Source of the DNA: Clostridia bacterium | GTDB lineage: Bacteria > Bacillota > Clostridia > Oscillospirales > CAG-272 | DNA length: 64,000 nucleotides | Assembly: GCA_017472695.1 (NCBI GenBank) | Contig: JAFUOQ010000016.1 | Location: 25,944-89,943, forward strand | Reading direction: 5' to 3' | Shown: positions 1 to 64,000 of the stretch, in pieces | How the letters are laid out: every line of letters begins with the position of its first letter | Numbering within the stretch: position 1 is the stretch's first letter | Program-made: the position numbers and the translations under genes | The notes under the pieces: generated by a model | What the model saw: the letters and a program-made list of their open reading frames with translations, nothing else | The model's database searches: none | What the model was told of the DNA's origin: nothing

Positions 1-91
1 GTGGGCTCATTTTCTTTGTTTACAACCTTGAAGCGGTATAAAACCTTAAATGCCCAGCCAAAGGTTATTTTTATAAATTTATAAAATTTGT

Positions 92-757
92 TCATAATTC
101 AACCTTCGATTTTATAATGTCAATAACTGCGTCTACTGTGCCATCGATGTCAAGATTTGAGTTGTCAAGCATAACTGCGTCGTGTGCCGGAACTGCTGGT
201 GCTGTTTTTCTTGTTGAGTCATTGTGGTCTCTCAATTTTATATCAGCAAGAACGCTTTCAAGTGTGCAGCTTTCACCCTTTGCGATTAACTCCTTATAAC
301 GCCTTTCTGCTCTTGCCTCGGCTGATGCGAACATAAACACCTTAACCTCGGCATCTGGCAAGATAACAGTGCCGATGTCACGACCATCCATAACAACACT
401 ATTTTCTCTTGCTATCTTTCTTTGAGTTTCCAAAAGAAAGGCTCTAACCTCGGTAATTGCAGAAACGCGCGATGCGTACATAGCAATCTCGCCTGTTCTT
501 ATTGTATCGCCAACATTAACTCCATTCAAGGTAACAATTTGCTCACCATTAATAAATTGCATATCAAGTTTAATTTTCGGGAGCAAGGAAATAACCCTCG
601 CTTCGTCGTCCTTGTCAACACCTTGGTTCTTTACATAAAGACCAACTGTGCGATATAGAGCTCCTGTATCTACATAAATTATTCCTAGTTTTTTTGCAAG
701 AGCCTTGGCAACTGTGCTTTTGCCTGCTCCACTCGGTCCATCAAGTGCTATTTTCAT
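92..757 (-). CDS. cmk: Cytidylate (CMP) kinase
   Basis: 221-aa ORF with N-terminal P-loop GPSGAGKST and the CMP-kinase-typical IYVDTGALYR segment. Length matches Cmk. Confidence 0.93.
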   Translation of the reverse strand: MKIALDGPSGAGKSTVAKALAKKLGIIYVDTGALYRTVGLYVKNQGVDKDDEARVISLLPKIKLDMQFINGEQIVTLNGVNVGDTIRTGEIAMYASRVSAITEVRAFLLETQRKIARENSVVMDGRDIGTVILPDAEVKVFMFASAEARAERRYKELIAKGESCTLESVLADIKLRDHNDSTRKTAPAVPAHDAVMLDNSNLDIDGTVDAVIDIIKSKVEL

Positions 758-775
758 GAAATACCTCCGGTACTT

Positions 776-2020
776 TTATTCTCCCCAAGCACTATGTGTG
801 CCTGCGAGTGCGCCTGTTGAAAATGCGATTTGTAAATTGTATCCGCCTGTGTAGGCATCAACATCTATAACCTCACCTGCAAAATAAAGTCCTTTTACTT
901 TTTTGGACTCCATTGTGGAGGGGTTGATTTCGTTCGTTTTTATTCCGCCCTGTGTGACAATTGCCTCATTTAATGGACGGAAGCCCTTAATTTCCAAGGT
1001 GAGTGACTTTAATGTGTCTATTAAAGCGCCCCTTTGCTCCTTGGTAATAGCATTTACCTTTGTGTCTGGTGGGATTTTGCTTTTTCTTATCATGAACGGA
1101 ATTATTTTAGATGGCAAAAGTCCACCAAGTGAATTTTGAAAATCCTTATTTAACGATTTTGAAAAATCGCTTAAAACTCGTGTGTCAAGCGTTTGTCTAT
1201 CAAGTGCAGGCTTAAAGTCAATTATAGCCGAATACTTGCCCTTTTCCATATTTTTCATATGGCATGAGGCAGAAAGAGTGAGTGGTCCACTTATACCAAA
1301 ATGTGTAAAGAGCATCTCACCAAGCTCCTCAAATATGATTTTTCCATTTTGGTTGTTTTTGATTTTAAGCACCACATTTTTTAGAGATACACCCATAATT
1401 TCCGACACATTCTCGCTTGTTTCCAAGGGGACAAGAGATGGAACTAACGGGGTTATATCATGTCCGAGTGCTTTTGCAAAGCGAAAGCCGTCACCATCCG
1501 AGCCTGTGCCCGTATATGATGCACCACCCGTCGCACATATAACGGCGTCAAATGTGTATTCGCCACGCGAGGTTTTTACGCCTGTTGCTATGCCATCACT
1601 AACTACTATCTCGGTCACCTTTTCGTTTTTGACTGTCGTGCCGTAGTCTAGCATTGTCTTTTTAAGTGCATTTACAATATCCCAAGCCTTGTCAGACACA
1701 GGAAAAACACGCCTGCCCCTCTCTGTTTTAAGAGGAACACCTGCGTTTTCAAAGAATTCCTTTGTGTCGCTGGTTGAGAAATTATTGATTGATGCATATA
1801 GAAATTTTGGATTTGAAATTACATTTCTTAAAAACTCGCCGTTGTCACAGTCATTTGTAACATTACATCTACCCTTGCCTGTTATAGCAAGCTTTTTGCC
1901 TAGGCGATCATTCTTCTCAAAAAGAGTAACCGATGCGCCATTTAATGATGCATAAATTGCACTCATCATACCGGCAGGTCCACCGCCGATAACGGCTATT
2001 TTTCTTTGCTCGTATTGCAT
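776..2020 (-). CDS. FAD-dependent oxidoreductase, HI0933/YhiN (BaiN-like) flavoprotein family
   Basis: 414 aa. N-terminal dinucleotide fold motif VIGGGPAGMM and C-terminal GLYFAGEVIDVDAYTGGYNLQ, characteristic of this family. Confidence 0.85.
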   Translation of the reverse strand: MQYEQRKIAVIGGGPAGMMSAIYASLNGASVTLFEKNDRLGKKLAITGKGRCNVTNDCDNGEFLRNVISNPKFLYASINNFSTSDTKEFFENAGVPLKTERGRRVFPVSDKAWDIVNALKKTMLDYGTTVKNEKVTEIVVSDGIATGVKTSRGEYTFDAVICATGGASYTGTGSDGDGFRFAKALGHDITPLVPSLVPLETSENVSEIMGVSLKNVVLKIKNNQNGKIIFEELGEMLFTHFGISGPLTLSASCHMKNMEKGKYSAIIDFKPALDRQTLDTRVLSDFSKSLNKDFQNSLGGLLPSKIIPFMIRKSKIPPDTKVNAITKEQRGALIDTLKSLTLEIKGFRPLNEAIVTQGGIKTNEINPSTMESKKVKGLYFAGEVIDVDAYTGGYNLQIAFSTGALAGTHSAWGE

Positions 2021-2153
2021 GGTTTCTCCTTTCGCTTCTAATTGAATGCTATTATATTAAACGGACAGTCGAGGACGCCTGTCCCTACGATTTAAATCCC
2101 CAGTCGCTAAGCGCAGCCCCCTTTACAAAGGTGCCACACACGGGATTTGCCAT

Positions 2154-3752
2154 TTAGATTAAATTCTTCTCTCTTTTATATTGAATATACTCCTCGTATG
2201 TGCCACTGTAATCGTAAATACCATCTTCCCTAAACTCGATTATACGGTTAGCTACTGTATTTACAGTTTCGTAGTCGTGAGAGTAGAAAAGAATATTTCC
2301 CTTAAAATCGGAAAGACCGTTGTTTACGGCTGTGATTGATTCAAGGTCTAGGTGGTTTGTTGGCTGGTCAAGAAGCAAGAAGTTTGAGCCGAAGAGCATC
2401 ATACGAGAGAACATACATCTCGCCTTTTCTCCACCCGAAAGAACATTTACAGGCTTGAAAATTGAATCGCCCGAGAACAACATTCTGCCAAGGAATCCGC
2501 GCAAATAGGTTTCTGTTTGGTCCTTTGAATATCTTCTCATCCAGTCAAGGATTGAGTCCTTGCATCCGTCAAAATAATCTATATTGTCCTTTGGGAAATA
2601 TGATTTTGTAATGCTAACTCCCCATTTAAATGAGCCACTATCAGCCTCCTGCTCCTCCATTAAAATCTTGAAAAACGCAGTGATAGCCATTTCGTTTCCA
2701 AGGAGTGCGATTTTTTCGCCCTTACTAGCAGTAAAGGACACATTTTTAAACAGTGATACTCCGTTTTCTGACCTTGAAAGGTTGGTTACTGTCAAAATAT
2801 CCTTGCCCGCTTCCCTATCCATATCAAATCCGATAAATGGATAACGACGGCTTGAGGCTGGCAATTCCTCAACTGTTAATTTATCAAGTAGCTTTCTTCT
2901 TGAGGTAGCCTGACGCGATTTTGATTTATTTGCAGAGAAACGAGAAATAAAGCTTTGAAGCTCTTTAATTTTCTCTTCGTTTTTCTTGTTTTGTTGCTTA
3001 ATCATACGTTGGATAAGCTGGCTTGATTCATACCAAAACTCATAGTTACCAACATACATTTTAATGCCTGTATAGTCAATATCGACGATGTTTGTGCAGA
3101 CATCATTTAAGAAGTGACGGTCGTGCGATACGACAAGAACAGTGCCAAAATAATCGGACAAAAAGTCCTCAAGCCAAGTGATTGCATCAATGTCAAGACC
3201 GTTTGTTGGCTCATCGAGCAATATAATATCAGGATTGCCAAAAAGGGCTTGTGCTAGAAGCACCTTAACCTTTTCGCTCTCCTTTAAATTTGCCATTTGC
3301 TCGTAAAGAAGGCTTTCATCAAGACCAAGTCCTTGGATAAGCTTTGAGGCATCACTTTCAGCCTCCCAGCCGTTCAGCTCTGCAAACTCACCCTCAAGCT
3401 CGCTAGCGCGAATGCCATCCTCCTCGGAGAAATCCTCCTTCATATATAAAGCGTCCTTTTCCTTCATAATAGAATAAAGGCGCTCATTACCCATAATAAC
3501 CGTGTCAAGAACGGTATATTCGTCAAATTCGAAGTGGTTTTGCTTTAAAACACTCATTCTAACAGTATCAGGAATTATAACTTCACCCTTGGTTGGATCA
3601 AGCTCACGACAAAGAATACGCAAAAATGTACTCTTTCCTGCTCCGTTAGCACCAATAACACCATAGCAGTTGCCAGGTGTGAATTTTAAATTAACATCTT
3701 TAAAAAGTAATTGTCCTCCAAAATTGAAGGATAAGTTGTTTACTGTAATCAT
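2154..3752 (-). CDS. ABC-F family ATPase (two ABC domains, no membrane domain)
   Basis: 532 aa with two Walker A motifs (GANGAGKST; second degenerate GNEMAITAF), two LSGGE signature motifs and a charged inter-domain linker (QQNKKNEEKIKELQ). Confidence 0.9.
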   Translation of the reverse strand: MITVNNLSFNFGGQLLFKDVNLKFTPGNCYGVIGANGAGKSTFLRILCRELDPTKGEVIIPDTVRMSVLKQNHFEFDEYTVLDTVIMGNERLYSIMKEKDALYMKEDFSEEDGIRASELEGEFAELNGWEAESDASKLIQGLGLDESLLYEQMANLKESEKVKVLLAQALFGNPDIILLDEPTNGLDIDAITWLEDFLSDYFGTVLVVSHDRHFLNDVCTNIVDIDYTGIKMYVGNYEFWYESSQLIQRMIKQQNKKNEEKIKELQSFISRFSANKSKSRQATSRRKLLDKLTVEELPASSRRYPFIGFDMDREAGKDILTVTNLSRSENGVSLFKNVSFTASKGEKIALLGNEMAITAFFKILMEEQEADSGSFKWGVSITKSYFPKDNIDYFDGCKDSILDWMRRYSKDQTETYLRGFLGRMLFSGDSIFKPVNVLSGGEKARCMFSRMMLFGSNFLLLDQPTNHLDLESITAVNNGLSDFKGNILFYSHDYETVNTVANRIIEFREDGIYDYSGTYEEYIQYKREKNLI

Positions 3753-3929
3753 TTTTCCTCATTAAATCCTATTTTACACATTCTCTTATTTATTGTAACA
3801 TATTATTATATAAATGTCAACTCGCAAAGCAATTTAAAAAGCTTAAAAAATAATTGACTTTTTTAACAAAATATGATAAACTAAATATACCGAAATAGCT
3901 CGGTGAAAAATAAATATTCGAGTTGTTTT

Positions 3930-3968
3930 GCGTGATAGTCCTTCATCGGTGTACTATTGCGCTTTTTT
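3930..3968 (+). terminator. Terminator-like hairpin inside the leader of the downstream gene (possible attenuator)
   Basis: 10-bp stem gcgtgatagt / actattgcgc (two G-U pairs), 13-nt loop, then TTTTTT. It ends 28 nt before the ATG at 3996. Confidence 0.45.
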
Positions 3969-3995
3969 AATCCCTGCTCGAGAAAGGATGTTTTT

Positions 3996-4595
3996 ATGAG
4001 TAACAAAATTATTACTATCAGCCGTGAGTTTGGTAGCGGAGGAAAATATATCGGTATTTTAGTGGCTAAAAAGCTTGGTATTCCTTGCTACGACAAGGAC
4101 ATTATTGAAAAAATCGCCGAGGAGTCTGGCTTTGTTGACGATTTTATCAGGCGCGTTTCCGAATATGCTCCGTCTAAAAGCATCTTTGCTTATTCATTTG
4201 TTGGCAGAAGTGCCTCGGGTGAATCTATTGAGGATAGGATTTTTGCTATTCAAAAGAAGGTAATAAGAGAGCTTGCAGACAAGGGGCCTTGTGTTATAGT
4301 TGGTCGTAGCGCAGACTATATTTTGAGAAATTATGATACACTTGATGTTTTCATTTATGCTCCTATGGAGGATAAAATCAAGCGTACAGTTAATTTCAAG
4401 GGACTCAACGAAAAGGAAGCTAAAAAGCTAATTAAGGATACTGACAAAAAGCGTAGCATAAACTACAAATACTACACAGGTAGAACCTGGGGCGAGCGTG
4501 AGAACTACACAGTTATGTTAAATTCAACCGACCTCGGTATTGAAAAAACTGCAGAATTTATTGCAGAGATATATCGTCGTGAAACTGAAAAATAA
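3996..4595 (+). CDS. Cytidylate kinase-like family protein (AAA/NMP-kinase fold)
   Basis: ORF track starts at 3957, but the ATG at 3996 follows an AAAGGA Shine-Dalgarno. The product begins MSNKIITISREFGSGG, typical of the cytidylate-kinase-like family common in Clostridia. Confidence 0.75.
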   Translation: MSNKIITISREFGSGGKYIGILVAKKLGIPCYDKDIIEKIAEESGFVDDFIRRVSEYAPSKSIFAYSFVGRSASGESIEDRIFAIQKKVIRELADKGPCVIVGRSADYILRNYDTLDVFIYAPMEDKIKRTVNFKGLNEKEAKKLIKDTDKKRSINYKYYTGRTWGERENYTVMLNSTDLGIEKTAEFIAEIYRRETEK

Positions 4596-4711
4596 TATTG
4601 TTGATTGAAGGGAGCCTCTGTGCTCCCTTTTTTAAGTTATTGTAAATTAAATTCAACTTATTGCACGCAAGACTTTTTTGTGCTAAAATATAAATAGAAG
4701 GGAGGGATAGT

Positions 4712-5716
4712 ATGCGTATTACAAACAAGATGAGGAAAAAAGCTCTTGCCTCTGTTGTTAGTTATTTAAACGAGGTTGGCACTGCTACCCGCAACCAAAT
4801 AATTGACGGAGCCTTGATTCATTATGGTCTTACAAAAAAGGAGCTTGATGATTTTTCTCCAAAAAGCAAGAATACTATTATAAGAAGCTATATCGGCACC
4901 GCCCTTAATGATTTAATGAACAAAAAGGATATAAAGCGTTTAGGAGATAGCTATTCTCTTGCCAAGGAGGAGCTTGTAATTATTCGCGAGGACGAATGCG
5001 AAACCAAAATCAAAGAGATTTTAGAGCTTGGCTCGTATGTCAAGGAGGAAATTTTCCAAAGGCTTGAAAAATATTTTGGAACTGGCGCAACGCTTTCCTT
5101 CAAGGACGATTACAATCTTCGCTCAATAGCAGGCAATGTGCTATTTAATTTAGTTGACAGTGGTGAAATTGAGCTTGTGGGTGGAAAATACTCGTCAAAG
5201 GCATCAAGCGATTACGAAATTTACGACACTCCTCTACCTGAAAACGAGTTCAAGCCGAAATTCTTTAAGGCTCTTTGGCTTATGGGAGGAAAGTTTTTTG
5301 AGAGCTTTGTTGCCAATCTTTTAGAAAAGTATTATACTCTTTCCGGACAAATGGTTGTTTACTGCGACATAACAGGTGGCAGTGACGATGGTGGAATTGA
5401 CATAATTCTTGAAACTGTAGACTATCTCGGCTTTGGCGAAAAAATAGTTTCTCAAACCAAGTGCAGAGACACAGCTCATGTCACAGAAAAAGAGGTGCGT
5501 GAGTTCTATGGTGCTATGAATGCTGTTGGAGCTACACGTGGGATTTATGTGACCACTACTCATTTCCACACTAGTGCTGAATATTTTTTAGACTCGGTAA
5601 GTGACCTGGTTGGTGTTGATGGCGAAAAGCTTTTTGAGCTTGTCAAAAAGACAAGATACGGAATTAAAAAATGCGAGGGTGGTTACACCTTCGATACTGC
5701 AATTTTTACAAGATAA
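4712..5716 (+). CDS. Mrr-like restriction endonuclease domain protein (N-terminal winged-helix-like region + C-terminal Mrr_cat)
   Basis: 334 aa. The C-terminal part has the Mrr catalytic pattern GGSDDGGIDIILE ... VSQTKCR ... followed by GIYVTTTHFHTSA. Strong SD (GGGAGGG). Confidence 0.7.
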   Translation: MRITNKMRKKALASVVSYLNEVGTATRNQIIDGALIHYGLTKKELDDFSPKSKNTIIRSYIGTALNDLMNKKDIKRLGDSYSLAKEELVIIREDECETKIKEILELGSYVKEEIFQRLEKYFGTGATLSFKDDYNLRSIAGNVLFNLVDSGEIELVGGKYSSKASSDYEIYDTPLPENEFKPKFFKALWLMGGKFFESFVANLLEKYYTLSGQMVVYCDITGGSDDGGIDIILETVDYLGFGEKIVSQTKCRDTAHVTEKEVREFYGAMNAVGATRGIYVTTTHFHTSAEYFLDSVSDLVGVDGEKLFELVKKTRYGIKKCEGGYTFDTAIFTR

Positions 5717-5731
5717 ATTTGAAGGTGGAAT

Positions 5732-6694
5732 ATGTTTACAAAGAAGGTACAAAAAATTTTTAGGGGCGTGGTTTATGCTCGCTCCTCGGAGCAGCCACAT
5801 ATACATCTCTTTTCTGCAAAGGATTTTGAGGGGTTAAACCAAGAGAGCTTTGATGTTGAATCCTCGCTTGGCCATACCTTAAAGGGATATTTTTATTACT
5901 ATGAAAATCCTATAAAAAACAAGCTAATTGTTTTTGAGCATGGTATGTTTGGCGGACACAGAAGCTATATGAGAGAAATTGAAATGCTAGCCAAGCACGG
6001 CTATTTGGTTTATGCCTATGACCACACCGGCTGTATGGAATCAGGCGGCTCGGGAACTGGTGGCTTTGCTCAATCCTTGCGCGACTCAAACGAGGTAATT
6101 TCCAAGCTAAAGGAGATTGAAAAGCTACATGGCTATGATATTTATGTTATGGGGCACAGCTGGGGCGGCTTTGCTACCCTCAATGTATCGCGCTTTCACC
6201 CGGATATAAAAAAGATAGTTGCCATTTCCGGCTTTGTTTCCCCAAAGAAAATAATTTATCAGCACCTAGGTGGCCATTTGAGAATTTTTGCAAAGAAAAT
6301 ATATAAGGGCGAGGTTAGTCTTAACCCTGACTATATGGAAATTTCAGCGCTTGATACTCTAGCTAATATGACGGGCGAGGCGCTTATCATCCACTCACCA
6401 AATGACAATGTAGTCAGCTATAAAAAGCATTTCTTGTTGCTTCAAAAGACCTTTAAGGACAAGAAAAATATATCTTTCTTAACTGTGCCAAACACAAAGC
6501 ACAATCCAAATTACACAGAGGAAGCTGTTAAGGAAAAGGATAGACTCTTTAGTGAAGTTAAGATAGCGCAAAAGAAAAATGAGCTATCAAGCCCTGAAGC
6601 CTGCGAAGCATTTAAAAATAGGTTTGACTGGTATAAAATTACCGAGCAAAACGAGGATGTTTGGGCGAGAATTTTTCAGTTCTTGGACAAATAG
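5732..6694 (+). CDS. Alpha/beta hydrolase
   Basis: 320 aa. Nucleophile elbow GHSWGG, downstream Asp (SPNDNVV) and His (TKHNP) candidates. Starts 15 nt after the Mrr-like gene. Confidence 0.75.
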   Translation: MFTKKVQKIFRGVVYARSSEQPHIHLFSAKDFEGLNQESFDVESSLGHTLKGYFYYYENPIKNKLIVFEHGMFGGHRSYMREIEMLAKHGYLVYAYDHTGCMESGGSGTGGFAQSLRDSNEVISKLKEIEKLHGYDIYVMGHSWGGFATLNVSRFHPDIKKIVAISGFVSPKKIIYQHLGGHLRIFAKKIYKGEVSLNPDYMEISALDTLANMTGEALIIHSPNDNVVSYKKHFLLLQKTFKDKKNISFLTVPNTKHNPNYTEEAVKEKDRLFSEVKIAQKKNELSSPEACEAFKNRFDWYKITEQNEDVWARIFQFLDK

Positions 6695-6739
6695 CAGAAT
6701 TAAAACACCGATTGAGCTAAATTCCCAATCGGTGTTTTT

Positions 6740-8239
6740 TTATTTTTCTATTTCTACTATTACATCTGCTATTTTGCCTGCAGTATCAGATGATACCATT
6801 GAAATTGCGCCCATCTGTTTTTGCGCCTCTTCTCCTGCTCTGCCGTTAATATATGCACCAAGGCACACCATATCAAAAGCTTCATTTGGCTTTTGTCCAA
6901 GCAAGGCAGTTATAATGCCAGATAGCACATCGCCCGAGCCAGCAGTTGCCATTCCGGCACACCCTGTGTTTATAATTCGCACATTTTCTCCATCGGTAAC
7001 AATAGTGGAAGTTCCCTTTAAAAGAAGAACTATACCTGTTTCCCTTGCAAATTCAATTGCGCTTGCAACAGGGTTTTCTTGAATTTTATTAAGCGAAATG
7101 CCAGAGAGTCTTTCAAGCTCCTTCAGGTGAGGAGTTAAAATGACTGTGCATTTTGTGTTTTTTAATATTTCCTTGTCCATTTTGGCAAGTGTGTTTAGTG
7201 CATCAGCGTCTAAAAGAATTGGCAAGGAATAGTTACTTAAAATGTAGCTGATTAGTTCCTTGTTTTCACCCCTTTGACCCATTCCCATACCGATGCCAAC
7301 AGCCTTAACTCCCTTTAACGCCTCGTCAATTTCTGTGGGCTCAAATTTTATAGCACCGTCAATTTCAGATAGTGGAAACAGCGTGCTTTCAAGCAAATAC
7401 ATCATAACTGCATTACCTATGCTTTTTGGAGTTGCAATTTTGACAACGCCCGCGCCTGAACGCATAGCACTTGAAGCAATATTTGCAAGCTTTATAGCTC
7501 CTGAATATTCGTAGCTACCACCGATTAAGGTAATATAGCCATATGTTCCCTTATGCGAGAAGTTATCTCTTTTGGGCAAAAGACTCCTTGCCGTTTCTCT
7601 ATCAAAAAGATAGTATGGCTTATCCTTTGGCAAAATTCCAATATCACAGTTTGTAAGTGCGCCTATTTTATCCTTTGCCATATTCAAAAAATGACCACTT
7701 TTATATGAGCCAATCGACACGGTTAAATCGCTTTTTACTACCATCTTACCCATGCCACTATCTCCATTTAAGCCACTATTTATATCGGCTGAAATAATGT
7801 AAGCGCTTGAGAAATTGATTTTTTCTATTACCTCTTTGTAGATATCCTTTGGCTCGCCCTTGAAGCCTGTGCCAAAAATACAATCGATTATTATATCGTA
7901 GGAAAGCTTCGCCCCTTCAGTGTATAATGAATAGGAAATTCCATTTTCTTGACACTTATCAAAATAGTATTTTCCATCTGGAGAAAAGCGATTTTCTAAA
8001 AGCAAAAGGCTCACCCTGTGTCCATTTTTCTTTAATATCAGTGCAAGTGCATAACCGTCACCTGCGTTGTTGCCCGTGCCACAAACAACTAATATATCAG
8101 GAGATGGAATTTTATCAAACGGAATATTTTGATATATGCCATAGGCTGCACGATACATAAGCTCTTTTGATGGAATACCATTTTCAATTGTAGCTTCGTC
8201 GCTTTTACGCATATTTTCCACACTTAAAACCTCTTTCAT
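6740..8239 (-). CDS. nnr: Bifunctional NAD(P)H-hydrate repair enzyme (epimerase + ADP-dependent dehydratase)
   Basis: 499 aa. N-terminal YjeF_N-like part (VVCGTGNNAGDGY) and C-terminal carbohydrate-kinase-like part (GAGDVLSGII). Confidence 0.88.
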   Translation of the reverse strand: MKEVLSVENMRKSDEATIENGIPSKELMYRAAYGIYQNIPFDKIPSPDILVVCGTGNNAGDGYALALILKKNGHRVSLLLLENRFSPDGKYYFDKCQENGISYSLYTEGAKLSYDIIIDCIFGTGFKGEPKDIYKEVIEKINFSSAYIISADINSGLNGDSGMGKMVVKSDLTVSIGSYKSGHFLNMAKDKIGALTNCDIGILPKDKPYYLFDRETARSLLPKRDNFSHKGTYGYITLIGGSYEYSGAIKLANIASSAMRSGAGVVKIATPKSIGNAVMMYLLESTLFPLSEIDGAIKFEPTEIDEALKGVKAVGIGMGMGQRGENKELISYILSNYSLPILLDADALNTLAKMDKEILKNTKCTVILTPHLKELERLSGISLNKIQENPVASAIEFARETGIVLLLKGTSTIVTDGENVRIINTGCAGMATAGSGDVLSGIITALLGQKPNEAFDMVCLGAYINGRAGEEAQKQMGAISMVSSDTAGKIADVIVEIEK

Positions 8240-8259
8240 TCTCTTCTCCTTTCGTGATT

Positions 8260-9210
8260 TTATTTATAACAAAGACAACCACCAAAGCAACCGAATACGC
8301 TCTGCTTATAGCAATTTTCACATTCTGCTTTTGAGCATCTATGAACTAGCTTGGTGTCTATTTCGTAAAAGAAATGATTTTTCAGGTCGCTAATATTTTT
8401 AAAATCCTCTATTTTCACCTTATAATCACTCATTCCAAAGCATCTTGTGGCTGTAAGGTCGGGGTATATATCGACAATCGGTGCGCAAACCGATGCTTGT
8501 CCCGTAAATATGCGTCTTTCGTGCTCGTTTAGATATTTTAGTGAGGACAAAAGCTCCTTTTCCTCACTTGTATATGCACATTCGGGTATTGCGTTACAAT
8601 CATAGCAAGGAGAAACATCTATCTCTTTTAGCTCCTTGCAAAATGCAAGTAATGTCCCCTTCATTTTGTTAAAATAAGCAAATGCACCCTCGCTCTTATC
8701 CCAAGGGATAACAACGCTGACCCTAACTCTTTTAAGGTTATTTTCTTTGAGAAGCGATAGTATATCGCTAAAATCTTGGTTTTGCTTATATATATTAAAC
8801 CCAAGTGTTACTCTTTCCTCATCTGCGTAATAAAGGAGATCCTTTATATTATTTTTCATAGAGTCAAACTGCCCATCCCCTATTTGCTCACGAGAATTAA
8901 CATTGACTAAAAATTGAATTTTTGGGTGTATATTCTCTTTTTTTACTTTGTTGAGATAAATTCCATTAGTGAAAAGTGTAACACGTCTGATTTGTGGGTC
9001 AAAAACTAAAAGGTGCAAAATATCATTGATATTTTTATGTAAAAGAGGCTCGCCACCGATAAGTCCAACCTCGCCCTCTCCTTTTACAAAGTCGAGAGCC
9101 TTTAAAAAGCTATCCATAGTTATATCACATGCGCTTGATGTAGTATATTTGTGCGCAAAGCAATACTCACACGCAAGGTTACATCTGTTTGTTAGAGCTA
9201 TATTTGCCAT
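8260..9210 (-). CDS. Radical SAM protein with Cys-rich SPASM-like C-terminus
   Basis: 316 aa. CNLACEYC (CxxxCxxC) at residues 10-17. The C-terminal third holds many Cys (CYDCNAIPEC, CAPIVD, CSKAECENC, GCFGGCLCYK). Confidence 0.8.
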   Translation of the reverse strand: MANIALTNRCNLACEYCFAHKYTTSSACDITMDSFLKALDFVKGEGEVGLIGGEPLLHKNINDILHLLVFDPQIRRVTLFTNGIYLNKVKKENIHPKIQFLVNVNSREQIGDGQFDSMKNNIKDLLYYADEERVTLGFNIYKQNQDFSDILSLLKENNLKRVRVSVVIPWDKSEGAFAYFNKMKGTLLAFCKELKEIDVSPCYDCNAIPECAYTSEEKELLSSLKYLNEHERRIFTGQASVCAPIVDIYPDLTATRCFGMSDYKVKIEDFKNISDLKNHFFYEIDTKLVHRCSKAECENCYKQSVFGCFGGCLCYK

Positions 9211-9336
9211 TTTGACTCTCCTTTTTGTTATTATAATTATTCTAGCATATTACATATATTTTTTCAAGGCGAAACAAACTTGATTTTCAAAAGAATTTAT
9301 GATAAAATAATATAAGTACGTAAAAGGAGCAATAAT

Positions 9337-10212
9337 ATGATTTGCACTATCAAAAACGATGTATTAACCGTTCAAATTTCATCTCTTGGTGCGGAGCTTT
9401 ATAGCATTAAAACAAACGACGGCTGTGAATATATGTGGCAGGGCGACTCGAAATATTGGGCAGGGCGCGCGCCTATTATGTTCCCCATTTGTGGTAGATT
9501 CTTCGGCGGTAAATATACATATCTTGGAAAAGAATATGAAATGGGCTCTCACGGAATAGCAAGACACTGTGAATTTTCATTAGAAAGCCAGGACGAGGCA
9601 AGTATTACCCTCTCTCTTGTTGGTAATGAGGAAACTAAAAAATCGTATCCATTTGATTTTGTTTTTGATGTTACATTTACACTTGTAGATTCGTCACTAA
9701 GGATTGGATATAAGGTTAAAAACACAGATACAAAGGAGCTTATTTTTGCCCTTGGCGCACACCCCGCCTTCAATGTTCCACTCGAGAATGGTCTTTCCTT
9801 TGAGGACTACAGGGTTGAATTTGAAAAGGAGTGTGACGCATTCAGGCTTGATTTGTCACCTACCTGCTTCTGCACATATGAGGACAAATTATATCTCGGT
9901 GGCAAGACAAAGACGATAGATTTAAAGCATGAGCTTTTTGATAATGATGCAATTTTCCTATACAACACACCAAAAGTAATTACCCTAACAAGCGACAAGG
10001 GTTCAAGGAGTGTCACTGTAAAATTTGATAATATGAAATATGTAGGGCTCTGGCATGCGACAAAGACTGATGCACCTTATGTTTGTATTGAGCCATGGTG
10101 CTCTATTCCGTCTGGTGATGGTGTTGTTGATGATTTAATTACTAAAAAGGACATGGTTCATCTCTCTCCAGAAAGCATTCACAGTATTGGATATGAAATT
10201 ATAATCAAATAA
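9337..10212 (+). CDS. Aldose 1-epimerase (galactose mutarotase-like) family protein
   Basis: 291 aa with family-typical LGAHPAFNVP and IEPWCS motifs. Confidence 0.8.
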   Translation: MICTIKNDVLTVQISSLGAELYSIKTNDGCEYMWQGDSKYWAGRAPIMFPICGRFFGGKYTYLGKEYEMGSHGIARHCEFSLESQDEASITLSLVGNEETKKSYPFDFVFDVTFTLVDSSLRIGYKVKNTDTKELIFALGAHPAFNVPLENGLSFEDYRVEFEKECDAFRLDLSPTCFCTYEDKLYLGGKTKTIDLKHELFDNDAIFLYNTPKVITLTSDKGSRSVTVKFDNMKYVGLWHATKTDAPYVCIEPWCSIPSGDGVVDDLITKKDMVHLSPESIHSIGYEIIIK

Positions 10213-10353
10213 CAAATTAAAGTGCCGATTATTCGGCGCTTTTTAATTTATATCAAACCAATTGTCTTCCTCATAAAATATATTAGGATGTTTAAAATAC
10301 GAATTTTTGTCAATAATAACTATGCAATAGAAATCAAATGGGAGTGATAAAGG

Positions 10354-10761
10354 TTGAATATAAAGCGAGGAGATATATTTTATGCAGATTTAAGTCCTGT
10401 AGTCGGCTCGGAGCAGGGTGGCTTGCGCCCTGTTTTAATCGTTCAAAACGATGTCGGCAATAAATATAGTCCTACTGTCATAGCGGCGGCAATAACAAGC
10501 AAAATGTCAAAGGCTAAATTGCCAACACATATAGGTGTTTTTGCAAATCAGGTTGGTTTACTTAAGGACTCTGTGATTTTGCTCGAGCAAATAAGAACTA
10601 TTGATAAAACCAGACTAAAGGAAAAAATGGGTCATCTTGACAACGATACAATGAATGAGGTAAATAACGCAATAAACGTTTCCTTTGGGCTGGGTAGTTA
10701 TAGCCAAGATTCATTAAACACCTCGTATGTATCAACAAGTGATGGTCAAAATATATTTTAG
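10354..10761 (+). CDS. mazF: PemK/MazF (EndoA-type) endoribonuclease toxin, with a ~20-aa C-terminal tail
   Basis: 135 aa. [47 protein letters not shown] is near-canonical MazF/EndoA. TTG start 7 nt after GGAGTG. Confidence 0.88.
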
Positions 10762-10860
10762 TCAAAAGCCTCTTTTCGGAGGCTTTTTAATTTTTGTCTT
10801 GATTTAATAATACAAAAGTGATAGAATAACTATAAATTTGCTTTACATGGGGTAATTTAT

Positions 10861-11586
10861 ATGAAATGGGTAGAACAATATAAGGTGAAATTTCACGATA
10901 CTAACTCGCATGAAATTTTGAGTGCCTCACATGTGCTCAAATTTATGCAAGAAACTGGTATGCTACATATGTCAGCTTGTCGTCCATCATATGAGGACTT
11001 ATTAAATGACAATAAGGCACTTATTTTAAGTAGTATTCGTGTTAATATGTATACACCGATTTATGCTTATGATGAAATAACAGTAAAAACATGGGCATGT
11101 GGTTCAAGAGGCTTTACAACCACTCGTTCCTTTGAAATATACAAGGGTGAGGAATTAGTGGCAGAATCCAACTCTATTTGGGCACTTGTTTCTATTAGTG
11201 ACAAAAAGCTATTAAGGGTTTCAGAGGGTGACTTCTCTAATTTTGAGCCTGAAGAGCCATTGGTTCTGGACAGCCCTGCAAAGGTACGTATTCCTAACGA
11301 GTTAAAATTAAATCTTGTCGGTGAATATTCTATAAGATACTCTGACATCGACCTTAACAATCATATGAACAACACAAATTATCCCGATATGTTCTTTAAT
11401 TGCTTGCCAAAGCCAGAAACAAAGCTTGTTAAAAGCTATGCCATTTCCTACATAAATGAAGCAAAAAAGGGTGATAATCTTAAAATTTATCTTGCCAAAA
11501 GTGACGGAAAATATTATATGCGCTCTGTTCACGAGGACGGCAGAGTAAATGCAGAGGCAGAATTTATAACCGAAAGCATGGAATAA
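10861..11586 (+). CDS. Acyl-ACP thioesterase
   Basis: 241 aa with double hot-dog organisation. N-terminal YKVKFHDTNSHEILSASHVLKFMQE and the second-half YSDIDLNNHMNN motif are typical of FatA/B-like bacterial thioesterases. Confidence 0.8.
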   Translation: MKWVEQYKVKFHDTNSHEILSASHVLKFMQETGMLHMSACRPSYEDLLNDNKALILSSIRVNMYTPIYAYDEITVKTWACGSRGFTTTRSFEIYKGEELVAESNSIWALVSISDKKLLRVSEGDFSNFEPEEPLVLDSPAKVRIPNELKLNLVGEYSIRYSDIDLNNHMNNTNYPDMFFNCLPKPETKLVKSYAISYINEAKKGDNLKIYLAKSDGKYYMRSVHEDGRVNAEAEFITESME

Positions 11587-11700
11587 AGCTGTCAAAATTG
11601 CTCATCTTTTACAGAAATTTAGCACATCTATTTACCTTGACAAAGTCAAATATTTATGTTATGCTTTTTATGTAAGAAAAACTAAAAAGGAGTGAATAAA

Positions 11701-11931
11701 ATGGTAAAGACAATTTGCAAAAAGGTTTACGATACAGAAAAATCCGAAATAGTTAAGAAATTCGTTTGTGGTGAATTTGGTGACCCAAAGGGCTACGAGG
11801 AGACTCTTTACGTAACCGAGGATGGCTACTACTTCGTTTATGAAAATGGCGGAGAGGAATCAATTCATCCACAAGAAAACATTAAAAGAGTAGCAAAAAC
11901 CGCTGTTAAAGAGTGGGTTGAAAATCACTAA
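11701..11931 (+). CDS. Small hypothetical protein (76 aa)
   Basis: ATG at 11701 lies 8 nt after AAAGGAG (the ORF track's GTG at 11692 overlaps the SD). A terminator hairpin follows. No recognisable domain. Confidence 0.55.
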   Translation: MVKTICKKVYDTEKSEIVKKFVCGEFGDPKGYEETLYVTEDGYYFVYENGGEESIHPQENIKRVAKTAVKEWVENH

Positions 11932-11965
11932 TCGACAAAAAGAGTGGCGTATGCCACTCTTTTTA

Positions 11966-12433
11966 TTATTTTAAGTTATATTTCATAACCTCATCACCTG
12001 CATAGCACTTGCCGTAGCTTATTTCGACATTATGCATTTTTTCAGGGTTAGATACTACAATCACGCAAACAGGGTCAAAGCCATCTGCCATAATTTTATC
12101 AATGTCAGCATACGCCATAATATCTCCTTTTTTTAGTGGGTCGCCTGCTGACACTCGTCTTTCAAAATGCTTTCCGTTAAGCTCTACTGTATCTATTCCT
12201 ATATGGATAAGGACGTCTAACCCATCATCTGTAATAACTGTATATGCGTGACCTGTTTTATATGCGTTTTCAATCTTTCCCATATCCACTGGAAAGATAA
12301 ACTTTTTTGATGACGGAATTACGGCAAATCCCTCTCCCATAACTCCAGAGGAAAAGACCTCATCCATAACATCCTCAAGTCTCATCACCTCACCATCGCA
12401 TGGTGCGTATATTACACTTTTATAATTATTCAT
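11966..12433 (-). CDS. PTS glucose-family EIIA component
   Basis: 155 aa. HAYTVITDDGLDVLIHIGIDTVELNGKHF contains the two conserved His of EIIA(Glc). Confidence 0.88.
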   Translation of the reverse strand: MNNYKSVIYAPCDGEVMRLEDVMDEVFSSGVMGEGFAVIPSSKKFIFPVDMGKIENAYKTGHAYTVITDDGLDVLIHIGIDTVELNGKHFERRVSAGDPLKKGDIMAYADIDKIMADGFDPVCVIVVSNPEKMHNVEISYGKCYAGDEVMKYNLK

Positions 12434-12481
12434 AACTAAAATCCTTCGCTTTTATTAAAATTCGACACAGGGTGCGCTTTT

Positions 12482-14131
12482 TTATTTGCAAGCACACACC
12501 TTTCCTCTCACTCCTAAAAGGTATGGAGGAGATACTGAAACCTCATCAATTCCGATATTTACAAACTCCTGTGTCAGGGATAAATCCGCAGCCATCTCAC
12601 CACAAACGCCAATCCAACCACCGTTTTGATGTATGGCATCAGCTGACATTTTTATAAGTCGCATTATTGCCACATTATTTTCTTCACAAATGTGTGAAAC
12701 ACGCGCATTTTGCCTATCAACCGCATAGGTATATTGCGTTAGGTCGTTTGTGCCGACGGAGAAAAAATCGACCTCCTTGGCTAAAATGTCGCTTATTATA
12801 GCGGATGCAGGCGTTTCAATCATAATTCCCAGCTCTATTTTGGAGTCAAAGTCTATATTCTTTGAACTTAGCTCTTTTTTACATTCCTCAATTAGCCCTT
12901 TGCATTTAAGAACCTCATCAAGTGTTGATATCATTGGTATCATAATTGATATTCTTCCATAAGCCGAGGCGCGCAAAATTGCTCTAATTTGCCCCTTGAA
13001 TATTTCCTTTCTATCAAGGCATATTCTTATTCCTCGATAACCGAGTGCTGGGTTTTCCTCTTTGTCCAAATTAAAATAAGGAATTTGCTTATCCGCCCCT
13101 ATATCAAGCGTGCGTATTACTACTCTTTTGCCCTGCATTTTTGAGGCAATTGATTTGTAAGCTAAAAAAAGCTCCTCCTCGCTAGGTGCGTTTTGACGGG
13201 AAAGATACATAAACTCGCTACGCAAAAGACCTATTCCCTCTGCTCCGTTAGAAAGTGCGCCCTCAACCTCATCGCCGTCTCCTATATTTGCGTATATCAG
13301 TATCTTTTGCCCACTTTTGGTGACGGCTGGGCGGTGCATAATCGAGCGCAAATATCTCTCGTGCTCTAGAACAATTTTGTTTTCTCTTTCCCTTTCCTTT
13401 TTAAACTCTAGTACATCGTTTTCATCAGGATTTATAGTTATTTTGCCCCTAACCCCATCTAACAAGGCGAGTGAGCCATCATATTCGTTTGGAATTTTGC
13501 CAACTGCCACAACTGCAGGGATTGACATTGCTCTTGCCAAAATTGCAGTATGTGACGAGGGGCTACCATCAAATGTGACAAAGCCCAAGATTTTTGACTT
13601 GTCAAGCTTTACTGTTTGCGTAGGAGTTAAGTCGTTTGCCACTAATATATATTGCTCATCATTTTGATTGCTTTTTTTGTTTTTTGCCTGTAGAGTGTCG
13701 ATAATTCCCATGCAGATGTCCTTTATATCGGTTGCTCTTGCCGAGAGATATTCATCCCCTAGAGAGCGCAAAATGCTAGAATATTTTTCTCCACTTTTTA
13801 ATACTGCCTTTTCGCTTGAAGCGCCGCTATCAATCTCCAGAAGAACGCTATCTATAAAGTCCTCGTCTTCAAGAAGCATTGCGTGTATCTCGAAAATTTG
13901 TGCCTCACTCTCACCTATTGTGCTTTTTGCCCTTTCTGCTATCTCTCTTGTGCTTTTTATCGTTTCCTCAACAGCAGAAAGAAAGCGTGCTCTTTCCTCG
14001 CCAACCGATCCAATTTGCTTATTATTGTCATAATTAATTACAGTATCAAGAAATCTAATTTTGCCATATGCTTTACTGTTAGTTACACCAATTCCCTGAA
14101 AAATCGTGCACCCAGTGTTTAAAAAATCCAT
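12482..14131 (-). CDS. ptsI: Phosphoenolpyruvate-protein phosphotransferase (PTS Enzyme I)
   Basis: EI hallmarks GGPTS-like GSPSSHTAILARAMSIPAVV (active-site His) and the C-terminal PEP-utilizer GTNDLTQY. The ORF track starts at 14212, but the ATG at 14131 follows GAGGTG and begins just after the ptsH stop. Confidence 0.93.
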   Translation of the reverse strand: MDFLNTGCTIFQGIGVTNSKAYGKIRFLDTVINYDNNKQIGSVGEERARFLSAVEETIKSTREIAERAKSTIGESEAQIFEIHAMLLEDEDFIDSVLLEIDSGASSEKAVLKSGEKYSSILRSLGDEYLSARATDIKDICMGIIDTLQAKNKKSNQNDEQYILVANDLTPTQTVKLDKSKILGFVTFDGSPSSHTAILARAMSIPAVVAVGKIPNEYDGSLALLDGVRGKITINPDENDVLEFKKERERENKIVLEHERYLRSIMHRPAVTKSGQKILIYANIGDGDEVEGALSNGAEGIGLLRSEFMYLSRQNAPSEEELFLAYKSIASKMQGKRVVIRTLDIGADKQIPYFNLDKEENPALGYRGIRICLDRKEIFKGQIRAILRASAYGRISIMIPMISTLDEVLKCKGLIEECKKELSSKNIDFDSKIELGIMIETPASAIISDILAKEVDFFSVGTNDLTQYTYAVDRQNARVSHICEENNVAIMRLIKMSADAIHQNGGWIGVCGEMAADLSLTQEFVNIGIDEVSVSPPYLLGVRGKVCACK

Positions 14132-14138
14132 TTTCACC

Positions 14139-14399
14139 TCATCCAAGCTTTTCCTTACAAACCTTTTCAAGTGCCTCACTTGCCTTATCCTCATCCTCAC
14201 CTGAAATTTCAAAATGAAGCTCCTTGCCTACAACCGCGCCTAGGGACATCAAGGAAAGTAATCTTTTTGCATCTGCTTGCTTCTCTCCACATATAACATT
14301 TATTTTAGAAGAAAAGGTTTTTGCAACCGATGTAATAGTGCCCGCAGGTCTTGCGTGCAGTCCGTTTTTATCTTTTATTACAAATTTAAATTCTTTCAT
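14139..14399 (-). CDS. ptsH: Phosphocarrier protein HPr
   Basis: 86 aa with active-site GLHARPA (His15) and the regulatory Ser region KRLLSLMSLG. Confidence 0.93.
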   Translation of the reverse strand: MKEFKFVIKDKNGLHARPAGTITSVAKTFSSKINVICGEKQADAKRLLSLMSLGAVVGKELHFEISGEDEDKASEALEKVCKEKLG

Positions 14400-14492
14400 T
14401 TTCCGTTTTCCTTTTTGTTGATACTATTATTTTATCAAGAACGGAAAATTCTATACAAAAAAGAGCCCTGTCAAAGCAGGACTCTTTATTTT

Positions 14493-17441
14493 TTATTCGT
14501 CTGTTGCATCAATGGGCGTTTGCATCATTTCAATAAAATCTGCAAGCTCCTTAACCTCTTTATAGGATACGCCACTTGGGTTTTTAACGATTTCATTATC
14601 TTGAATATAAGAAATCTCGCCATTCTCTATTATATAAGTACACATAATAAAGCTAATGCTCTTTTGCTTATCATTCAAGCCAGTAACCTTTGTTGTAAGT
14701 GATGCATATTTCTTACTTGTAGTATTTATCTTGATAACTCCGTCCTTTGCGCTACCGTCATCGTTTAGTGGAGTCTCATCATCCAAAGCCTCTCTTATAG
14801 CGAATACTGTTCCACATTCAAATTCAGAGCCAATGCTCTTTGAGAACTCGCTCATTATGTCAGCGTTTAAAACATATTTTACCGACATTGAGCCACCATC
14901 ACTATACTCACATACAGAAAATCCCAAGGATTTTACAAGTGGGGCGCACGTTTTAGCACTGCCTGTAAGCGCTTCCTTACAAACAACACATTCCTTAACA
15001 TAGTAGCCATTCTTTGTATATCCATCGAGATACTTTATTACTGGATTTTCAGATTCTGTATGACTTGTTTTTGGATATGTCTGATTTGTAAAGTCATAGC
15101 TATTTTTTGATGGTGTGCCGTTTGTGTAAACATTTTCATAAACCTCGGTTGCTGTACCATCATTTACCCCACATGGGCAGTCATCGTTAGTATATTTAGT
15201 ATAACCAACCTCATAGCAGGTAGGCTTCTTTTCCTCTTTTACATAAGCGTGCTTTACATTTTGAATAATAGTAAATGATGTGCATTCAGCAAACCCTGCT
15301 GTAACCTCTGCCGTTGTATACAATTTAATTCCATGGCTCTTTGCAAAGGTTGTAGCGCCGAGTGTAAGCTTGGATGCGTGATGGTAAACAACGCAACCAT
15401 TCGCCCCTTGATTCATATTACTAAAATCGCCATCGGATAATGTCGTCAAATCCATAAATACGATTTTTTGCATATAGTATGTGGAATCAAATGGCTTTTT
15501 ATCAAGAGATGTTATTCCTCTACCAACATAAAGGTATTCAAGCTTGGAGCTATGGAACGCGCTTTCGCCTGTAAATGTAAGCTTTGCATTGTCCTTGAGC
15601 TCAAGTCTTGTAATGCCTGTTGCCTTGAATGAGGTTGTGCCAAACACATATTCAGAAAGACCTGAAAGAACAAGCTCCTTCAAATTTGCTTTTCCATTAA
15701 ACGCATTGTCCAAGAAGGAAACCTTTGCGCCTACCTTTTCAGATTTTATTGATTCTAGGCTATCTGGTGCGCAATTTGCAAAGAATCTAACGTGCTTTAC
15801 ATCCATGATTTCTATGCTTGTAAGACCTGTTAGCTTTGCAAGAGAGATAATCTCAATATCAACACCCGTGTCAAAGACAAGCTTTTTAAGGGTTGAATTA
15901 TCGGTTTTTATATTAATTCCCTTTATACCAGCAGGAATAATTATTTCAACAACCTGTGATGCTTTATAATCTCCAAAATCCTTTATTCCATTTATTACAT
16001 AGTTACTATCAATTTCAAATAAATTTTCTACCTTAACGGTTTCGGATTTCGTCGCGCCGTCTCCTGTATCAACCTTAACACTAACATTGTCGCCCATTGG
16101 GTCATAAGAAAAGAAGGTGTAATCCTCGCATGCGCAATTAGAGCAACGCTTTACAATATTACCTAATGTAGTAGGTGTAGGATTCTTTTTTGTTTCCTTG
16201 CTTGAATCAAATACGTGGGCAACCCTGTCACCGTCTGTAAAATATACTAGTGTCTTACAGGTTGTACATCTATACACGCTTTGAGTTTCGTGCTGACAGC
16301 TCGCTGCATATGTATCAGCAAGCTCAAATTTATGATCTGCACATTGTGATGAGAAAACAGTTAAATAGCTAGTGGATAATCTGTAAGCTGCCTTACAGCC
16401 GGAGCCCATATGTTCCTTTGTGCTAGTAAAGTCTTGCGCGTATGAAAACTTAAACGAGCCACCTTTTAGGGTGTATTTCGCATCTGCAACTGAAAAAAAG
16501 CTATTCGAGCTTTTCGCTACAATTGTGCCACCATTAACTGTAATACTAAATGCATTTCCAGCACCTTCACTGTCCTTTGCACTTACTGCAATATCGCCAT
16601 TAAGTGTTACAAACGCAGGAGATTGAATATTTATAGTGGGCTTTCTATTGACTGAATTTGCAACCTCAAGTATTGTTTTACAGTTTACTGTACCATATAT
16701 ATTAATCATTGGATAGCCGGAGAAATATCCCTCCTTGGTATCCTTACCAAGAGTTGCATTTGGTGCATCAATTTTAACATTTGCACCAACAACTAGTATG
16801 TTACTCGCTCCACCTGTTGTATGGCTATCCAAGCGGACAAGTGCACCTGTACCCTCATATTTTACAGTACCTGTACCATAAAATCTTGTACCAAAGCGCT
16901 CTCCACCAAGTGCTCCACTTAGTGATTTATCAACAGTCAAAGTTTGACCGTTCATAATTATATTCATATAAGCGCCAAGGGTTGTATTTAGCTCTATCGC
17001 CTGTGTCAAGGTAATATCGTCCAAAAGTCTTACTGTTATACCATTTTCAGGCATCTTCTTTAAGTCATCAGATGTCAAGTGGCTATCACTAAAGCTTCTT
17101 GCATATTCGTACAATGCCTCTGCTGATGAAATGTCATATGCAATTACAGGAGTGAGCGTAACGCTTTCATAAAAAACAACGCTTGAACCACCTACATACG
17201 CGCTACCATCTGGAGCCACCCAATGATAAGAATATCCTTCATCTGTCGTGCCCTTTGGAAGCTCAACGGCATTACCACCATTTGTAGAAGATGATGGATA
17301 TGAATGATCTATACCTGTCGCTGTGGCGTAGGTGATGCTAATCTCCTCGCCCTTCAAGGCGAATGCGGATGTAGCAAGCATAGCAGCAAACAAAAGCACA
17401 AACGCAAGCGCTAAAACAATTTTATTTTTATATTTACGCAT
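14493..17441 (-). CDS. Large secreted surface protein with BspA-type leucine-rich repeats and Cys-rich modules
   Basis: 982 aa. N-terminal signal peptide (KIVLALAFVLLFAAMLATSAFA), central LRR_5-like segments (ISLAKLTGLTSIEI..., FNGKANLKELVL...) and CxxC-containing modules similar to those in the 41215-44754 protein. Confidence 0.7.
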   Translation of the reverse strand: MRKYKNKIVLALAFVLLFAAMLATSAFALKGEEISITYATATGIDHSYPSSSTNGGNAVELPKGTTDEGYSYHWVAPDGSAYVGGSSVVFYESVTLTPVIAYDISSAEALYEYARSFSDSHLTSDDLKKMPENGITVRLLDDITLTQAIELNTTLGAYMNIIMNGQTLTVDKSLSGALGGERFGTRFYGTGTVKYEGTGALVRLDSHTTGGASNILVVGANVKIDAPNATLGKDTKEGYFSGYPMINIYGTVNCKTILEVANSVNRKPTINIQSPAFVTLNGDIAVSAKDSEGAGNAFSITVNGGTIVAKSSNSFFSVADAKYTLKGGSFKFSYAQDFTSTKEHMGSGCKAAYRLSTSYLTVFSSQCADHKFELADTYAASCQHETQSVYRCTTCKTLVYFTDGDRVAHVFDSSKETKKNPTPTTLGNIVKRCSNCACEDYTFFSYDPMGDNVSVKVDTGDGATKSETVKVENLFEIDSNYVINGIKDFGDYKASQVVEIIIPAGIKGINIKTDNSTLKKLVFDTGVDIEIISLAKLTGLTSIEIMDVKHVRFFANCAPDSLESIKSEKVGAKVSFLDNAFNGKANLKELVLSGLSEYVFGTTSFKATGITRLELKDNAKLTFTGESAFHSSKLEYLYVGRGITSLDKKPFDSTYYMQKIVFMDLTTLSDGDFSNMNQGANGCVVYHHASKLTLGATTFAKSHGIKLYTTAEVTAGFAECTSFTIIQNVKHAYVKEEKKPTCYEVGYTKYTNDDCPCGVNDGTATEVYENVYTNGTPSKNSYDFTNQTYPKTSHTESENPVIKYLDGYTKNGYYVKECVVCKEALTGSAKTCAPLVKSLGFSVCEYSDGGSMSVKYVLNADIMSEFSKSIGSEFECGTVFAIREALDDETPLNDDGSAKDGVIKINTTSKKYASLTTKVTGLNDKQKSISFIMCTYIIENGEISYIQDNEIVKNPSGVSYKEVKELADFIEMMQTPIDATDE

Positions 17442-17607
17442 ATGATACCTCTTATCATAAAGTTATAATCTTACAGAGTAATTATAACATTATATTATAT
17501 ATTTGTCAATATGGCAAAGTGCCTAAATTTGTGCAATGTTTACAATTTTATCATTTTTGCATCGAAATTTAGGTGAAAATATAACAAAACAAAAAAGCAC
17601 TTGCGTT

Positions 17608-17809
17608 GGCGTGATACTCTTATCGGAGTATCACGCCAGTTCTATTCGCCTGCGGCGAGTGATATTGCTACGCAGTGATATTTGGCTTACGCCGAGTGGT
17701 ATTCGCTACGCGAGTTTGAAAGGCGAATAGAATATCACTGAAGCCGCAAGGCTTCAATATCATTATTGCTGCAGCAATAATATCACTCCGACGAAGTCGG
17801 AATATAACT
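17608..17809. repeat. Convergent array of 9-mers (AGTGATATT x3, then AATATCAYT x4) interleaved with GC-rich mini-hairpins
   Basis: Read directly. AGTGATATT at 17658, 17674 and 17695 (variant). Reverse complement AATATCACT/AATATCATT/AATATAACT at 17731, 17756, 17779 and 17801. Perfect hairpin 17608-17637. 11-bp outer stem 17640-17650 / 17722-17732. Confidence 0.8.
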
Positions 17810-17853
17810 CTTGTTTTCTCTGCCGATTTGTGTTATAATGGGGCTAATCAAAA

Positions 17854-17975
17854 GCCTCCCTTGTGTAAAGGGAGGTGGCAGCCGAAGGCTGACGGAGGGA
17901 TTGTAAAAAAGCCCAAAACATCAGAAAACAATCCCTCAGTCGCTAACGCGACAGCTCCCTTTACACAAGGGAGCC
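17854..17975. mobile_element. Cargo-less (MITE-like) copy of the inverted-repeat element that carries DUF559 at 29987-30432
   Basis: Two ~48-51 nt arms in inverted orientation (17854-17904 and 17928-17975) separated by only 23 nt. Each arm is made of two mini-hairpins and is near-identical to the arms at 29987-30035 / 30381-30432. Confidence 0.7.
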
Positions 17976-18100
17976 TCAGTATGCGCGCAACTTTAGGGGT
18001 ATGGGCTTTGCCCGATGCATTTGTAATACAAATGCGAAACTGGCGATAAAGCATAACGGTAAATACTAATTCTTCTAACTTGATTTTGGAGGGAATACCA

Positions 18101-18499
18101 ATGAAATATCAGCTCCATGATTCTGAGATTGATTCTTTTATTCTTGAAAAAGATTCGATCATTCTTTCATTCCCAAATGGCTTTTATGCCGAGGATGATA
18201 ATGGAAATGAAATAATGCCTTTAAGGCATAAGCTTGTATTTACAATCGACCGAACCTGTCCTGATGAACCGTTAGAATCTTCTGTCTTTATTAGGAGAAT
18301 CAATCGTCGTTATAACGGTTGGAAGGATATTTCTTTTAAGCAATTTATTTCTCTTTTCAAAAAAGGAAATATGGTTATACATGATGAATACGACAGCAAG
18401 CTAACAAACTGGAAAATGATCCAGCTTAATACAAGCACGAGCCGGTCAAATATCGAACTGTTCATAACGGACATTCTTGATATAGCCTGTTACGAATGA
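18101..18499 (+). CDS. Hypothetical protein (132 aa)
   Basis: ATG at 18101 follows GGAGGG. No recognisable domain. A bidirectional terminator hairpin (18541-18583) follows. Confidence 0.5.
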   Translation: MKYQLHDSEIDSFILEKDSIILSFPNGFYAEDDNGNEIMPLRHKLVFTIDRTCPDEPLESSVFIRRINRRYNGWKDISFKQFISLFKKGNMVIHDEYDSKLTNWKMIQLNTSTSRSNIELFITDILDIACYE

Positions 18500-18688
18500 T
18501 ATAGACGATAGGAGTCATAATCAAATACCAAATCATCGAATAATTAACGCCGACAGACCCTGAAAATCTGTCGGCGTTAATTATTTGGTTACTGTGGAGC
18601 AATTCTTCGCAATATGAACAAACTGATTGTGATTTCTCCACTAAGAACATCACGCCTTGTCGCAAGTGCTTTTATTTATTCAACCAAA

Positions 18689-19444
18689 TTATTGAGCTGC
18701 CTCAACTATAATTGAGAAATCCTTTGCTTTAAGTGAAGCGCCACCGATAAGACCACCGTCAACATTTTCTTTAGCAAGGAGCTCTGCTGCGTTGCCTGCG
18801 TTCATTGATCCGCCATATTGAATAATAATCTTTTCTGCTGCATCAGCACCATAGAGAGCTTTAATTGTATTTCTGATAACACCACAAGTTTCATCAGCCT
18901 GTTCTGGTGTTGCTGTAAGACCTGTGCCGATAGCCCAAACTGGCTCATATGCGATAATAACTTGTGCGAGCTGCTCCTCTGTGACATCCTTAAGAGCGAG
19001 CTTTGTCTGCATTGAAACGATTTCGTCTGTAATTCCATTAAGTCTTTCGTCCTTAACCTCACCAAGGCAAAGAAGAACCTTCATACCAGCATTAATAGCT
19101 GCCTTTGTGCGAAGGTTAACAGTTGTGTCTGTCTCACCAAAGTATTGTCTTCTTTCACTATGACCAACGATTACATATTCAACACCGCATTCTTTAAGCA
19201 TGCTTGCTGAAATTTCGCCTGTGAACGCGCCCTTTTCCTCAAAGTGAACATTTTCTGCACCGATTTTGATATTAGAGCCTTTAGCTGCCTCTTGTGCTGC
19301 GTAGATGTCTACAAATGGTACGCAGAAAATAATATCGCAATTATCCTTACCAGCAACAAGTGGCTTTGTTTCCTCGATAAGAGCCTTTGCTTGTGATGGT
19401 GTCATATTCATTTTCCAGTTTCCTGCAATTACTTTTCTTCTCAT
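18689..19444 (-). CDS. tpiA: Triose-phosphate isomerase
   Basis: 251 aa with AGNWKMN, VGHSERR and AYEPVWAIGTG motifs. Confidence 0.95.
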   Translation of the reverse strand: MRRKVIAGNWKMNMTPSQAKALIEETKPLVAGKDNCDIIFCVPFVDIYAAQEAAKGSNIKIGAENVHFEEKGAFTGEISASMLKECGVEYVIVGHSERRQYFGETDTTVNLRTKAAINAGMKVLLCLGEVKDERLNGITDEIVSMQTKLALKDVTEEQLAQVIIAYEPVWAIGTGLTATPEQADETCGVIRNTIKALYGADAAEKIIIQYGGSMNAGNAAELLAKENVDGGLIGGASLKAKDFSIIVEAAQ

Positions 19445-19616
19445 TGTTTTTCTCCTATATTCTCAATGCACATTCATATGAACAAATGTGCATATTTTTT
19501 ATTTATTGTTAAATTTTGATTTAAAAATTTGCCGTTGAACCCCTGTTCTTATTGGATTTTTGCCATTTTTACGGGCAAAAGCCAAACGCATAATAGCGTT
19601 TGGCTAAAGACCGAAA

Positions 19617-20912
19617 TTATTTATCTTGTAGGCAAGCAATGCCTGGGAGCTCAAGACCCTCAAGGAATTCAAGTGATGCTCCGCCACCTGTTGAGATGTG
19701 AGTCATCTTGTCAGCAAAGCCAAGCTTTTCAACAGCAGCTGCAGAGTCGCCACCACCGATAATGGAGATAGCACCACTTTCTGCTACTGCATTAGCAACG
19801 CACTCTGTTCCTGCTGCAAAGTTCTTCCATTCAGAAACGCCCATAGGGCCATTCCAAACAACTGTGCCTGCGCCCTTAATAGCATCGCTAAAGAGAGCTT
19901 GTGTCTTTGGACCAATATCGAGTCCCATCCAACCGTCAGGAATCTCGTTAGAGTTGCAGAACATTGATTCTGTATTCTCGTCATATTCCTTGCCGAGCTT
20001 GTTATCAATAGGAATTAAGAGCTTAACACCCTTTGCCTCTGCCTTAGCCATCATTTCCTTTGCAAGGTCAACCTTGTCATCCTCGCAGAGTGATGTACCA
20101 ACATTGTAGCCGAGTGCCTTAAAGAATGTATAAGCCATACCGCCACCGATGATAAGTGTATCAACCTTTTCAATAAGGTTGTTAATAACTCCAATTTTAT
20201 CAGAAACCTTTGCACCGCCAAGAATAGCAACGAATGGTCTCTTTGGATCAGCAAGTGCCTTACCCATAATGCCGATTTCCTTTTGAATAAGGTAACCGCA
20301 AACTGCTGGGAGGTAATCAGCAACACCAGCTGTTGTTGCGTGTGCACGGTGAGCTGTACCAAATGCATCGTTTACATAAACATCAGCGTACTCAGAAAGT
20401 TCTTTTGCAAATTCTGGGTTATTCTTTGTTTCTCTTGCGTCGAAACGAACGTTCTCAAGAAGAACAGCCTTGCCGTTTTCAAGAGCGGCAACCTTTGCCT
20501 TTGCATCGTCACCTACGATGTCCTCTGCAAATGTAACAACACCACCAAGAAGCTCGTTAAGTCTGTCAGCAACTGGTTTAAGGGTAAACTTCTGCTTGTC
20601 GCCAAGAGCCTTCTTCAAAAGCTCTGCTGTAGCTGCAGCTCTTTCAGCCTCTGGAAGCTCCTCAACCTTTTTCTTTTCCTTCTTTGTAAGTCCAAAGCCC
20701 TCAGTCAAAATGCTGTGTGGCTTACCCATATGTGAGCAAAGCACAACCTTTGCGCCCTTATCAAGAAGATACTTGATTGTTGGCAAAGCGCCGATGATTC
20801 TCTTATCGCTTGTGATAACGCCGTCCTTGAGAGGAACATTAAAGTCACATCTAACGAGGACTCTTTTTCCTTCAACATTGATGTCTTCAATTGTTTTCTT
20901 GTTGTAGGTCAT
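19617..20912 (-). CDS. pgk: Phosphoglycerate kinase (with an internal ~35-40 aa Lys/Glu/Ala-rich insertion)
   Basis: 431 aa with [19 protein letters not shown] and GGGDSAAA motifs. Extra segment after SHMGKP (see findings). Confidence 0.93.
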
Positions 20913-21018
20913 TTTTATATTCTCCTATTTTTTATTATCTAGTTTAATGGAAAAATCTGACTTTCCAAATTTTTCGCAAATATTATAACACATATTAAAT
21001 AAATTATCAACAGTTTTT

Positions 21019-21858
21019 TTATTTAAATACAAAATAATACACTAAAAGTATGATACCGAATATTATTCTATACCATCCAAAGGATTCAAAGGTGTGCTTC
21101 TTTACAAAGTCCATCAAGAATTTAATAACACCGAGAGAAACCAAAAAAGCAGTTAAGGTTCCTACAAAAATTATTAAAATCTCGGTAGCCGTCAAGGAAA
21201 TATCGTCGACAAGAAATGCCTTGGCACCTTTTAAAAGTGTTGCGCCTGCCATTACCGGAATTGCAAGAAAAAACGAAAATTCAGCAGCTGCAGTTCTTGA
21301 CACACCAATCAAGGAAGCACCAAGAATCGTAGAGCCTGAGCGGGATGTGCCAGGGATTAATGATAAAACCTGAAAGCAACCAACCTTAAAAGAAGTTTTA
21401 TTATCAAGCTCATAAACAGAATTGTATTTGTATTTTTTCTTTTTATTTGCTCTTTCAATAAGAATGAAAGCAACACCATAAACAATAAGTGCCATTGCAA
21501 CGACTACAAAATTATAAAATTTGCTTTCGAGCCAGTCGTCAAGCAAAACTCCTATTATAGCAGCAGGTAAAACAGCGATGATTACCTTTTTCCAAAGAGA
21601 TACTGTTTCGTGCTTAAATGCGACACGTCCCCCAACTTTTTTAAAAGGATTCAGCTTATTAAAGAACAAAATTATAACTGCCAAGATAGAACCAAGTTGA
21701 GTAACAACCTCAAAAAGCTCCCATGCACCATCACTTATATTGAGATTGACAAATTCATTAGCAATAATCATGTGTCCAGTACTTGAAACTGGAAGCCATT
21801 CTGTTATGCCCTGAACAATGCCTATGAAAATAGACTTTAAAATCTCTACAAAAAGCAT
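21019..21858 (-). CDS. uppP: Undecaprenyl-diphosphate phosphatase
   Basis: 279 aa polytopic membrane protein with GIVQGITEWLPVSSTGHM and PGTSRSGSTI motifs of BacA/UppP. Confidence 0.92.
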   Translation of the reverse strand: MLFVEILKSIFIGIVQGITEWLPVSSTGHMIIANEFVNLNISDGAWELFEVVTQLGSILAVIILFFNKLNPFKKVGGRVAFKHETVSLWKKVIIAVLPAAIIGVLLDDWLESKFYNFVVVAMALIVYGVAFILIERANKKKKYKYNSVYELDNKTSFKVGCFQVLSLIPGTSRSGSTILGASLIGVSRTAAAEFSFFLAIPVMAGATLLKGAKAFLVDDISLTATEILIIFVGTLTAFLVSLGVIKFLMDFVKKHTFESFGWYRIIFGIILLVYYFVFK

Positions 21859-21919
21859 AGTTTTCTCCTTTTAAAAATGCATTTTTATGCGACACGTGTC
21901 GATATTTTGATGTTTTGAG

Positions 21920-23155
21920 TTAGTTTTCTGCTGAACGAACAATATCGCCCATTTTTACCTCATATGGCACTTTCATTTTAAATTCCATAGATGGATGAGG
22001 GGCAGAATCAATCTTTTCTCCGTTTGGAAGACGTAAATCAGTTGCTATAAACCTCTTTCCAACCTCGCCAGGAGTGATAATCTCACAAGCATCGCCCTCT
22101 TTAATTTTGTTTCTTTGAGTAAAATACGACCACTCCCCCTCGCGTTTTTCAGTTGCAACGCATAAATATGCCTTTTCACGAAGGTAGCCGTTTTGTGTAA
22201 CTGTTTGTGGGTTTTTCATAGGGTCATCATAGTAAAAGCCTGTTGCGTATTCACGATGGCTAACGCTCTCAAGCTCACGTAGCCAAAGAGGATTATACTT
22301 ATATTCGTCGGGATTTTTAAGGTATTCATTTATTGCCATTTTATAAGTGTTTGCACAAATAGCGGTATAATACGCACTCTTCATTCTGCCCTCTATTTTA
22401 AAGCTATCAATTCCACTTTTCATTAAGTCTTCTATATGCTCAATCATGCACATATCCTTTGAGGACATAACAAACGAGCCCTCCTTGTATTCCTCAATAT
22501 TCAGCTCGTCACCAAGGCGCTTTTCCTCGGCAAACGAGAGAGGATATGCATTTTTATAATTCCATCTACAAGGTTGTGCACACGCGCCACGATTTGCATC
22601 TCTGCCTGTGTAATAGTTAGACAAAAGACATCTACCACTATATGATATGCACATTGAACCATGAATAAAACATTCAAGCTCTAATGATTTTGGCGTGTTT
22701 CTTCTAATCTCGTTGATTTCCTCGAGAGAAAGCTCACGGGCGAGCACCACGCGCTTTGCACCCATTTTATGCCACGCAGTTGCTGTGGCAGAGGACACGA
22801 TGCTTGCTTGAGTTGAGATGTGTATTTCCATATTAGGAATTGTTTCCCTTGCAAGGATAAAAACACCAAGATCTGAAATGATGAGCGCATCAACGCCTAT
22901 TCTATCGTATTCCAAAAGATATTTTTTTAGTCTTTGATACTCATTTGTGTGAGGCATTGTATTTACCGTCACATACAATTTTACCCCGTGGAAGTGTGCG
23001 TATTGCGTTGCTTGTTCAAGCTCCTCTAGAGTGAAGTTATCAGCGGCGGCACGCATACCGAACATATCAGATGCTAAATAAACTGCATCCGCCCCGTACA
23101 GAATAGCCGCCTTCATTTTTTCAAAATTGCCCGCAGGGCAAAGTAGTTCTTTCAT
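21920..23155 (-). CDS. Peptidase U32 family protein
   Basis: U32 signature-like EIHISTQAS and CISYSGRCLLS segments. Homologues start at MK-ELL-PAGN, so I prefer the internal ATG at 23155 over the ORF-track start at 23188. Confidence 0.85.
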   Translation of the reverse strand: MKELLCPAGNFEKMKAAILYGADAVYLASDMFGMRAAADNFTLEELEQATQYAHFHGVKLYVTVNTMPHTNEYQRLKKYLLEYDRIGVDALIISDLGVFILARETIPNMEIHISTQASIVSSATATAWHKMGAKRVVLARELSLEEINEIRRNTPKSLELECFIHGSMCISYSGRCLLSNYYTGRDANRGACAQPCRWNYKNAYPLSFAEEKRLGDELNIEEYKEGSFVMSSKDMCMIEHIEDLMKSGIDSFKIEGRMKSAYYTAICANTYKMAINEYLKNPDEYKYNPLWLRELESVSHREYATGFYYDDPMKNPQTVTQNGYLREKAYLCVATEKREGEWSYFTQRNKIKEGDACEIITPGEVGKRFIATDLRLPNGEKIDSAPHPSMEFKMKVPYEVKMGDIVRSAEN

Positions 23156-23265
23156 TATCTTACCCGTTTTCAAAAGTTTTCCATACATAATTATTTTAAC
23201 ATATAATATTATTTATGTCAATAAAAAAGCGAGCTTCAAAGAGCTCGCTTTCAATATTGCTTTTC

Positions 23266-24665
23266 TTACATTGAAATGAAGAAGAAACGTAGTAGGAATA
23301 GTGCAGCTATAATTGTAACTGTGATATCCTTCTTTTGATATTTACCTGTGAAAAGTCTGATAAGAACATATGAAATAGCGCCGATAGCGATACCATTTGA
23401 AATTGAGTATGTAAGTGGCATCATAACAAGTGTTAAAAATGCAGGTATCGCGCTTGCAATATCGTCCATATCAACCTTTGCAAAGCCCTTAAGCATAAGA
23501 ACGCCAATGTAGATAAGTGCTGGAGCTGTTGCACAAGCAGGAATAATTGTTGCAATTGGTGTTAGGAATAGACAAACAAAGAAGCAAGCAGCTGTGATGA
23601 GTGAGGCAAAGCCTGTACGTCCACCGACGCCAACGCCTGCACTTGACTCAACGAATGTTGTACATGTTGATGTACCGAGAGCTGCACCAGTAACTGTTGC
23701 AATTGAATCCGCATTCATTGATTGCTTCATATTAATTGGGTCGCCGTTTTCGTCAAGCATATTAGCTTGAGATGCCGCACCATAAAGTGTTCCCATAGTG
23801 TCAAACATATCAACTAATGAGAATGTAATAACAAGCATAATTGCACTAAGTATTACACCAATTGTTGTTTCATTGCCTTCGGCAACAAAGATTGTGCCAA
23901 AGCCCTTAAATGCGCCAAGCAAGCCTTCTTTGCCAAAAGCAACGAATGAATCGCCAATGCTTGTAAAGTCAAACACAGGAGCTTGCCATGTAACAAGATA
24001 ATAAAGAACTGTTGAGCCAAGGATTGTTAAAATAACAGAGCCTTTAACCTTAAATTTGGAAAGCACACCCATTACAATAAGGCCGAGAATAGCAATTAAA
24101 ACAGGTGCTATTGCACGCCAACCAGCAAGTGGAGAATCAGCATTTGCCCATGCACCATGAAAATCAAAGAATTGAACAAGTGTGTATTTATTTGGTTGAA
24201 TAATTCCAACATTCTGGAAGCCAAGGAATGCAATAAACAAGCCGATACCAGCGGGAATTGCCTTCTTTAGGTTGTCTGGAAGTGCTTTTGCAATGTATTG
24301 TCTTAGACCGGTAAATGAAAGTATCATAAATAAGATACCGGAAAGAAGAATGAGTTAAGTCCCATACCACACGCTTGTGCGAATGGCATCTTTGCATAGA
24401 ATGCATAAAGAAGCGTTCCAATTACTGCAACCAAGATAGAAGCAACATAAACTGAGAGCCAAATGGTATTGAGCTCACCAAAGCGATTGAAGCTAACAAT
24501 TTGGTTAGGGTTTGTTACCACTATGTACGCCATAGCGAAGAATGTTGTAAGACCTGCTATTATTTCGGTCTTGAATGTTGAGCCACGTTCGGAAATCATA
24601 AAGTACTTATCAAGCTTTTGCTTAAATGGCACTTTTTGTTTTGGGCTCTTTTGTTGATTGTCCAT
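23266..24665 (-). pseudogene. NCS2/AzgA-family purine (adenine/guanine/hypoxanthine) permease, split into 113-aa and 353-aa ORFs
   Basis: The N-terminal ORF ends ...AQACGMGLNSFFFPVSYL*. The second frame resumes LILLSGILFMILSFTGLRQ. About 20 residues normally found between the GMGLN motif and the next helix are missing and the frame changes. Confidence 0.7.
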
Positions 24666-24741
24666 ATTTTTCTCCTTCTAGGTTGGAAAATATTGTTTAA
24701 CCCAACCCTTGATAATATATTACCATATTATTAGACATTTT

Positions 24742-24924
24742 TCAATGTATTTTTGAAATTGAATTTACAAAATTATTAATTTCTCTCACAGTTTTTATAT
24801 TTTTCGACTTTTCAATAATTTCATCCTGTTTTTCGTTGCTCATTTTCAAAAAAGCATTCATCGACTCTGCATTGTGTGCTAGCGCCATTTGAAACACAAG
24901 TGGCATTTTGTTTTCCTCGCTCAT
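24742..24924 (-). CDS. Small hypothetical protein (60 aa)
   Basis: ORF preceded by AAGGGG. Lies immediately upstream of the permease on the same strand. No domain recognised. Confidence 0.4.
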   Translation of the reverse strand: MSEENKMPLVFQMALAHNAESMNAFLKMSNEKQDEIIEKSKNIKTVREINNFVNSISKIH

Positions 24925-25008
24925 CCTTGACCCCTTGCCTAAAATTGAATTTATAGTTATATTTTTATCATATGTCTATATAATTATATATGGCAATTTT
25001 TTCACCTC

Positions 25009-25037
25009 TTGACAAATTCAATGTTTTCTATTATAAT
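25009..25037 (+). promoter_or_regulatory. Sigma-A type promoter of rnpB
   Basis: TTGACA (25009-25014), 17-nt spacer, TATAAT (25032-25037). The RNA P1 stem starts about 7 nt downstream. Confidence 0.8.
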
Positions 25038-25043
25038 AACTAT

Positions 25044-25409
25044 CGAACTAGGTTGGACGGTTGCGCATTACCATGCCGAAAGGTAGTAGTGTGAGGAAAG
25101 TCCGTGCTTCGCAGGGCAGGATAGCTGATAACGTCAGCCAGAGGTGACTCTCGGGAAAGTGCAACAGAAAATTACCGCCTCGCAAGAGGTAAGGATGAAA
25201 ACGCGAGGTAAGAGCTCACGATGCGCTATGGTAACATAGAGCAGGTGTAAACCCTATCTGAAGCAACACCGCATATGGAAATTTTATTTGCCCGATAAGG
25301 CTTTTTGCCGTTCCCATGGGTGGCATGCATTTTTGCAGAGCCTTGTGGTGACACAAGGCAAAGATAGATGACCGTCGAATACAGAACACGGCTTATAGAC
25401 TTAGTTCAC
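25044..25409 (+). ncRNA. rnpB: RNase P RNA, bacterial class A
   Basis: Universal GAGGAAAGTCCG, AGTGCAACAGAAA, GGTAAGAGC.CAC, GGTAAACCC and ACAGAACACGGCTTAT blocks in the order seen in E. coli M1 RNA. The 5' GAACTAGG pairs with the 3' CTTAGTTC (P1). Confidence 0.93.
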
Positions 25410-25416
25410 TTAATAT

Positions 25417-25455
25417 GGAAACACTTAGCCTAAAGCTGAGTGTTTTCTATTTTTG
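25417..25455 (+). terminator. Intrinsic terminator of rnpB
   Basis: 13-bp stem ggaaacacttagc / gctgagtgttttc (two G-U pairs) followed by TATTTTTG. Confidence 0.8.
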
Positions 25456-25557
25456 TATATACTTTTTTGCCGTGTTCTGCGGGGCACGCAAAGTCGCATA
25501 GAGCCCGATTATGTAACAAAAAAACAGACACTGCCCAGAGGGAGTGTCTGCTTTTTT

Positions 25558-26358
25558 CTATTTTTCATTTGAGTTATAGGTCAAGATAGCTTTTAAAAAA
25601 TCAATTTCATCATCAATGTTTTTATCAAACACTGCTGGCTTGCATATTGCAATTATTGTATCCTCTGGCAAAATTTGAAGCTCCTTGCTGGATTTTGCAA
25701 ATGCTGTTTTGTGGAGATATATTCCACAGTCGCCATACATAATATCGCTATATTTTTCTGCATTCTCACCGAGAATTTCTGAAATTGTACAGAAATTACT
25801 CTTCATTTTGTCGTAAAGCTCTTTATCAATCAAGGTAAGGTTATATTCACTCATGCGCAAGGTGTTTGAAACCTGTGATATATCATCGTCAGAATAAGCC
25901 TTGTTTTCGTCGAATTCCTCGCCACGGCTTTGCGCGTATTTTCTGTCCTCTTCCTTTTTTTCTTCTGCCGTTTTGTAGGTATTTTGCGTTATTGTAATCT
26001 CTTTTTCGCCATCACCATCGTAGTCGTTTACAAGCTCGCTAAATGCCCTATCTAGCAAATGATGCTCGGCATCGCCTATAGTGAAAGGGCCGTTGTACGA
26101 AATTCTCATATCAGGTCTATCCTTGAAGATAATACTTGCCAAAAGAGCTATACCAAGAATTACAAAAAACGATGTAATAAGAACTGCCCACTTGTGCTTA
26201 TACCACAAATTTGCAAAGAAGTTGCCCTTCGTTATTTCCATTGATGTGTCGTGAATCTTGCTGTCGTTTTCTACTCCCAAAAGGCGTTGTCGCCTTGCCT
26301 CATTTGATTCAAGCTCGGTTGAGGGAGTGTCTAAATTTTCATCTTTTCTTTCTTCCAT
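25558..26358 (-). CDS. Hypothetical single-pass membrane protein
   Basis: 266 aa. Acidic N-terminus, one TM helix (WAVLITSFFVILGIALLASIIF), extracytoplasmic domain with no recognised motif. Confidence 0.6.
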   Translation of the reverse strand: MEERKDENLDTPSTELESNEARRQRLLGVENDSKIHDTSMEITKGNFFANLWYKHKWAVLITSFFVILGIALLASIIFKDRPDMRISYNGPFTIGDAEHHLLDRAFSELVNDYDGDGEKEITITQNTYKTAEEKKEEDRKYAQSRGEEFDENKAYSDDDISQVSNTLRMSEYNLTLIDKELYDKMKSNFCTISEILGENAEKYSDIMYGDCGIYLHKTAFAKSSKELQILPEDTIIAICKPAVFDKNIDDEIDFLKAILTYNSNEK

Positions 26359-26367
26359 TTTTTCCTC

Positions 26368-27057
26368 TTACTTTAAGATTTTTTCTCTTTCCTCTTGCTC
26401 TTTTTTAGATTCTTCCCTCACCTTTGGTATTGGCAAATTCCACTTAAATCTAAATGCGAGCATCCTTATGGTTATTATTATAATTATAGTTATTATAATC
26501 GAGACAATCTTGGGCATTTTATCGTAAGTAAATACAAGGAAGCATGATGCTATAATAACCGGAATTAAATATATGTGCTTTCTAAATACGCTAGGAATTT
26601 CTGCAGCGCAAATATCTCTTAAAATTCCGCCACCGGCGCCCGTTATGCAACCCGCAAAAACAAGAAGCACAAAGCCTGTTTTTCCATGTTCAATAGCGCT
26701 TTCCACACCTAGAACCACGAATGAAGCAAGACCTAGCGCATCAGTAAACTCAATAATAAAGCTATGCTGATGCTTATTCATAAATTTGCCAATCGGCTCG
26801 ATAAATCCGAGATGATAGCAAACAATACAGGTTATAATACAAACCGCCGCAAGATAATAGTATTCTTTATTCACCAAAATATTTGGTGGTATTCTGCCTA
26901 TTATCATATCGCGAATAAAGCCTCCACCAAAGCAGGTGAGCAAGGAAAACACAAGCGCGCCTATAATATCAGTTCTCTTTCTTACCGCATAAATTGTTGC
27001 GGAAATAGCAAAGGAAACGGCACCGACATATTGCAAAACGATAAGAAATACATCCAT
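26368..27057 (-). CDS. Trimeric intracellular cation channel (TRIC / UPF0126) family protein
   Basis: 229 aa with two UPF0126 repeats and the conserved GGGFIRD / GGGILRD glycine motifs. Lys/Glu-rich C-terminal tail. Confidence 0.82.
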   Translation of the reverse strand: MDVFLIVLQYVGAVSFAISATIYAVRKRTDIIGALVFSLLTCFGGGFIRDMIIGRIPPNILVNKEYYYLAAVCIITCIVCYHLGFIEPIGKFMNKHQHSFIIEFTDALGLASFVVLGVESAIEHGKTGFVLLVFAGCITGAGGGILRDICAAEIPSVFRKHIYLIPVIIASCFLVFTYDKMPKIVSIIITIIIIITIRMLAFRFKWNLPIPKVREESKKEQEEREKILK

Positions 27058-27078
27058 TTCTTTTGTCCCTTATATCTA

Positions 27079-28323
27079 TTAGATTTTATGTATTAGCAAG
27101 CCACTACGAAGCTTTGGCTCGAACCAAGTAGACTTTGGAGGCATAACATCTCCATCATCCGCAACTGCCATTAAATCATCTAGTGAGGTTGGATACATAG
27201 AAATTGCCATTTTCATATCCTTATTGCATCTTTCCTCTAAATATTTAAGACCTCGAATACCGCCTGCAAAATCAATACGTTTATCTGTTCTTGGGTCACC
27301 TATTCCTAAAATGTCTGACAAAAGGTATTTTTGCAAAATTGCACAGTCAAGACGTTCAACTGCCTTACTTGATGAGCAAAGCTCCTTGTAAAACTCGAGC
27401 TTGTACCATTTTTTGCCCACATAAATACCAACAGTATGCTTCTTTTCTGGGCGATATTGTCCCTCTCCCTTATATTCAGTAAGAGTGCCAATCTTTTCCT
27501 CTAGAATTTTGAGAAAATCCTCTACCCTGTGTCCGTTTAAGTCCTTTAAAAGTCTATTGTAGTCAAGAATTTTAAGGGTAGATGCTGGGAAAATTACAGA
27601 GAGGAAGTAGTTAAACTCCTCGCTTCCATTATAGCTTGGGTTTTCTTTTCTCCTCTTTACTCCTACCTTAACAGCGGATGCACATCTATGGTGACCATCT
27701 GCAATATATAATGCATCAAGAGATGCAAATGCGGACTCAATTTTCTTATCAACCTCATCATTTGAGGTAGTCCAAACAGTATGTCTTACTCCATCCTCGG
27801 CAACAAAATCATAAAGTGGAGCTTTTTTAGTTTCTTCATTTATAATTTCATCAAGCGCTACACTATTCTTATATGCCAAAAAGATTGGACCTGTGTGTGC
27901 AGAGCAAGTATCAACGTGCCTAATTCTATCCAGTTCCTTATCAGCTCTAGTAAACTCGTGCTTTTTAATTCTATTCTCCAAATAATCGTCAATTGAGGCA
28001 CAACCAACAATTCCTGTTTGGCTCTGCTCACCCATTATTTGGCGATAGAAATAATATCTTTTTTTCTCGTCATTTATGTAAATACCATCGCTTTCAAATT
28101 TTTCAAGCATTTCCTTGGCGGTATTATAAACAACATCACTATAAATATCTATACCCTTTTCCAGGTTTATCTCCGCCCTGTCAATTCTCAAAAACGAGTA
28201 AGGGTTATCCTTTACCATTTCTCTTGCCTCAGAGCTTGACATTACGTCATATGGCAGGGCTGCACATTTTTCAACCAACTCGCACGCCGGTCTTAACGCA
28301 TTAAAAGGTTTTACTGTAATCAT
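27079..28323 (-). CDS. DUF1015 domain protein
   Basis: 414 aa. The N-terminus MITVKPFNALRP and ADGHHR motif are typical of DUF1015. Confidence 0.8.
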   Translation of the reverse strand: MITVKPFNALRPACELVEKCAALPYDVMSSSEAREMVKDNPYSFLRIDRAEINLEKGIDIYSDVVYNTAKEMLEKFESDGIYINDEKKRYYFYRQIMGEQSQTGIVGCASIDDYLENRIKKHEFTRADKELDRIRHVDTCSAHTGPIFLAYKNSVALDEIINEETKKAPLYDFVAEDGVRHTVWTTSNDEVDKKIESAFASLDALYIADGHHRCASAVKVGVKRRKENPSYNGSEEFNYFLSVIFPASTLKILDYNRLLKDLNGHRVEDFLKILEEKIGTLTEYKGEGQYRPEKKHTVGIYVGKKWYKLEFYKELCSSSKAVERLDCAILQKYLLSDILGIGDPRTDKRIDFAGGIRGLKYLEERCNKDMKMAISMYPTSLDDLMAVADDGDVMPPKSTWFEPKLRSGLLIHKI

Positions 28324-28439
28324 TTTTTACCTCTTATAAAATTATTTTAACTCTTTTGTTGCACTACACTTTAAGTATATAGCTTTTTTTATTTATTGTC
28401 AATATTTTATATAAAAAGAGGGTGCTTGCCCCTCTTTTA

Positions 28440-29681
28440 TTATTCTATAGTGATATTTTCCTCTGGTGGCTCTTCTTCCTTTTGTGCCATTTGTAGTGCT
28501 CTTTTTGTTTCTCTTGCTATTTCTCTCTTTTTCTTTGCCTTTGTTAAGCAAATTTCAAGCCCGATATAGAAGCAAAGTGAAATTAGCATTACCATATAAT
28601 AACTTAAAAGTCTCCAAACAAGCATAACGCCATTTGCAGTAGCTATTGCACCTGTGGTTGTGCCAGCAATGAACACTATAATTGATGTAAATATTTTACC
28701 TGATGAGCCCTCGGCAGCACCAGATGCACCAGGAGTTGGAATAAAGCCAACGGCGGTAATTGCAAAGGATGTGCCTGCTATCGAAAGAAGCAAATGCTCT
28801 GCACCTGCATTTACATTTAGTGACAAGAAAATAAAGAATGATGCGGAATAAAGGAAAGCAAAGGAGATTATCTTAGTTAAAAGTGCAAGGAAAAAATGTC
28901 CCTTTTTACTCATCAAATCCTTAAACGCCTGTTGAACATTTTCAAAATATTCCTTCAAGCTTTCTGCCTTTGGTCTTAAAAACTTAAAAATCTTAAAATT
29001 GCAAAGGAAATAAACTATTTTAACAAGCAAGTTTCTTACGGTTTTGCTAAGTCCCAAAACCAATGTAGAAACAAACATTACAAGGTTAAGTATATAACCA
29101 ATTATTATAATTATTTTCCAAGTGATATCAATTTGGTCAAACAAGGTTTCAGCAAAGAAAAGACCTGTGAGTGAAAAGCCTGTTGTAACCGCCATATAAA
29201 TAAGGAGGTTGGCAAGCAATAGTCCTGTAGACTCGGAAATTTTAACCTTTGCCCTTGAAAACGAGTAAGCTTGGAATGGCTGACCGCCTGTTGAAAGAGG
29301 GGTGATGCCATTGAAGAAATGCTCTGTCATTGCAATAGCATATGTGGTTCTAAACTTAACCTCTGTCCTTCTTGCCTTTGCTAAAATACATAAGGAAAGT
29401 GGATAAATAGCTAAATATATAAGAACCATCAAAATTGCTAGTAGAACAAATTCTATTCTAACAGTCTTTAGCTGATCAATTATACTTGGAAAATCGTTGA
29501 AGGATAAGACAGTAACGAGAAGCAATGCACCAATAATGCCATAAAGAACAAAAAGAGCAACTTTTTTGCCGTTCATTGGGTTCTTTTGTTTTTTGCCGTG
29601 AATATCTATAATTTGTGTTTCTTCTAATGAAACATTTTCAAGTTCTTCAATGGAAAAGCTTTCTTTTTCTTTTTTCTTCAT
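28440..29681 (-). CDS. Flippase-like / lysylphosphatidylglycerol-synthase TM-domain (UPF0104) family membrane protein
   Basis: 413 aa polytopic membrane protein. PLSTGGQPFQAY and PTPGASGAAE motifs are characteristic of the UPF0104/TIGR00374 family. Confidence 0.75.
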   Translation of the reverse strand: MKKKEKESFSIEELENVSLEETQIIDIHGKKQKNPMNGKKVALFVLYGIIGALLLVTVLSFNDFPSIIDQLKTVRIEFVLLAILMVLIYLAIYPLSLCILAKARRTEVKFRTTYAIAMTEHFFNGITPLSTGGQPFQAYSFSRAKVKISESTGLLLANLLIYMAVTTGFSLTGLFFAETLFDQIDITWKIIIIIGYILNLVMFVSTLVLGLSKTVRNLLVKIVYFLCNFKIFKFLRPKAESLKEYFENVQQAFKDLMSKKGHFFLALLTKIISFAFLYSASFFIFLSLNVNAGAEHLLLSIAGTSFAITAVGFIPTPGASGAAEGSSGKIFTSIIVFIAGTTTGAIATANGVMLVWRLLSYYMVMLISLCFYIGLEICLTKAKKKREIARETKRALQMAQKEEEPPEENITIE

Positions 29682-29986
29682 ATTCTACTCCTTTCCTTAT
29701 TTTAAAAAATCACTACTATTTTAGCACAAATTTTTTCTATATGCAATATATATTATGAATTTTAATAAAATTTAACAAAATATTGTATTTTTGGTGAATT
29801 CGTCAACAAAAATGAGCCGAATAGGGTTGTACCCTATAGGACAGTTTTCCAAAATACGGCATATCTCTTTTGAGATATGCCGTATTTCGCGTTTGTGTCC
29901 ACAAATGCAGTGCTTCGTCTGTATTAACTAAAGACTACAACAAAATTACGGTTATTTTGATATGCGAAAAGTCCGCACAAATCAAA

Positions 29987-30432
29987 GGCTCCCTTGTGTA
30001 AAGGGAGCTGTCAGCGAAGCTGACTGAGGGATTGTTCTACGAGGTGATCAATATATTCACAAACACCTCGAAAGTTTTTATGTATTTCCGTATTCGGTAT
30101 TCTGATAACCATCAATCCGTATTCTTCAAGAAAAGCGGTTCTTTCTTCATCATATTGCTTTCCTTTCTCGGTATAATGTCCTGAGCCGTCAAGCTCTATA
30201 ATAAGCTTTGCCTCTGCACAGTAAAAATCCGCAATATGCCTTCCGAGAACCTTTTGGCGTGAAAAACGAATGGGATAGGTGCGCAAAAAATCATACCAAA
30301 GGTGCTTTTCTTCTTTGGTCATATTCTTTCGTAGCATTTTAGCAGTGAGAACTATGTCTTTATTATGTTTTCTCTGCATTACAATCCCTCCGTCACGCTT
30401 TGCGTGCCACCTCCCTTTACACAAGGGAGGCT
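29987..30432 (-). mobile_element. Inverted-repeat-bounded cassette carrying a DUF559 endonuclease gene
   Basis: Arms 29987-30035 and 30381-30432 are inverted copies of the same two-hairpin sequence seen at 17854-17975. The DUF559 ORF fills the space between them exactly, with its stop codon inside the left arm. Confidence 0.7.
30011..30379 (-). CDS. DUF559 (Vsr/restriction-endonuclease-like fold) domain protein
   Basis: Typical DUF559 sequence LRKNMTKEEKHLWYDFLR...RFSRQKVLGRHIADFYCAEAKLIIELDGSGH. I start at the ATG at 30379 (MQRKHNKD) because the 15 codons upstream are the translated repeat arm. Confidence 0.85.
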   Translation of the reverse strand: MQRKHNKDIVLTAKMLRKNMTKEEKHLWYDFLRTYPIRFSRQKVLGRHIADFYCAEAKLIIELDGSGHYTEKGKQYDEERTAFLEEYGLMVIRIPNTEIHKNFRGVCEYIDHLVEQSLSQLR

Positions 30433-30509
30433 TTTGCTGATTAACACCTCAGTATTTCTCAATAAATGGAAATTTGACAATCTTCATATGATGTTTTCTG
30501 TTTTTAACC

Positions 30510-31001
30510 TCAATAAATAAACCGCTTCAACCATTCCGGCTGTTCTTCAAGAGCAGCATATAATTTTTGTAGTGTTCTTTTCCCAATGCGCCTATCTAAA
30601 ACCGCAAACATTCTAACAATAGGATGACTTGAAAAAATGCTCTCCTGTATGTCTTGATTGCGATATATTTCTAAAGCTTCGCAAAATTCCTCATCTGTAT
30701 ATTCCGTACGTTGATTTATAGGATATTTCTCCAACAATGTCCAAAACTCTGCCCAGTATTCACCAATACCGCTTGGATTTGCATTTTTCGTATATCCACT
30801 ATCAATAAAATAGGTATTCACGGTTTCCCAAGAGAAACGTTTTACTTGCTTGCCATCTATGGAAACCTCAAAAATATGACAACCGTCCATTCCTACGTAT
30901 GTGGTACAACCATATCTTAATTTGCCTTGTAGTGAATTGGCAAGCATATCTTGTTCAAGATACTTTCTCATTCCGCTCCATGAACCAAGTATTTTCCCCA
31001 T
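30510..31001 (-). CDS. Hypothetical cytoplasmic protein (163 aa)
   Basis: ATG at 31001 is preceded by GAGGAGGTG (the ORF-track start at 31040 lacks an SD). Family not confidently recognised. Confidence 0.55.
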   Translation of the reverse strand: MGKILGSWSGMRKYLEQDMLANSLQGKLRYGCTTYVGMDGCHIFEVSIDGKQVKRFSWETVNTYFIDSGYTKNANPSGIGEYWAEFWTLLEKYPINQRTEYTDEEFCEALEIYRNQDIQESIFSSHPIVRMFAVLDRRIGKRTLQKLYAALEEQPEWLKRFIY

Positions 31002-31170
31002 AAAGAACACCTCCTCGTAAAATTCGTATTTATCCGTCATACACTTATGCTACTATTATAACACAAAAACCGCAGAAAATCAATCTGCGGTTTCTGCTTT
31101 TCTGTCGGTAGGTAATGTATTCCCAAAACTGTCCTTTAGAGTACCGCTCTATAGCATCGGCTCTTTTTTA

Positions 31171-31974
31171 TTATAAAACGGCATTTAAAAATTGCTTTGT
31201 TCTTGGGTTTTGTGGGTTATCAAAAATCTCGGTGGGCGTGCCCTCTTCGGCAATCATGCCCTCATCCATAAACAAGACTCTTGTAGCTACCTCACGGGCA
31301 AAGCCCATTTCGTGTGTAACTATAACCATAGTCATACCCTCGTCGGCTACCTCTTTAATAAGGTTTAGAACCTCGCCAACCATCTCGGGGTCAAGCGCCG
31401 AGGTTGGCTCGTCAAAAAGCATAACCTTTGGGCTCATAGCGAGTGCCCTAACAATAGCGACTCTCTGCTTTTGTCCACCTGACAAGGTCGATGGATATAC
31501 ATTCGCCTTATCTTCAAGACCTATACGGCGAAGAAGCGCGAGTGCATTTTGACGACACTCCTCTTTAAATTCCTTTGCACTTTTGCCCTCTTTTTTTACC
31601 TTTTTCTTATTAAGCGTATAAGGTGCTATCATTATATTTTGAAGAACGGTTTTGTTGTTAAAAAGATTGAACTGCTGGAAAACCATTCCAATTTTTTGTC
31701 TGTGCTTGTTTATATTAACCCTTTGATCCGCCAAGTCCTCTCCGTCAAAGATGATAGAACCGCTAGTTGGATCCTCTAAACAATTAAGGCATCTTAAAAA
31801 TGTACTCTTGCCTGAGCCTGACGGGCCAATTACAACAACCTTTTCACCCTTATATATATCAGTGCTTATACCCTTTAGAACCTCGTTAGAGCTGAATGCT
31901 TTTTTCAGATCATATACTGAAAGTATTGGCACTTGAGAGACGCTTGATGAAGTAAAACCTATATTTTCCGCCAT
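31171..31974 (-). CDS. Polar amino acid ABC transporter ATP-binding protein
   Basis: 267 aa with Walker [10 protein letters not shown], signature LSGGQKQR and Walker [13 protein letters not shown]. GlnQ/ArtP-like. Confidence 0.92.
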
Positions 31975-32696
31975 TATTTTGCGCCTCCTTTTCTATCGCT
32001 TTTAGAAAGAGCCTTCTCCAAAAGTCTTATTAGCTGAGTGATTATAAATATCATTACAATATAGCAAATTGCCATGAAGAGATATGGAACCATTGGCTCG
32101 TAGTTGTTTTGTCCAATTTTTGTAAGAGCCACATACAAGTCCATTGCACCAACGAAGCTAATTACAGAGGTTTCCTTAATCAATGAAATGAACTCATTTC
32201 CCAAGGATGGTAAAATGTTTTTAACAGCCTGCGGAACAACAAACCTAACCATAGTTGAGGCATAGCTAAAGCCAAGCGCACGACCCGCCTCTAGCTGTCC
32301 CTGGTCTACCGAATTTAATCCGCCTCGCATCACCTCGGAAACATATGCCGCGCTATTAAGTCCAAATATAACCACACAAACATTTTCCTCGGAAATTCTG
32401 CCAAGACCTATAAGTGGTAATATAACAAAGTAGCCAACAAGAAGCTGAACTACTATTGGTGTACCTCTAAAAAATCCAACGTAAAGTCCACAAATTTTAT
32501 CTAATATTCTTGGAAAAACCTTGTACTTTGGCATAACACGAATAGTAGCAATTACCGTACCTAAAATTACACCTATACAAAGTCCTAATATTGCAATTTT
32601 TAATGTGTTTCCAAGACCCTCTATAACCTCTTTATAGCCACCATCGAAAATAAAGGATTCTATAAATTTTGATATCTTGTTGCCAAAAGATCCCAT
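31974..32696 (-). CDS. Polar amino acid ABC transporter permease
   Basis: 240 aa. The EAA-loop-like EAGRALGFS motif is typical of HisM/GlnP-type permeases. Its stop overlaps the ATPase start (TAATG). Confidence 0.9.
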
Positions 32697-32770
32697 ATAC
32701 TTTTCCTTTCCTAAAGAATTGCTAATCGCAACAATTCCTCGCTTGATTAGAGCGAGGAATTATATTTTAA

Positions 32771-33628
32771 TTATTCGTTCATTGATTTAACAATGATTTG
32801 TGCAGGACCCTCGTCAACCATAACGAAATCAATTTGTCCGTTAACGAGCGCTTGGGTTGCGCTTACTGCTGAATCATATCCCTTTGCTGTTACAGGGAAG
32901 CCTGCAAAGCCCCAGTCTGCGTCTCCTTCAACATAAAGACCGCCTGTTGTGCCATTTTGGTAGCCGATGATTGTGTCCTTATTCATTGCATTGAGCTTAG
33001 CCTCAACATCTGCGACTGTCTTGCAGTCTGCAAATGTTGTGTCTCCTGCCTTTACAATAAGAACCTGTGATGCGTTGTAGTATGTATCAGAGAATGTAAC
33101 CTGCTCCTCACGCTCTTCAGAAACTGTAAGTCCAGCCATAACGATGTCAGCCTTACCTGTTTCAACAGCTGTTAGTACTGCATCAAAGTTCATATCCTTA
33201 ATTACAAGCTCTGCGCCCATTTCTTCAGCGATTAAAGCTGCAATTTCAATTTCAATATCAATACCGCAATATTTATCTCCTGTTTTGTACTCGAATGGAG
33301 AGAACGGGGTATTCGTAGCAACAACTAGTTGGTTCTTTGAGGTATCCTCTTTACCTGCGTCGAAGGTCTTGATGTTTTCTTTATCGCCTGAGAAATACTT
33401 GTTAACGATTTTGTCAAGCTCACCTGTTGTTTTGAGTTCAGCAAGAACGCTGTTTACTGTAGCGAGAAGTGCTGGGTCGTTTTTGTTTACACCATATGCA
33501 TATTGCTCATCTGTTAATTTGATTTTTACATAATCAACAACGTCCTCTTTATCACGGCAAGCGGCGAAGCAGAAAACAGAAGCAACGAGCATTATTGCAA
33601 CGAGTGTTAGTGAAATAATCTTTTTCAT
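32771..33628 (-). CDS. Amino acid ABC transporter substrate-binding lipoprotein
   Basis: 285 aa. Signal peptide with lipobox-like FAAC. Family 3 SBP features (VVATNTPFSPFEY, GLTVSEERE). Confidence 0.88.
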   Translation of the reverse strand: MKKIISLTLVAIMLVASVFCFAACRDKEDVVDYVKIKLTDEQYAYGVNKNDPALLATVNSVLAELKTTGELDKIVNKYFSGDKENIKTFDAGKEDTSKNQLVVATNTPFSPFEYKTGDKYCGIDIEIEIAALIAEEMGAELVIKDMNFDAVLTAVETGKADIVMAGLTVSEEREEQVTFSDTYYNASQVLIVKAGDTTFADCKTVADVEAKLNAMNKDTIIGYQNGTTGGLYVEGDADWGFAGFPVTAKGYDSAVSATQALVNGQIDFVMVDEGPAQIIVKSMNE

Positions 33629-33673
33629 TTTGTTTCTCCTTTATAATATATATTTTAAGGTTTTTGCTTAATC

Positions 33674-33702
33674 ATTATATACTCATATTTTGCAAATGTC
33701 AA
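33674..33702 (-). promoter_or_regulatory. Sigma-A type promoter of the amino-acid ABC transporter operon
   Basis: On the minus strand: TTGACA (33702-33697), 17-nt spacer, TATAAT (33679-33674). Confidence 0.7.
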
Positions 33703-34094
33703 CACCTTTGTGAATATTTTTTCGATTTAAGATTAAATATTCACTTTTTATTGAATATATTCACAATTTTATTCATTTTATGCATATTTTCGTGGTATTA
33801 TCTTTCGTAATCGTAAAAACGAGCCCTCGCCCTCTCTTACAAGTAATGACCACATATTGTTTTTCCCTTAATAATTAATTGACTTCCTTTTAATTATATC
33901 TTTCACTTACTAAAAAATCAATAAAAACTTAAAATTTTATAAAATATCGGCCATACGAAAATCGTATGGGCTGTTTGTTATTTAAAAATGCTAAAAGAGA
34001 GCTTTCAAAAGTTGTCAAATAGTAGATTTTCCGCGCTTGAAAAGGAAGCATAGTTATGATATAATTATTTTAAATTATATTTAAGGAGCATATT

Positions 34095-34787
34095 ATGTGG
34101 GACGGAAAGAAAAAGGCAGTTACCTTTAGCTTTGATGACGGGGTAACTCAGGACATAAGACTAATTGAAATTTTTAATAAATATGATCTAAAGGGTACGT
34201 TTAATTTGAATTCGGAGCTTCTTGGTCTTGATGGCACACTTTTCAGAAACGGTAGAACTGTTCGCCACGACAAGATACAGGCAGACAGGGTGAAAGAAAT
34301 ATATAAGGGTCACGAGGTTGCGGCACACACCTTGACTCATCCATTGTTGCCCTCTCTTTCAGAGGAAGAGATTATAAGACAAGTAGAGACCGATAGACAA
34401 AATCTTTCACGTCTTTGCGGGTATGAGGTGGTTACTATGGCATACCCTTGTGGTGGTGAAAACAATGATGACCGTGTTGCAGAAATCATAAAAAATAACA
34501 CCGGTATCAAGCTTGCACGAACCATCACCTCAACCCATGATTTCAAAGCACAAGAAAACCTATTTAGATTTAACCCAAGTGTTTACTATGTTGATGAGCG
34601 CCTTGATGAAATAGTTGATAAATTTTTAAGCATTGAGAGTAGTGAGCCTATGCTACTTTACATCTGGGGTCACTCATATGAAATGGATGCTGAATATATC
34701 TCTTGGGAGAAATTTGAAGAGGTTTGCAAAAGACTATCTAACCACGACGATATTTTCTATGGCACAAATAAAGAGGTGATTTTATAA
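34095..34787 (+). CDS. Polysaccharide deacetylase (NodB-like) family protein
   Basis: 230 aa with TFSFDDG and HTLTHP motifs of the CE4/NodB fold. Confidence 0.8.
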   Translation: MWDGKKKAVTFSFDDGVTQDIRLIEIFNKYDLKGTFNLNSELLGLDGTLFRNGRTVRHDKIQADRVKEIYKGHEVAAHTLTHPLLPSLSEEEIIRQVETDRQNLSRLCGYEVVTMAYPCGGENNDDRVAEIIKNNTGIKLARTITSTHDFKAQENLFRFNPSVYYVDERLDEIVDKFLSIESSEPMLLYIWGHSYEMDAEYISWEKFEEVCKRLSNHDDIFYGTNKEVIL

Positions 34788-35172
34788 AGCACGATATAAA
34801 AAATCAGAAGCAAAATGATGTTGCAATCCACTAATATAGAAATCAACCTATACGAGATAATCGTATAGGTTGATTTTTTATATTTTTGCAAGAGCTTAAG
34901 CATTTTGGTGTCAAGTGTATGGCTGTTATAACTTTTCATTTCTGTGTCCGTGCGTCCGTTTCCATAATGCCAAATTTTCCTTTTAAATTAAAAAATAGCG
35001 GGGCAAGTGTCTGATATTGGCTTTGTAAAGTTCCTAAACAATATTTCATGTGATTTTTACGACATATGAAAAACCGTACGGTTTTATCCATACGGGTTTT
35101 ATTTTTAATTGTTTTTTTGGTGAATTGGTATCCAATTGGTATCCGGTATCCATTTTTGAAGAATCTAAAAGT

Positions 35173-35238
35173 CCTAAAAGACTTGCGGTGCAAGGCTTTT
35201 TGGTTTTAGTTATCGCTCAAAGGCTTCATTGTTGGGAG
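35173..35238. repeat. lysS 3'-end/terminator copy A (att-like core, most diverged)
   Basis: The reverse strand of ttagttatcgctcaaaggcttcattgttggga encodes PTMKPLSDN*. It sits beside a hairpin analogous to the lysS terminator. Confidence 0.8.
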
Positions 35239-35250
35239 CAGTGTGAATTG

Positions 35251-35339
35251 CGTGGCATAACGTGGCAAAGCTTTGCATATCTTGACATTTTGGCTTTCCA
35301 CGTTTTCCATAACTTCTCATAAATTGGCATACGGTTACA
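35251..35339. repeat. 89-nt element arm, copy 1 (100% identical to 39223-39311)
   Basis: Compared base by base. The arm contains GTGGCATAAC GTGGCAAAG and TTGGCATAC motifs. Confidence 0.9.
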
Positions 35340-35446
35340 TCATTATGACGCACACTTTGAAATACATGGCGTGTGGATATAAAATACTATTAAATCTACA
35401 TTGATAGATATGCTTCTTGCCTCTATGCACCAAAATTGTAGTTTTC

Positions 35447-36811
35447 CTATTTTTTTGCCACCTTCCAAGCTCCAACGAAATAGAATATAACCCCTATAAT
35501 TATAGGTACAAGCTCTGCAAGGGTTGCTCCAAACCAAAAGCCTAAATATCCTAAATCAAGCCAAACTCCAAAAATCAACGCAAAGCCAATTCTTGCAGCT
35601 ATTGCATCAAGTAATGCAGTTATTAGGTTTATTTGCTTGTTGCCACTGCCTTCAATCAGCGCACGAAACACAGGTCTTATTCCTGCGTTTATAAGTGAGA
35701 AAACAAGTATTGGCAGGTACGGGTAAACGAGCTCTAGAAACGATGATTCCCTTGTGAATATTCCAAACAGCTGAGTTGGAAATAGTAAAAATGCAGTTAT
35801 TAGTATAAGTGATACTGATATGGTAATACCGCCTACCCTTAACATAGTGCCATTTGCTCTCTTTATTTTACCTGCCGCAATATTCTGTCCTATTATCATA
35901 GCACCAGATGTTGCAATCGCACCAAGCATCAAGTCAACCGTTGTGGATATATTGGAGCGAATACCTGCAAAAGCAGACACACTAACGCCAAAATCGTTTG
36001 TTAACGAGCTTATAACCATGCCAGCAATTTGAATTGCAGAGTTATTTATTGCCATAGGAATGGCAAGCTTCAAAAATTTTGATAGGCTTATCTTGTCCCA
36101 TATAATAAAATCTCTTGGCTTTACAGAAAGCTCAAATGATTCTCGCTTTCTAATTATCATAGCTATAGAAAGAATTACGCTTACAAGCTGAGCTATAACC
36201 GTTGCCAATGCTGCACCGCCAACACCCATATCAAAGCCTATAACAAAAACAATGTCAAGCACAATATTAAGTCCACACGCTGTGGCAATGAAAATGAATG
36301 GATGCTTTGAGTCTCCCATTCCACGAACTATTGCACTTATTATATGATAAGCATAAATCGGGATGATTCCGAACAGACAAATTCTAGCATACTCAAATGC
36401 GCCCTCATATGCTTCGACAGGAGTGCTTAAAAGCTTTAGCATTGTGTTTGTCAATGGTATCATAACAGCCATAGACAAAAGGGCAATGACAAAAACAAAT
36501 CCACACACTGTGCTTACAAATTTTGAAATTTTCTTTTTTTCGCCAGAGCCTATCATAATAGCTATTATAACCTGTGCAGCCGAGGAAAAGCCTCCTATAA
36601 AGGCGTTTAAAAACATAGCAACCGAGCCACCTATTGTAACTGCAGATGTGCCAATTTCCCCAAGCTTATATCCAACTACTATTAGGTCCACAGAGTTGAG
36701 CAGAACCATCATAAGGTTGGAAAGTAAAACAGGGATTGCAAATTTTACAAGGTGTGCAGTTAAATTTCCCTGTGTAAAGTCCTTTATTTCAGAATGCTTT
36801 AACGCTGTCAT
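35447..36811 (-). CDS. MATE family efflux transporter
   Basis: 454 aa, 12-TM profile, N-terminal FAIPVLLSNLMMVLLNSVDLIVVG typical of MATE. Confidence 0.88.
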   Translation of the reverse strand: MTALKHSEIKDFTQGNLTAHLVKFAIPVLLSNLMMVLLNSVDLIVVGYKLGEIGTSAVTIGGSVAMFLNAFIGGFSSAAQVIIAIMIGSGEKKKISKFVSTVCGFVFVIALLSMAVMIPLTNTMLKLLSTPVEAYEGAFEYARICLFGIIPIYAYHIISAIVRGMGDSKHPFIFIATACGLNIVLDIVFVIGFDMGVGGAALATVIAQLVSVILSIAMIIRKRESFELSVKPRDFIIWDKISLSKFLKLAIPMAINNSAIQIAGMVISSLTNDFGVSVSAFAGIRSNISTTVDLMLGAIATSGAMIIGQNIAAGKIKRANGTMLRVGGITISVSLILITAFLLFPTQLFGIFTRESSFLELVYPYLPILVFSLINAGIRPVFRALIEGSGNKQINLITALLDAIAARIGFALIFGVWLDLGYLGFWFGATLAELVPIIIGVIFYFVGAWKVAKK

Positions 36812-37902
36812 TTTAGTAAATCATCAATTTTTAGAATTTCCATTAGCTCTCCACCACGCTTTGCCGATTCATTTGCGATAATGCCAGGTAGTGAAATTCT
36901 TATTCCCATATCAACATCAATCGGTGGTTCAGTATCCTCTATAATGCACTTAATAAAGTCACGTATCATTTTGGCATCTACTCCACCGTGGCCATAAACA
37001 TCGCCGTTATTCGAAAGCTTAACGGGAATTTCAAAGGATTTTTCAAAGGTATTAGGAACTTCATACATTTTAGCAAAAGATGTTGCTTCTTCAAGTGGCT
37101 TTGTTTTATCGGTTAAAACCATTCCCCTTGTTCCATAAAGCGCAAAGTTGTGGTCGTAGCCAACATACATACCAAATCCGATAAATATGCGAATTACTGC
37201 ACCCTTGGCTGTTTTAAATATAGCTATTCCATTTTCGTCCCCTTCGCTATATTGATTATATTTTGCAGAGGTTGGCGTCATACACGAAACGCTTACTGGA
37301 TAGTCGTCCATTATGTAAAGAAGTGGACCTAGATTGTGAGTAAGATACGTTATCGCAGGATTAAATCTGCGCCAATGATTTTCTTTAGTGTACGGCTTAA
37401 TCTCATCTGGATGTGTTGCGTGAAGATACTCACTCTCTGCATAAAGAATATCGCCGAATTTTCCGTCCTCACGCATCTTTTTCCATGCCTTGATAAACTC
37501 CCAATAAAAGCAGTTTTCACCAGCCATATATTTAAGCTCAGGATGTGATTTTACAGCATCTCGAAGGATTTTTACCTCTTCTATGGTTTCTATTACAGGA
37601 ATTTCACTTAAAACGTGCTTTCCTGCCTCAAGTGCCATTACTGTGTGCCTTGTGTGGAGTGGCTTATCAGTTGCGATAAACACAGCATCTATATCGCTTT
37701 TCAAAAGCTCCTCTATGCTATCAAAGCAAAGAAAATCCTTAACTCCATTTTTTTCGTAGTCCTCCTTGCACGCCTTAAGTGTTTCTGGGTCTGTGTCGGC
37801 TATTGCACGTATAACTACGTTTTTATCTCCAATTAATGTCCAAGCAACATATGCGCCTCTTTTAAGTCCTACAACGCCTAGCTTTATAACCTTATTTTCC
37901 AT
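36808..37902 (-). CDS. Gfo/Idh/MocA family oxidoreductase
   Basis: The N-terminal Rossmann segment IKLGVVGLKRG begins at the ATG at 37902 (SD AAAGGAAA); the ORF track extends to 37968. The stop overlaps the MATE start by 4 nt. Confidence 0.85.
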   Translation of the reverse strand: MENKVIKLGVVGLKRGAYVAWTLIGDKNVVIRAIADTDPETLKACKEDYEKNGVKDFLCFDSIEELLKSDIDAVFIATDKPLHTRHTVMALEAGKHVLSEIPVIETIEEVKILRDAVKSHPELKYMAGENCFYWEFIKAWKKMREDGKFGDILYAESEYLHATHPDEIKPYTKENHWRRFNPAITYLTHNLGPLLYIMDDYPVSVSCMTPTSAKYNQYSEGDENGIAIFKTAKGAVIRIFIGFGMYVGYDHNFALYGTRGMVLTDKTKPLEEATSFAKMYEVPNTFEKSFEIPVKLSNNGDVYGHGGVDAKMIRDFIKCIIEDTEPPIDVDMGIRISLPGIIANESAKRGGELMEILKIDDLLK

Positions 37903-38095
37903 AGTATTTCCTTTTCTCAAAAACTTTTTATAATAGTTTTTCATTTCCCTTTTTATTTTATCAAACAAATTTGTTTTAGTAAATGCATTTTTTCGTGTTT
38001 TATATGAAAAAAATCCACAAGAAATAGATTATTCACTTGACTTTTATTTCAAAACCAGCCATAATTGAATTATATCAAAGAAAGGCAGGATTTCT

Positions 38096-38917
38096 ATGAG
38101 CAAGAGTATATGCCAGTTTATATCAGCAAAAAATGAAGAATCAGCTATCAAGGCTGTAAGATTTGTTTACGAAACAGAATGTCTATCCTTAAGGCAACCA
38201 TTTGTTCACCCAATTTACGTTATTCACATTGTAACGCAAGGGACTGCCACCTTACGTATTGATGCTAATGAGTATTTTTTAAAAAGAGGTGATGTCTTTT
38301 TTGCCTTTCCTGCATATCCTCATTATATTGATGCAAATGAAGATTTTGAATATATCTACATCAGTTTTATGGGTAATGGTGCGACCTCGCTTCTTTCTAG
38401 ATGTAAGATAACTCCCAGTTCTCCCTATTATGATAATTTAGGTTTTCTGTGTACAATGTTTGAAAATGCAATAAGAAGGATAAATTCACGTAATGCAAAT
38501 ATGCTTACAGAGTCGGTCTTATATTATGCTCTTTCATACTTTGATAATGATGCGTCTAATATTGAAATAGAGAATCAAGTAAATACAGATGGTCTTTTTA
38601 AAGCAATAGTAAATTATGTCGATCGTCATTACTGGGAAAACGATATGTCCTTGAGCAGACTTGCAAATGTATTTTCATACACTGAAAAATATTTGTCCGC
38701 TCTTTTTAAAAAAAATATGCAAATCGGATTTGTTAGCTATCTCAATAATTTAAGAATACAGTACGCCAATGAGCTTATCGAAAAAAGGGAGCTTAATATA
38801 TCAGAAATAGCTAACGCCTGTGGATACAGTGACTATTCCTATTTTTCAAAGGTTTATAAAAAAAGCACTGGCAAATCCCCAACAGAAAGCATGGAGTGGA
38901 TTGCAAAAAGAAAATAG
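38096..38917 (+). CDS. AraC family transcriptional regulator
   Basis: 273 aa. N-terminal cupin-like sensor and C-terminal double HTH (ISEIANACGYSDYSYFSKVYKKSTGKSP). Divergent from the oxidoreductase-MATE operon. Confidence 0.9.
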   Translation: MSKSICQFISAKNEESAIKAVRFVYETECLSLRQPFVHPIYVIHIVTQGTATLRIDANEYFLKRGDVFFAFPAYPHYIDANEDFEYIYISFMGNGATSLLSRCKITPSSPYYDNLGFLCTMFENAIRRINSRNANMLTESVLYYALSYFDNDASNIEIENQVNTDGLFKAIVNYVDRHYWENDMSLSRLANVFSYTEKYLSALFKKNMQIGFVSYLNNLRIQYANELIEKRELNISEIANACGYSDYSYFSKVYKKSTGKSPTESMEWIAKRK

Positions 38918-39144
38918 TGATTGCATTCCTTTTGATTAGTCAATACAAGCTCTTAAACAAGTCTTGAATATGGGCTTTGTGTAGCTTCATACAAACTTTA
39001 AAAGAGGGAGTTTGGCACACAAAAAAGAACCACAGGATTTTTATGTCCTGTGGTCTTGTTTTTAATTGAATTTTTTCGTGTGTTTTTGCCTGCAAATTGG
39101 TACACTTTTGGTACACTAACGGCTTTTTGATTTTTTCAAAAGTG

Positions 39145-39210
39145 CCGAAAAGCCTTGTAGTATAAGGCTTTGCGGGATTAGTTATCTGCCAAAGGCTTCA
39201 TTGTTGGGAG
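39145..39210. repeat. lysS 3'-end/terminator copy B (att-like core)
   Basis: The reverse strand of ttagttatctgccaaaggcttcattgttggga encodes PTMKPLADN*. It differs from the true lysS end only at three synonymous positions and includes a copy of the terminator hairpin. Confidence 0.85.
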
Positions 39211-39222
39211 TGGTGGTAAATA

Positions 39223-39311
39223 CGTGGCATAACGTGGCAAAGCTTTGCATATCTTGACATTTTGGCTTTCCACGTTTTCCATAACTTCTCATAAATTGGC
39301 ATACGGTTACA
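39223..39311. repeat. 89-nt element arm, copy 2 (100% identical to 35251-35339)
   Basis: Compared base by base. Further TTGGCACAC / TTGGCATAC repeats follow (39316-39337). Confidence 0.9.
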
Positions 39312-39597
39312 GCACTTTGGCACACGATTTGGCATACGTGGCGTGTGGCTATTACACTAATGAAAAATAGTGAAAAAATAGTGAAATTTTTGTGGAAATT
39401 TTAATGTAATTGTGGTATAATAAAAACACATGATATCAATAACGCAAGCACTATTGCGGTGTTTTTATTGACGGCTAAAAGGTTTTTCTTCGCCTTTTGC
39501 TTGAAAAACGCATCTTACGATGCTACAAACACTTTTGTGTTTGCTTTTATGGTATAATACTATTAGTCAACATCTTAATTTGCAAAAAGGAGAAAAT

Positions 39598-40695
39598 ATG
39601 ATTAAAGTAATGTTAACAAATGATATTTTAAAGAAAATATCAGCCATTGATGAAAATCGTTTCCTTTTAGGAACAGTTGAATTACCTCCGATTACAAGAA
39701 ACAAGCTTCGCAAAAATTCAAAGAAAAAAAGCTCCTATGCGTCAAATAAAATCGAGGGAAATCCATTAACTGAAAAGCAAGCGAGTGATGTCCTTGAAAG
39801 TGATTCACACAAGCACTTTTTAAAGCCCGAGCAAGAAATAAGAAACTACTATTCTGCTCTTACTCTCCTTGAAGAAAAGATTAATAACAGGACTCCTTTT
39901 TCAAAAGAACTCATTTTAGAGGTTCAAGCGATAGTTGAAAAGGGCGCTTCAAAAGAAAAAATTGGTTTAAGAGGACAAATGCCTCCCGGGGTATTATTTG
40001 CAGTTTATGATACAGAAAGTGGTGCGCCTGAATATATACCGCCTGAATACTCAGATATTTCCCCTCTCCTTGACGAGCTTGTAGAATATGTAAACACAAC
40101 TGATGACCATCCACTTATTATTGCAGGGGTTGTTCATTATCAATTAGTTACAATTCACCCATTTGAAGACGGTAATGGTAGAACCGCAAGACTTATGTCT
40201 GGATATATATTAGATTTATATGGGTATGGATTTAACGGTATAGGCTCTTTGGAAGAATATTTTGCTTATGACTCCGACGAATATTATTCTTCGCTTCAAA
40301 TGGGCTTGCCTGTGTTATACTATTCTGGAAGAGATAATCCACCTCATCCGGAAATATGGATTAACTATTTTCTCCGTATGGTTGAATTATATTCCAAAAA
40401 AGTTTATGAGCTATCTAAGGAATCTTCCAAGGATGATATAGCAGGAAGCTTATCCTACCTAAATTCCAAGGAAAAGGAATTTTTGAAATTTCTTATTTCA
40501 AATCGAATTTATGAGATTGTTCCCATTGAAGTAAGCAAAAAATTAGGTGTTACGAACAAAACCGTTATCAACAGATGCGCAAAGCTTGCTTCTAACGGGT
40601 TTTTATTACCGAATATTGTAAAAGAACGAATTCGCTCTTACACTCTTTCTGATTTTGTAAAAAACAATGCTAAACAAATAATTGCTTTAATATAA
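39598..40695 (+). CDS. Fic family protein (class II, N-terminal inhibitory motif) with C-terminal winged-helix domain
   Basis: Fic core HPFEDGNGRTARL. N-terminal SNKIEGN matches the (S/T)xxxE(G/N) inhibitory helix motif. ATG at 39598 follows AAAGGAGAA (ORF track starts at 39520). Confidence 0.88.
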   Translation: MIKVMLTNDILKKISAIDENRFLLGTVELPPITRNKLRKNSKKKSSYASNKIEGNPLTEKQASDVLESDSHKHFLKPEQEIRNYYSALTLLEEKINNRTPFSKELILEVQAIVEKGASKEKIGLRGQMPPGVLFAVYDTESGAPEYIPPEYSDISPLLDELVEYVNTTDDHPLIIAGVVHYQLVTIHPFEDGNGRTARLMSGYILDLYGYGFNGIGSLEEYFAYDSDEYYSSLQMGLPVLYYSGRDNPPHPEIWINYFLRMVELYSKKVYELSKESSKDDIAGSLSYLNSKEKEFLKFLISNRIYEIVPIEVSKKLGVTNKTVINRCAKLASNGFLLPNIVKERIRSYTLSDFVKNNAKQIIALI

Positions 40696-40882
40696 AACAA
40701 AACCACCCTTATACCAATCACGGTATAAAGGTGGATTTGTTTTTATAGTTTTGATATTAAAACTTTATTTGATAAAGTTGTACCAAAGCTAAATGAAAAA
40801 TCAAGCTTTCTGCGCCAAATTTTAGTAATTAAAGAGCTGGTCTTTTTGTCATTAGTTTGTATGAATTAGTTTTAACAAAGCC

Positions 40883-41161
40883 TTAGTCGTTTTCTAATTT
40901 GTCGCAAGCAACACATGTGCCAAGCTCGGCATCATTGAGTACATCTTTGATTTGTTCGTGAAAAAGCTTATAATCATTAAGGTCCGGATACTTTTTCTTT
41001 AACACATCTGTTGCTATAGCATATACTTTTTCGCCTTCCATTTTAATGTTTATAGGCCTTTCGTGAGGACACACCTCTATTGCTCCTATTTCTAACAAAA
41101 TATTGTGAGCTGTATCCCTGTAGAGATCATATTTTTCTAATTCGTGTTTTGCTAAACTCAC
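40883..41161 (-). CDS. Small hypothetical protein (92 aa, four Cys)
   Basis: ORF downstream of the LRR gene on the same strand. CPHE...CVAC could bind metal. No family recognised. Confidence 0.45.
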   Translation of the reverse strand: MSLAKHELEKYDLYRDTAHNILLEIGAIEVCPHERPINIKMEGEKVYAIATDVLKKKYPDLNDYKLFHEQIKDVLNDAELGTCVACDKLEND

Positions 41162-41214
41162 TTTTATTTATCCTTTCTTTTTACTGCGCTTTCTTAATAA
41201 TTTTTACCAACAAA

Positions 41215-44200
41215 TCATTTACAGTACCAGTAATAAGAGCAATATGAGATTTTTAAATAAGTGGCATTCGTACTTGAATACAGAACACTAACATTTGTTC
41301 CACTTGTTGCACCTTCTGTTGTTGTTACATACCAACCGGAAATATCGTCAAAACTCACCGTTTTTAACGAAGTACAACCTGCGAACGCATATTTCCCTAT
41401 TGAGGTTACCTTATTAGGAATCACCACTTTTGTAAGCGAAGTACAACCTGAGAACGCACTGCTTCCTATTGAGGTTAGGTTACTTCCAAATGTTACATTT
41501 GTAAGCGAGGTGCAATCTGAGAACGCACTGCTTCCTATTGAAGTCAGGTTAGTTCCAAATATTACACTTGTAAGCGAAGTACAACTTGAGAACGCACTGC
41601 CTCCTATTGAAATAAGGTTGGTTCCAAACGTTACACTTGTAAGCAAGGTACAGTCTCTAAACGCAGAGTTTCCTATCGAGGTTACGCTATCGGGAATCAC
41701 AATACTTTTAAGCGAAGTGCAACTTCTAAATGCATATTGTCCTATTGAGGTTACATTATTAGGAATCACTACTCTTATAAGCGAAGTGCAATAAGAGAAC
41801 ATAAAATTTCCTATCGATGCTATGCTATCAGGCAATTTGATGCGTGTAAGCAAGTCGCAACCACTGAACGCTTCGTTTCCTATAGATGTTACGCTATTTG
41901 GTATTGTTAGATTTGTAAGCGAGGTGCAACCTGAGAACGCAGAATCACCTATTGTAGTTACACTATCCCCAATTGTTACGCTTGTAAGTGAGGCGCAGCT
42001 ACGGAAAGCATAGTCTCCAATAGATGTTACGCTATTTGGAATTGTTACACTTGTTATATCGTCTCGATTATAGAAAGCATACTGGTTTATAGAATAACTT
42101 TCACCATTATAACCTTCTGGCAAGATGAGCTCTTTTTCATCGCCTATATAATCTATAAGATATATTTCCTTGTCACTTACTACTTTAAATACATAGCCGT
42201 CTTCAGTCGTTTCTATCATGCTATTTTCATTCAATATGTGTACTTCCTTTGCATAATAGCCCAAATATCCGTTGCTCTTTGTTCCAAGAGTTATATTTAA
42301 TTTAGAAAGATTACATACCTCTACAAGCTTGTAACACTTGTAGAAAGCACAGTCTCCAATGGATGTTACGCCATTTGGAATTGTTACACTTGTTATATCG
42401 TTACGATTATAGAAAGCATACTGGTTTATAGAATAATCTTTACCATTATAGCTTTCTGGTAATTTAATCTTTGTATTAGTTCCTACATATCCCACAAGGT
42501 AATATTTATTTTCCCAAGTCATAAAAATATAATCATAAACTGTTTCAAGTATACTTGGTTCAACTTCATCAAGCGAGTCGTGTACTACCTTTGCATAATA
42601 TCCTATGTATCCATAGTTGTTTGAACCTTTGATTATATATAAGTACGAATTATTATATACCTCTACAAGCTTGTAACAGTTATTGAAAGCATAGTCTCCA
42701 ATGCTTTTTACGCCATTTCCAATGATTACACTTATCAAGCTGTCGCAATTATTGAATGCATTTTCTCCAATTGAAGATACACCGTTGCCAATTGTTATGC
42801 TTGTAAGCTTGTCGCAATCATAGAACGCACTATCTCCTATTGAGGTCACACTGTCTGGGATTATTATATTTATAAGTGAGTCGCAATTACAAAATGCAGA
42901 ATTATCTATTGTAGTTACACTATCCCCAATTGTTACGCTTGCAAGCGAGGTGCAACCATAGAAAGCATAATTATCTATAGAGGTTACGCCATTCGGAATT
43001 ATTACTTTAGTTATATCACTTCGTTCAAAGAAGGCATACTGGTTTATAGAATAATCTTTACCATTATAGCCTTCTGGCAATGTAAGTTCTTTTTCATCGC
43101 CTATGTAATCTATAAGGTATATTTCCTGATTACTTACTACTGCAAATACATAGCCATCTTCGGTTGTTTGAATTACACTGTTTTTAGACAATCTATGTTC
43201 TACCTTTACATAATAGTTTAAACCTCCGTCACTACTCGAACCGACGTCTATATCAACATCATAAGCGTTATTATATACTTCTACAAGCCTGTAGCAACCA
43301 CTGAACGCGTTGTCCTTTATCCAAGTTATACTAGGTGGTAATACTATGCTTTTCAGCGAAGTGCAATCTGAGAACGCATATTCTCCAATCAAGGTTACAT
43401 TCAATCCAATTGTCATATTTTCAAGTGATGTACAATATTGGAACGCACGGTCTCCTATTGAAGTTACACTATCTCCGATTGTTAGACTTGTCATTCTATT
43501 GCAATTATAGAATGCTTTACTTCCAATTGATTTTACACGATTTCCAATTGTTGCACTTTCAAGCAAAATACAGTTGTTGAATGCGCAGTCTCCAATTGAG
43601 GTTATATTATCCCCAATCGTTACACTTTCAAGCGATGCGCAACCAGAGAACGCATATCCTCCAATTGAGGTTACACTATCTGGAATCACAAATGATTTAT
43701 CCTGTTTTCCAACAGCATATTGTACAAGTGTTTTTCCATCCTTGGAATATAGATTTCCATCTATTGATTTATATACGGTATTGTTTTCGTCAACACTTAT
43801 GCTTGTAAGCGCGATGCAATCAAGGAATGCACCTTCTTCTATCGAGGTAACAGCTATTCCTTCGTAGGTGCTTGGAATTTCAATTCTAGTATTCTCGCAA
43901 AATCCAACACTGACAAGAGTATATTTGCCAGCATCATTTATTGCAAATACAAGCCCTTCTACCGGCATAATCTTACCGCAAACAGTACACATATAGTCTT
44001 CATATGCATGATTATTTGTTACCGGTACTTCAACTTGTGCTATAAGAATTTCACCACAAGAAGAACATTTTTTACCTTCAGTTAAACCTGTTTTGACACA
44101 GGTAGGCTCAACAATAGAAAGGGTTTCTTCCGTATGACCGTTAGCATCTATTACTGTTTGCTTTACTATAATTTCTCCGCAATCGGAGCACTTTTTTCCC

Positions 44201-44754
44201 TCGGTAAGTCCTGTTTCGGTACAGGTCGGCGCTTTGCCTTCAACTGTTTCTTCCGTATGACCGTTAGCATCTATTACTGTTTGCTTTACTATAATTTCTC
44301 CACAATCGGAGCACTTTTTTCCCTCGGTAAGACCTGTTTCTGTACAAGTTGGCTCTACTGCGGGTATGATTTCTTCAGTATGTCCTGTTGCAACTATCGG
44401 CTCTGATACGGCGTCACCACAGGAGCAAGCTTTTGTTTTTTCTCCCTGTTCGGTACAAGTTGGCTCTTTCGTTGTTATAAATTCACCATAGCTATGTTCA
44501 TGCGGAACATCAGGCGTTATATCGTCCGTATCTGTGCTTGAATCAGTTCCATTGTCTGTGTTGGTATCGGTTTCAGTATCAGAGCTTGAATTATCTGTTC
44601 CCGAATCAACATTTGAACCCGTGTTTGTTTCACCCGTGTTTGCACTATCACTTGATGGTGTTTCTGTATTGTCACAGGAAGATAATACAAACAGCATCAC
44701 AAGTGATAAAACAAGACAGATTAAAAGTGTGATTTTTCCTTTTGTGTTAGTCAT
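41215..44754 (-). CDS. BspA-type leucine-rich-repeat surface lipoprotein with Ser/Thr/Asp-rich linker and four Cys-rich ~41-aa modules
   Basis: 1179 aa. Signal peptide with lipobox LSSC, SD AAGGAGGG, low-complexity TDTNTDNGTD region, repeats GHTEE..EPTCTETGLTEGKKCSDCGEIIVKQTVIDAN, then dozens of LRR_5-like units (VTSIGDxAFxxCxSLxSVTIP). Confidence 0.85.
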   Translation of the reverse strand: MTNTKGKITLLICLVLSLVMLFVLSSCDNTETPSSDSANTGETNTGSNVDSGTDNSSSDTETDTNTDNGTDSSTDTDDITPDVPHEHSYGEFITTKEPTCTEQGEKTKACSCGDAVSEPIVATGHTEEIIPAVEPTCTETGLTEGKKCSDCGEIIVKQTVIDANGHTEETVEGKAPTCTETGLTEGKKCSDCGEIIVKQTVIDANGHTEETLSIVEPTCVKTGLTEGKKCSSCGEILIAQVEVPVTNNHAYEDYMCTVCGKIMPVEGLVFAINDAGKYTLVSVGFCENTRIEIPSTYEGIAVTSIEEGAFLDCIALTSISVDENNTVYKSIDGNLYSKDGKTLVQYAVGKQDKSFVIPDSVTSIGGYAFSGCASLESVTIGDNITSIGDCAFNNCILLESATIGNRVKSIGSKAFYNCNRMTSLTIGDSVTSIGDRAFQYCTSLENMTIGLNVTLIGEYAFSDCTSLKSIVLPPSITWIKDNAFSGCYRLVEVYNNAYDVDIDVGSSSDGGLNYYVKVEHRLSKNSVIQTTEDGYVFAVVSNQEIYLIDYIGDEKELTLPEGYNGKDYSINQYAFFERSDITKVIIPNGVTSIDNYAFYGCTSLASVTIGDSVTTIDNSAFCNCDSLINIIIPDSVTSIGDSAFYDCDKLTSITIGNGVSSIGENAFNNCDSLISVIIGNGVKSIGDYAFNNCYKLVEVYNNSYLYIIKGSNNYGYIGYYAKVVHDSLDEVEPSILETVYDYIFMTWENKYYLVGYVGTNTKIKLPESYNGKDYSINQYAFYNRNDITSVTIPNGVTSIGDCAFYKCYKLVEVCNLSKLNITLGTKSNGYLGYYAKEVHILNENSMIETTEDGYVFKVVSDKEIYLIDYIGDEKELILPEGYNGESYSINQYAFYNRDDITSVTIPNSVTSIGDYAFRSCASLTSVTIGDSVTTIGDSAFSGCTSLTNLTIPNSVTSIGNEAFSGCDLLTRIKLPDSIASIGNFMFSYCTSLIRVVIPNNVTSIGQYAFRSCTSLKSIVIPDSVTSIGNSAFRDCTLLTSVTFGTNLISIGGSAFSSCTSLTSVIFGTNLTSIGSSAFSDCTSLTNVTFGSNLTSIGSSAFSGCTSLTKVVIPNKVTSIGKYAFAGCTSLKTVSFDDISGWYVTTTEGATSGTNVSVLYSSTNATYLKISYCSYYWYCK

Positions 44755-45481
44755 TTTAGACCCTCCTTAAATTGTGTTTTAGCAATATAAAGGTGCTCTA
44801 ACAGAAATAAAAAGAGCACCAACCGTAGTTAGTGCTCCGAAAAACGCAAACTCCGATTGTTGCTACACAATTAAATAACTATGGTATTAGCCATAACCTA
44901 TTTAAAGGAATTCGCGTTTTTTCCAAATTCATAAAATAGGTATGACCAAAAAAGGGTATAGTTATCCCATAATAGCAAAAATACCATAAATCTTATTATT
45001 TAATTGCGTAGCACATTTATTATAACACATTTTATAGGAAAAACAACAAAAAATCGAAAATTTTTTATAAATACTCATTGGAAAGGGTTTGGGACTTGTT
45101 TTCACTTTAGCTTACAAATAACAAATTACAACAAGAAAGCTTGAAAAACAGACTCCTATGGGCTCCATATAAGTGTTTAATTGCGTAATATAAAAGAAAT
45201 ATACCCATGTGACTTTGCACACGGGTATATTGTATATAGTGAAAACTGAACATTATTAGAATGTATGTAGTCAAGCTTTCCTTAATTATTTGACAATCGC
45301 AGATGGAGAGGGAATGACATTTTTGACGGAGCTCATATGAGCCCAATATCGCACTTTCAGTACTTTTAATATAAATCGTTGCATTGTTGAAGAAAGCCAG
45401 AAAACGGGCTCCGTGAAATTTCTAAACAATGTTATATAGGCGTTGTTTGGCGTACAAAAAGCAAATGCTATTTCAAAAATA

Positions 45482-45519
45482 ATATGCTCCCCAAAAGTTA
45501 GACACTTTGGGGAGCATAT
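45482..45519 (-). terminator. Intrinsic terminator of the 377-aa/1232-aa operon
   Basis: Perfect 11-bp inverted repeat atatgctcccc / ggggagcatat, 18 nt after the stop at 45537, followed on the minus strand by ATTATTTTTG. Confidence 0.75.
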
Positions 45520-45536
45520 CAAATTGGACTTGTTTT

Positions 45537-48500
45537 TCATCCTATAATGGATCTCAATTTGTCTCTTTCTCCTTCACGATAGTAATCAGAGGAGATGTAT
45601 TCTAATGCTTTTGCAGTAATAGGATGCGTACTTTCATAATATTTCTTGTATGCATCGTATTTTTTGCTTAAATTGAACTCGACGCTACCATTTCCAACAG
45701 TTCTTACTCCTCTTGAGTTTAAGAACGCTGAATTGAATGTATATGCTACATCATACTTTGAGTCAAAATCATCGCAAGCGAACTCTTCCAAAATATCAGC
45801 AATCTCAATCACTGGCCATATGGTCTCCCACGGTTGCTTTAATACTCTAGCTAAAGTATTAATAACCGCAATTTTTAATATTCTTTTTTCGTCTGTGCCT
45901 TCTTTTGCCACACCAATCATCCTATAAGCCCAAGATTTCAGCATTTCTTTATTTTGAGAAACTGTTTCTATAGGAACAAAGCAGAGTTCTCCATAGGAAC
46001 CAATTACCTCGTACAACATTTTTTGTCCTAATGAGTGATCTTTAATTTCTTCCCTTTGTAGATATAGATTTTTCAAAAGTTCACCCAACGCCTCTGGATT
46101 GTTCCAAAAATATTGCTTTATTCCTATTGGAAAATCTTTTAAATCATATAGCAAAAATGGCAACAAATCAAATTCACACTTGCACAATTCATCAGTATAA
46201 TATTCCTTATCCATACTATCAATAAAAGCACTTAACGCATATTTTTCATTAACAAGCTTTGCAGCGAATCTCTCTTCGTTTGCATTTATAGATAATGATT
46301 TTAACAATGCTATTCCTTCACTATACGTATACACTTTATTTTGATATGCATAATATCCCAACAACGCAACAGGATAAAAAGATACCAATTTTTCTATGAC
46401 CTTGTCCTTAAAAGAACAAACACCCCAAATCATACTTCGCTCAAACCAATATTTTCTTTCTAATTCTGTGTTTTCAAATTTATTTATAAGGTACTCATTT
46501 AAGGGAAGACACATACAAATAAAATCAGAATTGTTTTCGTTTAATTGGTTGCCAATAAGCTCATCTATTTCTTCATGCGTAAACCACGACAAATAGCAAG
46601 ATAAGGCTGTTTTGTCTCGCTTGTTAATAATCAAACTAGCATCTCTCATGTGGTTTTTAGAATTTGCGTAAATTATCTCCCAAGAACTCCATGTTTTTCC
46701 ACAAGCAATTGATATTACCTTTTCTATAACATTTTCCCCATAAAAATCGATCAACTCTTTTATGAATTTCTCTCTAATATTTTTTCTTTCAATTTGCTCG
46801 TATTCTATCCAAGTGTGATCGTTACTATCATATTCTCTGGGATGATCAAAAGGGAAAGAATCATTTTCAAAAACATATTTATATCTTACAAACAAGTCTT
46901 TTGCTTGGGTCATATCAAACAATTCTATTAAATCTGACAACAATTCTTTTAATCTTTCTCTGTTTTTATACTTTTTAACATCGTAAATTGCGTCAAGTAT
47001 TTGATAATTCAATTGTGCTTTAATTTCATCATCCACATTTTTAACTTTGTTTTTAATCTCCGCAAGCCCTTCTTGAATTATGGAAGATTTCATCGTATAC
47101 ATATTATTGAAAATTTCTTTCAACATCTGTATCAACTCATTAGAACTACTGTTTTCTAGCAACCATCTAAGAGCTTCACTTTGTAATTTGTAATATTCTT
47201 CGTATGTAAAATTGATAGTTTCTGGCTTTTCAATTTTATACGAATGAATAACCGGAACTACTGCATTTAATTTTCCTCCACCTGCAAGCTTCTGAATAAT
47301 AGGTCTTGATTTTTCTACTGATTCCTTTTTTATTCGGCTAAATAACAATTCTGTTTTTTCGGATAGTGAAACAGGAATAGATGTCACCATAATGGGAGAA
47401 AACTTTTCTATTACAGCATCCAAAATCTTTTGAGAACCATTTAAATAATAATACAAGTCCAATAAAACGTGAAATGCTTCCTTGCTATGCTCCTTTATTA
47501 ATAAGCATCTTTCAACAGACCATAACACATAGTCTAAAAAGGCATCCTCAAAGAATAGACCTTCTTGCTTTGTCTCAAAAAATCTTTTTACAATCTCTTC
47601 CTTATTTTCTATAGAATCTCTTATAAATTTTAAAAATGAATATGGAGATAGTTCTGCTAACTTCGGAAGATATGGAGCAACAGTAAGAAGCAACTCGTAT
47701 TTTTCTTTTGCTTTATTTAGAACATCGTTTACAAACAAATCAAAATGTTGCTGCGCCATATAGCTCTTAGTTGAAATAATCACAAAACCATCAAGTATAT
47801 TATTTACTAAACTTTCACTCCATTTATAAGAACCATCATTAACATACCAAACAGATGGTTTTTTCTCGTATTTAGGATTAATAAAAGACAATATTTCTTT
47901 CATTTTTTCCTCAAGTTTTTGAAGCTTCAAAGAATAAATATCTATTTGAATGTAATCAAAGCATTCTTTGCGTGCACACAATTTGAATGTAGTCTGATAT
48001 TTAAATAAAGGAGATTCCTTGGTTTCTGACCAATAATTTAACAATTCCAAATAATAATCATAATTTTCTCCCACTAATGTTTTTAGCACTTCCACATCAC
48101 ATTGTCGATTCATCCTTATTTCATCCATCAGCATTAGAGGAATCATTTCGTTTTTATTTTTTAGCCTTGCCCAGTTTGGAACTTTGCACAACGGATTATT
48201 AGCAAGTAATCTTCTTAGTGCCATAAAATTACGATCCGTAGAAATTGCTATTTTATAGGCAGTAGAGCTATCATAGTTCATATTTTGCTCTAATGCTTTT
48301 TCAAAATCACAAATTTCCACACGCTCAAGTTGAATGTTAGCTTTTACATAATTATCAAATATGATATAAATGTTATTTTTATTTTTTCGTATTTTTTCAT
48401 CAAAACAATTAAAGTTAATGATAATAACCTTGTCTTCACAAAAAGTTTTAACTACATCTAATGCGGCTTGATTATTTACAACTATACATTTTTCTTTTAA

Positions 48501-49235
48501 ACTATCATCACCTTTCAAACATATACTTGCAATAGTAAAATAAAATGCATAATCCGTTCCAAAATATCTTGATGATACTGAATATATAGAACCATTTTCT
48601 AATTTGTTTAATTCTTCAATTAATACACCCGAATTGGCTTGATTACCCGCTGTTACTATTTCTTCTGATAAGATTGGAGTGGTAGAGTTTTTGAAAAATT
48701 CCCAGTCAGCAGTTGCTAAAGCAATTCCATAACTATCGACTTTTTCACCGAACTCTTTGAGTAGCCAAATTTCCACATCTATATGTTTTTGTAACCACTT
48801 TTCCAAATCGTTCGCATCAATTACACAAATTTCTTTGAATATTCCTTCTGCATTGGCTTTTTGTATGAAGTTTTGCACTTGTGTTGAGTCGACTATTTTA
48901 GGTGTAACTGCTACATAAGAATATTCACTTTTTTCGAATTCTGTAAGCTCTTCTTTCCGTTTATTATAATCACTCTGGATTTTTTGTAAAGCTTGTGTTG
49001 TCGTTCCTAATTCCCAGAATGAATTGTTCAATGGAACAAATTCATGCTCAACCCTATTATCAAGCACTTTGCCATCCCATCCTGTAGTATATATTGCAAC
49101 TCCTGAAGGAAAATGTGTTTTACCTGTCTTGTTTATTGACAATCGTATCAATTTTCTAATTAATTCAGGAAATATTTCCTGTCCTCTTCTAGAATCATTT
49201 TTAAACAACTCTGATATTTTAACGCTAGATATCAT
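45537..49235 (-). CDS. Orphan giant protein (~1232 aa), no recognised catalytic domain
   Basis: Uninterrupted ORF in AT-rich DNA. The ATG at 49235 lies 7 nt after AAGGAGA, which sits inside the upstream gene (the ORF track's ATG at 49241 is only 1 nt from the SD). Overlaps the upstream stop by 11 nt. Composition suggests a largely helical protein. Confidence 0.8.
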   Translation of the reverse strand: MISSVKISELFKNDSRRGQEIFPELIRKLIRLSINKTGKTHFPSGVAIYTTGWDGKVLDNRVEHEFVPLNNSFWELGTTTQALQKIQSDYNKRKEELTEFEKSEYSYVAVTPKIVDSTQVQNFIQKANAEGIFKEICVIDANDLEKWLQKHIDVEIWLLKEFGEKVDSYGIALATADWEFFKNSTTPILSEEIVTAGNQANSGVLIEELNKLENGSIYSVSSRYFGTDYAFYFTIASICLKGDDSLKEKCIVVNNQAALDVVKTFCEDKVIIINFNCFDEKIRKNKNNIYIIFDNYVKANIQLERVEICDFEKALEQNMNYDSSTAYKIAISTDRNFMALRRLLANNPLCKVPNWARLKNKNEMIPLMLMDEIRMNRQCDVEVLKTLVGENYDYYLELLNYWSETKESPLFKYQTTFKLCARKECFDYIQIDIYSLKLQKLEEKMKEILSFINPKYEKKPSVWYVNDGSYKWSESLVNNILDGFVIISTKSYMAQQHFDLFVNDVLNKAKEKYELLLTVAPYLPKLAELSPYSFLKFIRDSIENKEEIVKRFFETKQEGLFFEDAFLDYVLWSVERCLLIKEHSKEAFHVLLDLYYYLNGSQKILDAVIEKFSPIMVTSIPVSLSEKTELLFSRIKKESVEKSRPIIQKLAGGGKLNAVVPVIHSYKIEKPETINFTYEEYYKLQSEALRWLLENSSSNELIQMLKEIFNNMYTMKSSIIQEGLAEIKNKVKNVDDEIKAQLNYQILDAIYDVKKYKNRERLKELLSDLIELFDMTQAKDLFVRYKYVFENDSFPFDHPREYDSNDHTWIEYEQIERKNIREKFIKELIDFYGENVIEKVISIACGKTWSSWEIIYANSKNHMRDASLIINKRDKTALSCYLSWFTHEEIDELIGNQLNENNSDFICMCLPLNEYLINKFENTELERKYWFERSMIWGVCSFKDKVIEKLVSFYPVALLGYYAYQNKVYTYSEGIALLKSLSINANEERFAAKLVNEKYALSAFIDSMDKEYYTDELCKCEFDLLPFLLYDLKDFPIGIKQYFWNNPEALGELLKNLYLQREEIKDHSLGQKMLYEVIGSYGELCFVPIETVSQNKEMLKSWAYRMIGVAKEGTDEKRILKIAVINTLARVLKQPWETIWPVIEIADILEEFACDDFDSKYDVAYTFNSAFLNSRGVRTVGNGSVEFNLSKKYDAYKKYYESTHPITAKALEYISSDYYREGERDKLRSIIG

Positions 49236-50358
49236 TATCATTCTCCTTTAATCCATAATTCTCTCTATTCCTAAATAAAGTAAAATTATTATCATATATT
49301 GGATCATTTTTTATAAAGTCTTGTACGGATGGTATGTTAAGACAGTTCATTAATTTTATAAGGTTTTCACCATCCGGTATAGTTTCGCCTTTTTCCCATT
49401 TTTGGTATGTTCGTAATTGAACACCGACTGCGTCAGCTATTTGTTGCTGTTTCATGCCTCTATAATTTCTATAAAATTTCAAAGCAGTTCTGTCCAATTC
49501 CATAATATATGAACCTGTATATATGAGATACCAAACATCTTCATTATCGTCATCATCATTATATATATTTGGCAAATATATTTTAGTTTTAGGATTTAGG
49601 CCTATATGCAGTTCTTTTTCATTGCTTTCCCTACCCATTGAGTAACAGTTTGTTGCTTTAACATACTCTGCATTTTCTATCCATACTCCGATCCATTTTA
49701 AAGCTGGTATGTTGTTACTATCACAAGGAAATTGTCCACCTACAATTATTTCATTGTCTATTCTTAAAAAATTTTCATTGAATCCTACTAATCCAGGCAT
49801 ATATATAATTGGCTCCTTGCCCGTTCTTTCAAGAATGTCGTTATATGCATATGTAATCGACTCTGGAAATTTATTATCAATATTCATACTTTGACACATT
49901 TCCAAATATTCTATCCACATAAACAAAACCCTAGAATTCCCAGTCGACGGACCATGTTGGTTTACAATATAACTAAAAATATCCGGTACTTTCAATTTGT
50001 ATTCATATAGCAGTTTTTCCAGTGCTATATACATATGCTCGTAATCATGCTCGCGATGCTCATTCCAACGCATATCATATATTATAGAACTCAATGAACC
50101 AAACTCTTTTTTATAATAATCGCACACATAAAAATAAAATGGTATTCTTTTCACAAAAACATCAACAGGAACAGGCGAAAACCCATATTCATATTCAATA
50201 CATTTAACATTTCTATTAGTGTTTTTTCTTATAACTAAATCAAATATTTCATTTCCTACAACATTGTGAATGTTTAAATATGATAATAATTTTTCTGTAT
50301 CGTAATATTCCTCTGTTACATATTGTTTAATAAAGTTTACTTGATCATGTGTTAACAC
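49225..50358 (-). CDS. Orphan protein with C-terminal XRE-type helix-turn-helix (377 aa)
   Basis: GTG start 8 nt after AGGGGGA. The C-terminal MKQQQIADAVGVQLRTYQKWEKGETIPDGENLIKLMNCLNI is a canonical HTH_3/XRE domain. The ~290-aa N-terminal part is unrecognised. Confidence 0.8.
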   Translation of the reverse strand: MLTHDQVNFIKQYVTEEYYDTEKLLSYLNIHNVVGNEIFDLVIRKNTNRNVKCIEYEYGFSPVPVDVFVKRIPFYFYVCDYYKKEFGSLSSIIYDMRWNEHREHDYEHMYIALEKLLYEYKLKVPDIFSYIVNQHGPSTGNSRVLFMWIEYLEMCQSMNIDNKFPESITYAYNDILERTGKEPIIYMPGLVGFNENFLRIDNEIIVGGQFPCDSNNIPALKWIGVWIENAEYVKATNCYSMGRESNEKELHIGLNPKTKIYLPNIYNDDDDNEDVWYLIYTGSYIMELDRTALKFYRNYRGMKQQQIADAVGVQLRTYQKWEKGETIPDGENLIKLMNCLNIPSVQDFIKNDPIYDNNFTLFRNRENYGLKENDNDI

Positions 50359-50388
50359 AATATAATCCCCCTAATTTTTTCTAATTAC

Positions 50389-50417
50389 ATTATACACGAA
50401 TAAAAATGCGTTTTCAA
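50389..50417 (-). promoter_or_regulatory. Strong sigma-A promoter of the orphan two-gene operon
   Basis: On the minus strand: TTGAAA (50417-50412), 17-nt spacer ending in TG, TATAAT (50394-50389). About 25-nt leader to the SD. Confidence 0.7.
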
Positions 50418-50789
50418 GCGAAACTTTTGACGTGAAATATGCATTTTAATTCTTCAAAGCTTAACTTTTTAAAAATAAAAATTTTAATTTTAATGAAAGA
50501 CGCGAAACAAAAGACATTAACAAATAAAAAATGTGGCTTAATTATATTTTCTACCCAAGTTTAAGCTTTAGCATGCTTTTTAATAATCACAAAGGTGGAT
50601 AACCATAACACAGCGCAATAGTCCTATAGCAAAAAGACTTGTTTTAACTTGGAGAGGGATTTAAATGCCAAATGTTAAGCTGTTAAACAAGTGCTGAATA
50701 TGGGCTTTGTGGAGCTCCTAAAGAGCGTTTGAGAGAGTTGGGTGGCATACAAAAAAGCCCACACGGTTGTTTCCGTATAGGCTGATTTA

Positions 50790-51140
50790 TCATCTAAAAT
50801 TCCCAACAACGTTTAAAAGTCCAAAGAGAAATATAGATATAATTAAACAAACACCAACTTTTGTTATCGTATATAGAATACTTCCTTTATATGGTTTTTC
50901 AGTTTTAGGATCATACATATTTCCTACTATACTTCTCGTTACCTTATGAATCGGGTCTTTTAATATCTCATTTCCAATTTTGTTAGTAATTTTTCCAAAA
51001 ACGCCACATTCATTTAATTGATCTAAAGGATCGGGTGTTATCTTATCTCTAACAAATCCATTTCCTTTTTTAAACACCTTATAAAATTTTTTATTATATG
51101 TTCTTCTTTTGTTTGAACTTCTATTTTTATTTTTTCTCAA
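50790..51140 (-). CDS. Small basic protein with C-terminal transmembrane helix (116 aa)
   Basis: TTG start 8 nt after AAAGGA. N-terminus MRKNKNRSSNKRRTYNKKFYK, C-terminal VGVCLIISIFLFGLLNVV. Followed by a terminator hairpin (50757-50782). Confidence 0.5.
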   Translation of the reverse strand: MRKNKNRSSNKRRTYNKKFYKVFKKGNGFVRDKITPDPLDQLNECGVFGKITNKIGNEILKDPIHKVTRSIVGNMYDPKTEKPYKGSILYTITKVGVCLIISIFLFGLLNVVGNFR

Positions 51141-51368
51141 TAGTTTTGTCCTTTCTATTATGAATTTTATTTTATCATAATTATACCATTATTTTGTGCT
51201 ATTGTAAAGTCTTACATGTCTCAAAAAGGCGACAGTATAAATAAGCCTCTACGATTTTGGTCGTAAAGGCTTGATTTTTATTAAATTTGTGTGCCGATTT
51301 GCGATGCTTTTACCTGCAATTTGGCATACGTTTGGCATATTTGACATACGGTTTGGAATGCCAAAAGT

Positions 51369-51433
51369 CCGAAAAGCCTTGTAGTACAAGGCTTTGTGGG
51401 ATTAGTTATCTGCCAAGGGTTTCATCGTTGGGA
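51369..51433. repeat. lysS 3'-end/terminator copy C (functional end of lysS; att-like core)
   Basis: Same ~65-nt sequence as copies A and B. It includes the real lysS stop (51402-51404) and the terminator hairpin aaagccttgta(gta)caaggcttt. Confidence 0.9.
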
Positions 51434-52928
51434 ACAGGAGCACGTCGCGGATTGATGCGGAGTCGGTTAGGAGCATTACGAGGCGGTCGATGCCGAAGCC
51501 TAGGCCACCTGTTGGGGGCATGCCGTATTCGAGGGCATCGATGTAGTCATAGTCTACCTCTGCCTTGGAGTCTGGCTCTTCCTTTAGCTTTTCTGCTACT
51601 TGCTCTTCAAATCTACCCTTTTGGTCGATTGGGTCATTTAGCTCACTGAATGCGTTACCGAATTCTGTTGCGTTGATAAAGTACTCAAATCTTTCGGTAA
51701 ATGCAGGGTTAGTTGGCTTTCTCTTTGCAAGAGGGCTATTTTCAACTGGGTAGTCATAGATAAATGTTGGTTGAATGAGCTTTTCTTCAACATATGCATC
51801 AAAGATTTCGATAAGGACTCTGCCCTTGGTTGCATCATCTGCTACTTCAACGTGTAGCTTCTTCGCTACCTCGCGAGCTTCCTCATCGGTTGCCCAGTCG
51901 TTATAGTCAACGCCTGCGTATTTCTTAACTGCCTCAACCATTGTAAGGCGCTCCCACTTGCCCATATCAATTTCGTTGCCTTGATATGTAATTACTGTGG
52001 AGCCACAAACCTTCTCGGCTAACATCTTGTACATTTCCTCAACCAAATCCATCATACCATGATAATCGGTAAATGCTTGGTATAATTCAATTGTTGTAAA
52101 CTCTGGGTTGTGCTTTGTGTCCATACCCTCATTTCTAAAGATACGACCTACCTCATAAACCTTGTGCATACCACCAACGATTAATCTCTTTAGGTATAGC
52201 TCGGTTTCGATACGAAGAGTCATATCAATGTCAAGGGTGTTATGGTGTGTCTTGAATGGACGAGCACTTGCCCCTATTTCCATAGGCACAAGAATAGGGG
52301 TATCAACCTCTAAAAAGCCCTTGTTATCAAGATAATTTCTAATCTCCTTAAGAATTTGTGAACGCTTATAGAATGTTTCTTTAACCTCTGGGTTAACTAT
52401 TAAGTCAACATATCTTTGTCTGTATCTTTGCTCAAGGTTTGTTAAGCCATGATACTTTTCTGGAAGTGGACGGAGTGATTTTGAAAGAAGAATTGCACTC
52501 TTTGCGTGGATAGAAACCTCACCCGTTCTAGTTCTAAAAAGAACACCTTCAACACCGATAATATCACCAATGTCCCACTTTTTAAAGCCTGCATAGTCCT
52601 CTTCGCCCAAGTCATTTTTGGAAACGTATAGCTGAACCTTGCCAGCCTCGTCTAAAAGATGAGCAAAGGATGCCTTACCCATAATACGGCGTGACATCAT
52701 TCTTCCTGCTACGCGAACAACAATTTCCTCACCCTCGGCAAGTGTTGGCTCTTTTTCTTCAAAGAGTTTAATTGCATCAACACTCAAGTGAGTTACCTCA
52801 TACTTTGTAATTTCAAAAGGGTTTTTGCCCTCGTCCTGTAAGGACTTTAGCTTTTCCCTTCTTATAATCATCTGCTCGTTCAAATCTTCTTCGAGCGCTA
52901 CATTTTCGTTATTTACTACTTCTGCCAT
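51402..52928 (-). CDS. lysS: Lysine--tRNA ligase (class II)
   Basis: Class II LysRS motifs (FRNEG, GGLGFGIDRLVMLL). I prefer the ATG at 52928 (MAEVVNNE), just downstream of the greA stop, over the ORF-track start at 52985, which overlaps greA. Confidence 0.94.
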   Translation of the reverse strand: MAEVVNNENVALEEDLNEQMIIRREKLKSLQDEGKNPFEITKYEVTHLSVDAIKLFEEKEPTLAEGEEIVVRVAGRMMSRRIMGKASFAHLLDEAGKVQLYVSKNDLGEEDYAGFKKWDIGDIIGVEGVLFRTRTGEVSIHAKSAILLSKSLRPLPEKYHGLTNLEQRYRQRYVDLIVNPEVKETFYKRSQILKEIRNYLDNKGFLEVDTPILVPMEIGASARPFKTHHNTLDIDMTLRIETELYLKRLIVGGMHKVYEVGRIFRNEGMDTKHNPEFTTIELYQAFTDYHGMMDLVEEMYKMLAEKVCGSTVITYQGNEIDMGKWERLTMVEAVKKYAGVDYNDWATDEEAREVAKKLHVEVADDATKGRVLIEIFDAYVEEKLIQPTFIYDYPVENSPLAKRKPTNPAFTERFEYFINATEFGNAFSELNDPIDQKGRFEEQVAEKLKEEPDSKAEVDYDYIDALEYGMPPTGGLGFGIDRLVMLLTDSASIRDVLLFPTMKPLADN

Positions 52929-52938
52929 TTTAAATTCC

Positions 52939-53421
52939 TTATTTCTTTGTTCTTTCAAATGATACAATCTTTGCTTCCTTGTCACCAGCTGGTGTAACTA
53001 TTGTAACATTTTCACCCTTCTTGTGTCCTACAAGTGCCATACCGATAGGAGAAATGTCGGAAATCTTTTTCTCAATAGGAGCAACCTCGTTTGAGCTGAC
53101 GATATGATATGTTACTGTTCTGCCATCCTCATACTTAATTGTAACTGACGAACCAATGCTAACTACATTTTTATCAATGTTTTCCTCAGAAACAACCTCA
53201 CCATTTTTGATAAGGAATTCAAGCTCTGCAATTCTGTGCTCTACTTGTGCTTGTTGGTTCTTTGCCTCGTCGTACTCACTGTTCTCGGATAAGTCACCAA
53301 AGCTTCTTGCCTCTTTTAAAAGCTCCTTAACCTCTTGACGACGTGTGATTTTTAAATATTCAAGCTCATCAATTAATTTTTGATAGCCCTCTTGGGTATA
53401 TTTTGTCTTTTGCTCTGTCAT
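52939..53421 (-). CDS. greA: Transcription elongation factor GreA
   Basis: 160 aa. N-terminal coiled coil with GDLSENSEYDEAK and a C-terminal FKBP-like domain (ISPIGMALVGHKKGE). Confidence 0.94.
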   Translation of the reverse strand: MTEQKTKYTQEGYQKLIDELEYLKITRRQEVKELLKEARSFGDLSENSEYDEAKNQQAQVEHRIAELEFLIKNGEVVSEENIDKNVVSIGSSVTIKYEDGRTVTYHIVSSNEVAPIEKKISDISPIGMALVGHKKGENVTIVTPAGDKEAKIVSFERTKK

Positions 53422-53439
53422 ATTATTTACCTAACCTTT

Positions 53440-54705
53440 CTATCGTGTGCTTTTAAGCGCATCATATGCGGTACTCAATTGGTTATCCTGAGCATCCGTA
53501 ATTTCAAAATAATTCATATTTTCAAGTGAGCTATCAAGCTCAACCTTTATATCAGGTGCAATACCAACGCCATCATAATTATCTGATTTTGGTGGGTTGT
53601 ACATCTGCGTAGTGTAACGGAGTGCACCACCATTTGGCAAGGTTATTATATTTTGCATACAGCCCTTACCATAGGTATTAGTTCCAACTATTATAGCCTT
53701 ATTATAATCCTTGAGCGCACAGGTAAATAGCTCTCCTGCGCTAGCTGTACCACCATCGGTAAGCACTGCCATTGGAACATCAATTTGGCTTGAGCTTGAA
53801 TAATAGCTATTAACAACTGTACCATCTAAATCAGTAATATCAACGATTTTTCCACTTGGCAACAGAAAATCCAGCATCTCAACACAGGAAGCAAGCGTGC
53901 CACCTGGATTTGAACGAACGTCAAACACAAGCGATTCACAGCCGTCATCTAAAAGTGAGTTCACTGCATTCTTAAATTGCTTTGGTGTTCCATCGTTGAA
54001 CTCAATAATTCTAACAACGCCAACCTTATTATCAAGTGCGTACTTATGATAGAACACACTCTGTGTCTCAAATTGATTTCTTATAACCTTAAAATTTCTA
54101 CCGATACCATCGCGCAAAGCCGTAATTACAACATCTGTGCCTGCCTCGCCTGCTATTTTTGCAACTGATGCATCATAGCCAAGCTCTTTAACAGACTCGC
54201 CATCGACATGAGTAATTATATCGCCCTTTTTAAGTCCTGCCTTCTCGGCTGGAGAGCCATTCATAACCTCGAGGATTTTTATACCCTCGTCGCCCTCATT
54301 AAATTGCTTTACATAAACACCGATGCCGACACTAACACCCTCTGCGTCGCTAAAAATACTATCAACCTCTTCAGGTGAATAATAAGCACCATACGGGTCT
54401 CCAACGCAAATGATATACGCGTTCATAAGATTGTAAACAAGCTCGTCTTTATCAATATCGTTTACATATCCAGTTTGATAGAAATAATCTATCATAGCAA
54501 GCGTTTCAAAAAGCTCTGGATTTTGTTTGTCCTCGGGTAAGGCGGACTGATACTCGTCAACTCCAGCTGACGAGGATTGGTTATCATTAAAATAATTGAA
54601 TATATAGTTTGCTGTTTGTACTACCGAAAACGTAAATGTAAAGGTTATTACAATAGCTAACACTATTGAAACAACTAACGTTAGTAAGCTAACCTTTTTT
54701 TGCAT
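53440..54705 (-). CDS. S41 family C-terminal processing peptidase with PDZ domain
   Basis: 421 aa. N-terminal membrane anchor, PDZ (GSPAEKAGLKKGDIITHVDG), catalytic GGTASAGE Ser and downstream GKG Lys. Confidence 0.88.
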   Translation of the reverse strand: MQKKVSLLTLVVSIVLAIVITFTFTFSVVQTANYIFNYFNDNQSSSAGVDEYQSALPEDKQNPELFETLAMIDYFYQTGYVNDIDKDELVYNLMNAYIICVGDPYGAYYSPEEVDSIFSDAEGVSVGIGVYVKQFNEGDEGIKILEVMNGSPAEKAGLKKGDIITHVDGESVKELGYDASVAKIAGEAGTDVVITALRDGIGRNFKVIRNQFETQSVFYHKYALDNKVGVVRIIEFNDGTPKQFKNAVNSLLDDGCESLVFDVRSNPGGTLASCVEMLDFLLPSGKIVDITDLDGTVVNSYYSSSSQIDVPMAVLTDGGTASAGELFTCALKDYNKAIIVGTNTYGKGCMQNIITLPNGGALRYTTQMYNPPKSDNYDGVGIAPDIKVELDSSLENMNYFEITDAQDNQLSTAYDALKSTR

Positions 54706-54750
54706 AATTATACCTCTTTTGCCGTTATTTTTTGCTATTACAAGAGGTCT

Positions 54751-55836
54751 TTAGAATTTTACAGGCTTTGATGTAAGGTAGCGCTTAACCATAAGGGCAA
54801 CCTTAAATGTGATTGCATGGTCAAACTCGCGAAGGTCAAGACCTGTGATTTTTCTGATTTTTTCAAGTCTATATACAAGTGTATTTCTGTGAACAAATAG
54901 CTTTCTTGAGGTTTCTGACACGTTTAGGTTGTTGTCGAAGAACACTTGGATTGTTTGAAGAGTTTCCTTATCAAGTGTTTCGAGTGAGCCGTGCTTGAAC
55001 ACCTCTGTTAAAAACATTTCACAAAGTGTTGTTGGTAGCTGATAGATAAGACGACCGATACCGAGATTTTCATAGCTGATAATCTCCTTCTCGCTCTCAA
55101 ATACCTTACCAACCTCAATTGCAATCTGTGACTCCTTGTATGAACGAGCAAGGTCCTTAATATTTTCTACAATAGTACCGATACCGATACCAACCTTGCA
55201 ATAAAATTCAGAGCTGATTGTATCACAAATATTTTGTGCTAGCTGCTCAACATCCTGGCTTGTTGCATCATTGTCAAGTCCTTTAACGATAACAACATCC
55301 TGTTCTCCTGTTGAAATGATAAAATCCTTTGATTTATCTGGGAACATATTTTGAATAACATCAAATGGCAAAACATCACTTCTTGTATAGAAGCGAGCGA
55401 GCAAAACTACTCTTGGCTCTGCTCCATCAAAGTGAAGCTCCTTGCTCTTAGCATAAATATCACTTGGTAGGATATTGTCCATAATGATGTTTTTGATAAA
55501 TGAGCTCTTATCGCTCTTTTCGTCATAAAAGTCCTTAATGTTTGAAAGTGAAATAGCCAAAATTGCAGCATACTTCTCCGCAGTTTTGTCCTCGCCCTCA
55601 ACAAATACCATAAATTCAGGGTTTGTGCCGTTGCCAATGTGATGATAGGTATATCCCTCAAGAGCCATCATATCAGTAGTATATGACATTTCCTCTTTAG
55701 CCTTAGGACGTGCTTCACCAATCATAGAAAGCTCACTACAAGCGATGACAAAGCCACCATCGTCGATAACACCGATAACACGGTCAAGAGCTGTATGCAT
55801 TTGGTGAATTATACCTTGGAACAATCTGTTTGACAT
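54751..55836 (-). CDS. PucR/CdaR-family transcriptional regulator
   Basis: C-terminal PucR-type HTH (VSETSRKLFVHRNTLVYRLEKIRKITGLD). ATG at 55836 follows GGAGGT (ORF track starts at 55884). Confidence 0.8.
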   Translation of the reverse strand: MSNRLFQGIIHQMHTALDRVIGVIDDGGFVIACSELSMIGEARPKAKEEMSYTTDMMALEGYTYHHIGNGTNPEFMVFVEGEDKTAEKYAAILAISLSNIKDFYDEKSDKSSFIKNIIMDNILPSDIYAKSKELHFDGAEPRVVLLARFYTRSDVLPFDVIQNMFPDKSKDFIISTGEQDVVIVKGLDNDATSQDVEQLAQNICDTISSEFYCKVGIGIGTIVENIKDLARSYKESQIAIEVGKVFESEKEIISYENLGIGRLIYQLPTTLCEMFLTEVFKHGSLETLDKETLQTIQVFFDNNLNVSETSRKLFVHRNTLVYRLEKIRKITGLDLREFDHAITFKVALMVKRYLTSKPVKF

Positions 55837-56026
55837 AGAAACCTCCAACATATTTGTCTTTTTTGATTGTGCATTTTTACACATTTTTGTGCATTTTGTG
55901 CATTCGCATTATCTATATTACACTATTTTGTTGTCTTTTTCAATAGTTTTTTTGATATTTTTTTGTGAATTTTGCACATTTTCCTGTCAAAATAACCAAA
56001 AACGCATTTTTCACTAAAAATTATCA

Positions 56027-56773
56027 TTACATTTCTGTGTGATATGCAATACAGGACAAAACAAAGGTAGGAGCTGTTTCACAGCGCAAAATTCTTTTAC
56101 CAAGACTTACGCTTTTTGCACCCTTTTGGATTATGTATTCAGCCTCTTTCTCGCTAAATCCACCCTCCGAGCCGATTATTATGGAGATTTTTCCGTCAAT
56201 TTTGGCTTCCTCTAAAGCGGTCTTTAAGGTGCTCACATCTTCTCTTTCATTACAGAAAAGAACGAGTGAGGATTCCATCGCTTTTTCAATGGCTGGCACA
56301 AAGTCCATAGCGGTATGTACGGTTGGTATGATTCCTCTGCCACATTGCTTTGCTCCGCCTTCGGCAATTTTTTGCCATCTTTCTCTTTTCCTTTCTGCAT
56401 CCTTGCTATCCAGCTTTACAACGCATCTTTCACTTCTGAATGGAATAATCTCGCAAGCGCCACATTCGGTTGACTTTTGTATTATCGTTTCCATTTTATC
56501 GCTTTTAGGGAGTGCTTGGAATAGCAAAATCTCGTATTTTGGTTCACTCTCTGCTTGGCACTCATCAATTACCTCGGCAAGAACCTCTTTTTCGCCAAAC
56601 TGAACAAGAGAGCAAAGGTAAACAGTTTTTTTGTTGTCCACCACCTCAATTTTTTCGCCCACTGCCATGCGAAGTGACCTTGAAATGTGATGCGCATCCT
56701 CTCCAGTGATAGATATCATTTTCACATTATTATTTTCTAAAACAGCGTTCTTATCTACAAAAAATCTTGGCAT
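56027..56773 (-). CDS. rsmE: 16S rRNA (uracil1498-N3)-methyltransferase
   Basis: 248 aa. N-terminal MPRFFV...GEDAHHISRSLRM PUA-like segment and C-terminal SPOUT knot (IIGSEGGFSEKE...LGKRILRCETA). Confidence 0.9.
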   Translation of the reverse strand: MPRFFVDKNAVLENNNVKMISITGEDAHHISRSLRMAVGEKIEVVDNKKTVYLCSLVQFGEKEVLAEVIDECQAESEPKYEILLFQALPKSDKMETIIQKSTECGACEIIPFRSERCVVKLDSKDAERKRERWQKIAEGGAKQCGRGIIPTVHTAMDFVPAIEKAMESSLVLFCNEREDVSTLKTALEEAKIDGKISIIIGSEGGFSEKEAEYIIQKGAKSVSLGKRILRCETAPTFVLSCIAYHTEM

Positions 56774-56882
56774 TTTTACCTCTTTATTTTTTATTGTTTA
56801 TATAATAATATTATCATTAGTAAAATGTTTTGTCAATATAAACATGATTTAAAAAAATACACACCGCGTGGGTGTGTATTTT

Positions 56883-58073
56883 TTATTGGTATATTATGTT
56901 TTTGATTTTTTTCTTTATAAGCCCGTATTTGGAGAGATAATTCCATTTTTTATTAAAAGGAAGACTATCGATTTTTCCTCTGTCTAAAAGGTAAATGCTT
57001 ATCTGGTCATTACAGCCCAAAAACGCATACTCATCAACATCCTTAACGCTCTTGGATATTTTCACATCCGAAAGACGCTTGCAGGTTGCAAATGCTTCCT
57101 TACCTATTTTCTCAACGGTATCTGGAATTGCAATTTGGATAAAGCAATCACAGCTTGCAAAGCTTCGCTCCTCGATTTGCTTTACGCCTCTTGGAATTTC
57201 AAAGGCTTTTAGAATAGTACATCCGTCAAACGCGCCTCTGCCGATTTCATAAACTATATTAGGAACAGCAATTTGAGAAAGGCTTCTGCACGCATAGAAG
57301 GCTTGTACACCTATGCTGGCAACAGTTTTAGGAATATCTACATTCTCAAGCTTTTCACAGCCATAAAACAGCTTGTGGTTTATCGACAAAATTCCATGAG
57401 GAATGGAAGCGTGTGTCAACGAACGGCACATAGCAAATGCTTTTTGACCTATGTTTTTTATATTTTGAGGCAAGGAGATTTCTTTAATTGCGCTTGCATA
57501 AAATGCACCGTCGCCTATATTAACCACTCCCTCGGGAATAGTTATTCTTTCAAGGGATTTTGCATTTTCAAATGCTCTTTTGCCTATGGTACAAACCGAC
57601 TGGGGAATTGTGTATTCCGTTTTTGCACCTTGACCATAACGAATTATAGTATACATATTTTTATCAAAGAGCGAGCCCTCGTGGCTTTTGAAAACGAAGT
57701 TCGCCTTATCGACCTCAATATGCTCAATTTTTGCACCACGGAATGCATCTGGACTGATTTTTGAAACAGTATCGGAAATAACCAGCTCGGCAATTTCAGC
57801 ATGGGCAAATGCGTTTGCTTGAATCTCACGCACACCCTCTGAAATTACAACTCTGATTTTATCTCCATATCCTGCCTTCAAGCCAAAAAATGCTTTTTCC
57901 TTTATTACTGTAACTCCTCTCGGAACAGTAATAACAAAAGGAATTTTCCCGCGTGTGACCGGATATTTTTGCCACCAGTGGGTGTGCTTGCTTGTTAAGA
58001 CAAACTCACAAAGCTCGTCCCTTTTGATGACAAAATACTTTTTGTCTATGGGGTCGTTATACTGTATTTTCAT
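56883..58073 (-). CDS. BspA-type leucine-rich-repeat protein without signal peptide
   Basis: 396 aa of LRR_5-like units (IGKRAFENAKSLERITIPEGV...). The start overlaps the prmA stop (TAATG). Confidence 0.75.
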   Translation of the reverse strand: MKIQYNDPIDKKYFVIKRDELCEFVLTSKHTHWWQKYPVTRGKIPFVITVPRGVTVIKEKAFFGLKAGYGDKIRVVISEGVREIQANAFAHAEIAELVISDTVSKISPDAFRGAKIEHIEVDKANFVFKSHEGSLFDKNMYTIIRYGQGAKTEYTIPQSVCTIGKRAFENAKSLERITIPEGVVNIGDGAFYASAIKEISLPQNIKNIGQKAFAMCRSLTHASIPHGILSINHKLFYGCEKLENVDIPKTVASIGVQAFYACRSLSQIAVPNIVYEIGRGAFDGCTILKAFEIPRGVKQIEERSFASCDCFIQIAIPDTVEKIGKEAFATCKRLSDVKISKSVKDVDEYAFLGCNDQISIYLLDRGKIDSLPFNKKWNYLSKYGLIKKKIKNIIYQ

Positions 58074-59002
58074 TATATTTTCCTCATTAGGCTAATAGCA
58101 CACCAGCCGTTTTCGTGTATTTCGTCAATGATTTGGAAATTGTTTTCTTCTATTGATTTATATACATCATTACATCTTTCATCAATAATGCCAGAGATAA
58201 CAAGCACGGTTTTTTCGTGCATAAATTTATCAATGTCAGGAAGAAGTCGAATAATGATGTCCGCCACTATATTCGCTGTGATTACATCATATTTTCCAGC
58301 CTTAACACCCTTTAGTAGGTCGGAAACTCCACACTCAATATTGCTAACAGCGTTGTCCTTGACATTTTCTCTTGCTACCTTTACGGCTACAGGGTCGATA
58401 TCATATGCATAGCATTCCTTTGCTCCTAGCTTTGATGCGCAGATTGCTAAAATTCCGCTACCACATCCTACGTCGAGCATTTTTGAATCGCTATTTACAT
58501 ATTTTTCAAGAAGCGTTGCGCAAAGACGAGTTGTTTCGTGAGTGCCTGTGCCAAATGCCATACCGGGGTCCATCTTAACAATAACCTCATTGGCATTTGC
58601 ATCGTATTTTTCCCACATAGGAACAACAACCAAGCGCTCGCCTATTTTGATAGGCTTATAGTATTGTTTCCAAGAGTCTGCCCAGTCCTCCTCGCACAAG
58701 GAGATTAGCTCAATGCTTGCATCAACTCCAAGCGATGCCAAGCGCTCTTTGATAAATGCGGTATGGTCAGTTACAGGCTTATCTGCTGAAACATATGCAG
58801 AAACAGAAACTATGGTTTTATCTGCGTTTAAAACACTTTCGTCAATTAAATCTCCATACACTCCGTCGAGTATTCTTTCCTCAAGGTCGGAGTAGTCCTC
58901 AATTTGAAGACCATTTGAAATCATACTCATAACTGCGGTAAGCGAATCTAGGTTTTCTGTCTTTGAGGTAACCTTAATTTGAATCCATTTATTGTCTTCC
59001 AT
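58073..59002 (-). CDS. prmA: Ribosomal protein L11 methyltransferase
   Basis: 309 aa with SAM-binding LDVGCGSGILAI and PrmA-typical GMAFGTGTHETT. Confidence 0.93.
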   Translation of the reverse strand: MEDNKWIQIKVTSKTENLDSLTAVMSMISNGLQIEDYSDLEERILDGVYGDLIDESVLNADKTIVSVSAYVSADKPVTDHTAFIKERLASLGVDASIELISLCEEDWADSWKQYYKPIKIGERLVVVPMWEKYDANANEVIVKMDPGMAFGTGTHETTRLCATLLEKYVNSDSKMLDVGCGSGILAICASKLGAKECYAYDIDPVAVKVARENVKDNAVSNIECGVSDLLKGVKAGKYDVITANIVADIIIRLLPDIDKFMHEKTVLVISGIIDERCNDVYKSIEENNFQIIDEIHENGWCAISLMRKI

Positions 59003-59010
59003 ATCGCACC

Positions 59011-60135
59011 TTACTTTCTGAATTTCTTAAAAAATACGCTCTTTTTTGAAAAGTTCTTTTCTTGACAGCTTTCTGCAAATTGGCGCATAAGCTTCTTTTG
59101 CTCATTGTTCAAGCCCTTTGGAGTTTCAACAACAACCTTTACATATAGGTTGCCCTTGCCTTTAGAGTTGAGCATTGTAATGCCCTTTTGCTTAATTGTA
59201 AAGACTGTGCCTGTTTGTGTGCCCTCTGGAATAGCTAAATCAACCTCGCCCTCAAGGGTAGGTATTTTTATTTCTGCACCGAGTGCAGCATCTGCAAATG
59301 TGATAGGAACATCACAGTATAAATCATAGCCATCGCGCTCAAATACTGCATGAGGACGAACATTAACTTGGATTATCAAGTCACCTGGGTAGCCACCATT
59401 TTTGCCCTCGTGTCCTTGACCGCGAAGTACAACTCTTTGTCCGTCGTCAATTCCTGCCGGGATTGAAACGTCTAGCTTTTTGCTAACTCTTACAAGTCCC
59501 TTGCCCTTACAGTTTGTACAAGGCTTTCTGATTATCTTTCCTGTACCGTTACACTCTGGGCATTGGCGAGAGGTTTGAGTCATACCAAAAATAGTTCTTT
59601 GTTGAACTGTTATAGTACCTCTACCACCGCACTTGCTACATTTATCTATAGGTGTACCCTTTTGTGCGCCGGAGCCTGCGCATTCTCCACACTTTTGAAT
59701 TTTTGGGAAATTAATTTCCTCCTTACAGCCGAAAACAGCCTCCTCAAAGGAAATTGATATTCTAACTGTTATATCGTCACCATCTATTGGCGCATTTGAA
59801 CGATTGGCGCGCGAAGAGCCACCGCCGAAAATAGATGAGAAAATGTCGTTCATATCAAAGCCGTCAAAGCCACCAAAGCCACTAGCTCCATAGCCACCTG
59901 CGCTTGGGTCAAATGCTGCGTGACCAAATTGGTCATATTTTGCCTTCTTTTCTTCGTCGGAAAGAACAGAATATGCCTCATTTACCTCCTTGAACTTTTG
60001 CTCTGCCTCGGCGTTGCCTGGATTCATATCGGGGTGGTATTGCTTTGCCATTTTTCGATAGGCTTTTTTTATTTCATCTTGGCTTGCACCTTTGTCAACA
60101 CCAAGGATTTCATAATAATCTCTTTTGTCTGCCAT
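59011..60135 (-). CDS. dnaJ: Molecular chaperone DnaJ
   Basis: J domain with HPD (KQYHPDMNP), G/F-rich region, four CxxCxGxG zinc-finger repeats. Confidence 0.96.
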
Positions 60136-60220
60136 CTTAAACCCAATCTAACAAAATTTTAATGTTTGTTTTGTAAAATTTACTTTTTATATGTTTAAAA
60201 ATTTGTTTATATACCCACTT

Positions 60221-60246
60221 GGGACTGCCGAAAAATCGGCAGTCCC
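60221..60246 (-). terminator. Hairpin between dnaK and dnaJ (possible attenuator/processing site)
   Basis: Stem gggactgccg / cggcagtccc with an A/T loop, in the 143-nt dnaK-dnaJ spacer. The weak T-tract makes it a partial terminator at best. Confidence 0.4.
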
Positions 60247-60278
60247 CTGTGGTTTTGAAGAAAGTCATTAGTTATGAC

Positions 60279-62111
60279 TTATTTATCTGTTTTGTCCTCA
60301 AAGTCAGCGTTGTAATATGTGCCGTCACCACCAGCCTCGCCACCTTGAGCTGCACCCTCTGCACCTTGTTGTGCTTGTGCTTCTTTATATAGCTTTTCGC
60401 TTATAGCATAGAAGGATTTTTCAAGTGCCTCTGTATCTCTCTTGATAGCCTCTGTATCGTTGCCCTTTACAGTTTCCTTTAGCTTATCAATAGCGCCTTG
60501 AACCTCTGCCTTTTCACTATCTGTAACCTTATCTCCTAGGTCTGCAAGTGTCTTTTCGCTTTGGAAAATCATATGCTCTGCACGGTTCTTTGTTTCAACC
60601 GCTTCCTTAGCCTTTTTATCTTCATCTGCGTACTTTTCCGCTTCCTTAACTGCGCGGTCAATATCCTCGTTGCTCATATTTGTTGATGAGGTGATAGTGA
60701 TGTGTTGCTCCTTGCCTGTGCCCTTATCCTTTGCGCTTACATTTACAATACCGTTTGCGTCAATATCAAATGTAACCTCGATTTGTGGAATTCCACGTGG
60801 AGCTGGAGCAATGCCATCGAGTGAGAATAGACCAAGAGTCTTATTTCCTGATGCCATTTCTCTTTCACCTTGTAGAACATGAATTTGAACTGATGTTTGG
60901 CTGTCTGCTGCAGTTGAGAATACTTGGCTTCTCTTTGTAGGAATTGTTGTGTTTCTCTCGATAATCTTTGTGCAAACACCACCGAGAGTTTCAATACCGA
61001 GTGAAAGTGGAGTTACGTCCAGGAGGAGGATATCCTTTGCCTCTCCGCCAAGAACACCGCCTTGAATTGCAGCACCCATAGCAACACATTCATCTGGGTT
61101 GATGCCCTTGAATGGCTCCTTACCAATAAATTTCTTAAGTGCCTCTTGAACAGCTGGGATTCTTGAAGAACCACCAACCAAGATAACCTTGTTGATTTCA
61201 GATGTTGAGAGCTTTGCATCCTTGAGTGCTTGCTTTGTAGGAATCATAGTAGCCTCTACAAGGTCAGCTGTTAGCTCGTCAAATTTTGCTCTTGAAAGGT
61301 CTGCATCAAAGTGCTTTGGACCTGTTGCATCAGCTGTAATGAATGGAAGGTTGATATTAGTTGTTGTAACACCCGAAAGCTCAATCTTTGCCTTTTCAGC
61401 AGCTTCCTTTAATCTTTGGTGAGCCATATTATCAAGACGAAGGTCAATGCCGTACTCTGCCTTGAATTGGTTTGCAATCCAGTCAATAATCTTCTTATCG
61501 AAGTCGTCACCGCCTAGACGATTGTTACCAGCTGTTGCTAAAACCTCAACAACACCGTCACCTGTGATATCAAGGATAGATACATCAAATGTACCACCAC
61601 CAAGGTCGAATACCATTATCTTTTGGTCCTCTTCCTTATCCATACCGAATGCAAGTGCTGCCGCTGTTGGCTCGTTGATAATTCTCTTAACCTCAAGGCC
61701 TGCAATTTTACCTGCGTCCTTTGTTGCTTGTCTTTGAGCATCACTGAAGTAAGCAGGAACAGTGATAACTGCCTCTGTTACTGTTGTGCCAAGATAAGCC
61801 TCTGCATCCGCCTTCAATTTTTGAAGAATCATAGCAGAAATCTCTTGAGGAGTGTATGATTTTGAGTCAATTGTTACCTTGTGGTTAGTGCCCATTTCTC
61901 TCTTAATTGAGCTTACGGTTCTTTCAGGGTTTGTGATAGCTTGACGCTTAGCAACCTGACCAACCAAACGCTCTCCTGTTTTAGTAAATGCTACAACAGA
62001 TGGTGTTGTTCTTGCTCCTTCTGGATTTGGTATTACGACAGGCTCGCCACCTTCAAATACCGCTACGCAAGAGTTTGTTGTACCTAAGTCTATTCCTATA
62101 ATCTTTCCCAT
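60279..62111 (-). CDS. dnaK: Molecular chaperone DnaK (Hsp70)
   Basis: 610 aa with [17 protein letters not shown] and [11 protein letters not shown] signatures. Confidence 0.97.
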
Positions 62112-62203
62112 TTTAATTTTCCTCCATATGAGTTATTTATTTTTCGCCTTACCCTTTCGGGAATTAGCGCTTTTTACTATTTAATTTGCGTTAAGTCGCC
62201 ACT

Positions 62204-62728
62204 TTAGTTTGCAACCTTTACCATTGCATACCTAACCACTCTTTCGCCAAGGATATATCCCTTTTGGAAAACCTCAACAATTGTGCCCTCGCTGAGTGCT
62301 TCGTCGTCTATATGCATCACTGCATTGTGAAGATTTGGATCAAAGGTCTTTGTTTCGATTTCCTTGACACCCATTTTTTCAAGGGTTGTATGAACTGATG
62401 AAATAATTAGCTCCATTCCCTTTTTTGTGTCTTCGTCATTTGCATATTCAAGAGCTCTTTCAATGTTATCAACAACTGGTAATAGCTGTTTAACTGCGTC
62501 TAAATACGCATCTTGATAAATTGAATCGCGCTCCTTCAAGGTTCTTTTGCGGAAGTTGTCATATTCTGCAATGATTCTTAAATACTTATCTGTTGCATCG
62601 GCACTTCTTGCCTCTGCCTCTGCAAGCTTATCCTCGCATTTTTTAATTTCTGCGTCCTTTGATAAGCATTCACTGCATTGGTTTTCAGTTTCTTGCTCGT
62701 TTGCTTCTGCTTTTACGTTTTTCTTCAT
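62204..62728 (-). CDS. grpE: Nucleotide exchange factor GrpE
   Basis: 174 aa. YLRIIAEYDNFRKR and the C-terminal beta domain (GYILGERVVRYAMV). Confidence 0.93.
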   Translation of the reverse strand: MKKNVKAEANEQETENQCSECLSKDAEIKKCEDKLAEAEARSADATDKYLRIIAEYDNFRKRTLKERDSIYQDAYLDAVKQLLPVVDNIERALEYANDEDTKKGMELIISSVHTTLEKMGVKEIETKTFDPNLHNAVMHIDDEALSEGTIVEVFQKGYILGERVVRYAMVKVAN

Positions 62729-62733
62729 TATAT

Positions 62734-63840
62734 TTATTCATCACTTTCTTCGTTTTTAGCGCTAGGCAATGCGTTCAAGTCAGATAGCTTGCTTATCTCC
62801 TCGGAAAGCTGGTCAATGGTTGAAAGAACCTTTGAATAGTCCATTCTGCAAGGACCAATTATTCCAATTGCGCCTATTGTTTTGCCATTTAGCTTCAGGT
62901 TTTTATAAATAAGAGTTGAGTCATCCATTATCTTTACCATATTTTCAGAGCCGATAAATATTTTTGTATCGTCATCGCTTTGGTCGATTGTGCTGACTGC
63001 TCTTATAATGTCTTCCTTATTCTCTATTGTAGAAATCATTTTTTGAAGCTTGTCGAGGTTTTTGTATTCGGGATATTCAAGAAGCCTATTAACACCCTCA
63101 AATTTAATTTCAGAGCCAAGCTCATTCATTGTTTCATAAATACTCTTAACCGTGCTTGACACAAGCTCCTCTGCTATTTGGTCATCAGAGCCAATAAGCT
63201 CCTTTAGCTGTGCGTTCATTGACATCATAAGATGTATATTTATGCCGTCAACATTAACGCCAGAAAGGTTGAGATTTAATACCTTTGAAAGCGCAGATAC
63301 ATCCTCTGGAGTTATCTCAAAGGAGAGGTTAACCCTTTTGGTTTTGACAGCCTCAACACCCTGTGGTATCATTATTATCAAATAAGAACGGGAGTCGATG
63401 TAAACCGTCTCATATTTTTTAATAGTGATGCTCGAGGGACGAGGACGGAGTGACAAAGCCGTATAGTTGGTCATTGCAGATGCAACCTTTGTCGCATTAT
63501 CAAGAATCTTGTCAATCTCGGACATTTTAAAGGAAAGTAGCTTTTTAAGCTCGCCTGCCTCCTTTGTCTTTGTGTCGTATTGAGAAACAAGAGAGTCTAC
63601 ATAAAACCTATATCCAAGCTCGGAAGGAATGCGACCAGCGGAGGTATGTGGCTTTTCAAGATAACCAAGCTCCTCTAGCTCTGCCATTTCATTTCTTATA
63701 GTGGCAGACGAATAAGCAATATCCATCTCTTGAGTCAAATATTTAGAGCCAACAGGCTCGCCAAGCTTAATGTGTGCTTCTATTATAGCCTTTAATATTA
63801 GCTTTTTTCTATCGCTCAAGATTTGCTCATCAAAGCTCAT
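62734..63840 (-). CDS. hrcA: Heat-inducible transcription repressor HrcA
   Basis: 368 aa. N-terminal wHTH (PVGSKYL...SSATIRNEMAELEELGYLEKPHTSAGRIP) typical of HrcA. First gene of the dnaK operon. Confidence 0.94.
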   Translation of the reverse strand: MSFDEQILSDRKKLILKAIIEAHIKLGEPVGSKYLTQEMDIAYSSATIRNEMAELEELGYLEKPHTSAGRIPSELGYRFYVDSLVSQYDTKTKEAGELKKLLSFKMSEIDKILDNATKVASAMTNYTALSLRPRPSSITIKKYETVYIDSRSYLIIMIPQGVEAVKTKRVNLSFEITPEDVSALSKVLNLNLSGVNVDGINIHLMMSMNAQLKELIGSDDQIAEELVSSTVKSIYETMNELGSEIKFEGVNRLLEYPEYKNLDKLQKMISTIENKEDIIRAVSTIDQSDDDTKIFIGSENMVKIMDDSTLIYKNLKLNGKTIGAIGIIGPCRMDYSKVLSTIDQLSEEISKLSDLNALPSAKNEESDE

Positions 63841-63858
63841 TTTCTCGCCTCCTTCTTT

Positions 63859-63885
63859 TTAGCACTCTTTTTTGCCAAGTGCTAA
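63859..63885. promoter_or_regulatory. CIRCE operator (HrcA binding site)
   Basis: TTAGCACTC-N9-AAGTGCTAA (consensus TTAGCACTC-N9-GAGTGCTAA), between the promoter -10 and the hrcA SD. Confidence 0.9.
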
Positions 63886-63896
63886 ACTCTATGAAT

Positions 63897-63925
63897 AATA
63901 TATCACCTATTTATTGCTTTGTCAA
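63897..63925 (-). promoter_or_regulatory. Sigma-A promoter of the hrcA-grpE-dnaK operon
   Basis: On the minus strand: TTGACA (63925-63920), 17-nt spacer, TATATT (63902-63897). Confidence 0.7.
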
Positions 63926-63954
63926 TACCTTTTTAAAATATTTTTTCAACTTTT

Positions 63955-63981
63955 TTAGCAAACCTTGCTTGAAAGTGCTTA
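63955..63981. promoter_or_regulatory. Second, degenerate CIRCE-like inverted repeat upstream of the -35
   Basis: TTAGCAAAC-N9-AAGTGCTTA. 14 of 18 arm positions match the CIRCE consensus. Confidence 0.5.
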
Positions 63982-64000
63982 AATGCTAATTTCTGCAAAA

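Follow-up and report, generated by a model that had tools for sequence, protein, structure and literature searches.

An empty two-armed hairpin repeat in a Clostridia bacterium and its possible partnership with a DUF559 nuclease gene

In a stretch of 64,000 nt from a Clostridia bacterium (GCA_017472695.1 JAFUOQ010000016.1:25944-89943; this whole stretch is referred to as the window), a feature of 122 bases at 17854-17975 repeats the two hairpin-bearing arms that enclose a gene of the DUF559 family at another locus of the window. The question that this locus raises is what a pair of such arms without the gene represents: the remnant of a cassette, a functional RNA, the substrate of an enzyme encoded elsewhere or a site that the gene can enter. 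Here, we describe the anatomy of the repeat, the covariation of its hairpins, the distribution of its family, its fixed polarity relative to the DUF559 gene, its dimorphism between empty and loaded forms and its nesting in a larger element. We consider it an even bet that the repeat is a vacant, REPIN-like palindromic doublet, whose partner would be a Vsr-like nuclease that acts like a homing gene, and that it was spread by break-induced copying.

The doublet at 17849-17979 and its host element

The feature is an empty copy of a two-armed hairpin repeat. The full element covers 131 nt (17849-17979) and consists of an inverted pair of arms of about 55 nt that flank a 23-nt A/T-rich centre. Each arm comprises a first hairpin (hp1), a second hairpin (hp2) and a tail, and the two arms are of different types (T1 and T2):

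17845-17854, + strand: outer box TAATCAAAAG, directly outside the T1 arm
17855-17875, + strand: T1 hp1, C-CTCCCTT-GTGTA-AAGGGAG-G, conserved in sequence, with closing pair C-G
17879-17891, + strand: T1 hp2, CAGCC-GAA-GGCTG with a GNA triloop, variable in sequence among copies, pairing retained
17894-17904, + strand: T1 tail GGAGGGATTGT, Shine-Dalgarno-like
17905-17927, no strand: 23-nt A/T-rich centre, the slot taken by DUF559 in loaded copies
17928-17939, - strand: T2 tail, reading ACAATCCCTCAG on the + strand
17940-17951, - strand: T2 hp2, TCGC-GTTA-GCGA in arm orientation
17954-17974, - strand: T2 hp1, with closing pair G-C

Boxes like TAATCAAAAG (ATCA..AAAAG) also lie upstream of T1 arms in independent contexts, namely at 30436-30449 in the window and at loci L118 and L278. 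The remaining arms of the window belong to the DUF559 cassette, apart from one degenerate copy:

2092-2139, - strand: degenerate fifth arm of the T2 type, intergenic (model match 12.9 bits, E 0.022)
29983-30036, + strand: T2 arm of the loaded cassette, hp2 of which holds the last DUF559 codons and the stop codon
30014-30379, - strand: DUF559 gene, 122 aa (PF04480, E 1.3e-28)
30380-30435, - strand: T1 arm of the loaded cassette, the tail of which is a Shine-Dalgarno site (GGAGGGATTGTAATG)

A GTAG-type REP-like hairpin adjoins the degenerate arm (2062-2139). The hp1 core CCTCCCTTGTGTAAAGGGAGG is found four times in the window with at most two mismatches, on the + strand at 17855-17875 and 29988-30008 and on the - strand at 17954-17974 and 30410-30430, against 0.00 matches in shuffled sequence. 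With a repeat finder, the type-1 arms of both loci (17849-17906 and 30379-30436) were aligned over 58 nt with 91% complementarity and the type-2 hp1 regions (17950-17976 and 29986-30012) over 27 nt with 100% complementarity. A covariance model built from unrelated copies assigned 62-73 bits to the four arms (E 1e-21 to 1e-25) and detected no further strong arm copies in the 64-kb window. The initial annotation had described two arm types that are shared by both loci in opposite overall orientation, with a 23-nt centre at the gene-less one, and this is what we find, the centre lying at 17905-17927. Its comparison of the second hairpins likewise holds: hp2 of the type-1 arms is CAGCC-GAA-GGCTG (17879-17891) versus CACGC-AAA-GCGTG (30394-30406), and hp2 of the type-2 arms is TCGC-GTTA-GCGA (17940-17951) versus TCAGC-GAA-GCTGA (30011-30023).

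The doublet is part of a larger element, termed host element A, the borders of which were defined by aligning copies that share its 132-aa protein:

17612-18652, + strand: host element A, multicopy, 1.04 kb, with terminal inverted repeats at 17612-17634 and 18629-18652
17831-17839, + strand: extended -10 promoter-like box TGTTATAAT, 10 nt upstream of the doublet, as read from sequence
17977-18100, + strand: conserved predicted leader, with TAGGGGTATGGGCTTTGCCC from 17994, and after it the ribosome-binding site for the 132-aa ORF
18101-18499, + strand: 132-aa ORF of host element A, all-beta fold, no family assignment

Element A is located in the loop of a split terminator (stems at 17591-17605 and 18661-18677) and is composed, in this order, of the left terminal repeat, a Gut-1-like hairpin array, the -10 box, the doublet, the leader, the ORF, a terminator and the right terminal repeat. 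The hairpin array neighbouring the doublet gave sub-threshold matches to the Rfam family Gut-1. The box TGTTATAAT is conserved in seven other copies (L127, L128, L135, L136, L134, L280 and L243); a promoter consensus scan missed it because no -35 hexamer is present. The 132-aa protein occurs with identical sequence in at least ten genomic contexts. It is predicted to be all-beta (pLDDT 91.6), is not a transposase and shows only a weak likeness to the polymorphic-toxin immunity protein 8owu_D (E 5e-3, TM 0.33-0.37).

Sister copies of element A are 95-99% identical in the ORF region and carry different doublet subfamilies between the same flanks. In six of them (L127, L128, L135, L136, L132 and L131), the slot is occupied by doublets with other hp1 sequences and the same architecture, L134 holds a RAYT-like C-terminal remnant without a Pfam match, and L243, from a Eubacteriales MAG, holds a doublet of the same subfamily as the window. 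The doublet slot thus turns over much faster than its surroundings, for which gene conversion among dispersed doublets is the simplest explanation. Assemblies of multicopy repeats may be chimeric, as L135 combines the right flank of L128 with another left flank. Since the slot turns over, the ORFs that span the doublet cannot be conserved, and no Pfam family above threshold was found in either of them. We therefore agree with the earlier view that these ORFs are not genes, given that other copies of the host element hold unrelated doublets at this position.

The position of the doublet, about 10 nt past the extended -10 box and upstream of an ORF, in a slot that is retained in sister copies, suggests that it may function as RNA. 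In that case it would act in the leader of the 132-aa ORF, or at gene 3' ends at other loci, as a 5' stabiliser or Shine-Dalgarno decoy, a processing site, or a terminator or insulator, and its mobility would be incidental. The predicted fold of the whole doublet is a four-way junction that is very stable as RNA (-65.6 kcal/mol, z -8.6; as DNA -40.5 kcal/mol, z -10.7), and the loops are of the GNRA or GNA type. On the minus strand, T1 hp1 is followed by CTTTTG and has a terminator-like score; many doublets lie between an A-run and a T-run, and in the genomes arms are commoner between convergent than between divergent genes (14 versus 4). However, both orientations occur beside co-directional genes (17 forward versus 26 reverse in the genomes), although orientation relative to genes is a weak test here, since ORFs are a poor stand-in for genes in high-GC contigs. 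The arms moreover form inverted pairs in DNA and come in two types, the same slot is refilled by other doublet subfamilies, T2 hp1 has no U-tract towards the ORF, and the family is absent from Rfam. We regard it as unlikely that an RNA function accounts for the element, while a leader-RNA role of this particular doublet for the 132-aa gene is compatible with a nuclease-repeat origin. Readings of the doublet as an integron attC site or a CRISPR repeat, and of its four-way fold as a tRNA-like structure, were dropped, as their defining motifs are all absent.

Arm family and covariation of its hairpins

A total of 339 arm copies was collected from Oscillospiraceae, Acutalibacteraceae, other gut Clostridia and viral contigs, using a family scan pattern in which only hp1 and the tail were fixed. 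From outside to inside, an arm reads AAAG, hp1, TG, hp2 and C[G/T]GAGGGATTGT. Its approximately 55 nt comprise a conserved hp1 (consensus [C/G]CTCCCTT-GTGYA-AAGGGAG[G/C]), an hp2 that is free in sequence with pairing kept, and the conserved, unpaired tail GAGGGATTGT. Arms of type T1 (142-144 of the 339) have a C-G closing pair in hp1 and CG ahead of the tail, those of type T2 (191-193) a G-C closing pair and CT; this linkage is broken in only six of the 339 arms.

Covariation was measured in a set of 33 unrelated arms of one length class, picked by their hp1 and tail anchors alone. In this set, each of the seven hp2 pairs shows changes in both of its halves, and the covariation score is 0.391, compared with 0.085 +/- 0.014 in column shuffles, none of 500 of which reached 0.391; when the 3' partner was slid by 1-3 columns, the score was at most 0.049. 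The covariance model built from these arms (R1) gave 124 matches in 31 sources, divergent subfamilies included. In the model-based alignment of 108 distinct arms, two-sided changes are seen at 13 of 15 pairs and pairing is retained in 95.8% of cells; the score of 0.466 was reached by none of 500 shuffles (0.129 +/- 0.007), and sliding gave at most 0.083. This second alignment is model-fitted and therefore biased towards structure, a bias of which the 33-arm test is free. At least four contiguous pairs in fixed register are formed by 129 of 178 distinct hp2 regions (shuffle mean 3.8), and 96 of 150 hp2 loops are GNA or GNNA. The closing pair of hp1 is CG in 58, GC in 46 and unpaired in two of the model-aligned arms. 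This pair covaries within each arm and is not the same in T1 and T2, so that it is the local hairpin whose structure is conserved; for the whole doublet, the energy model favours a long stem between the arms, which this covariation does not support.

Together, these data support conservation of the hairpins as structure and not as sequence. The initial annotation had proposed to gather the arm copies and build a covariance model, and doing so yielded strong covariation relative to shuffles in both the 33- and the 108-arm set. It had also concluded that selection acts on the hairpin structure. The covariation bears this out as far as the keeping of pairing is concerned, but paired changes do not tell selection from palindrome-templated mutation: template switching within a palindrome can alter both halves at once without any function being needed, and equally yields paired changes.

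The arm pattern was found in 117 stretches of viral contigs and in at least 120 stretches of bacterial contigs from a one-genome-per-species set. The hosts among the matches listed are mainly MAGs of Oscillospiraceae, Acutalibacteraceae, Faecousia, Ruminococcus and unclassified Clostridia/Eubacteriales, and the MAGs originate from human, goat, deer, rabbit and chicken guts; unannotated arm copies are also present in the cultured Vescimonas fastidiosa. Single arms are found, as are direct tandems with other subfamilies, tail-to-tail empty doublets and DUF559-loaded doublets. In other genomes and viral contigs, 26 of the 28 distinct short doublets combine a T1 with a T2 arm. Centres of 19-26 nt, A/T-rich and unrelated in sequence, were found in 13 distinct doublets from 11 other MAGs; in further classes the centre spans 16 nt or 30-99 nt, and the centre of loaded doublets always measures 346-347 nt. 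No target-site duplication was seen in the flanks of 34 distinct elements, which extend the inverted symmetry (AAAG...CTTT) and do not form direct repeats.

Most Pfam-matched ORFs among the 132 that neighbour arms belong to ordinary housekeeping families. Neither a transposase nor an integrase family is among the 25 most frequent families of these ORFs, and an enrichment of transposases near arms was rejected. A search of Rfam with the arms gave no match, either at the gathering score or under permissive filters with E up to 10, and in the literature on the arm sequence, on inverted repeats of DUF559 and on MITEs and REPs in Clostridia no description of the element was found. The arm family is large and widespread, and apparently undescribed so far.

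DUF559 cassettes and their empty counterparts

Only one protein recurs as a partner of the arms, a small nuclease of the DUF559 family that has a Vsr-like PD-(D/E)XK fold. In the window cassette, the ATG of its gene is preceded by GGAGGGATTGTA and the gene end (...AGT CAG CTT CGC TGA) lies inside hp2 of the T2 arm. The gene fills the centre of loaded copies exactly: the T1 tail serves as ribosome-binding site, with the ATG 1-2 nt past it, and the gene ends within T2 hp2. A protein search with the DUF559 sequence of the window returned at least 8000 relatives, the best 120 of which are 82-95% identical. Mis-called N- and C-terminal extensions of these relatives are translated T1 and T2 arms, in at least six different contexts. 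Eight independent cassettes were identified, namely that of the window, those at the MgtC-GH36, GDPD-HAD and MutS-NUDIX loci, and L162, L227, L207 and L224. In all eight, T1 lies 1-2 nt before the ATG, down to 69% protein identity, and in seven T2 covers the stop codon, T2 of L224 being split by an 80-nt insert. Polarity is fixed, with T1 on the start-codon side and T2 on the stop-codon side of DUF559.

The nearest solved relative of the protein is 3HRL, an 'endonuclease-like protein' (E 3e-11 with the single sequence, 8e-15 with a profile). Sequence searches reach this structure only and no EDxHD enzyme, and weak matches to methyl-directed restriction nucleases were obtained. The presumed active site of the window protein is the E-x-D...H motif ELDGSGH. 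We know of no cleavage activity or target for the DUF559 clade of the window. The idea that DUF559 accompanies every arm was rejected: a homologue was found in none of the 117 viral arm stretches and at six of the at least 120 genome loci (6/120 among the matches listed). Most arms are single, and for this reason most copies have no nuclease nearby. For each identical DUF559 protein, a single locus was found; the gene is thus not multicopy at present, and a recent multicopy spread or homing burst was rejected.

The cassette of the window is itself located in a 1.33-kb unit bounded by inverted repeats (29821-29848 and 31125-31152), with a hairpin and TGTGTTATAAT at one end, the passenger ORF SF0329 and a terminator hairpin at the other end. 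Homologous units carry other passenger ORFs. Their slot is loaded (T1-DUF559-T2) in the window, L227 and L162, and empty (T1-23/26 nt-T2) in L253, L238 and L228, which supports regarding the two forms as alternative states of a single element. The T1 hp2 stem CACGC/GCGTG is common to all six slots, the loop alone differing. T2 hp2 differs by state and tracks the gene, as it contains the last codons of the gene. Internal deletion alone would leave T2 hp2 unaltered, while a gene inserted with its own 3' hairpin would alter it. Flanks are 85-91% identical between loaded slots and 68-71% between loaded and empty ones, and a single event, gain or loss of the ORF, fits the slot data in either direction.

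Gene-plus and gene-minus alleles also occur at the chromosomal MgtC-GH36 site, where strains with a 98%-identical MgtC are without the cassette and have a single hp1 hairpin and an apparent decayed arm; the one such allele found is not a doublet. The filled allele contains an extra T1, a 5' DUF559 fragment and a duplicated MgtC end, duplications of the kind of scar left by repair-mediated copying. The DUF559 gene of L280, 58% identical, adjoins an intact doublet from outside and reads into hp1 of a T1-like arm, which is a second docking geometry of the gene. A strain polymorphism was also looked for at the window's own loci, where the arrangement is identical in all of the only 2-6 contigs that carry the neighbouring proteins.

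These comparisons bear on the origin of the doublet of the window, which had initially been annotated as either a MITE-like derivative or an excision footprint of the cassette at 29983-30435, the ORF having been lost and the arms left behind. The arm types, their polarity and their tails are indeed alike at both window loci, homologous slots hold both forms, and the centre of L253 starts with TAAAGG, one base off the TAATGG of loaded centres. However, both second hairpins differ between the two loci of the window, and the T2 hp2 of empty alleles is unlike the gene-linked one, a difference that internal deletion alone cannot produce. The 23-nt centre has no clear ORF remnant, its length class recurs in 11 other MAGs with sequences that are unrelated across genomes, and empty doublets outnumber loaded ones by about 5:1 in the genome sample. 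Moreover, doublet and cassette reside in different host elements. The doublet is thus not a recent derivative or footprint of the window cassette, and its descent by deletion appears improbable.

Known systems and a proposed mechanism

A close parallel to the doublet is offered by the REPIN-RAYT systems (Bertels and Rainey 2011; PMC3116915, PMC3337134). In both, short palindromic units are seen alone or paired in inverted orientation across a short spacer, as in the 28 distinct short doublets collected here, doublets can be folded into long hairpins, and units in inverted orientation flank a single-copy protein gene; the units are intergenic and target duplication is absent (PMC3337134). The flanked gene differs, encoding a DUF559 PD-(D/E)XK nuclease here and a Y1/HUH transposase in REPIN-RAYT. 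The arm consensus AAAG[C/G]CTCCCTT...GAGGGATTGT is without GTAG, and the arm unit consists of two hairpins and a conserved tail, in two types and with fixed polarity. In addition, the arm family spans many genera as well as phage contigs, whereas REPINs are described as passing mainly by vertical descent within a lineage.

A true REPIN or PATE, with the arms as single-stranded DNA hairpin ends for a Y1/HUH transposase (RAYT or IS200-type TnpA) encoded elsewhere and DUF559 as a passenger, would account for a hairpin with a conserved flanking motif, for short-spacer doublets and for the absence of target duplication, and both the RAYT-like C-terminal remnant in the L134 slot and the GTAG-type hairpin at 2062-2139 point in this direction. 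We nevertheless think this quite improbable: GTAG is missing from the arms, the 25 most frequent families of the 132 neighbouring ORFs include no Y1 transposase, the arm-flanked gene is DUF559 in eight of eight cases with fixed polarity, and the L134 remnant is without a Pfam match. An invertible switch, in which a recombinase would flip the segment between the arms as inverted repeats, is highly improbable in spite of the 50-nt length of these repeats and of the 14-fold enrichment of 'DUF559 domain-containing protein' among predicted programmed-inversion targets (PMC9881135), since one polarity was seen in eight of eight independent cassettes, which is evidence against inversion for these cassettes, mixed T1/T2 signatures are rare (6/339 arms), a recombinase gene was not found nearby and an empty 23-nt centre leaves nothing to switch. 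From the same survey of programmed inversions across bacteria, which lists DUF559 among the enriched targets (PMC9881135), it follows that beyond the clade of the window, too, inverted repeats commonly surround DUF559 genes.

Subterminal hairpins, conserved flanking motifs and the absence of target duplication are shared by the arms with the ends of IS200/IS605 elements and their palindrome-associated derivatives (PMC6006769). Unlike those, the arm ends are inverted and not direct, and they have no associated TnpA or TnpB gene. Among the bacterial MITEs and mosaic repeats are Correia, ERIC, BOX and RUP. The doublet resembles them in its length of about 120 nt, its terminal inverted repeats, its non-coding and intergenic nature and its potential to alter transcripts, and with its 131 nt it is short, non-coding and bounded by terminal inverted repeats, as a MITE is. 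It differs by having no target-site duplication and by internal hairpins that covary; a parent IS with the same ends and a transposase was not found, the sole longer form carrying DUF559, which is not a known transposase. Integron attC sites consist of R''/L''...L'/R' core sites with GTTRRRY and have an IntI integrase nearby. Like the doublet, they are imperfect palindromes of about 60-140 nt with structure conserved over sequence, and adjoin a single passenger ORF. In contrast to attC, the arm consensus is devoid of the GTTRRRY core, hp1 and the tail are conserved in sequence, and the doublets are found inside units bounded by terminal inverted repeats.

The second parallel is with homing endonuclease genes of the Vsr-like EDxHD type, such as that of I-Bth0305I, a Vsr-fold homing endonuclease that acts as a homodimer on a pseudopalindromic site (PMC3239194). 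As in the cassette, a small nuclease of Vsr-like fold is encoded exactly inside its presumed target, gene-plus and gene-minus alleles exist at homologous sites (here the shared slot and the polymorphic MgtC-GH36 site), and a pseudopalindromic target is expected. The DUF559 gene differs in lying outside an intron or intein, and its presumed target is a dispersed repeat and not a unique conserved gene; compared with I-Bth0305I, the 122-aa protein, a putative nuclease by sequence, is without an extra DNA-binding domain.

We read the doublet as a vacant docking site because it combines a REPIN-like anatomy and distribution with a Vsr-fold nuclease partner and a plus/minus dimorphism of the homing type. 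The arms would be the docking or cleavage site of the DUF559 nuclease. A break in an arm, or in a doublet that is vacant, would be repaired with another copy as template, for which the palindromic hp1 or whole arms may provide the homology. Through such copying, doublets would multiply and become more alike, and the DUF559 gene would be carried into those that are vacant in the style of a homing endonuclease. The doublet of the window would then represent a copy in the predicted leader slot of element A, a position that has been overwritten by different doublet subfamilies in sister copies. Within this scheme we infer the cleavage of arms by the nuclease, the direction from empty to loaded and the copying by repair. 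More tentatively, it is possible that the DUF559 proteins of this clade are homing-type endonucleases that target a dispersed, structured palindromic repeat and not a unique gene. The two would form a self-propagating pair comparable to RAYT-REPIN, though based on a PD-(D/E)XK nuclease and on break-induced copying, in which hp1 would be the minimal landing pad.

For annotation, the family has direct consequences, as gene callers translate the arms in many assemblies of Clostridia and phages, which yields spurious peptides as well as false extensions at N and C termini. Spurious ORFs of the window, for example, contain ...PPLCKGRW... or ...LPLHKGGF.... The covariance model and the two-type anatomy would let annotators mask the arms. 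DUF559 is one of the largest uncharacterised bacterial nuclease families, and with a DNA partner that is fixed and conserved it gains a concrete substrate open to synthesis, and hence a testable role. If the proposed mechanism is true, the arms and DUF559 would be a second nuclease-plus-repeat pairing beside RAYT-REPIN, in which a single-copy enzyme gene maintains short palindromic repeats by a different chemistry.

Elements hosting the hairpin arms

The doublet, a pair of facing T1- and T2-type hairpin arms, is carried by a larger element, which contains a nested hairpin array.

Features at the doublet (window positions)
17612-18652: 1.04-kb element with terminal inverted repeats, in which the doublet is accompanied by a promoter-like box, a 132-aa ORF and a terminator
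17650-17810: hairpin array in which GTGATATT linkers lie between short hairpins; its two halves are mutually inverted

A split bidirectional terminator, the stems of which lie at 17591-17605 and 18661-18677, has the element inserted into its loop. The element's 132-aa protein is found with identical sequence in at least 10 genomic contexts, and the ends of one copy (L127) display a 7-bp direct repeat, CCTGTTT. The hairpin array is nested within the element and is missing from sister copies; against the Rfam Gut-1 RNA model (RF01706) it scores 37.9 and 31.3 bits, below the gathering score of 50.

The cassette, in which a DUF559 nuclease gene lies between T1 and T2 arms, is located in a second unit.

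Feature at the cassette (window positions)
29821-31152: second unit with inverted repeats at both ends (29821-29848 and 31125-31152)

This unit comprises its own hairpin and TGTGTTATAAT box, the DUF559 cassette and a passenger ORF, SF0329 (30510-31040). Five other loci (L227, L162, L253, L238 and L228) have homologous units with different passenger ORFs, NUDIX and TnpV among them.

Variation in DUF559 placement and in the arms

At locus L280 (884-1364), a DUF559 gene (58% identical) has the promoter-like box on one side and, on the other, an intact doublet belonging to a different subfamily; the gene's reading frame terminates within the first arm of that doublet. In the filled MgtC-GH36 allele (L118 2784-3000; L278 2724-2927), the complete cassette is preceded by an additional T1 arm, a DUF559 5' fragment and a duplicate of the MgtC 3' end.

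An insert of ~80 nt (…CCTTCGGCCCGGGTCGCAA…TTTTCTTAACGCGTCG) is common to three unrelated loci (L224 ~60-160, L131 ~230-330 and L129 45-110), where it interrupts the T2 arm at the boundary between hairpins 2 and 1; it may be another nested small element. In the sister copy L134, the doublet slot holds a RAYT-like C-terminal remnant (…HIIRNRQDYDEHLRYIYENPVRW…) with GTAG-type palindromes, at 540-838. A similar GTAG-type hairpin at window 2062-2090 adjoins a degenerate T2-like arm (2092-2139). At L021 (~2960-3080), four tandem copies of a partial hairpin-1 unit (CTCCCTTGTGCAAAGG) are followed by a complete arm.

Other features of the window

Repeats with a 69-nt period, in 13-20 copies at 60-79% identity, form long arrays over 41346-43852; the arrays probably encode a 23-residue repeat protein. 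Separately, a 217-nt repeat containing the hairpin AAAGCCTTGTAGTAYAAGGCTTT occurs at 35164-35380 and 39136-39352 (84% identity), with a third copy of 65 nt (92% identity) at 51369-51433.

Structured RNA (window positions)
25045-25411: RNase P RNA, bacterial class A (238 bits)

This RNA is consistent with a Clostridia host.

Follow-up and report, generated by a model that had tools for sequence, protein, structure and literature searches.

A putative homing-like DUF559 nuclease gene carried in a dispersed triplex-motif repeat of Clostridia

In a stretch of 64,000 nucleotides from a Clostridia bacterium (hereafter the window), a 122-aa open reading frame (ORF) of the DUF559 family is bracketed by two inverted arms of approximately 50 nt. 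Judged from their sequence, the arms are class II purine-motif intrastrand triplex motifs of the BoxC/PIT/TM_ECO kind, in a form whose loop 2 contains an additional hairpin. The first-pass annotation could name no described element family with such arms, but a known kind exists in BoxC/PIT/TM_ECO (PMC4666352). Our verdict on the cassette is a selfish, homing-like nuclease in a triplex-motif repeat, a variant of already known kinds.

Inspection of the sequence and a repeat finder both revealed the arms at 29987-30035 (plus strand) and 30381-30431 (minus strand) as inverted copies of each other (inverted repeat I1: 30 nt, 90% complementarity; I3: 15 nt, 93%), as initially described, except that the right-hand border had been set at 30432, where a flanking T-run that abuts the arm begins (30432-30435; an A-run in the sense of the gene). 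Read from outside to inside, the 5'-type arm lies on the minus strand and the 3'-type arm on the plus strand, and the parts come in the order P1 (a hairpin), P2 (a mini-hairpin with loops of the C(GNA)G type) and a purine segment mirroring the P1 purine strand. In the 5'-type arm, P1 is located at 30410-30430 (CCTCCCTT/gtgta/AAGGGAGG), P2 at 30394-30406 (CACGC-AAA-GCGTG) and the third-strand segment at 30384-30391 (GGAGGGAT, then TTGT), all on the minus strand; the corresponding plus-strand positions in the 3'-type arm are 29988-30008 (GCTCCCTT/gtgta/AAGGGAGC), 30012-30022 (CAGC-GAA-GCTG) and 30025-30032 (TGAGGGAT, then TTGT). Folding of single arms agreed with the two hairpins and shared tail noticed at first reading, yielding two hairpins and an unpaired GAGGGATTGT tail (dG -13 to -14 kcal/mol; z -5 to -7; as-good folds in 0 of 200 shuffles). 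The tools used consider Watson-Crick and wobble pairs alone and leave the third segment unpaired.

The DUF559/YcjD-family ORF occupies 30011-30379 on the minus strand (Pfam DUF559, E=1.3e-28) and lies in an intergenic position outside any intron. Its stop codon (30011-30013) is within the left arm, as had been stated, and the 3' arm encodes the last eight codons plus the stop; the ATG (30377-30379) is 1 nt, rather than the reported 2 nt, away from the right arm. GGAGGG in the 5' arm doubles as a Shine-Dalgarno sequence 6 nt upstream of this ATG. In DUF559 annotations the arms lead to mis-called start codons, and they may play a part in the abundance of very short metagenome contigs bearing DUF559.

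DUF559 proteins are predicted PD-(D/E)XK/Vsr-like nucleases (PMC1189080) and form a very large family, with more than 8000 homologues retrieved in one search. The window protein retains all family-invariant residues (D51, F52, E62, D64, G65, H68, D77, R80, R93 and N96), and comparison between cassettes indicated purifying selection (pN/pS 0.06-0.17; pS 0.37-0.73). A profile search matched 3HRL at 1e-35 and the homing endonuclease I-Bth0305I (3R3P) at 6e-5. Foldseek with the AF2 model (pLDDT 76.8) gave the I-Bth0305I catalytic domain 3R3P as top match (TM 0.77), with 3HRL also at the top and Vsr lower. The Vsr/restriction-endonuclease-like fold previously ascribed to the protein is thus supported by profile and predicted structure alike, and so is the suggested likeness to homing endonucleases, the nearest structural match of the model being a genuine one. 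The model places the window DUF559 among the Vsr-like nucleases, with I-Bth0305I as the type (EDxHD) it resembles (Dassa 2009, PMC2677866; Taylor 2011, PMC3239194), with the acidic and histidine residues conserved (D51, E62, D64, H68, D77). I-Bth0305I, however, is a multidomain protein with a large DNA-binding region, encoded in a group I intron of phage recA, whereas Pfam and the model indicate for the window protein a bare 122-aa domain without a separate DNA-binding domain, encoded in an intergenic repeat element. PADLOC and PHROGs returned nothing for it beyond weak generic nuclease-domain matches, and an exact-sequence protein look-up found no record.

The triplex character of the arms was evaluated by covariation in 165 unique arms, followed by 96 new unique arms as replication, scoring P1 against the third segment by the purine-motif code (G·GC, A/T·AT, T·CG). 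Consistency in register was 97.1% and 98.1%, respectively, compared to 39-53% in shifted register for the first set and 38-53% overall, and mutual information between P1 and the third segment was confined to the antidiagonal. Diverged subfamilies obeyed the triplex rule with different sequences, and each of the eight triple positions co-varied somewhere across the superfamily. The two arm types differ at the basal triple, which is G·GC in one and T·CG in the other; a T·CG triple in the antiparallel motif was reportedly described by Beal & Dervan in 1992 and by Dittrich et al. in 1994. C(GNA)G loops sit on the outside-to-inside strand in both arms, and this strand was the more stable fold in 101 vs 38 arms (p~1e-17). 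Together, the strand asymmetry, the C(GNA)G loops and the purine-motif code point to a fold of DNA rather than RNA. RNA reportedly does not form triplexes of the purine motif (PMC4666352), and we judged a reading at the RNA level unlikely given the lack of orientation bias, the symmetric use of both strands and the purine-motif code.

The minimum free energy structure of a whole gene-less element predicts pairing of one arm with the other, in which the type-specific bases produce fixed mismatches. Variant arms altered all three strands jointly, and the partner arm shared the variant in 0 of 27 cases. These mismatches and the independent variation of partner arms favor separate folds, and arm-to-arm pairing (as a long hairpin or four-way junction) was therefore rejected as the selected structure. 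Rather than ordinary transposon terminal inverted repeats, as one option of the first-pass annotation would imply, the arms appear as strand-asymmetric, independently folding intrastrand-triplex motifs. We infer that the triplex folds in vivo. Once single-stranded, the outside-to-inside strand would form the 8-bp pyrimidine/purine hairpin P1, the very stable C(GNA)G mini-hairpin P2 would serve as connector, and the purine tail GGAGGGAT would fold back antiparallel on the P1 purine strand in reverse-Hoogsteen triples; the inversion of the arms would provide one such fold per DNA strand. For TM_ECO, triplex formation occurs in vitro, and DMS footprinting by Holder et al. revealed no triplex in vivo (PMC4666352).

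Alternatively, the arms might serve the host in regulation or insulation, as bidirectional intrinsic terminators, stabilisers of mRNA ends or a 5'UTR/3'UTR pair that controls translation, with DUF559 as an ordinary repair gene that happens to make use of them. In the plus-strand reading, P1 of the 5' arm and the T-run at 30432-30435 form an outward terminator-like site, and on the minus strand P1 of the 3' arm with TTTGATTTG resembles a terminator for the DUF559 transcript; terminator scoring called the outer hairpins and T-runs at both ends outward-facing terminators on both strands. In most family members the 5' arm is bordered on its outer side by AAA and the 3' arm by TTT, and solo P1 hairpins with A- and T-runs also occur. 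Elements are intergenic, with ten between convergent and four between divergent gene pairs. In their pattern, these properties and the arm-supplied Shine-Dalgarno sequence agree in part with the terminator/UTR alternative raised in the first-pass annotation, but they leave the mirror covariation unexplained. Neither P2 nor a tail covarying with P1 is needed in a terminator, orientation relative to co-directional genes is unbiased (11 vs 9), and C(GNA)G loops with a purine-motif code suit DNA and not RNA. Moreover, PIT elements displayed neither terminator nor promoter activity in E. coli (PMC4666352), and a regulatory role does not account for the pairing of DUF559 with such motifs in unrelated phyla (see below). 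We thus regard a purely regulatory role as improbable. As part of a selfish homing cassette, DUF559 would still depend on one arm for ribosome binding and on the other for termination.

In the window, the 19-nt outer-hairpin core was counted four times (0 expected by chance), and the two extra matches identify a second, ORF-less element at 17854-17975 (plus strand), composed of a 5'-type arm (17854-17904), an A-rich interior of 23 nt (17905-17927) and a 3'-type arm (17928-17975). Compared to the DUF559 copy, its P1 and third strands are identical, while its P2 stems differ and still pair. This element had been overlooked in the first reading of the window. The family is large in gut and rumen Clostridia, with the core present in at least 120 genomic and at least 90 viral stretches, and most copies are palindromic doublets of ~125 bp. 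Among 56 paired elements, 53 combined one 5'-type with one 3'-type arm, and three contained DUF559. In ~48 pairs the interior measured -1 to 60 nt, and a length of 344-345 nt was restricted to the three DUF559 copies; interiors of 21-23 nt in gene-less elements share a loose consensus of their own. The family thus has the traits of the repeat class, being multi-copy, intergenic, without strand bias, and present in solo and palindromic-doublet forms. Far from being confined to one fixed DUF559 locus, as the alternative considered at the outset would have it, the arms are dispersed and mostly gene-less, and across different genomes the cassettes themselves have at least three unrelated sets of neighboring genes. 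An Rfam scan of 28000-32500 (E<=10) gave no relevant match.

Inverted, terminal arms, a majority of short gene-less copies and the occurrence of copies on viral contigs are also what would be expected of a MITE or other non-autonomous transposon whose terminal inverted repeats are moved in trans by a DDE or other transposase, with DUF559 as passenger. A 12-nt direct repeat around the insertion at locus L128 agrees with this, and the first-pass annotation had suggested looking for target-site duplications, but no duplication was common to 47 elements and no copy had an adjacent transposase. Neither are the gene-less interiors deletion remnants of the ORF 5' end (local alignment score 5.33, vs 5.76 for shuffles), and the independent variation of arms combined with internal three-way covariation would be needless for transposase-binding repeats. 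DUF559 further remains associated with the motifs across phyla despite differing arm sequences. Transposition of a MITE type is accordingly very improbable.

Homology between cassette copies begins at the outer arm ends, and identity of the flanks is at random level, which confirms the cassette as a discrete unit; arms are 94-100% and ORFs 75-88% identical. The earlier description as "framed exactly" needs a small correction, as a conserved module of ~90 nt beyond the 3' arm accompanies the element at five independent loci. In the window this downstream module spans 29852-29908, with a perfect 16-bp hairpin at 29852-29887 (AAATACGGCATATCTC/GAGATATGCCGTATTT) and a palindrome at 29889-29908 (GCGTTTGTG..CACAAATGC). 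It is also found at L128 and L078 (gene present), L139 (gene-less) and L112 (solo hairpin), 85-137 nt past the 3' arm.

Presence and absence of the gene were evaluated at related loci. At L139, an SF0329 orthologue (94% identity) is followed downstream by a gene-less element; the comparison with the window is anchored on one side only, as the right-hand similarity is the shared downstream module. Most other SF0329 orthologues were non-syntenic, leaving L139 as the sole informative case from this source. The GDPD/HAD intergenic region measures 44 nt when empty and ~700 nt when filled; here the insertion (L128) comprises 644 nt, thus exceeding the cassette, and is flanked by the 12-nt direct repeat. 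The polymorphism that the first-pass annotation suggested looking for is hence represented by one gene-less counterpart anchored on one side and one empty site whose insertion is larger than the cassette. Presence/absence polymorphism of a selfish gene would be a further likeness to I-Bth0305I. Loci L137 and L138 are the same locus and 100% identical, revealing no polymorphism between them, and identical DUF559 proteins recur at the same locus across samples. High synonymous divergence (pS 0.4-0.7) along with identical proteins at a fixed locus gives no sign of recent movement. A metagenome scan with the neighboring LPG-synthase retrieved six distant loci, all without arms.

DUF559 genes adjoin similar motifs beyond Clostridia. 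Around 13 distant DUF559 genes, hairpin-plus-mirror motifs reached 1.72 per kb, compared to 0-0.08 per kb in controls; the hosts were Deinococcus, cyanobacteria and Proteobacteria. The motifs often formed inverted pairs on either side of the gene, with differing arm sequences. These findings speak against the idea that DUF559 is random cargo. The DUF559-linked motifs of Deinococcus, Azospirillum and E. coli have loops of 2-7 nt. In E. coli, ycjD is followed downstream by two direct TM-like copies and has a 19-bp hairpin over its start codon, without exact inverted framing. E. coli strains lacking ycjD do not display a simple empty site, as an efflux (TetR/RND) island replaces the region instead. 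YcjD of E. coli and NGO0050 (PDB 3HRL) belong to the same family as the window protein (DUF559, PF04480). Literature searches covering the arms, DUF559, ycjD and intrastrand triplexes turned up no account of a gene-repeat link, and to our knowledge YcjD and NGO0050 have not been discussed together with flanking repeats.

Earlier work on BoxC/PIT is said to include that of Bachellier in the 1990s and of Hoyne & Maher in 2000. The clostridial arms resemble BoxC/PIT/TM_ECO in having pyrimidine, purine and mirror-image reverse-Hoogsteen domains in this order on one strand (class II purine motif), and in being multi-copy, strictly intergenic, free of strand bias and often arranged as inverted ("palindromic") doublets. 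They differ in sequence (CCTCCCTT... vs CCCTCTCCC... in TM_ECO), in comprising two distinct arm types, and in host group, as Clostridia are unmentioned in PMC4666352. Loop 1 has 5 nt, but loop 2, which holds P2, a mini-hairpin conserved in structure and variable in sequence, has 15-25 nt and exceeds the loop lengths of ITxF (1-6 nt) and of Hoyne et al. (0-10 nt), so that an ITxF search would miss these arms. A further difference is the DUF559 nuclease gene between the arms, to which the pairing in other phyla, including ycjD of E. coli, is similar; Holder et al. (2015) found no mobility-related genes near TMs, and described BoxC/PIT/TM repeats as associated with locally variable regions (PMC4666352).

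On balance, we lean towards a selfish endonuclease gene that occupies the central loop of a palindromic, dispersed element and homes into the gene-less copies. DUF559 would most likely recognise and cut these copies, with either the folded arms or the palindrome that their inner ends create (GGGATTGT...ACAATCCC) as its target; similarly, I-Bth0305I cuts a pseudopalindromic site as a homodimer (PMC2677866, PMC3239194). Repair templated by a gene-bearing copy, for which the conserved arms provide the homology, would then introduce the gene, making the repeat family and not one host gene the homing target, and gene loss would leave doublets or solo hairpins behind. Both the action of DUF559 on the arms and its spread by break-induced gene conversion are proposed here. 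Elements with and without the gene lie within 12 kb of each other in the window and within 3 kb at L095, indicating that any homing is inefficient or currently off. The -1 to 60 nt spacing of gene-less interiors does not sit easily with a dimeric enzyme that reads the two inner ends together, and the multiplication of the gene-less elements themselves is outside the explanation of the homing model.

Such multiplication is central to a reading after the REPIN/RAYT systems, in which a single-copy, largely vertical and host-associated DUF559 would generate, maintain or disperse the repeats without homing itself. In both systems the enzyme gene is flanked by inverted short structured repeats that are dispersed as solos and doublets folding on single-stranded DNA, and here, too, the gene is bracketed by inverted copies of a doublet whose gene-less form is far more numerous. 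The identical proteins at a fixed locus across samples, the old divergence with strong purifying selection, and in E. coli the one copy of ycjD at one locus vs 23 copies of TM_ECO (PMC4666352) would fit as well. However, close cassettes occupy different gene contexts in different genomes, and the gene is missing from the element by the SF0329 orthologue and from a GDPD/HAD site that is syntenic in other respects. Unlike simple hairpins, the repeats here are triplex motifs, and the enzyme is a Vsr-like hydrolytic nuclease (Pfam DUF559 only) rather than an HUH Y1 transposase; a PD-(D/E)XK-type hydrolytic nuclease alone is incapable of HUH cut-and-ligate chemistry, and the nearest structural match of the model is a homing endonuclease. 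We therefore consider a REPIN/RAYT-like role unlikely.

The presence of intrastrand triplex repeats in E. coli has been on record since the 1990s, and since 2015 the count of genomes with such repeats has exceeded 260; we know of no function, origin or associated enzyme for them. We tentatively propose, as a possibility with the odds somewhat against it, that DUF559/YcjD proteins are the missing protein partners of the BoxC/PIT/TM triplex repeats across phyla, acting as structure-specific triple-helix nucleases and constituting together with the repeats a class of mobile or selfish system that has so far escaped recognition. If true, homing or propagation of the repeats would be "triplex-guided", and the genomic instability reported at TM sites would find an explanation as well. 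Covariation evidence of the kind presented here is usually obtainable only for RNA structures; the clostridial arms provide it, in natural form, for a DNA triple helix, with three-way substitutions including T·CG. The pairing of DUF559 with triplex motifs in Clostridia, Deinococcota, Cyanobacteria and Proteobacteria ties together two orphan problems and makes both testable.

The first-pass annotation had described a DUF559 endonuclease gene framed by inverted-repeat arms, and inspection of the sequence (29700-30750), the repeat finder and Pfam all confirmed this arrangement, with both arms seen as annotated. The repeat finder called the left arm at 29987-30035 (plus strand) and the right arm at 30381-30431 (minus strand); between them, on the minus strand, lies a 122-aa ORF (ATG 30377-30379, stop 30011-30013; Pfam DUF559, E=1.3e-28). 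As had been claimed, its stop codon falls within the left arm; its ATG, previously placed 2 nt from the right arm, lies 1 nt from it. Single-stranded DNA folding yielded for each arm an outer 8-bp hairpin with a GTGTA loop (P1) and a 5-6-bp mini-hairpin with a GAA, AAA or GTTA loop (P2), followed by an unpaired tail, GAGGGATTGT (arm z-scores -5 to -7). The 19-nt core of P1 occurs four times in the window versus zero expected occurrences, and the two further matches make up a second, gene-less element (17854-17975) in which the two arm types lie 23 nt apart without an ORF. Forty nt left of this element, at 17640-17810, we observed an array of the 9-nt unit AATATCACT (three reverse copies, then four forward) whose spacers are 14-16-nt mini-hairpins with GCAA, TGCA or GAA loops; the array as a whole has a fold z of -4.9, and its pattern was found nowhere else within the 64-kb window. 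The assigned start of the DUF559 ORF (30011-30424 in the window; 4719-5030 in the compared locus L137; database proteins P0002, P0008, P0011 and P0094) varies among gene callers, the alternative lengths being 103 aa (internal ATG), 122 aa and 137-171 aa. The longest forms read through the 5' arm (peptide CKGRWHAKRDGGIV), and arm sequence produces spurious N-terminal extensions of DUF559 database entries.

To our knowledge, no member of the DUF559 family has been characterised so far. The residues invariant among 14 DUF559 proteins (34-69% identity) are all kept in the window protein (D51, F52, E62, D64, G65, H68, D77, R80, R93 and N96). Against solved structures, the profile of these 14 sequences matched the Neisseria DUF559 protein 3HRL (1e-35), the homing endonuclease I-Bth0305I (3R3P; 6e-5) and PvuRts1I (~0.009). 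The best PDB match of the AlphaFold model (pLDDT 76.8) was the catalytic domain of I-Bth0305I (E 3e-4, TM 0.77), followed by 3HRL, Vsr-like RAP domains, PvuRts1I/AbaSI and Vsr. As a homodimer, I-Bth0305I cleaves a pseudopalindromic site (PMC3239194), and an early prediction placed YcjD-like proteins among the PD-(D/E)XK/Vsr relatives (PMC1189080). Across four cassettes, pN/pS was 0.06-0.17 at a pS of 0.37-0.73, indicating a functional protein and old copies. Homologues numbered more than 8000; the best 120 of them share 82-95% identity, are mostly 122 aa long and lie mostly on contigs of 0.5-1.5 kb.

Searched for exact matches to the P1 19-mer, species-representative genomes yielded at least 120 stretches, and the hosts of the matches listed were nearly all MAGs of gut or rumen Clostridia (Oscillospiraceae, Acutalibacteraceae, Faecousia, 'Eubacteriales'); the 19-mer was also present on at least 90 IMG/VR viral contigs. 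The genomic loci among the matches listed comprised 184 complete arms and 56 convergent pairs, 53 of which combined one 5'-type arm (GCCTCCC...GGGAGGTGG...ACGGAGGGATTGT) with one 3'-type arm (GGCTCCC...GGGAGCTGT...ACTGAGGGATTGT). Within these listed pairs, approximately 48 of 56 had an interior of -1 to 60 nt, four had one of about 100 nt and one pair had 263 nt; only the three DUF559-bearing copies (window, L033, L095) had interiors of 344-345 nt. Comparison of the gene-less interiors revealed no ORF remnants, and P2 is hypervariable among gene-less copies. The elements sit between genes, with unbiased orientation relative to the flanking genes (co-directional 11 versus 9, convergent 10, divergent 4). 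Solo P1 hairpins with A- and T-runs at their sides accounted for about one fifth of the core matches listed. One of them, in L112 (245-280), reads AAAAAGCCTCCCTT-TACAC-AAGGGAGCCTTTTTT and consists of the left half of a 5'-type arm and the right half of a 3'-type arm; it looks like either a whole element collapsed by recombination between CTCCCTT direct repeats or an ancestral bidirectional terminator. On the viral contigs (L175-L264), most arms stand alone (only 20 convergent pairs, against 147 complete arms), and no gene for DUF559 was found; phages or prophages may carry or spread single triplex motifs. At L019 (1700-2600), at least four elements and partial arms are densely packed around a truncated DUF559 pseudogene (53 aa, 75% identity), which looks like a graveyard or a hotspot of nested insertions. 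At L111 (1907-2650), a DUF559 gene of 64% identity adjoins the upstream gene without a 5' arm; after it come two elements with interiors of 101 nt and 263 nt that have common ends, a further kind of interior.

Alignment of 165 unique arms revealed three segments that change together, namely the 5' pyrimidine strand of P1, its 3' purine strand and the inner tail. The co-varying sets were, in this order, CCTCCCTT/AAGGGAGG/GGAGGGAT, GCTCCCTT/AAGGGAGC/TGAGGGAT, GCCCCCTT/AAGGGGGC/TGGGGGAT, CCTCCCCT/AGGGGAGG/GGAGGGGT and CCCTCCTT/AAGGAGGG/GGGAGGAT. This inner tail mirrors the P1 purine strand and is not complementary to it. Tails were scored by the antiparallel triplex code, in which G lies over G-C, A or T over A-T and T over C-G. 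In the 165 arms, 97.1% of in-register positions obeyed this code, versus 39-53% after shifts of 1-2 nt, and 96 new arms from viral contigs independently gave 98.1% versus 38-50%. Mutual information between purine strand and tail was confined to the antidiagonal (0.96, 0.36, 0.37 and 0.08 bit). Since the arm detection patterns were biased to consensus tails, any detection bias counters this covariation signal. A de novo scan for a hairpin plus mirror third strand returned 258 sites versus 82 in a direct-repeat control, including diverged subfamilies that obey the rule with different sequences in the same three-segment layout (CCTTCTCC/GGAGAAGG/GGATGAGG, CCTCTCCT/AGGAGAGG/GGAGTGGT, CCTCCCTC/GAGGGAGG/GGAGGGAG); all eight triple positions co-vary somewhere in the superfamily. 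Judged from these patterns, each arm bears the signature of a putative intramolecular purine-motif triple helix. For variants at triple positions 3 and 7, the partner arm was discordant in 14/14 and 13/13 cases, and all three strands had changed coordinately in 11/14 and 11/13 variant arms, respectively; the two arms of an element are independent units. An inter-arm four-way junction, suggested by the MFE fold of the whole element, is opposed by the variants never being common to both arms.

The arms also revealed which strand folds. P2 is free to vary in sequence, with pairing always kept, and on the outside-to-inside strand of both arm types C(GNA)G triloops predominate among its loops (GAA 24, GTA 12, GCA 10 and GGA 9 of about 146), plus GTAA and GTTA. 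GNA triloops with a C-G closing pair are classic hyper-stable DNA mini-hairpins (Hirao, Yoshizawa). In 101 arms the outside-to-inside strand is the more stably folded of the two, against 38 arms in which its complement is (Wilcoxon p~1e-17), and the outside-to-inside strand alone satisfies all eight triples, the T*AT and T*CG positions having no equivalent on the complementary pyrimidine-motif strand. Folding of the left arm would thus use the top strand and that of the right arm the bottom strand, which an RNA transcribed in one direction could not do; RNA does not form purine-motif triplexes according to Holder et al. (PMC4666352). These sequence features argue that the folded strand is DNA, with both strands in use.

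Comparable repeats are known. In 2000, Hoyne and Maher gave the BoxC repeats of E. coli a new description as potential intrastrand triplex (PIT) elements; these correspond to TM_ECO of Holder et al. 2015. MG1655 has 23 copies of this 37-nt motif of the class II purine type, which is intergenic in every case and without strand bias (PMC4666352). Intrastrand triplex motifs occur in more than 260 genomes, notably of Enterobacteria, Cyanobacteria, Neisseria and Pseudomonas, at times in 'palindromic' inverted pairs, and are linked with locally raised rearrangement; the TM_ECO triplex formed in vitro and was not detectable in vivo (PMC4666352). The text of that study mentions neither DUF559, endonuclease, ycjD, Clostridia nor Firmicutes. 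Its search admitted loops of 1-6 nt (PMC4666352), whereas the second loop of the Clostridial arms, unlike that of TM_ECO-type motifs, spans 15-25 nt and contains P2, which would have put these arms outside its reach. Among the known intrastrand-triplex repeats, the Clostridial arms form a new variant.

Sequence-identical DUF559 proteins came from the same locus in different samples, and related proteins from different gene contexts: LPG-synthase/DUF559/SF0329 (window, L137, L138), MgtC/DUF559/GH36 (L121) and GDPD/DUF559/HAD (L128). The same arms frame the gene at equal distances in all three. Between cassettes, arms are 94-100% identical and ORFs 75-88%, so that constraint on the arms far exceeds that on synonymous sites; identity of the 120-nt flanks is at the random level (52-65%), and homology between cassettes thus begins at the arm ends. 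With three gene contexts, this bears out the earlier description of a discrete, mobile-looking unit. Both arms, including P2, are near-identical among gene-bearing copies. In L139, downstream of a 94%-identical SF0329 orthologue, an element whose 23-nt interior lacks the ORF shares with the window the left junction and an identical 3' arm and differs in the P2 of the 5' arm, in a comparison anchored on one side only. In L167 and L168, convergent GDPD and HAD genes lie 44 nt apart with a plain bidirectional terminator; in L128 this gap is ~700 nt and contains a 644-nt insertion with a 12-nt direct repeat on both sides (GACTTGTCCTCG), which is the 3' half of a terminator hairpin. A downstream module of ~90 nt (window 29852-29908, 85-137 nt beyond the 3' arm) recurs at L128 (3430-3500), L139 (1940-2010), where it constitutes the right-side similarity to the window, L078 (100-175) and, after the solo hairpin, L112 (310-380). 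It comprises a palindrome (GCATTTGTG..CACAAATGC) and a 16-bp hairpin (AAATACGGCATAyCTC/GAGATATrCCGTATTT). Since these five independent loci share the module whether DUF559-bearing, gene-less or solo hairpin, it travels with the elements and the mobile unit can exceed the arm-to-arm cassette; the module may be part of a longer element form. The MgtC/GH36 cassette (L121, 2788-2999) carries two identical 5' arms, one 161 nt upstream of the other; this tandem duplication, which includes the spacer, is kept across samples L122-L127.

The pairing of DUF559 with triplex motifs reaches beyond Clostridia. A tblastn search of plasmid records brought up DUF559 genes from Deinococcus, cyanobacteria and alpha-, beta- and gamma-proteobacteria, at 33-45% identity. 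The Deinococcus proteolyticus gene has 56-nt inverted arms at both sides (95% complementary), ordered as hairpin CCTCCCCC/GGGGGAGG, 3-nt linker, mirror GGAGGGGG and mini-hairpin; that of Pseudanabaena has nested inverted arms, CCCCCC-AGAATT-GGGGGG-CTA-GGGGGG. Rule-consistent motifs lie at DUF559 gene ends in Synechocystis, Sphingomonas, Azospirillum, Photobacterium and Neisseria, and two TM-like copies lie directly downstream of E. coli ycjD. Under strict criteria (perfect 7-bp hairpin plus 7-nt rule-consistent mirror), 13 DUF559 genes yielded 15 sites in 8.7 kb (1.72 per kb; 8/13 loci positive). Among the controls, a 50-kb stretch from a Deinococcus plasmid had 0 such sites, a stretch of equal length from an Azospirillum replicon had 4 (two gene-less doublets), and the 64-kb window had the four known arms only. 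Polarity varies by taxon, P1 being gene-proximal in Deinococcus and distal in Clostridia.

At L037 (3400-4000), a DUF559 gene of 61% identity lies within another arm subfamily (CCTCTCCT-GCTA-AGGAGAGG ... GGAGTGGTTAT), which suggests that protein and arms co-diversified; elements there are joined tail-to-head by a constant TCTGA linker. On Deinococcus plasmids (L153, L157, L163), cassettes lie between genes of aromatic-catabolism clusters (hpaB/oxidoreductase, oxidoreductase/hpaE, paaD/paaZ), positions typical of a selfish insertion obliged to spare genes. In E. coli, a perfect 19-bp hairpin ends on the ycjD start codon (L154, 436-485), and the 41-nt TM-like piece downstream has several further matches in each genome. 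The gene occupies one locus, the sapF-fabI interval, in 3378 of 5426 complete genomes; in one ycjD-less strain (L266, compared with L265) a TetR/RND efflux island fills this interval.

In the best-supported reading, a selfish nuclease gene would reside in the loop of a triplex-motif doublet, borrowing the arm's GGAGGG as ribosome-binding site and the distal P1 with its T-run as terminator, and would persist by being transferred now and then, in a homing-like way, to elements that lack the gene. The near-identical arms and P2 of gene-bearing copies fit co-conversion or cognate recognition; against homing-like transfer speak the coexistence of gene-bearing with nearby gene-less copies, the inconstant spacing of gene-less interiors and the long-ago divergence of the copies. 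A serious rival is a REPIN/RAYT-like relationship, in which the nuclease upholds or disperses the repeats, while a purely regulatory role of the arms or a classical MITE explains much less. The selfish, homing-endonuclease-like cassette of the first-pass annotation would be retained in part, with the arms recast as a triplex-repeat variant and the gene as their recurrent partner, not arbitrary cargo. We found no literature report of an association between DUF559 and triplex motifs; this link across phyla is apparently undescribed and is open to direct test.

Follow-up and report, generated by a model that had tools for sequence, protein, structure and literature searches.

The window, the whole stretch of 64,000 nt that was analysed, carries the lysyl-tRNA synthetase gene lysS followed downstream by two islands of other genes (Table 1). 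An identical lysS protein is encoded on public contigs. As the earlier note had proposed, repeat comparison identified three direct-orientation copies of the lysS 3' end together with its terminator (A, B and C). These form one direct-repeat family in the window, with A being 80% and C 92% identical to copy B. A search with the 18-mer CCAACAATGAAGCCTTTG allowing up to three mismatches returned four matches in the window against 0.10 expected by chance, i.e. the three copies on the minus strand and one plus-strand site with three mismatches at 15710. A complete reading frame with stop codon (PTMKPL(A/S)DN-stop) and a hairpin are restored at all three copies. The encoded ends are as first described, with three synonymous changes in copy B relative to the real lysS end and a serine codon in copy A. 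The islands are flanked by attL/attR-type direct repeats containing the target-gene 3' end (the three copies with their P and P' arms), and copy B together with both flanks is an attP-like hybrid site between them.

Table 1 Features of the lysS locus, in positions of the window
Feature	Position	Strand	Details
Remnant of a third, older element	34838..35172	-	hairpin 35074-35095; weak block near 35004-35032
GH5 cellulase gene remnant	34880-34995	-	last 39 codons, frameshifted; terminator 34838-34878
GGATACCAA, two copies and a partial copy	35125-35151	-	third-element remnant
Copy A	35173..35238	-	pseudo-lysS end (35206-35238, PTMKPLSDN-stop) and terminator; attL-type junction
P' arm of island 1	35239..35380	-	variable patch and 89-nt segment 35251-35339; one intact GTATGCCAA (35324-35332), degenerate sites beyond
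Island 1 cargo region	35381..38946		MATE, oxidoreductase, AraC
MATE efflux protein	35447-36811	-	island 1
GFO/IDH/MocA oxidoreductase	36808-37968	-	island 1
AraC regulator	38096-38917	+	island 1
P arm of island 1	38947..39144	-	block 38947-38986; hairpin 39028-39055; GTGTACCAA twice (39097-39116)
GTGTGCCAA	39012-39020	-	P arm of island 1
Copy B	39145..39210	-	pseudo-lysS end (39178-39210, PTMKPLADN-stop) and terminator
P' arm of island 2 (lysS-distal)	39211..39352	-	12-nt variable patch, then 89-nt segment 39223-39311
Arm-type sites	39296-39304, 39317-39325, 39329-39337	-	P' arm of island 2
Island 2 cargo region	39353..50676
SoFic-like Fic protein	39520-40695	+	island 2
ORF	40883-41161	-	island 2
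BspA-type LRR lipoprotein	41215-44754	-	island 2
STAND-like orphan	45537-49241	-	island 2; 1234 aa
377-aa protein	49225-50358	-	island 2; C-terminal XRE HTH
P arm of island 2 (lysS-proximal)	50677..51368	-	conserved block 50677-50716; hairpins 50756-50783 and 51243-51272; 9-mers
GTATGCCAC	50742-50750	-	P arm of island 2
Small ORF	50790-51140	-	P arm of island 2; 116 aa, no family
GTATGCCAA, ATATGCCAA, GTATGTCAA	51321-51349	-	P arm of island 2
Copy C	51369..51433	-	real lysS end (core 51402-51433, PTMKPLADN-stop) and terminator hairpin 51369-51401; attR-type junction
lysS (lysyl-tRNA synthetase), target gene	51402..52928	-	508 aa; Pfam tRNA-synt_2 and tRNA_anti-codon

The gene content reported before was confirmed, with MATE, oxidoreductase and AraC genes in one island and Fic, LRR and unknown genes in the other. 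In a fold search, the 1234-aa protein matched the STAND NTPases Avs4, SAMD9 and Apaf-1, while the 377-aa protein matched XRE HTH domains only. The SoFic-like and STAND-like genes of island 2 are defence-type genes. The GC content drops to ~30% at 46-51 kb. An assembly error does not explain the island arrangement: wherever independent assemblies cover the window, they match it at 99.98-100% identity, and one k=141 contig (L086) spans both 89-nt repeats. Every public contig of the strain is identical to the window, and among public contigs the species showed neither an empty site nor a variant with one island.

The 89-nt segments to the right of copies A and B are 100% identical, as alignment confirmed, and are embedded in a 217-nt repeat with an overall identity of 84%. 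Independent integrations would not predict this perfect identity, and an extra event is needed, e.g. gene conversion. The 12-nt patch between core and segment had been described as differing completely; only about half of it is different. The conserved block left of the cores was recovered at 90% identity between the P arms of the two islands. All four hairpins listed in Table 1 outside the copies are minus-strand terminators. Left of the cores lie TTGGTATCC (two copies and a partial copy), TTGGTACAC (two copies) and TTGGCATAC-type 9-mers (three to four copies). Besides these 9-mers, which are present as first described, further copies were found on the right-hand side of A and B and beyond the second hairpin. 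Their consensus on the lysS strand is GKRTRCCAA, and they cluster on both sides of the copies; arm-type direct repeats lie in both arms and on a single strand. The motif [GA][GT][AG]T[AG][CT]CAA has 21 minus-strand matches in the window. Of these, 12 lie no further than 250 nt from one of the three copies, a span of 1.7 kb in which 0.3 would be expected; this gives a Poisson P of ~7e-16, for a motif that was defined after the fact. The two arms of island 1 differ in their 9-mer variant (GTGTACCAA near B versus GTATGCCAA and degenerate sites near A). The P-arm type of island 2 also occurs at the lysS loci of two relatives, L003 and L096.

According to the earlier note, neither island encodes an integrase, and this held in all searches. 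No recombinase was found in the islands (35239-51368) by Pfam, NCBIfam, PADLOC or PDB sequence search, with ORFs below about 60 aa covered in part. A scan of the islands for tyrosine and serine recombinase motifs gave no match, tblastn with three integrases from relatives revealed neither an integrase nor a pseudogene remnant there, and the fold search of the two unannotated island proteins returned no recombinase fold. Among the Pfam matches of the island ORFs there is no relaxase, coupling protein or VirB4, and no transfer-gene remnant is left in the islands. The islands contain neither the integration/excision module nor the conjugation/mobilisation module by which ICEs and IMEs are defined. 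No cognate integrase (PF02920 and PF00589) with Xis is encoded in the islands or elsewhere in the 64-kb window; such genes were found in relatives only. An integrase with GKRTRCCAA-type arms was seen neither in the window nor in any fetched relative locus, and scans of metagenomes and viral contigs gave no usable match.

Elements with a Tn916-type integrase and excisionase occupy the same lysS position (CCNACNATGAARCC, codons PTMKP) in related genomes. Locus L072 holds a 9.5-kb element delimited by lysS on one side and a second ATGAAGCCGCTGGAC copy on the other. Its order is lysS, TTACACCA repeats, PglZ, GmrSD, a primase-helicase, a Tn916-type Xis (PF09035) and Int (PF02920 and PF00589), followed at the far end by three TACACCA repeats, which start ~5 nt past the integrase stop codon, a spacer of ~117 nt and a 15-nt exact lysS copy. 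Locus L025 encodes a shortened homologue of this Int (43% identity) and a STAND NTPase, and ends in three TACGCCA repeats, a spacer of ~118 nt and a PTMKPID-stop copy; its motif TACGCCAA is one base off the window's TATGCCAA. A different integrase lies right behind lysS in L051. Together, these three loci bear out the claim that the lysS 3' end serves as a tyrosine-integrase attachment site in this clade. The similarity begins at the same lysS nucleotides (CCNACNATGAARCC) in L072, L025, L009 and the window.

Both L072 and L025 follow one layout, namely lysS end, hairpin, two to four direct 8-10-mers, cargo, direct 8-10-mers and a second lysS end. The repeats stand at fixed distances, 50-90 nt past the stop codon on one side and 85-120 nt short of the distal core on the other, and the direct 8-mers occupy both arms with the strand and distances of the window's 9-mers. 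Among 68 related lysS loci, about 27 show a hairpin and then, 50-90 nt past the stop, direct 8-10-mers; these fall into at least 15 motif types, and the remaining loci have a plain terminator. Unoccupied sites look like those of distant relatives, which have a plain terminator without repeats. Contigs end within 2.5 kb downstream of lysS at 33 loci and within 2.5 kb upstream at nine. Signs of decay were found as well: L005 and L096 have a deleted-Fic scar in common, at different positions, and part of an arm is missing in L005 and L009.

The 9-mers had been likened to arm-type sites. Since both arms of the integrase-bearing elements contain direct 8-mers with the same strand and distances, this reading is backed by homologous architecture, and the 9-mers may well be integrase sites. 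In Tn916, Int contacts arm-type repeats through its N-terminal domain and the core through its catalytic domain. The integrases of L072 and L025 likewise have PF02920, L072 has a Tn916-type Xis, and there are direct repeats in the arms on either side of the core. However, Tn916 itself integrates with low specificity, whereas the L072/L025-type elements are lysS-specific; the arm motif here (TAYRCCAA-like) is unlike the Tn916 repeats, and the window has no such integrase. The direct repeats might instead be replication iterons or operator sites, with the lysS-end copies marking borders for another reason. The primase-helicase of L072 would fit, as such replication modules often use iterons, and the motif, like iterons, differs from element to element. 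Yet the repeats flank the core on either side, all on the same strand and at fixed distances, those of L072 begin directly behind an integrase gene with the Tn916 arm-binding domain, and the window islands keep their repeats without having any replication gene. We regard an iteron or operator role as very unlikely.

The locus can with good confidence be explained by serial site-specific integration (tandem accretion) of elements of a Tn916-type Int/Xis family into an attB at the lysS end, with the islands being CIME-type relics. The attP core of an incoming element would match CCNACNATGAARCC (codons PTMKP). Its P arm would replace the last lysS codons, bring a terminator and carry two to four direct 9-mers, and its P' arm would carry 9-mers of the same kind, to which the N-terminal arm-binding domain of the integrase is predicted to bind. 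With each integration the new element would adjoin lysS and the earlier lysS end would be pushed outward, and this order of events would result in lysS-C-[island 2]-B-[island 1]-A-[remnant of third element] on the lysS strand. The core in which crossover occurs probably measures roughly 14-33 nt, lying around PTMKP, and not 65 nt; the terminator similarity among the copies probably comes from related P arms. Integration/excision genes and any transfer genes would have been deleted later, leaving att-flanked cargo which could move only by an integrase supplied from another element. Such descent by deletion is suggested by arms matching the L072/L025 layout and by the deletion scars in relatives; the islands retain no integrase pseudogene remnant, and the pointers to an integrase-bearing ancestor are architectural.

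Repeated lysS ends could also be produced by general recombination or unequal crossing-over without an integrase, the islands being exchanged into the locus by way of related modules from downstream of lysS on incoming DNA, used as homology arms. These modules are 70-100% identical over 65-217 nt, which is enough for RecA-mediated exchange, the 89-nt identity resembles a conversion tract, and mosaic pieces such as the deleted-Fic scar sit at different positions in relatives. However, the similarity starts at the lysS nucleotides where the L072/L025 integrase elements have short exact repeats, every copy recreates a complete lysS end with stop codon, and phased direct 9-mers flank both sides as in an attP. 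Homologous recombination explains later reshuffling, not this layout, and is a very unlikely origin of the copies.

Of the two options given earlier for the module left of copy A, a third, decayed element is favoured. In L004, the GGATACCAA module of this region sits directly behind lysS. In L009, an intact GH5 gene (PF00150) lies between lysS and a 21-nt exact lysS-end copy. The final 39 codons of such a gene persist as a pseudogene left of A, so that a third, older element has left a remnant there. A fourth, distal lysS-end copy belonging to it is absent from the window.

Tandem accretion leaving CIME-type relics is already known; the CIME definition and a three-step accretion model have been published (PMC5704250, PMC7563491). 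Known cases are ICESt1/ICESt3-related elements at the 3' end of fda in Streptococcus thermophilus and the S. salivarius CIMEs at rpsI, rpmG, fda and rplL (PMC5704250, PMC7563491). Like the window islands, streptococcal CIMEs are att-flanked, carry cargo without integrase, excisionase or transfer genes (sizes 1.2-13 kb), and form stacks downstream of a housekeeping gene's 3' end, the most recent arrival adjoining the gene. Tiny gene-less remnants ('microCIMEs') occur there too. The window differs in its host, an uncultured ruminant-gut Clostridia/Oscillospiraceae lineage, in its target lysS, and in having two CIME-type islands and a remnant with no functional ICE or IME in the array. Streptococcal ICEs do target the same gene end, the lysS 3' end, with repeats of 13-17 bp (Ambroset et al. 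2016, PMC4701971). Those are conjugative with an ICESt3-type conjugation module, whereas the relatives here are small elements with primase-helicase, Xis, Int and defence cargo; the window islands, unlike both, lack conjugation, primase-helicase, Xis and Int genes. The tRNA-Lys(CTT) gene of S. agalactiae is likewise a hotspot with CIME/ICE/IME arrays (PMC7563491, PMC5704250), in which decayed integrase-less elements outnumber intact ones and tandem arrays have chimeric internal att sites, but its target is a tRNA gene and its integrases are unrelated.

Given this origin, there is about an even chance that the islands are now fixed, immobile relics whose att sites have decayed beyond recognition by any resident integrase, dependence on an integrase in trans being history. 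All contigs with these genes are identical to the window, the third element is down to a pseudogene fragment, relatives show further decay (the Fic scar and arm losses) and the 64-kb window yielded no cognate integrase. The P' arm of island 1 also has a single intact GTATGCCAA, with another variant in its P arm. Island 2, on the other hand, keeps matched GTATGCCAA-type sites in both arms as well as intact cores, and the 89 nt perfectly kept between otherwise diverged arms fit constraint or recent recombination. A bolder and rather doubtful idea is that the islands belong, as cargo cassettes open to exchange, to a large and so far undescribed family of Tn916-type Int/Xis elements that are specific for lysS in gut Clostridia, the arm-site specificity of this family being split into at least 15 motif types. 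Cassettes with intact arms would then be moved by the next integrase-bearing relative landing at lysS, the 89-nt P' segment being functional in this hand-over. If so, island 2, which carries SoFic-like and Avs-like STAND genes, would exemplify an intact-arm cassette and would not be a dead relic.

The three direct copies of the lysS 3' end described in the earlier note were recovered as one repeat family by a repeat finder and located again by an 18-mer search. The repeated unit comprises the last 10 lysS codons, the stop codon and the terminator hairpin, with two extra copies in the same orientation as the gene. Searching the window with the core 18-mer (at most 3 mismatches) returned four matches, i.e. 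A, B, C and one 3-mismatch match on the plus strand at 15710, against a chance expectation of 0.10. Copy B indeed encodes PTMKPLADN-stop and departs from the real lysS end (copy C) by three synonymous changes; copy A encodes PTMKPLSDN-stop. A fourth lysS-end copy was not found left of A, nor was a hidden att remnant splitting island 2 in the 780-nt gap at 44755-45536. Over the parts that they cover, independent assemblies match the window at 99.98-100% identity, and a single k=141 contig (L086) spans both copies of an 89-nt repeat located beside A and B. Therefore, the arrangement of copies and islands is real.

Features of the lysS array and other parts of the window
Feature	Position	Strand	Remarks
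lysS	51402-52928	-	508 aa
Copy C	51369-51433	-	92% identity to B
Copy B	39145-39209	-	reference of the family for identities
Copy A	35173-35237	-	80% identity to B
Island 2	39211-51368		between B and C
Fic protein (island 2)			PADLOC SoFic model match, 1e-45
ORF (island 2)			92 aa
BspA-type LRR lipoprotein (island 2)	41215-44754	-	1179 aa
Protein without Pfam match (island 2)	45537-49241	-	1234 aa
Protein with C-terminal XRE HTH (island 2)	49225-50358	-	377 aa
ORF (island 2)			116 aa
Island 1	35239-39144		between A and B; MATE transporter, GFO/IDH/MocA oxidoreductase, AraC regulator
89-nt segment beside B	39223-39311
89-nt segment beside A	35251-35339
GH5 remnant	34880-34995		last 39 codons, frameshifted
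DUF559 ORF	30011-30424
Repeats of about 55 nt	29986-30036, 30379-30436, 17846-17976

Left of each copy, the module proposed earlier is present in the same order: direct 9-mers, then a terminator-like hairpin on the minus strand, then a conserved block. This block, considered as a candidate coding remnant, is open for only 13-17 codons and has no homologue. Read on the lysS strand, the 9-mer is GGATACCAA beside A and GTGTACCAA beside B, with GTATGCCAA, ATATGCCAA and GTATGTCAA beside C. Additional 9-mers that the earlier note had not listed, GTATGCCAA and GTGTGCCAA, lie to the right of A and B (35324, 39296, 39317, 39329), and one more follows the second hairpin at 39012 and 50742. All copies are on the minus strand. 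A degenerate 9-mer motif, defined after the data had been seen, has 21 matches on the minus strand, 12 of them no more than 250 nt from A, B or C versus 0.3 expected. Copy B has arm repeats on both sides of its core and therefore shows the layout of a phage-type attP. For the 65-nt repeat itself, the best reading is that it combines a short core with the homologous beginning of related P arms (the lysS-proximal arms of the elements).

As stated earlier, neither island carries an integrase. Profile libraries gave no recombinase match in the islands, a motif scan for tyrosine and serine recombinases found none there, and tblastn with the recombinases of three other lysS loci (L072, L051 and L062) detected no integrase remnant in the window. 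PDB sequence searches with the 377-aa and 1234-aa proteins and fold searches with the same proteins (residues 1-620 of the latter) likewise yielded no recombinase. The sole motif-scan match in the window (20054-20371) is enclosed by a longer ORF of the opposite strand and probably spurious. A cognate integrase was not retrieved from the metagenome and viral scans, phage and plasmid BLAST, or context look-ups of the arm type of locus L003. A 24-nt part of the 89-nt segment had no matches in metagenome or viral contigs, the arm pattern CCGTATGYCAAATATGCCAAA matched one unrelated high-GC soil metagenome contig and no viral contigs, and an integrase profile gave no confirmed match in viral contigs. 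With the B att region as BLAST query, the match among phages was confined to 40 nt of the Fic promoter, and plasmids gave none. Homologues of the gene beside the arm of L003, followed for a GTATGCCAA-type element, led only to contigs of 4-6 kb without an integrase.

When LysS, the left-flank deacetylase and AraC were used for exact-protein look-ups, every contig retrieved matched the window at 99.98-100% identity, and no empty or single-island variants were among them; short Logan contigs break inside the 89-nt repeat. A protein-guided scan with one genome per species provided 80 lysS loci of relatives, nearly all from metagenome bins labelled Clostridia, Eubacteriales or Oscillospiraceae, many of them from ruminant or other gut samples. 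In a first class, a plain terminator is followed by unrelated genes. In the second, comprising about 27 of the 68 loci with enough sequence, a hairpin is followed by 2-4 direct 8-10-mers located 50-90 nt past the stop codon, with at least 15 arm motif types including TTACACCA, TACGCCAA, TTACGACA, TGACAGCA, ACAACTTTTA, CTTACACA and TTACCACCA. The downstream side of lysS is also a frequent assembly breakpoint in related metagenome bins: within 2.5 kb of the gene, 33 contig ends lie downstream versus 9 upstream (L002-L081), which fits variable or repeated DNA at this side.

Three of these loci tie the arm-repeat layout to integrases. In Candidatus Gemmiger faecigallinarum (L072), lysS is followed by TTACACCA repeats, a PglZ-like protein, GmrSD, a primase-helicase, a Tn916-type Xis (PF09035) and a Tn916-type Int (PF02920 and PF00589). 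Three copies of TACACCA start about 5 nt past the int stop codon and, about 117 nt further, an exact 15-nt copy of ATGAAGCCGCTGGAC is found. Locus L025 contains a truncated Int homologous to that of L072 (43% identity), a STAND NTPase, three copies of TACGCCA, a spacer of about 118 nt, a PTMKPID-stop copy and a terminator; its motif TACGCCAA is one base from TATGCCAA of the window. In L051, an integrase of another type lies directly behind lysS. The copies become similar from the same lysS nucleotides onward, CCNACNATGAARCC, in L072, L025, L009 and the window. About 17 related genomes encode a LysS with a C-terminal tRNA_bind domain (PF01588). In L072 (21069-21500) and L051 (18202-18642), the element occupies the PTMKP site within such a fused gene and cuts off the tRNA-binding domain, of which a coding remnant follows the distal core copy. 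Therefore, integration at PTMKP is not always neutral for the host gene.

Among the closest relatives, L004 (LysS 92% identity) carries the GGATACCAA module directly behind lysS and thus exemplifies a site that lacks islands 1 and 2. In the window, this module is found 16 kb away from lysS, to the left of A, and is 84% identical over 103 nt to that of L004. In L009, a single GH5 cellulase gene (PF00150) is located between lysS and an exact 21-nt lysS-end copy, and a remnant of this gene remains in the window. For the module left of A, the earlier note had offered either a third, decayed element or arms derived from the ancestral lysS downstream region. The comparison with L004 and L009 speaks against the latter, and the module is taken as an arm left by an older element that is almost erased, since L004 has it behind lysS and the GH5 remnant matches the gene of L009. 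The far-side lysS copy of this third element is gone. The arms of L003 and L096 are of the GTATGCCAA type, like that of C, and L002 (LysS 94%) has TTTACACCA repeats, then small genes (one DUF6809) and the contig end.

In their architecture, the islands correspond to the definition of CIMEs in accretion, i.e. integrase-less att-flanked islands stacked behind the 3' end of a housekeeping gene. Integration at gene 3' ends, decay and accretion are textbook ICE, IME and CIME biology, so the value of the array is descriptive rather than conceptual. A three-step model exists for streptococcal elements, consisting of integration, decay to an att-flanked CIME and new integration at the target-side att (PMC5704250, PMC7563491), and lysS is a published target of streptococcal ICEs, with 13-17 bp repeats (PMC4701971). 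Three-step accretion is the simplest account of the lysS array: an element would integrate at the lysS end, would decay to an att-flanked CIME, and another element would then enter the att site beside lysS. On the lysS strand, the proximal part reads lysS, copy C, island 2 P arm (GTATGCCAA type), island 2, its P' (lysS-distal) arm and copy B, followed distally by the island 1 P arm (GTGTACCAA), island 1, its P' arm, copy A, the third-element P arm (GGATACCAA) and the GH5 remnant. Island 2 probably arrived last, because it is nearest to lysS, part of it has a GC content of 30% versus 38-40% nearby, and both its arms have matching sites. Four features are new: the lineage of the host, the size of the lysS-targeting family in gut Clostridia together with the diversity of its arm motifs, cargo of the defence type, and an array that consists only of probably decayed elements.

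As to this cargo, residues 1-620 of the 1234-aa protein (AlphaFold model, pLDDT 89) match the STAND NTPases Avs4, SAMD9, Apaf-1 and Dark in fold, with low TM-scores, and visual inspection revealed no canonical Walker A motif. Its homologues are rare (29 in a collection of 5.8 billion proteins) and, where context is visible, neighbour restriction-modification, AAA_15/21, PLD-helicase and NUDIX genes, making it a candidate uncharacterised defence protein. The 377-aa gene shares 17 nt with the start of the 1234-aa gene. Its product (model pLDDT 89) matches only XRE HTH domains and belongs to a family of about 150 members in Clostridia, Bacilli and Paenibacillus, in which a conserved 290-aa N-terminal domain without PDB fold match precedes the C-terminal XRE HTH. 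Based on the fold matches and the defence-type neighbours of homologues, the orphan operon is most likely defence cargo and not a recombination module. In the BspA-type LRR gene, numerous units with a 69-nt period are accompanied by larger internal duplications (300 nt at 78%, 111 nt at 95%), typical of fast-evolving surface proteins.

In an uncultured gut lineage, the array shows the build-up of variable gene content behind a single housekeeping gene. Part of the content of lysS sites is defence genes, with the SoFic-like and STAND-like genes in the window and TIR, GmrSD, PglZ, Schlafen and DEAD-helicase genes in relatives. The PTMKP core, hairpin and phased 8-10-mers form a simple signature for finding such elements, usable in fragmented metagenome bins, whose contigs tend to break at the lysS site.

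The 89 nt right of A and B are 100% identical, as reported before, and sit in a 217-nt repeat with 84% identity overall, in arms otherwise 70-90% alike. The 12-nt patch bounding this segment on the core side, previously called completely different, differs only by about half. No promoter above chance was found in the segment, a 36-codon ORF across it was dismissed for lack of a ribosome-binding site, and Rfam detected no known RNA families in 33.5-53.5 kb, both segments included. Gene conversion is the obvious candidate for the perfect identity; a protein-binding function is also possible.

Defence cargo is found at the lysS site of other close relatives as well. In L005, Schlafen/AlbA_2 and DEAD-helicase/MZB genes separate lysS from a far-end arm that has GTATGCCAA-type repeats and no core copy, and L006 encodes an LRR protein, a TIR protein and a resolvase. 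In both L005 (21113-21283) and L096 (1460-1700), the Fic promoter region is fused directly to the last 25 codons of Fic and its terminator (window counterparts 39328-39422 and 40620-40826). That two different hosts carry the same deletion scar, each at another position of the lysS array, points to element fragments shuffling between arrays. Elsewhere in the window, repeats of about 55 nt (88-92% identity, both orientations) flank a DUF559 ORF and occur again near 17.9 kb; these may be a small dispersed repeat.
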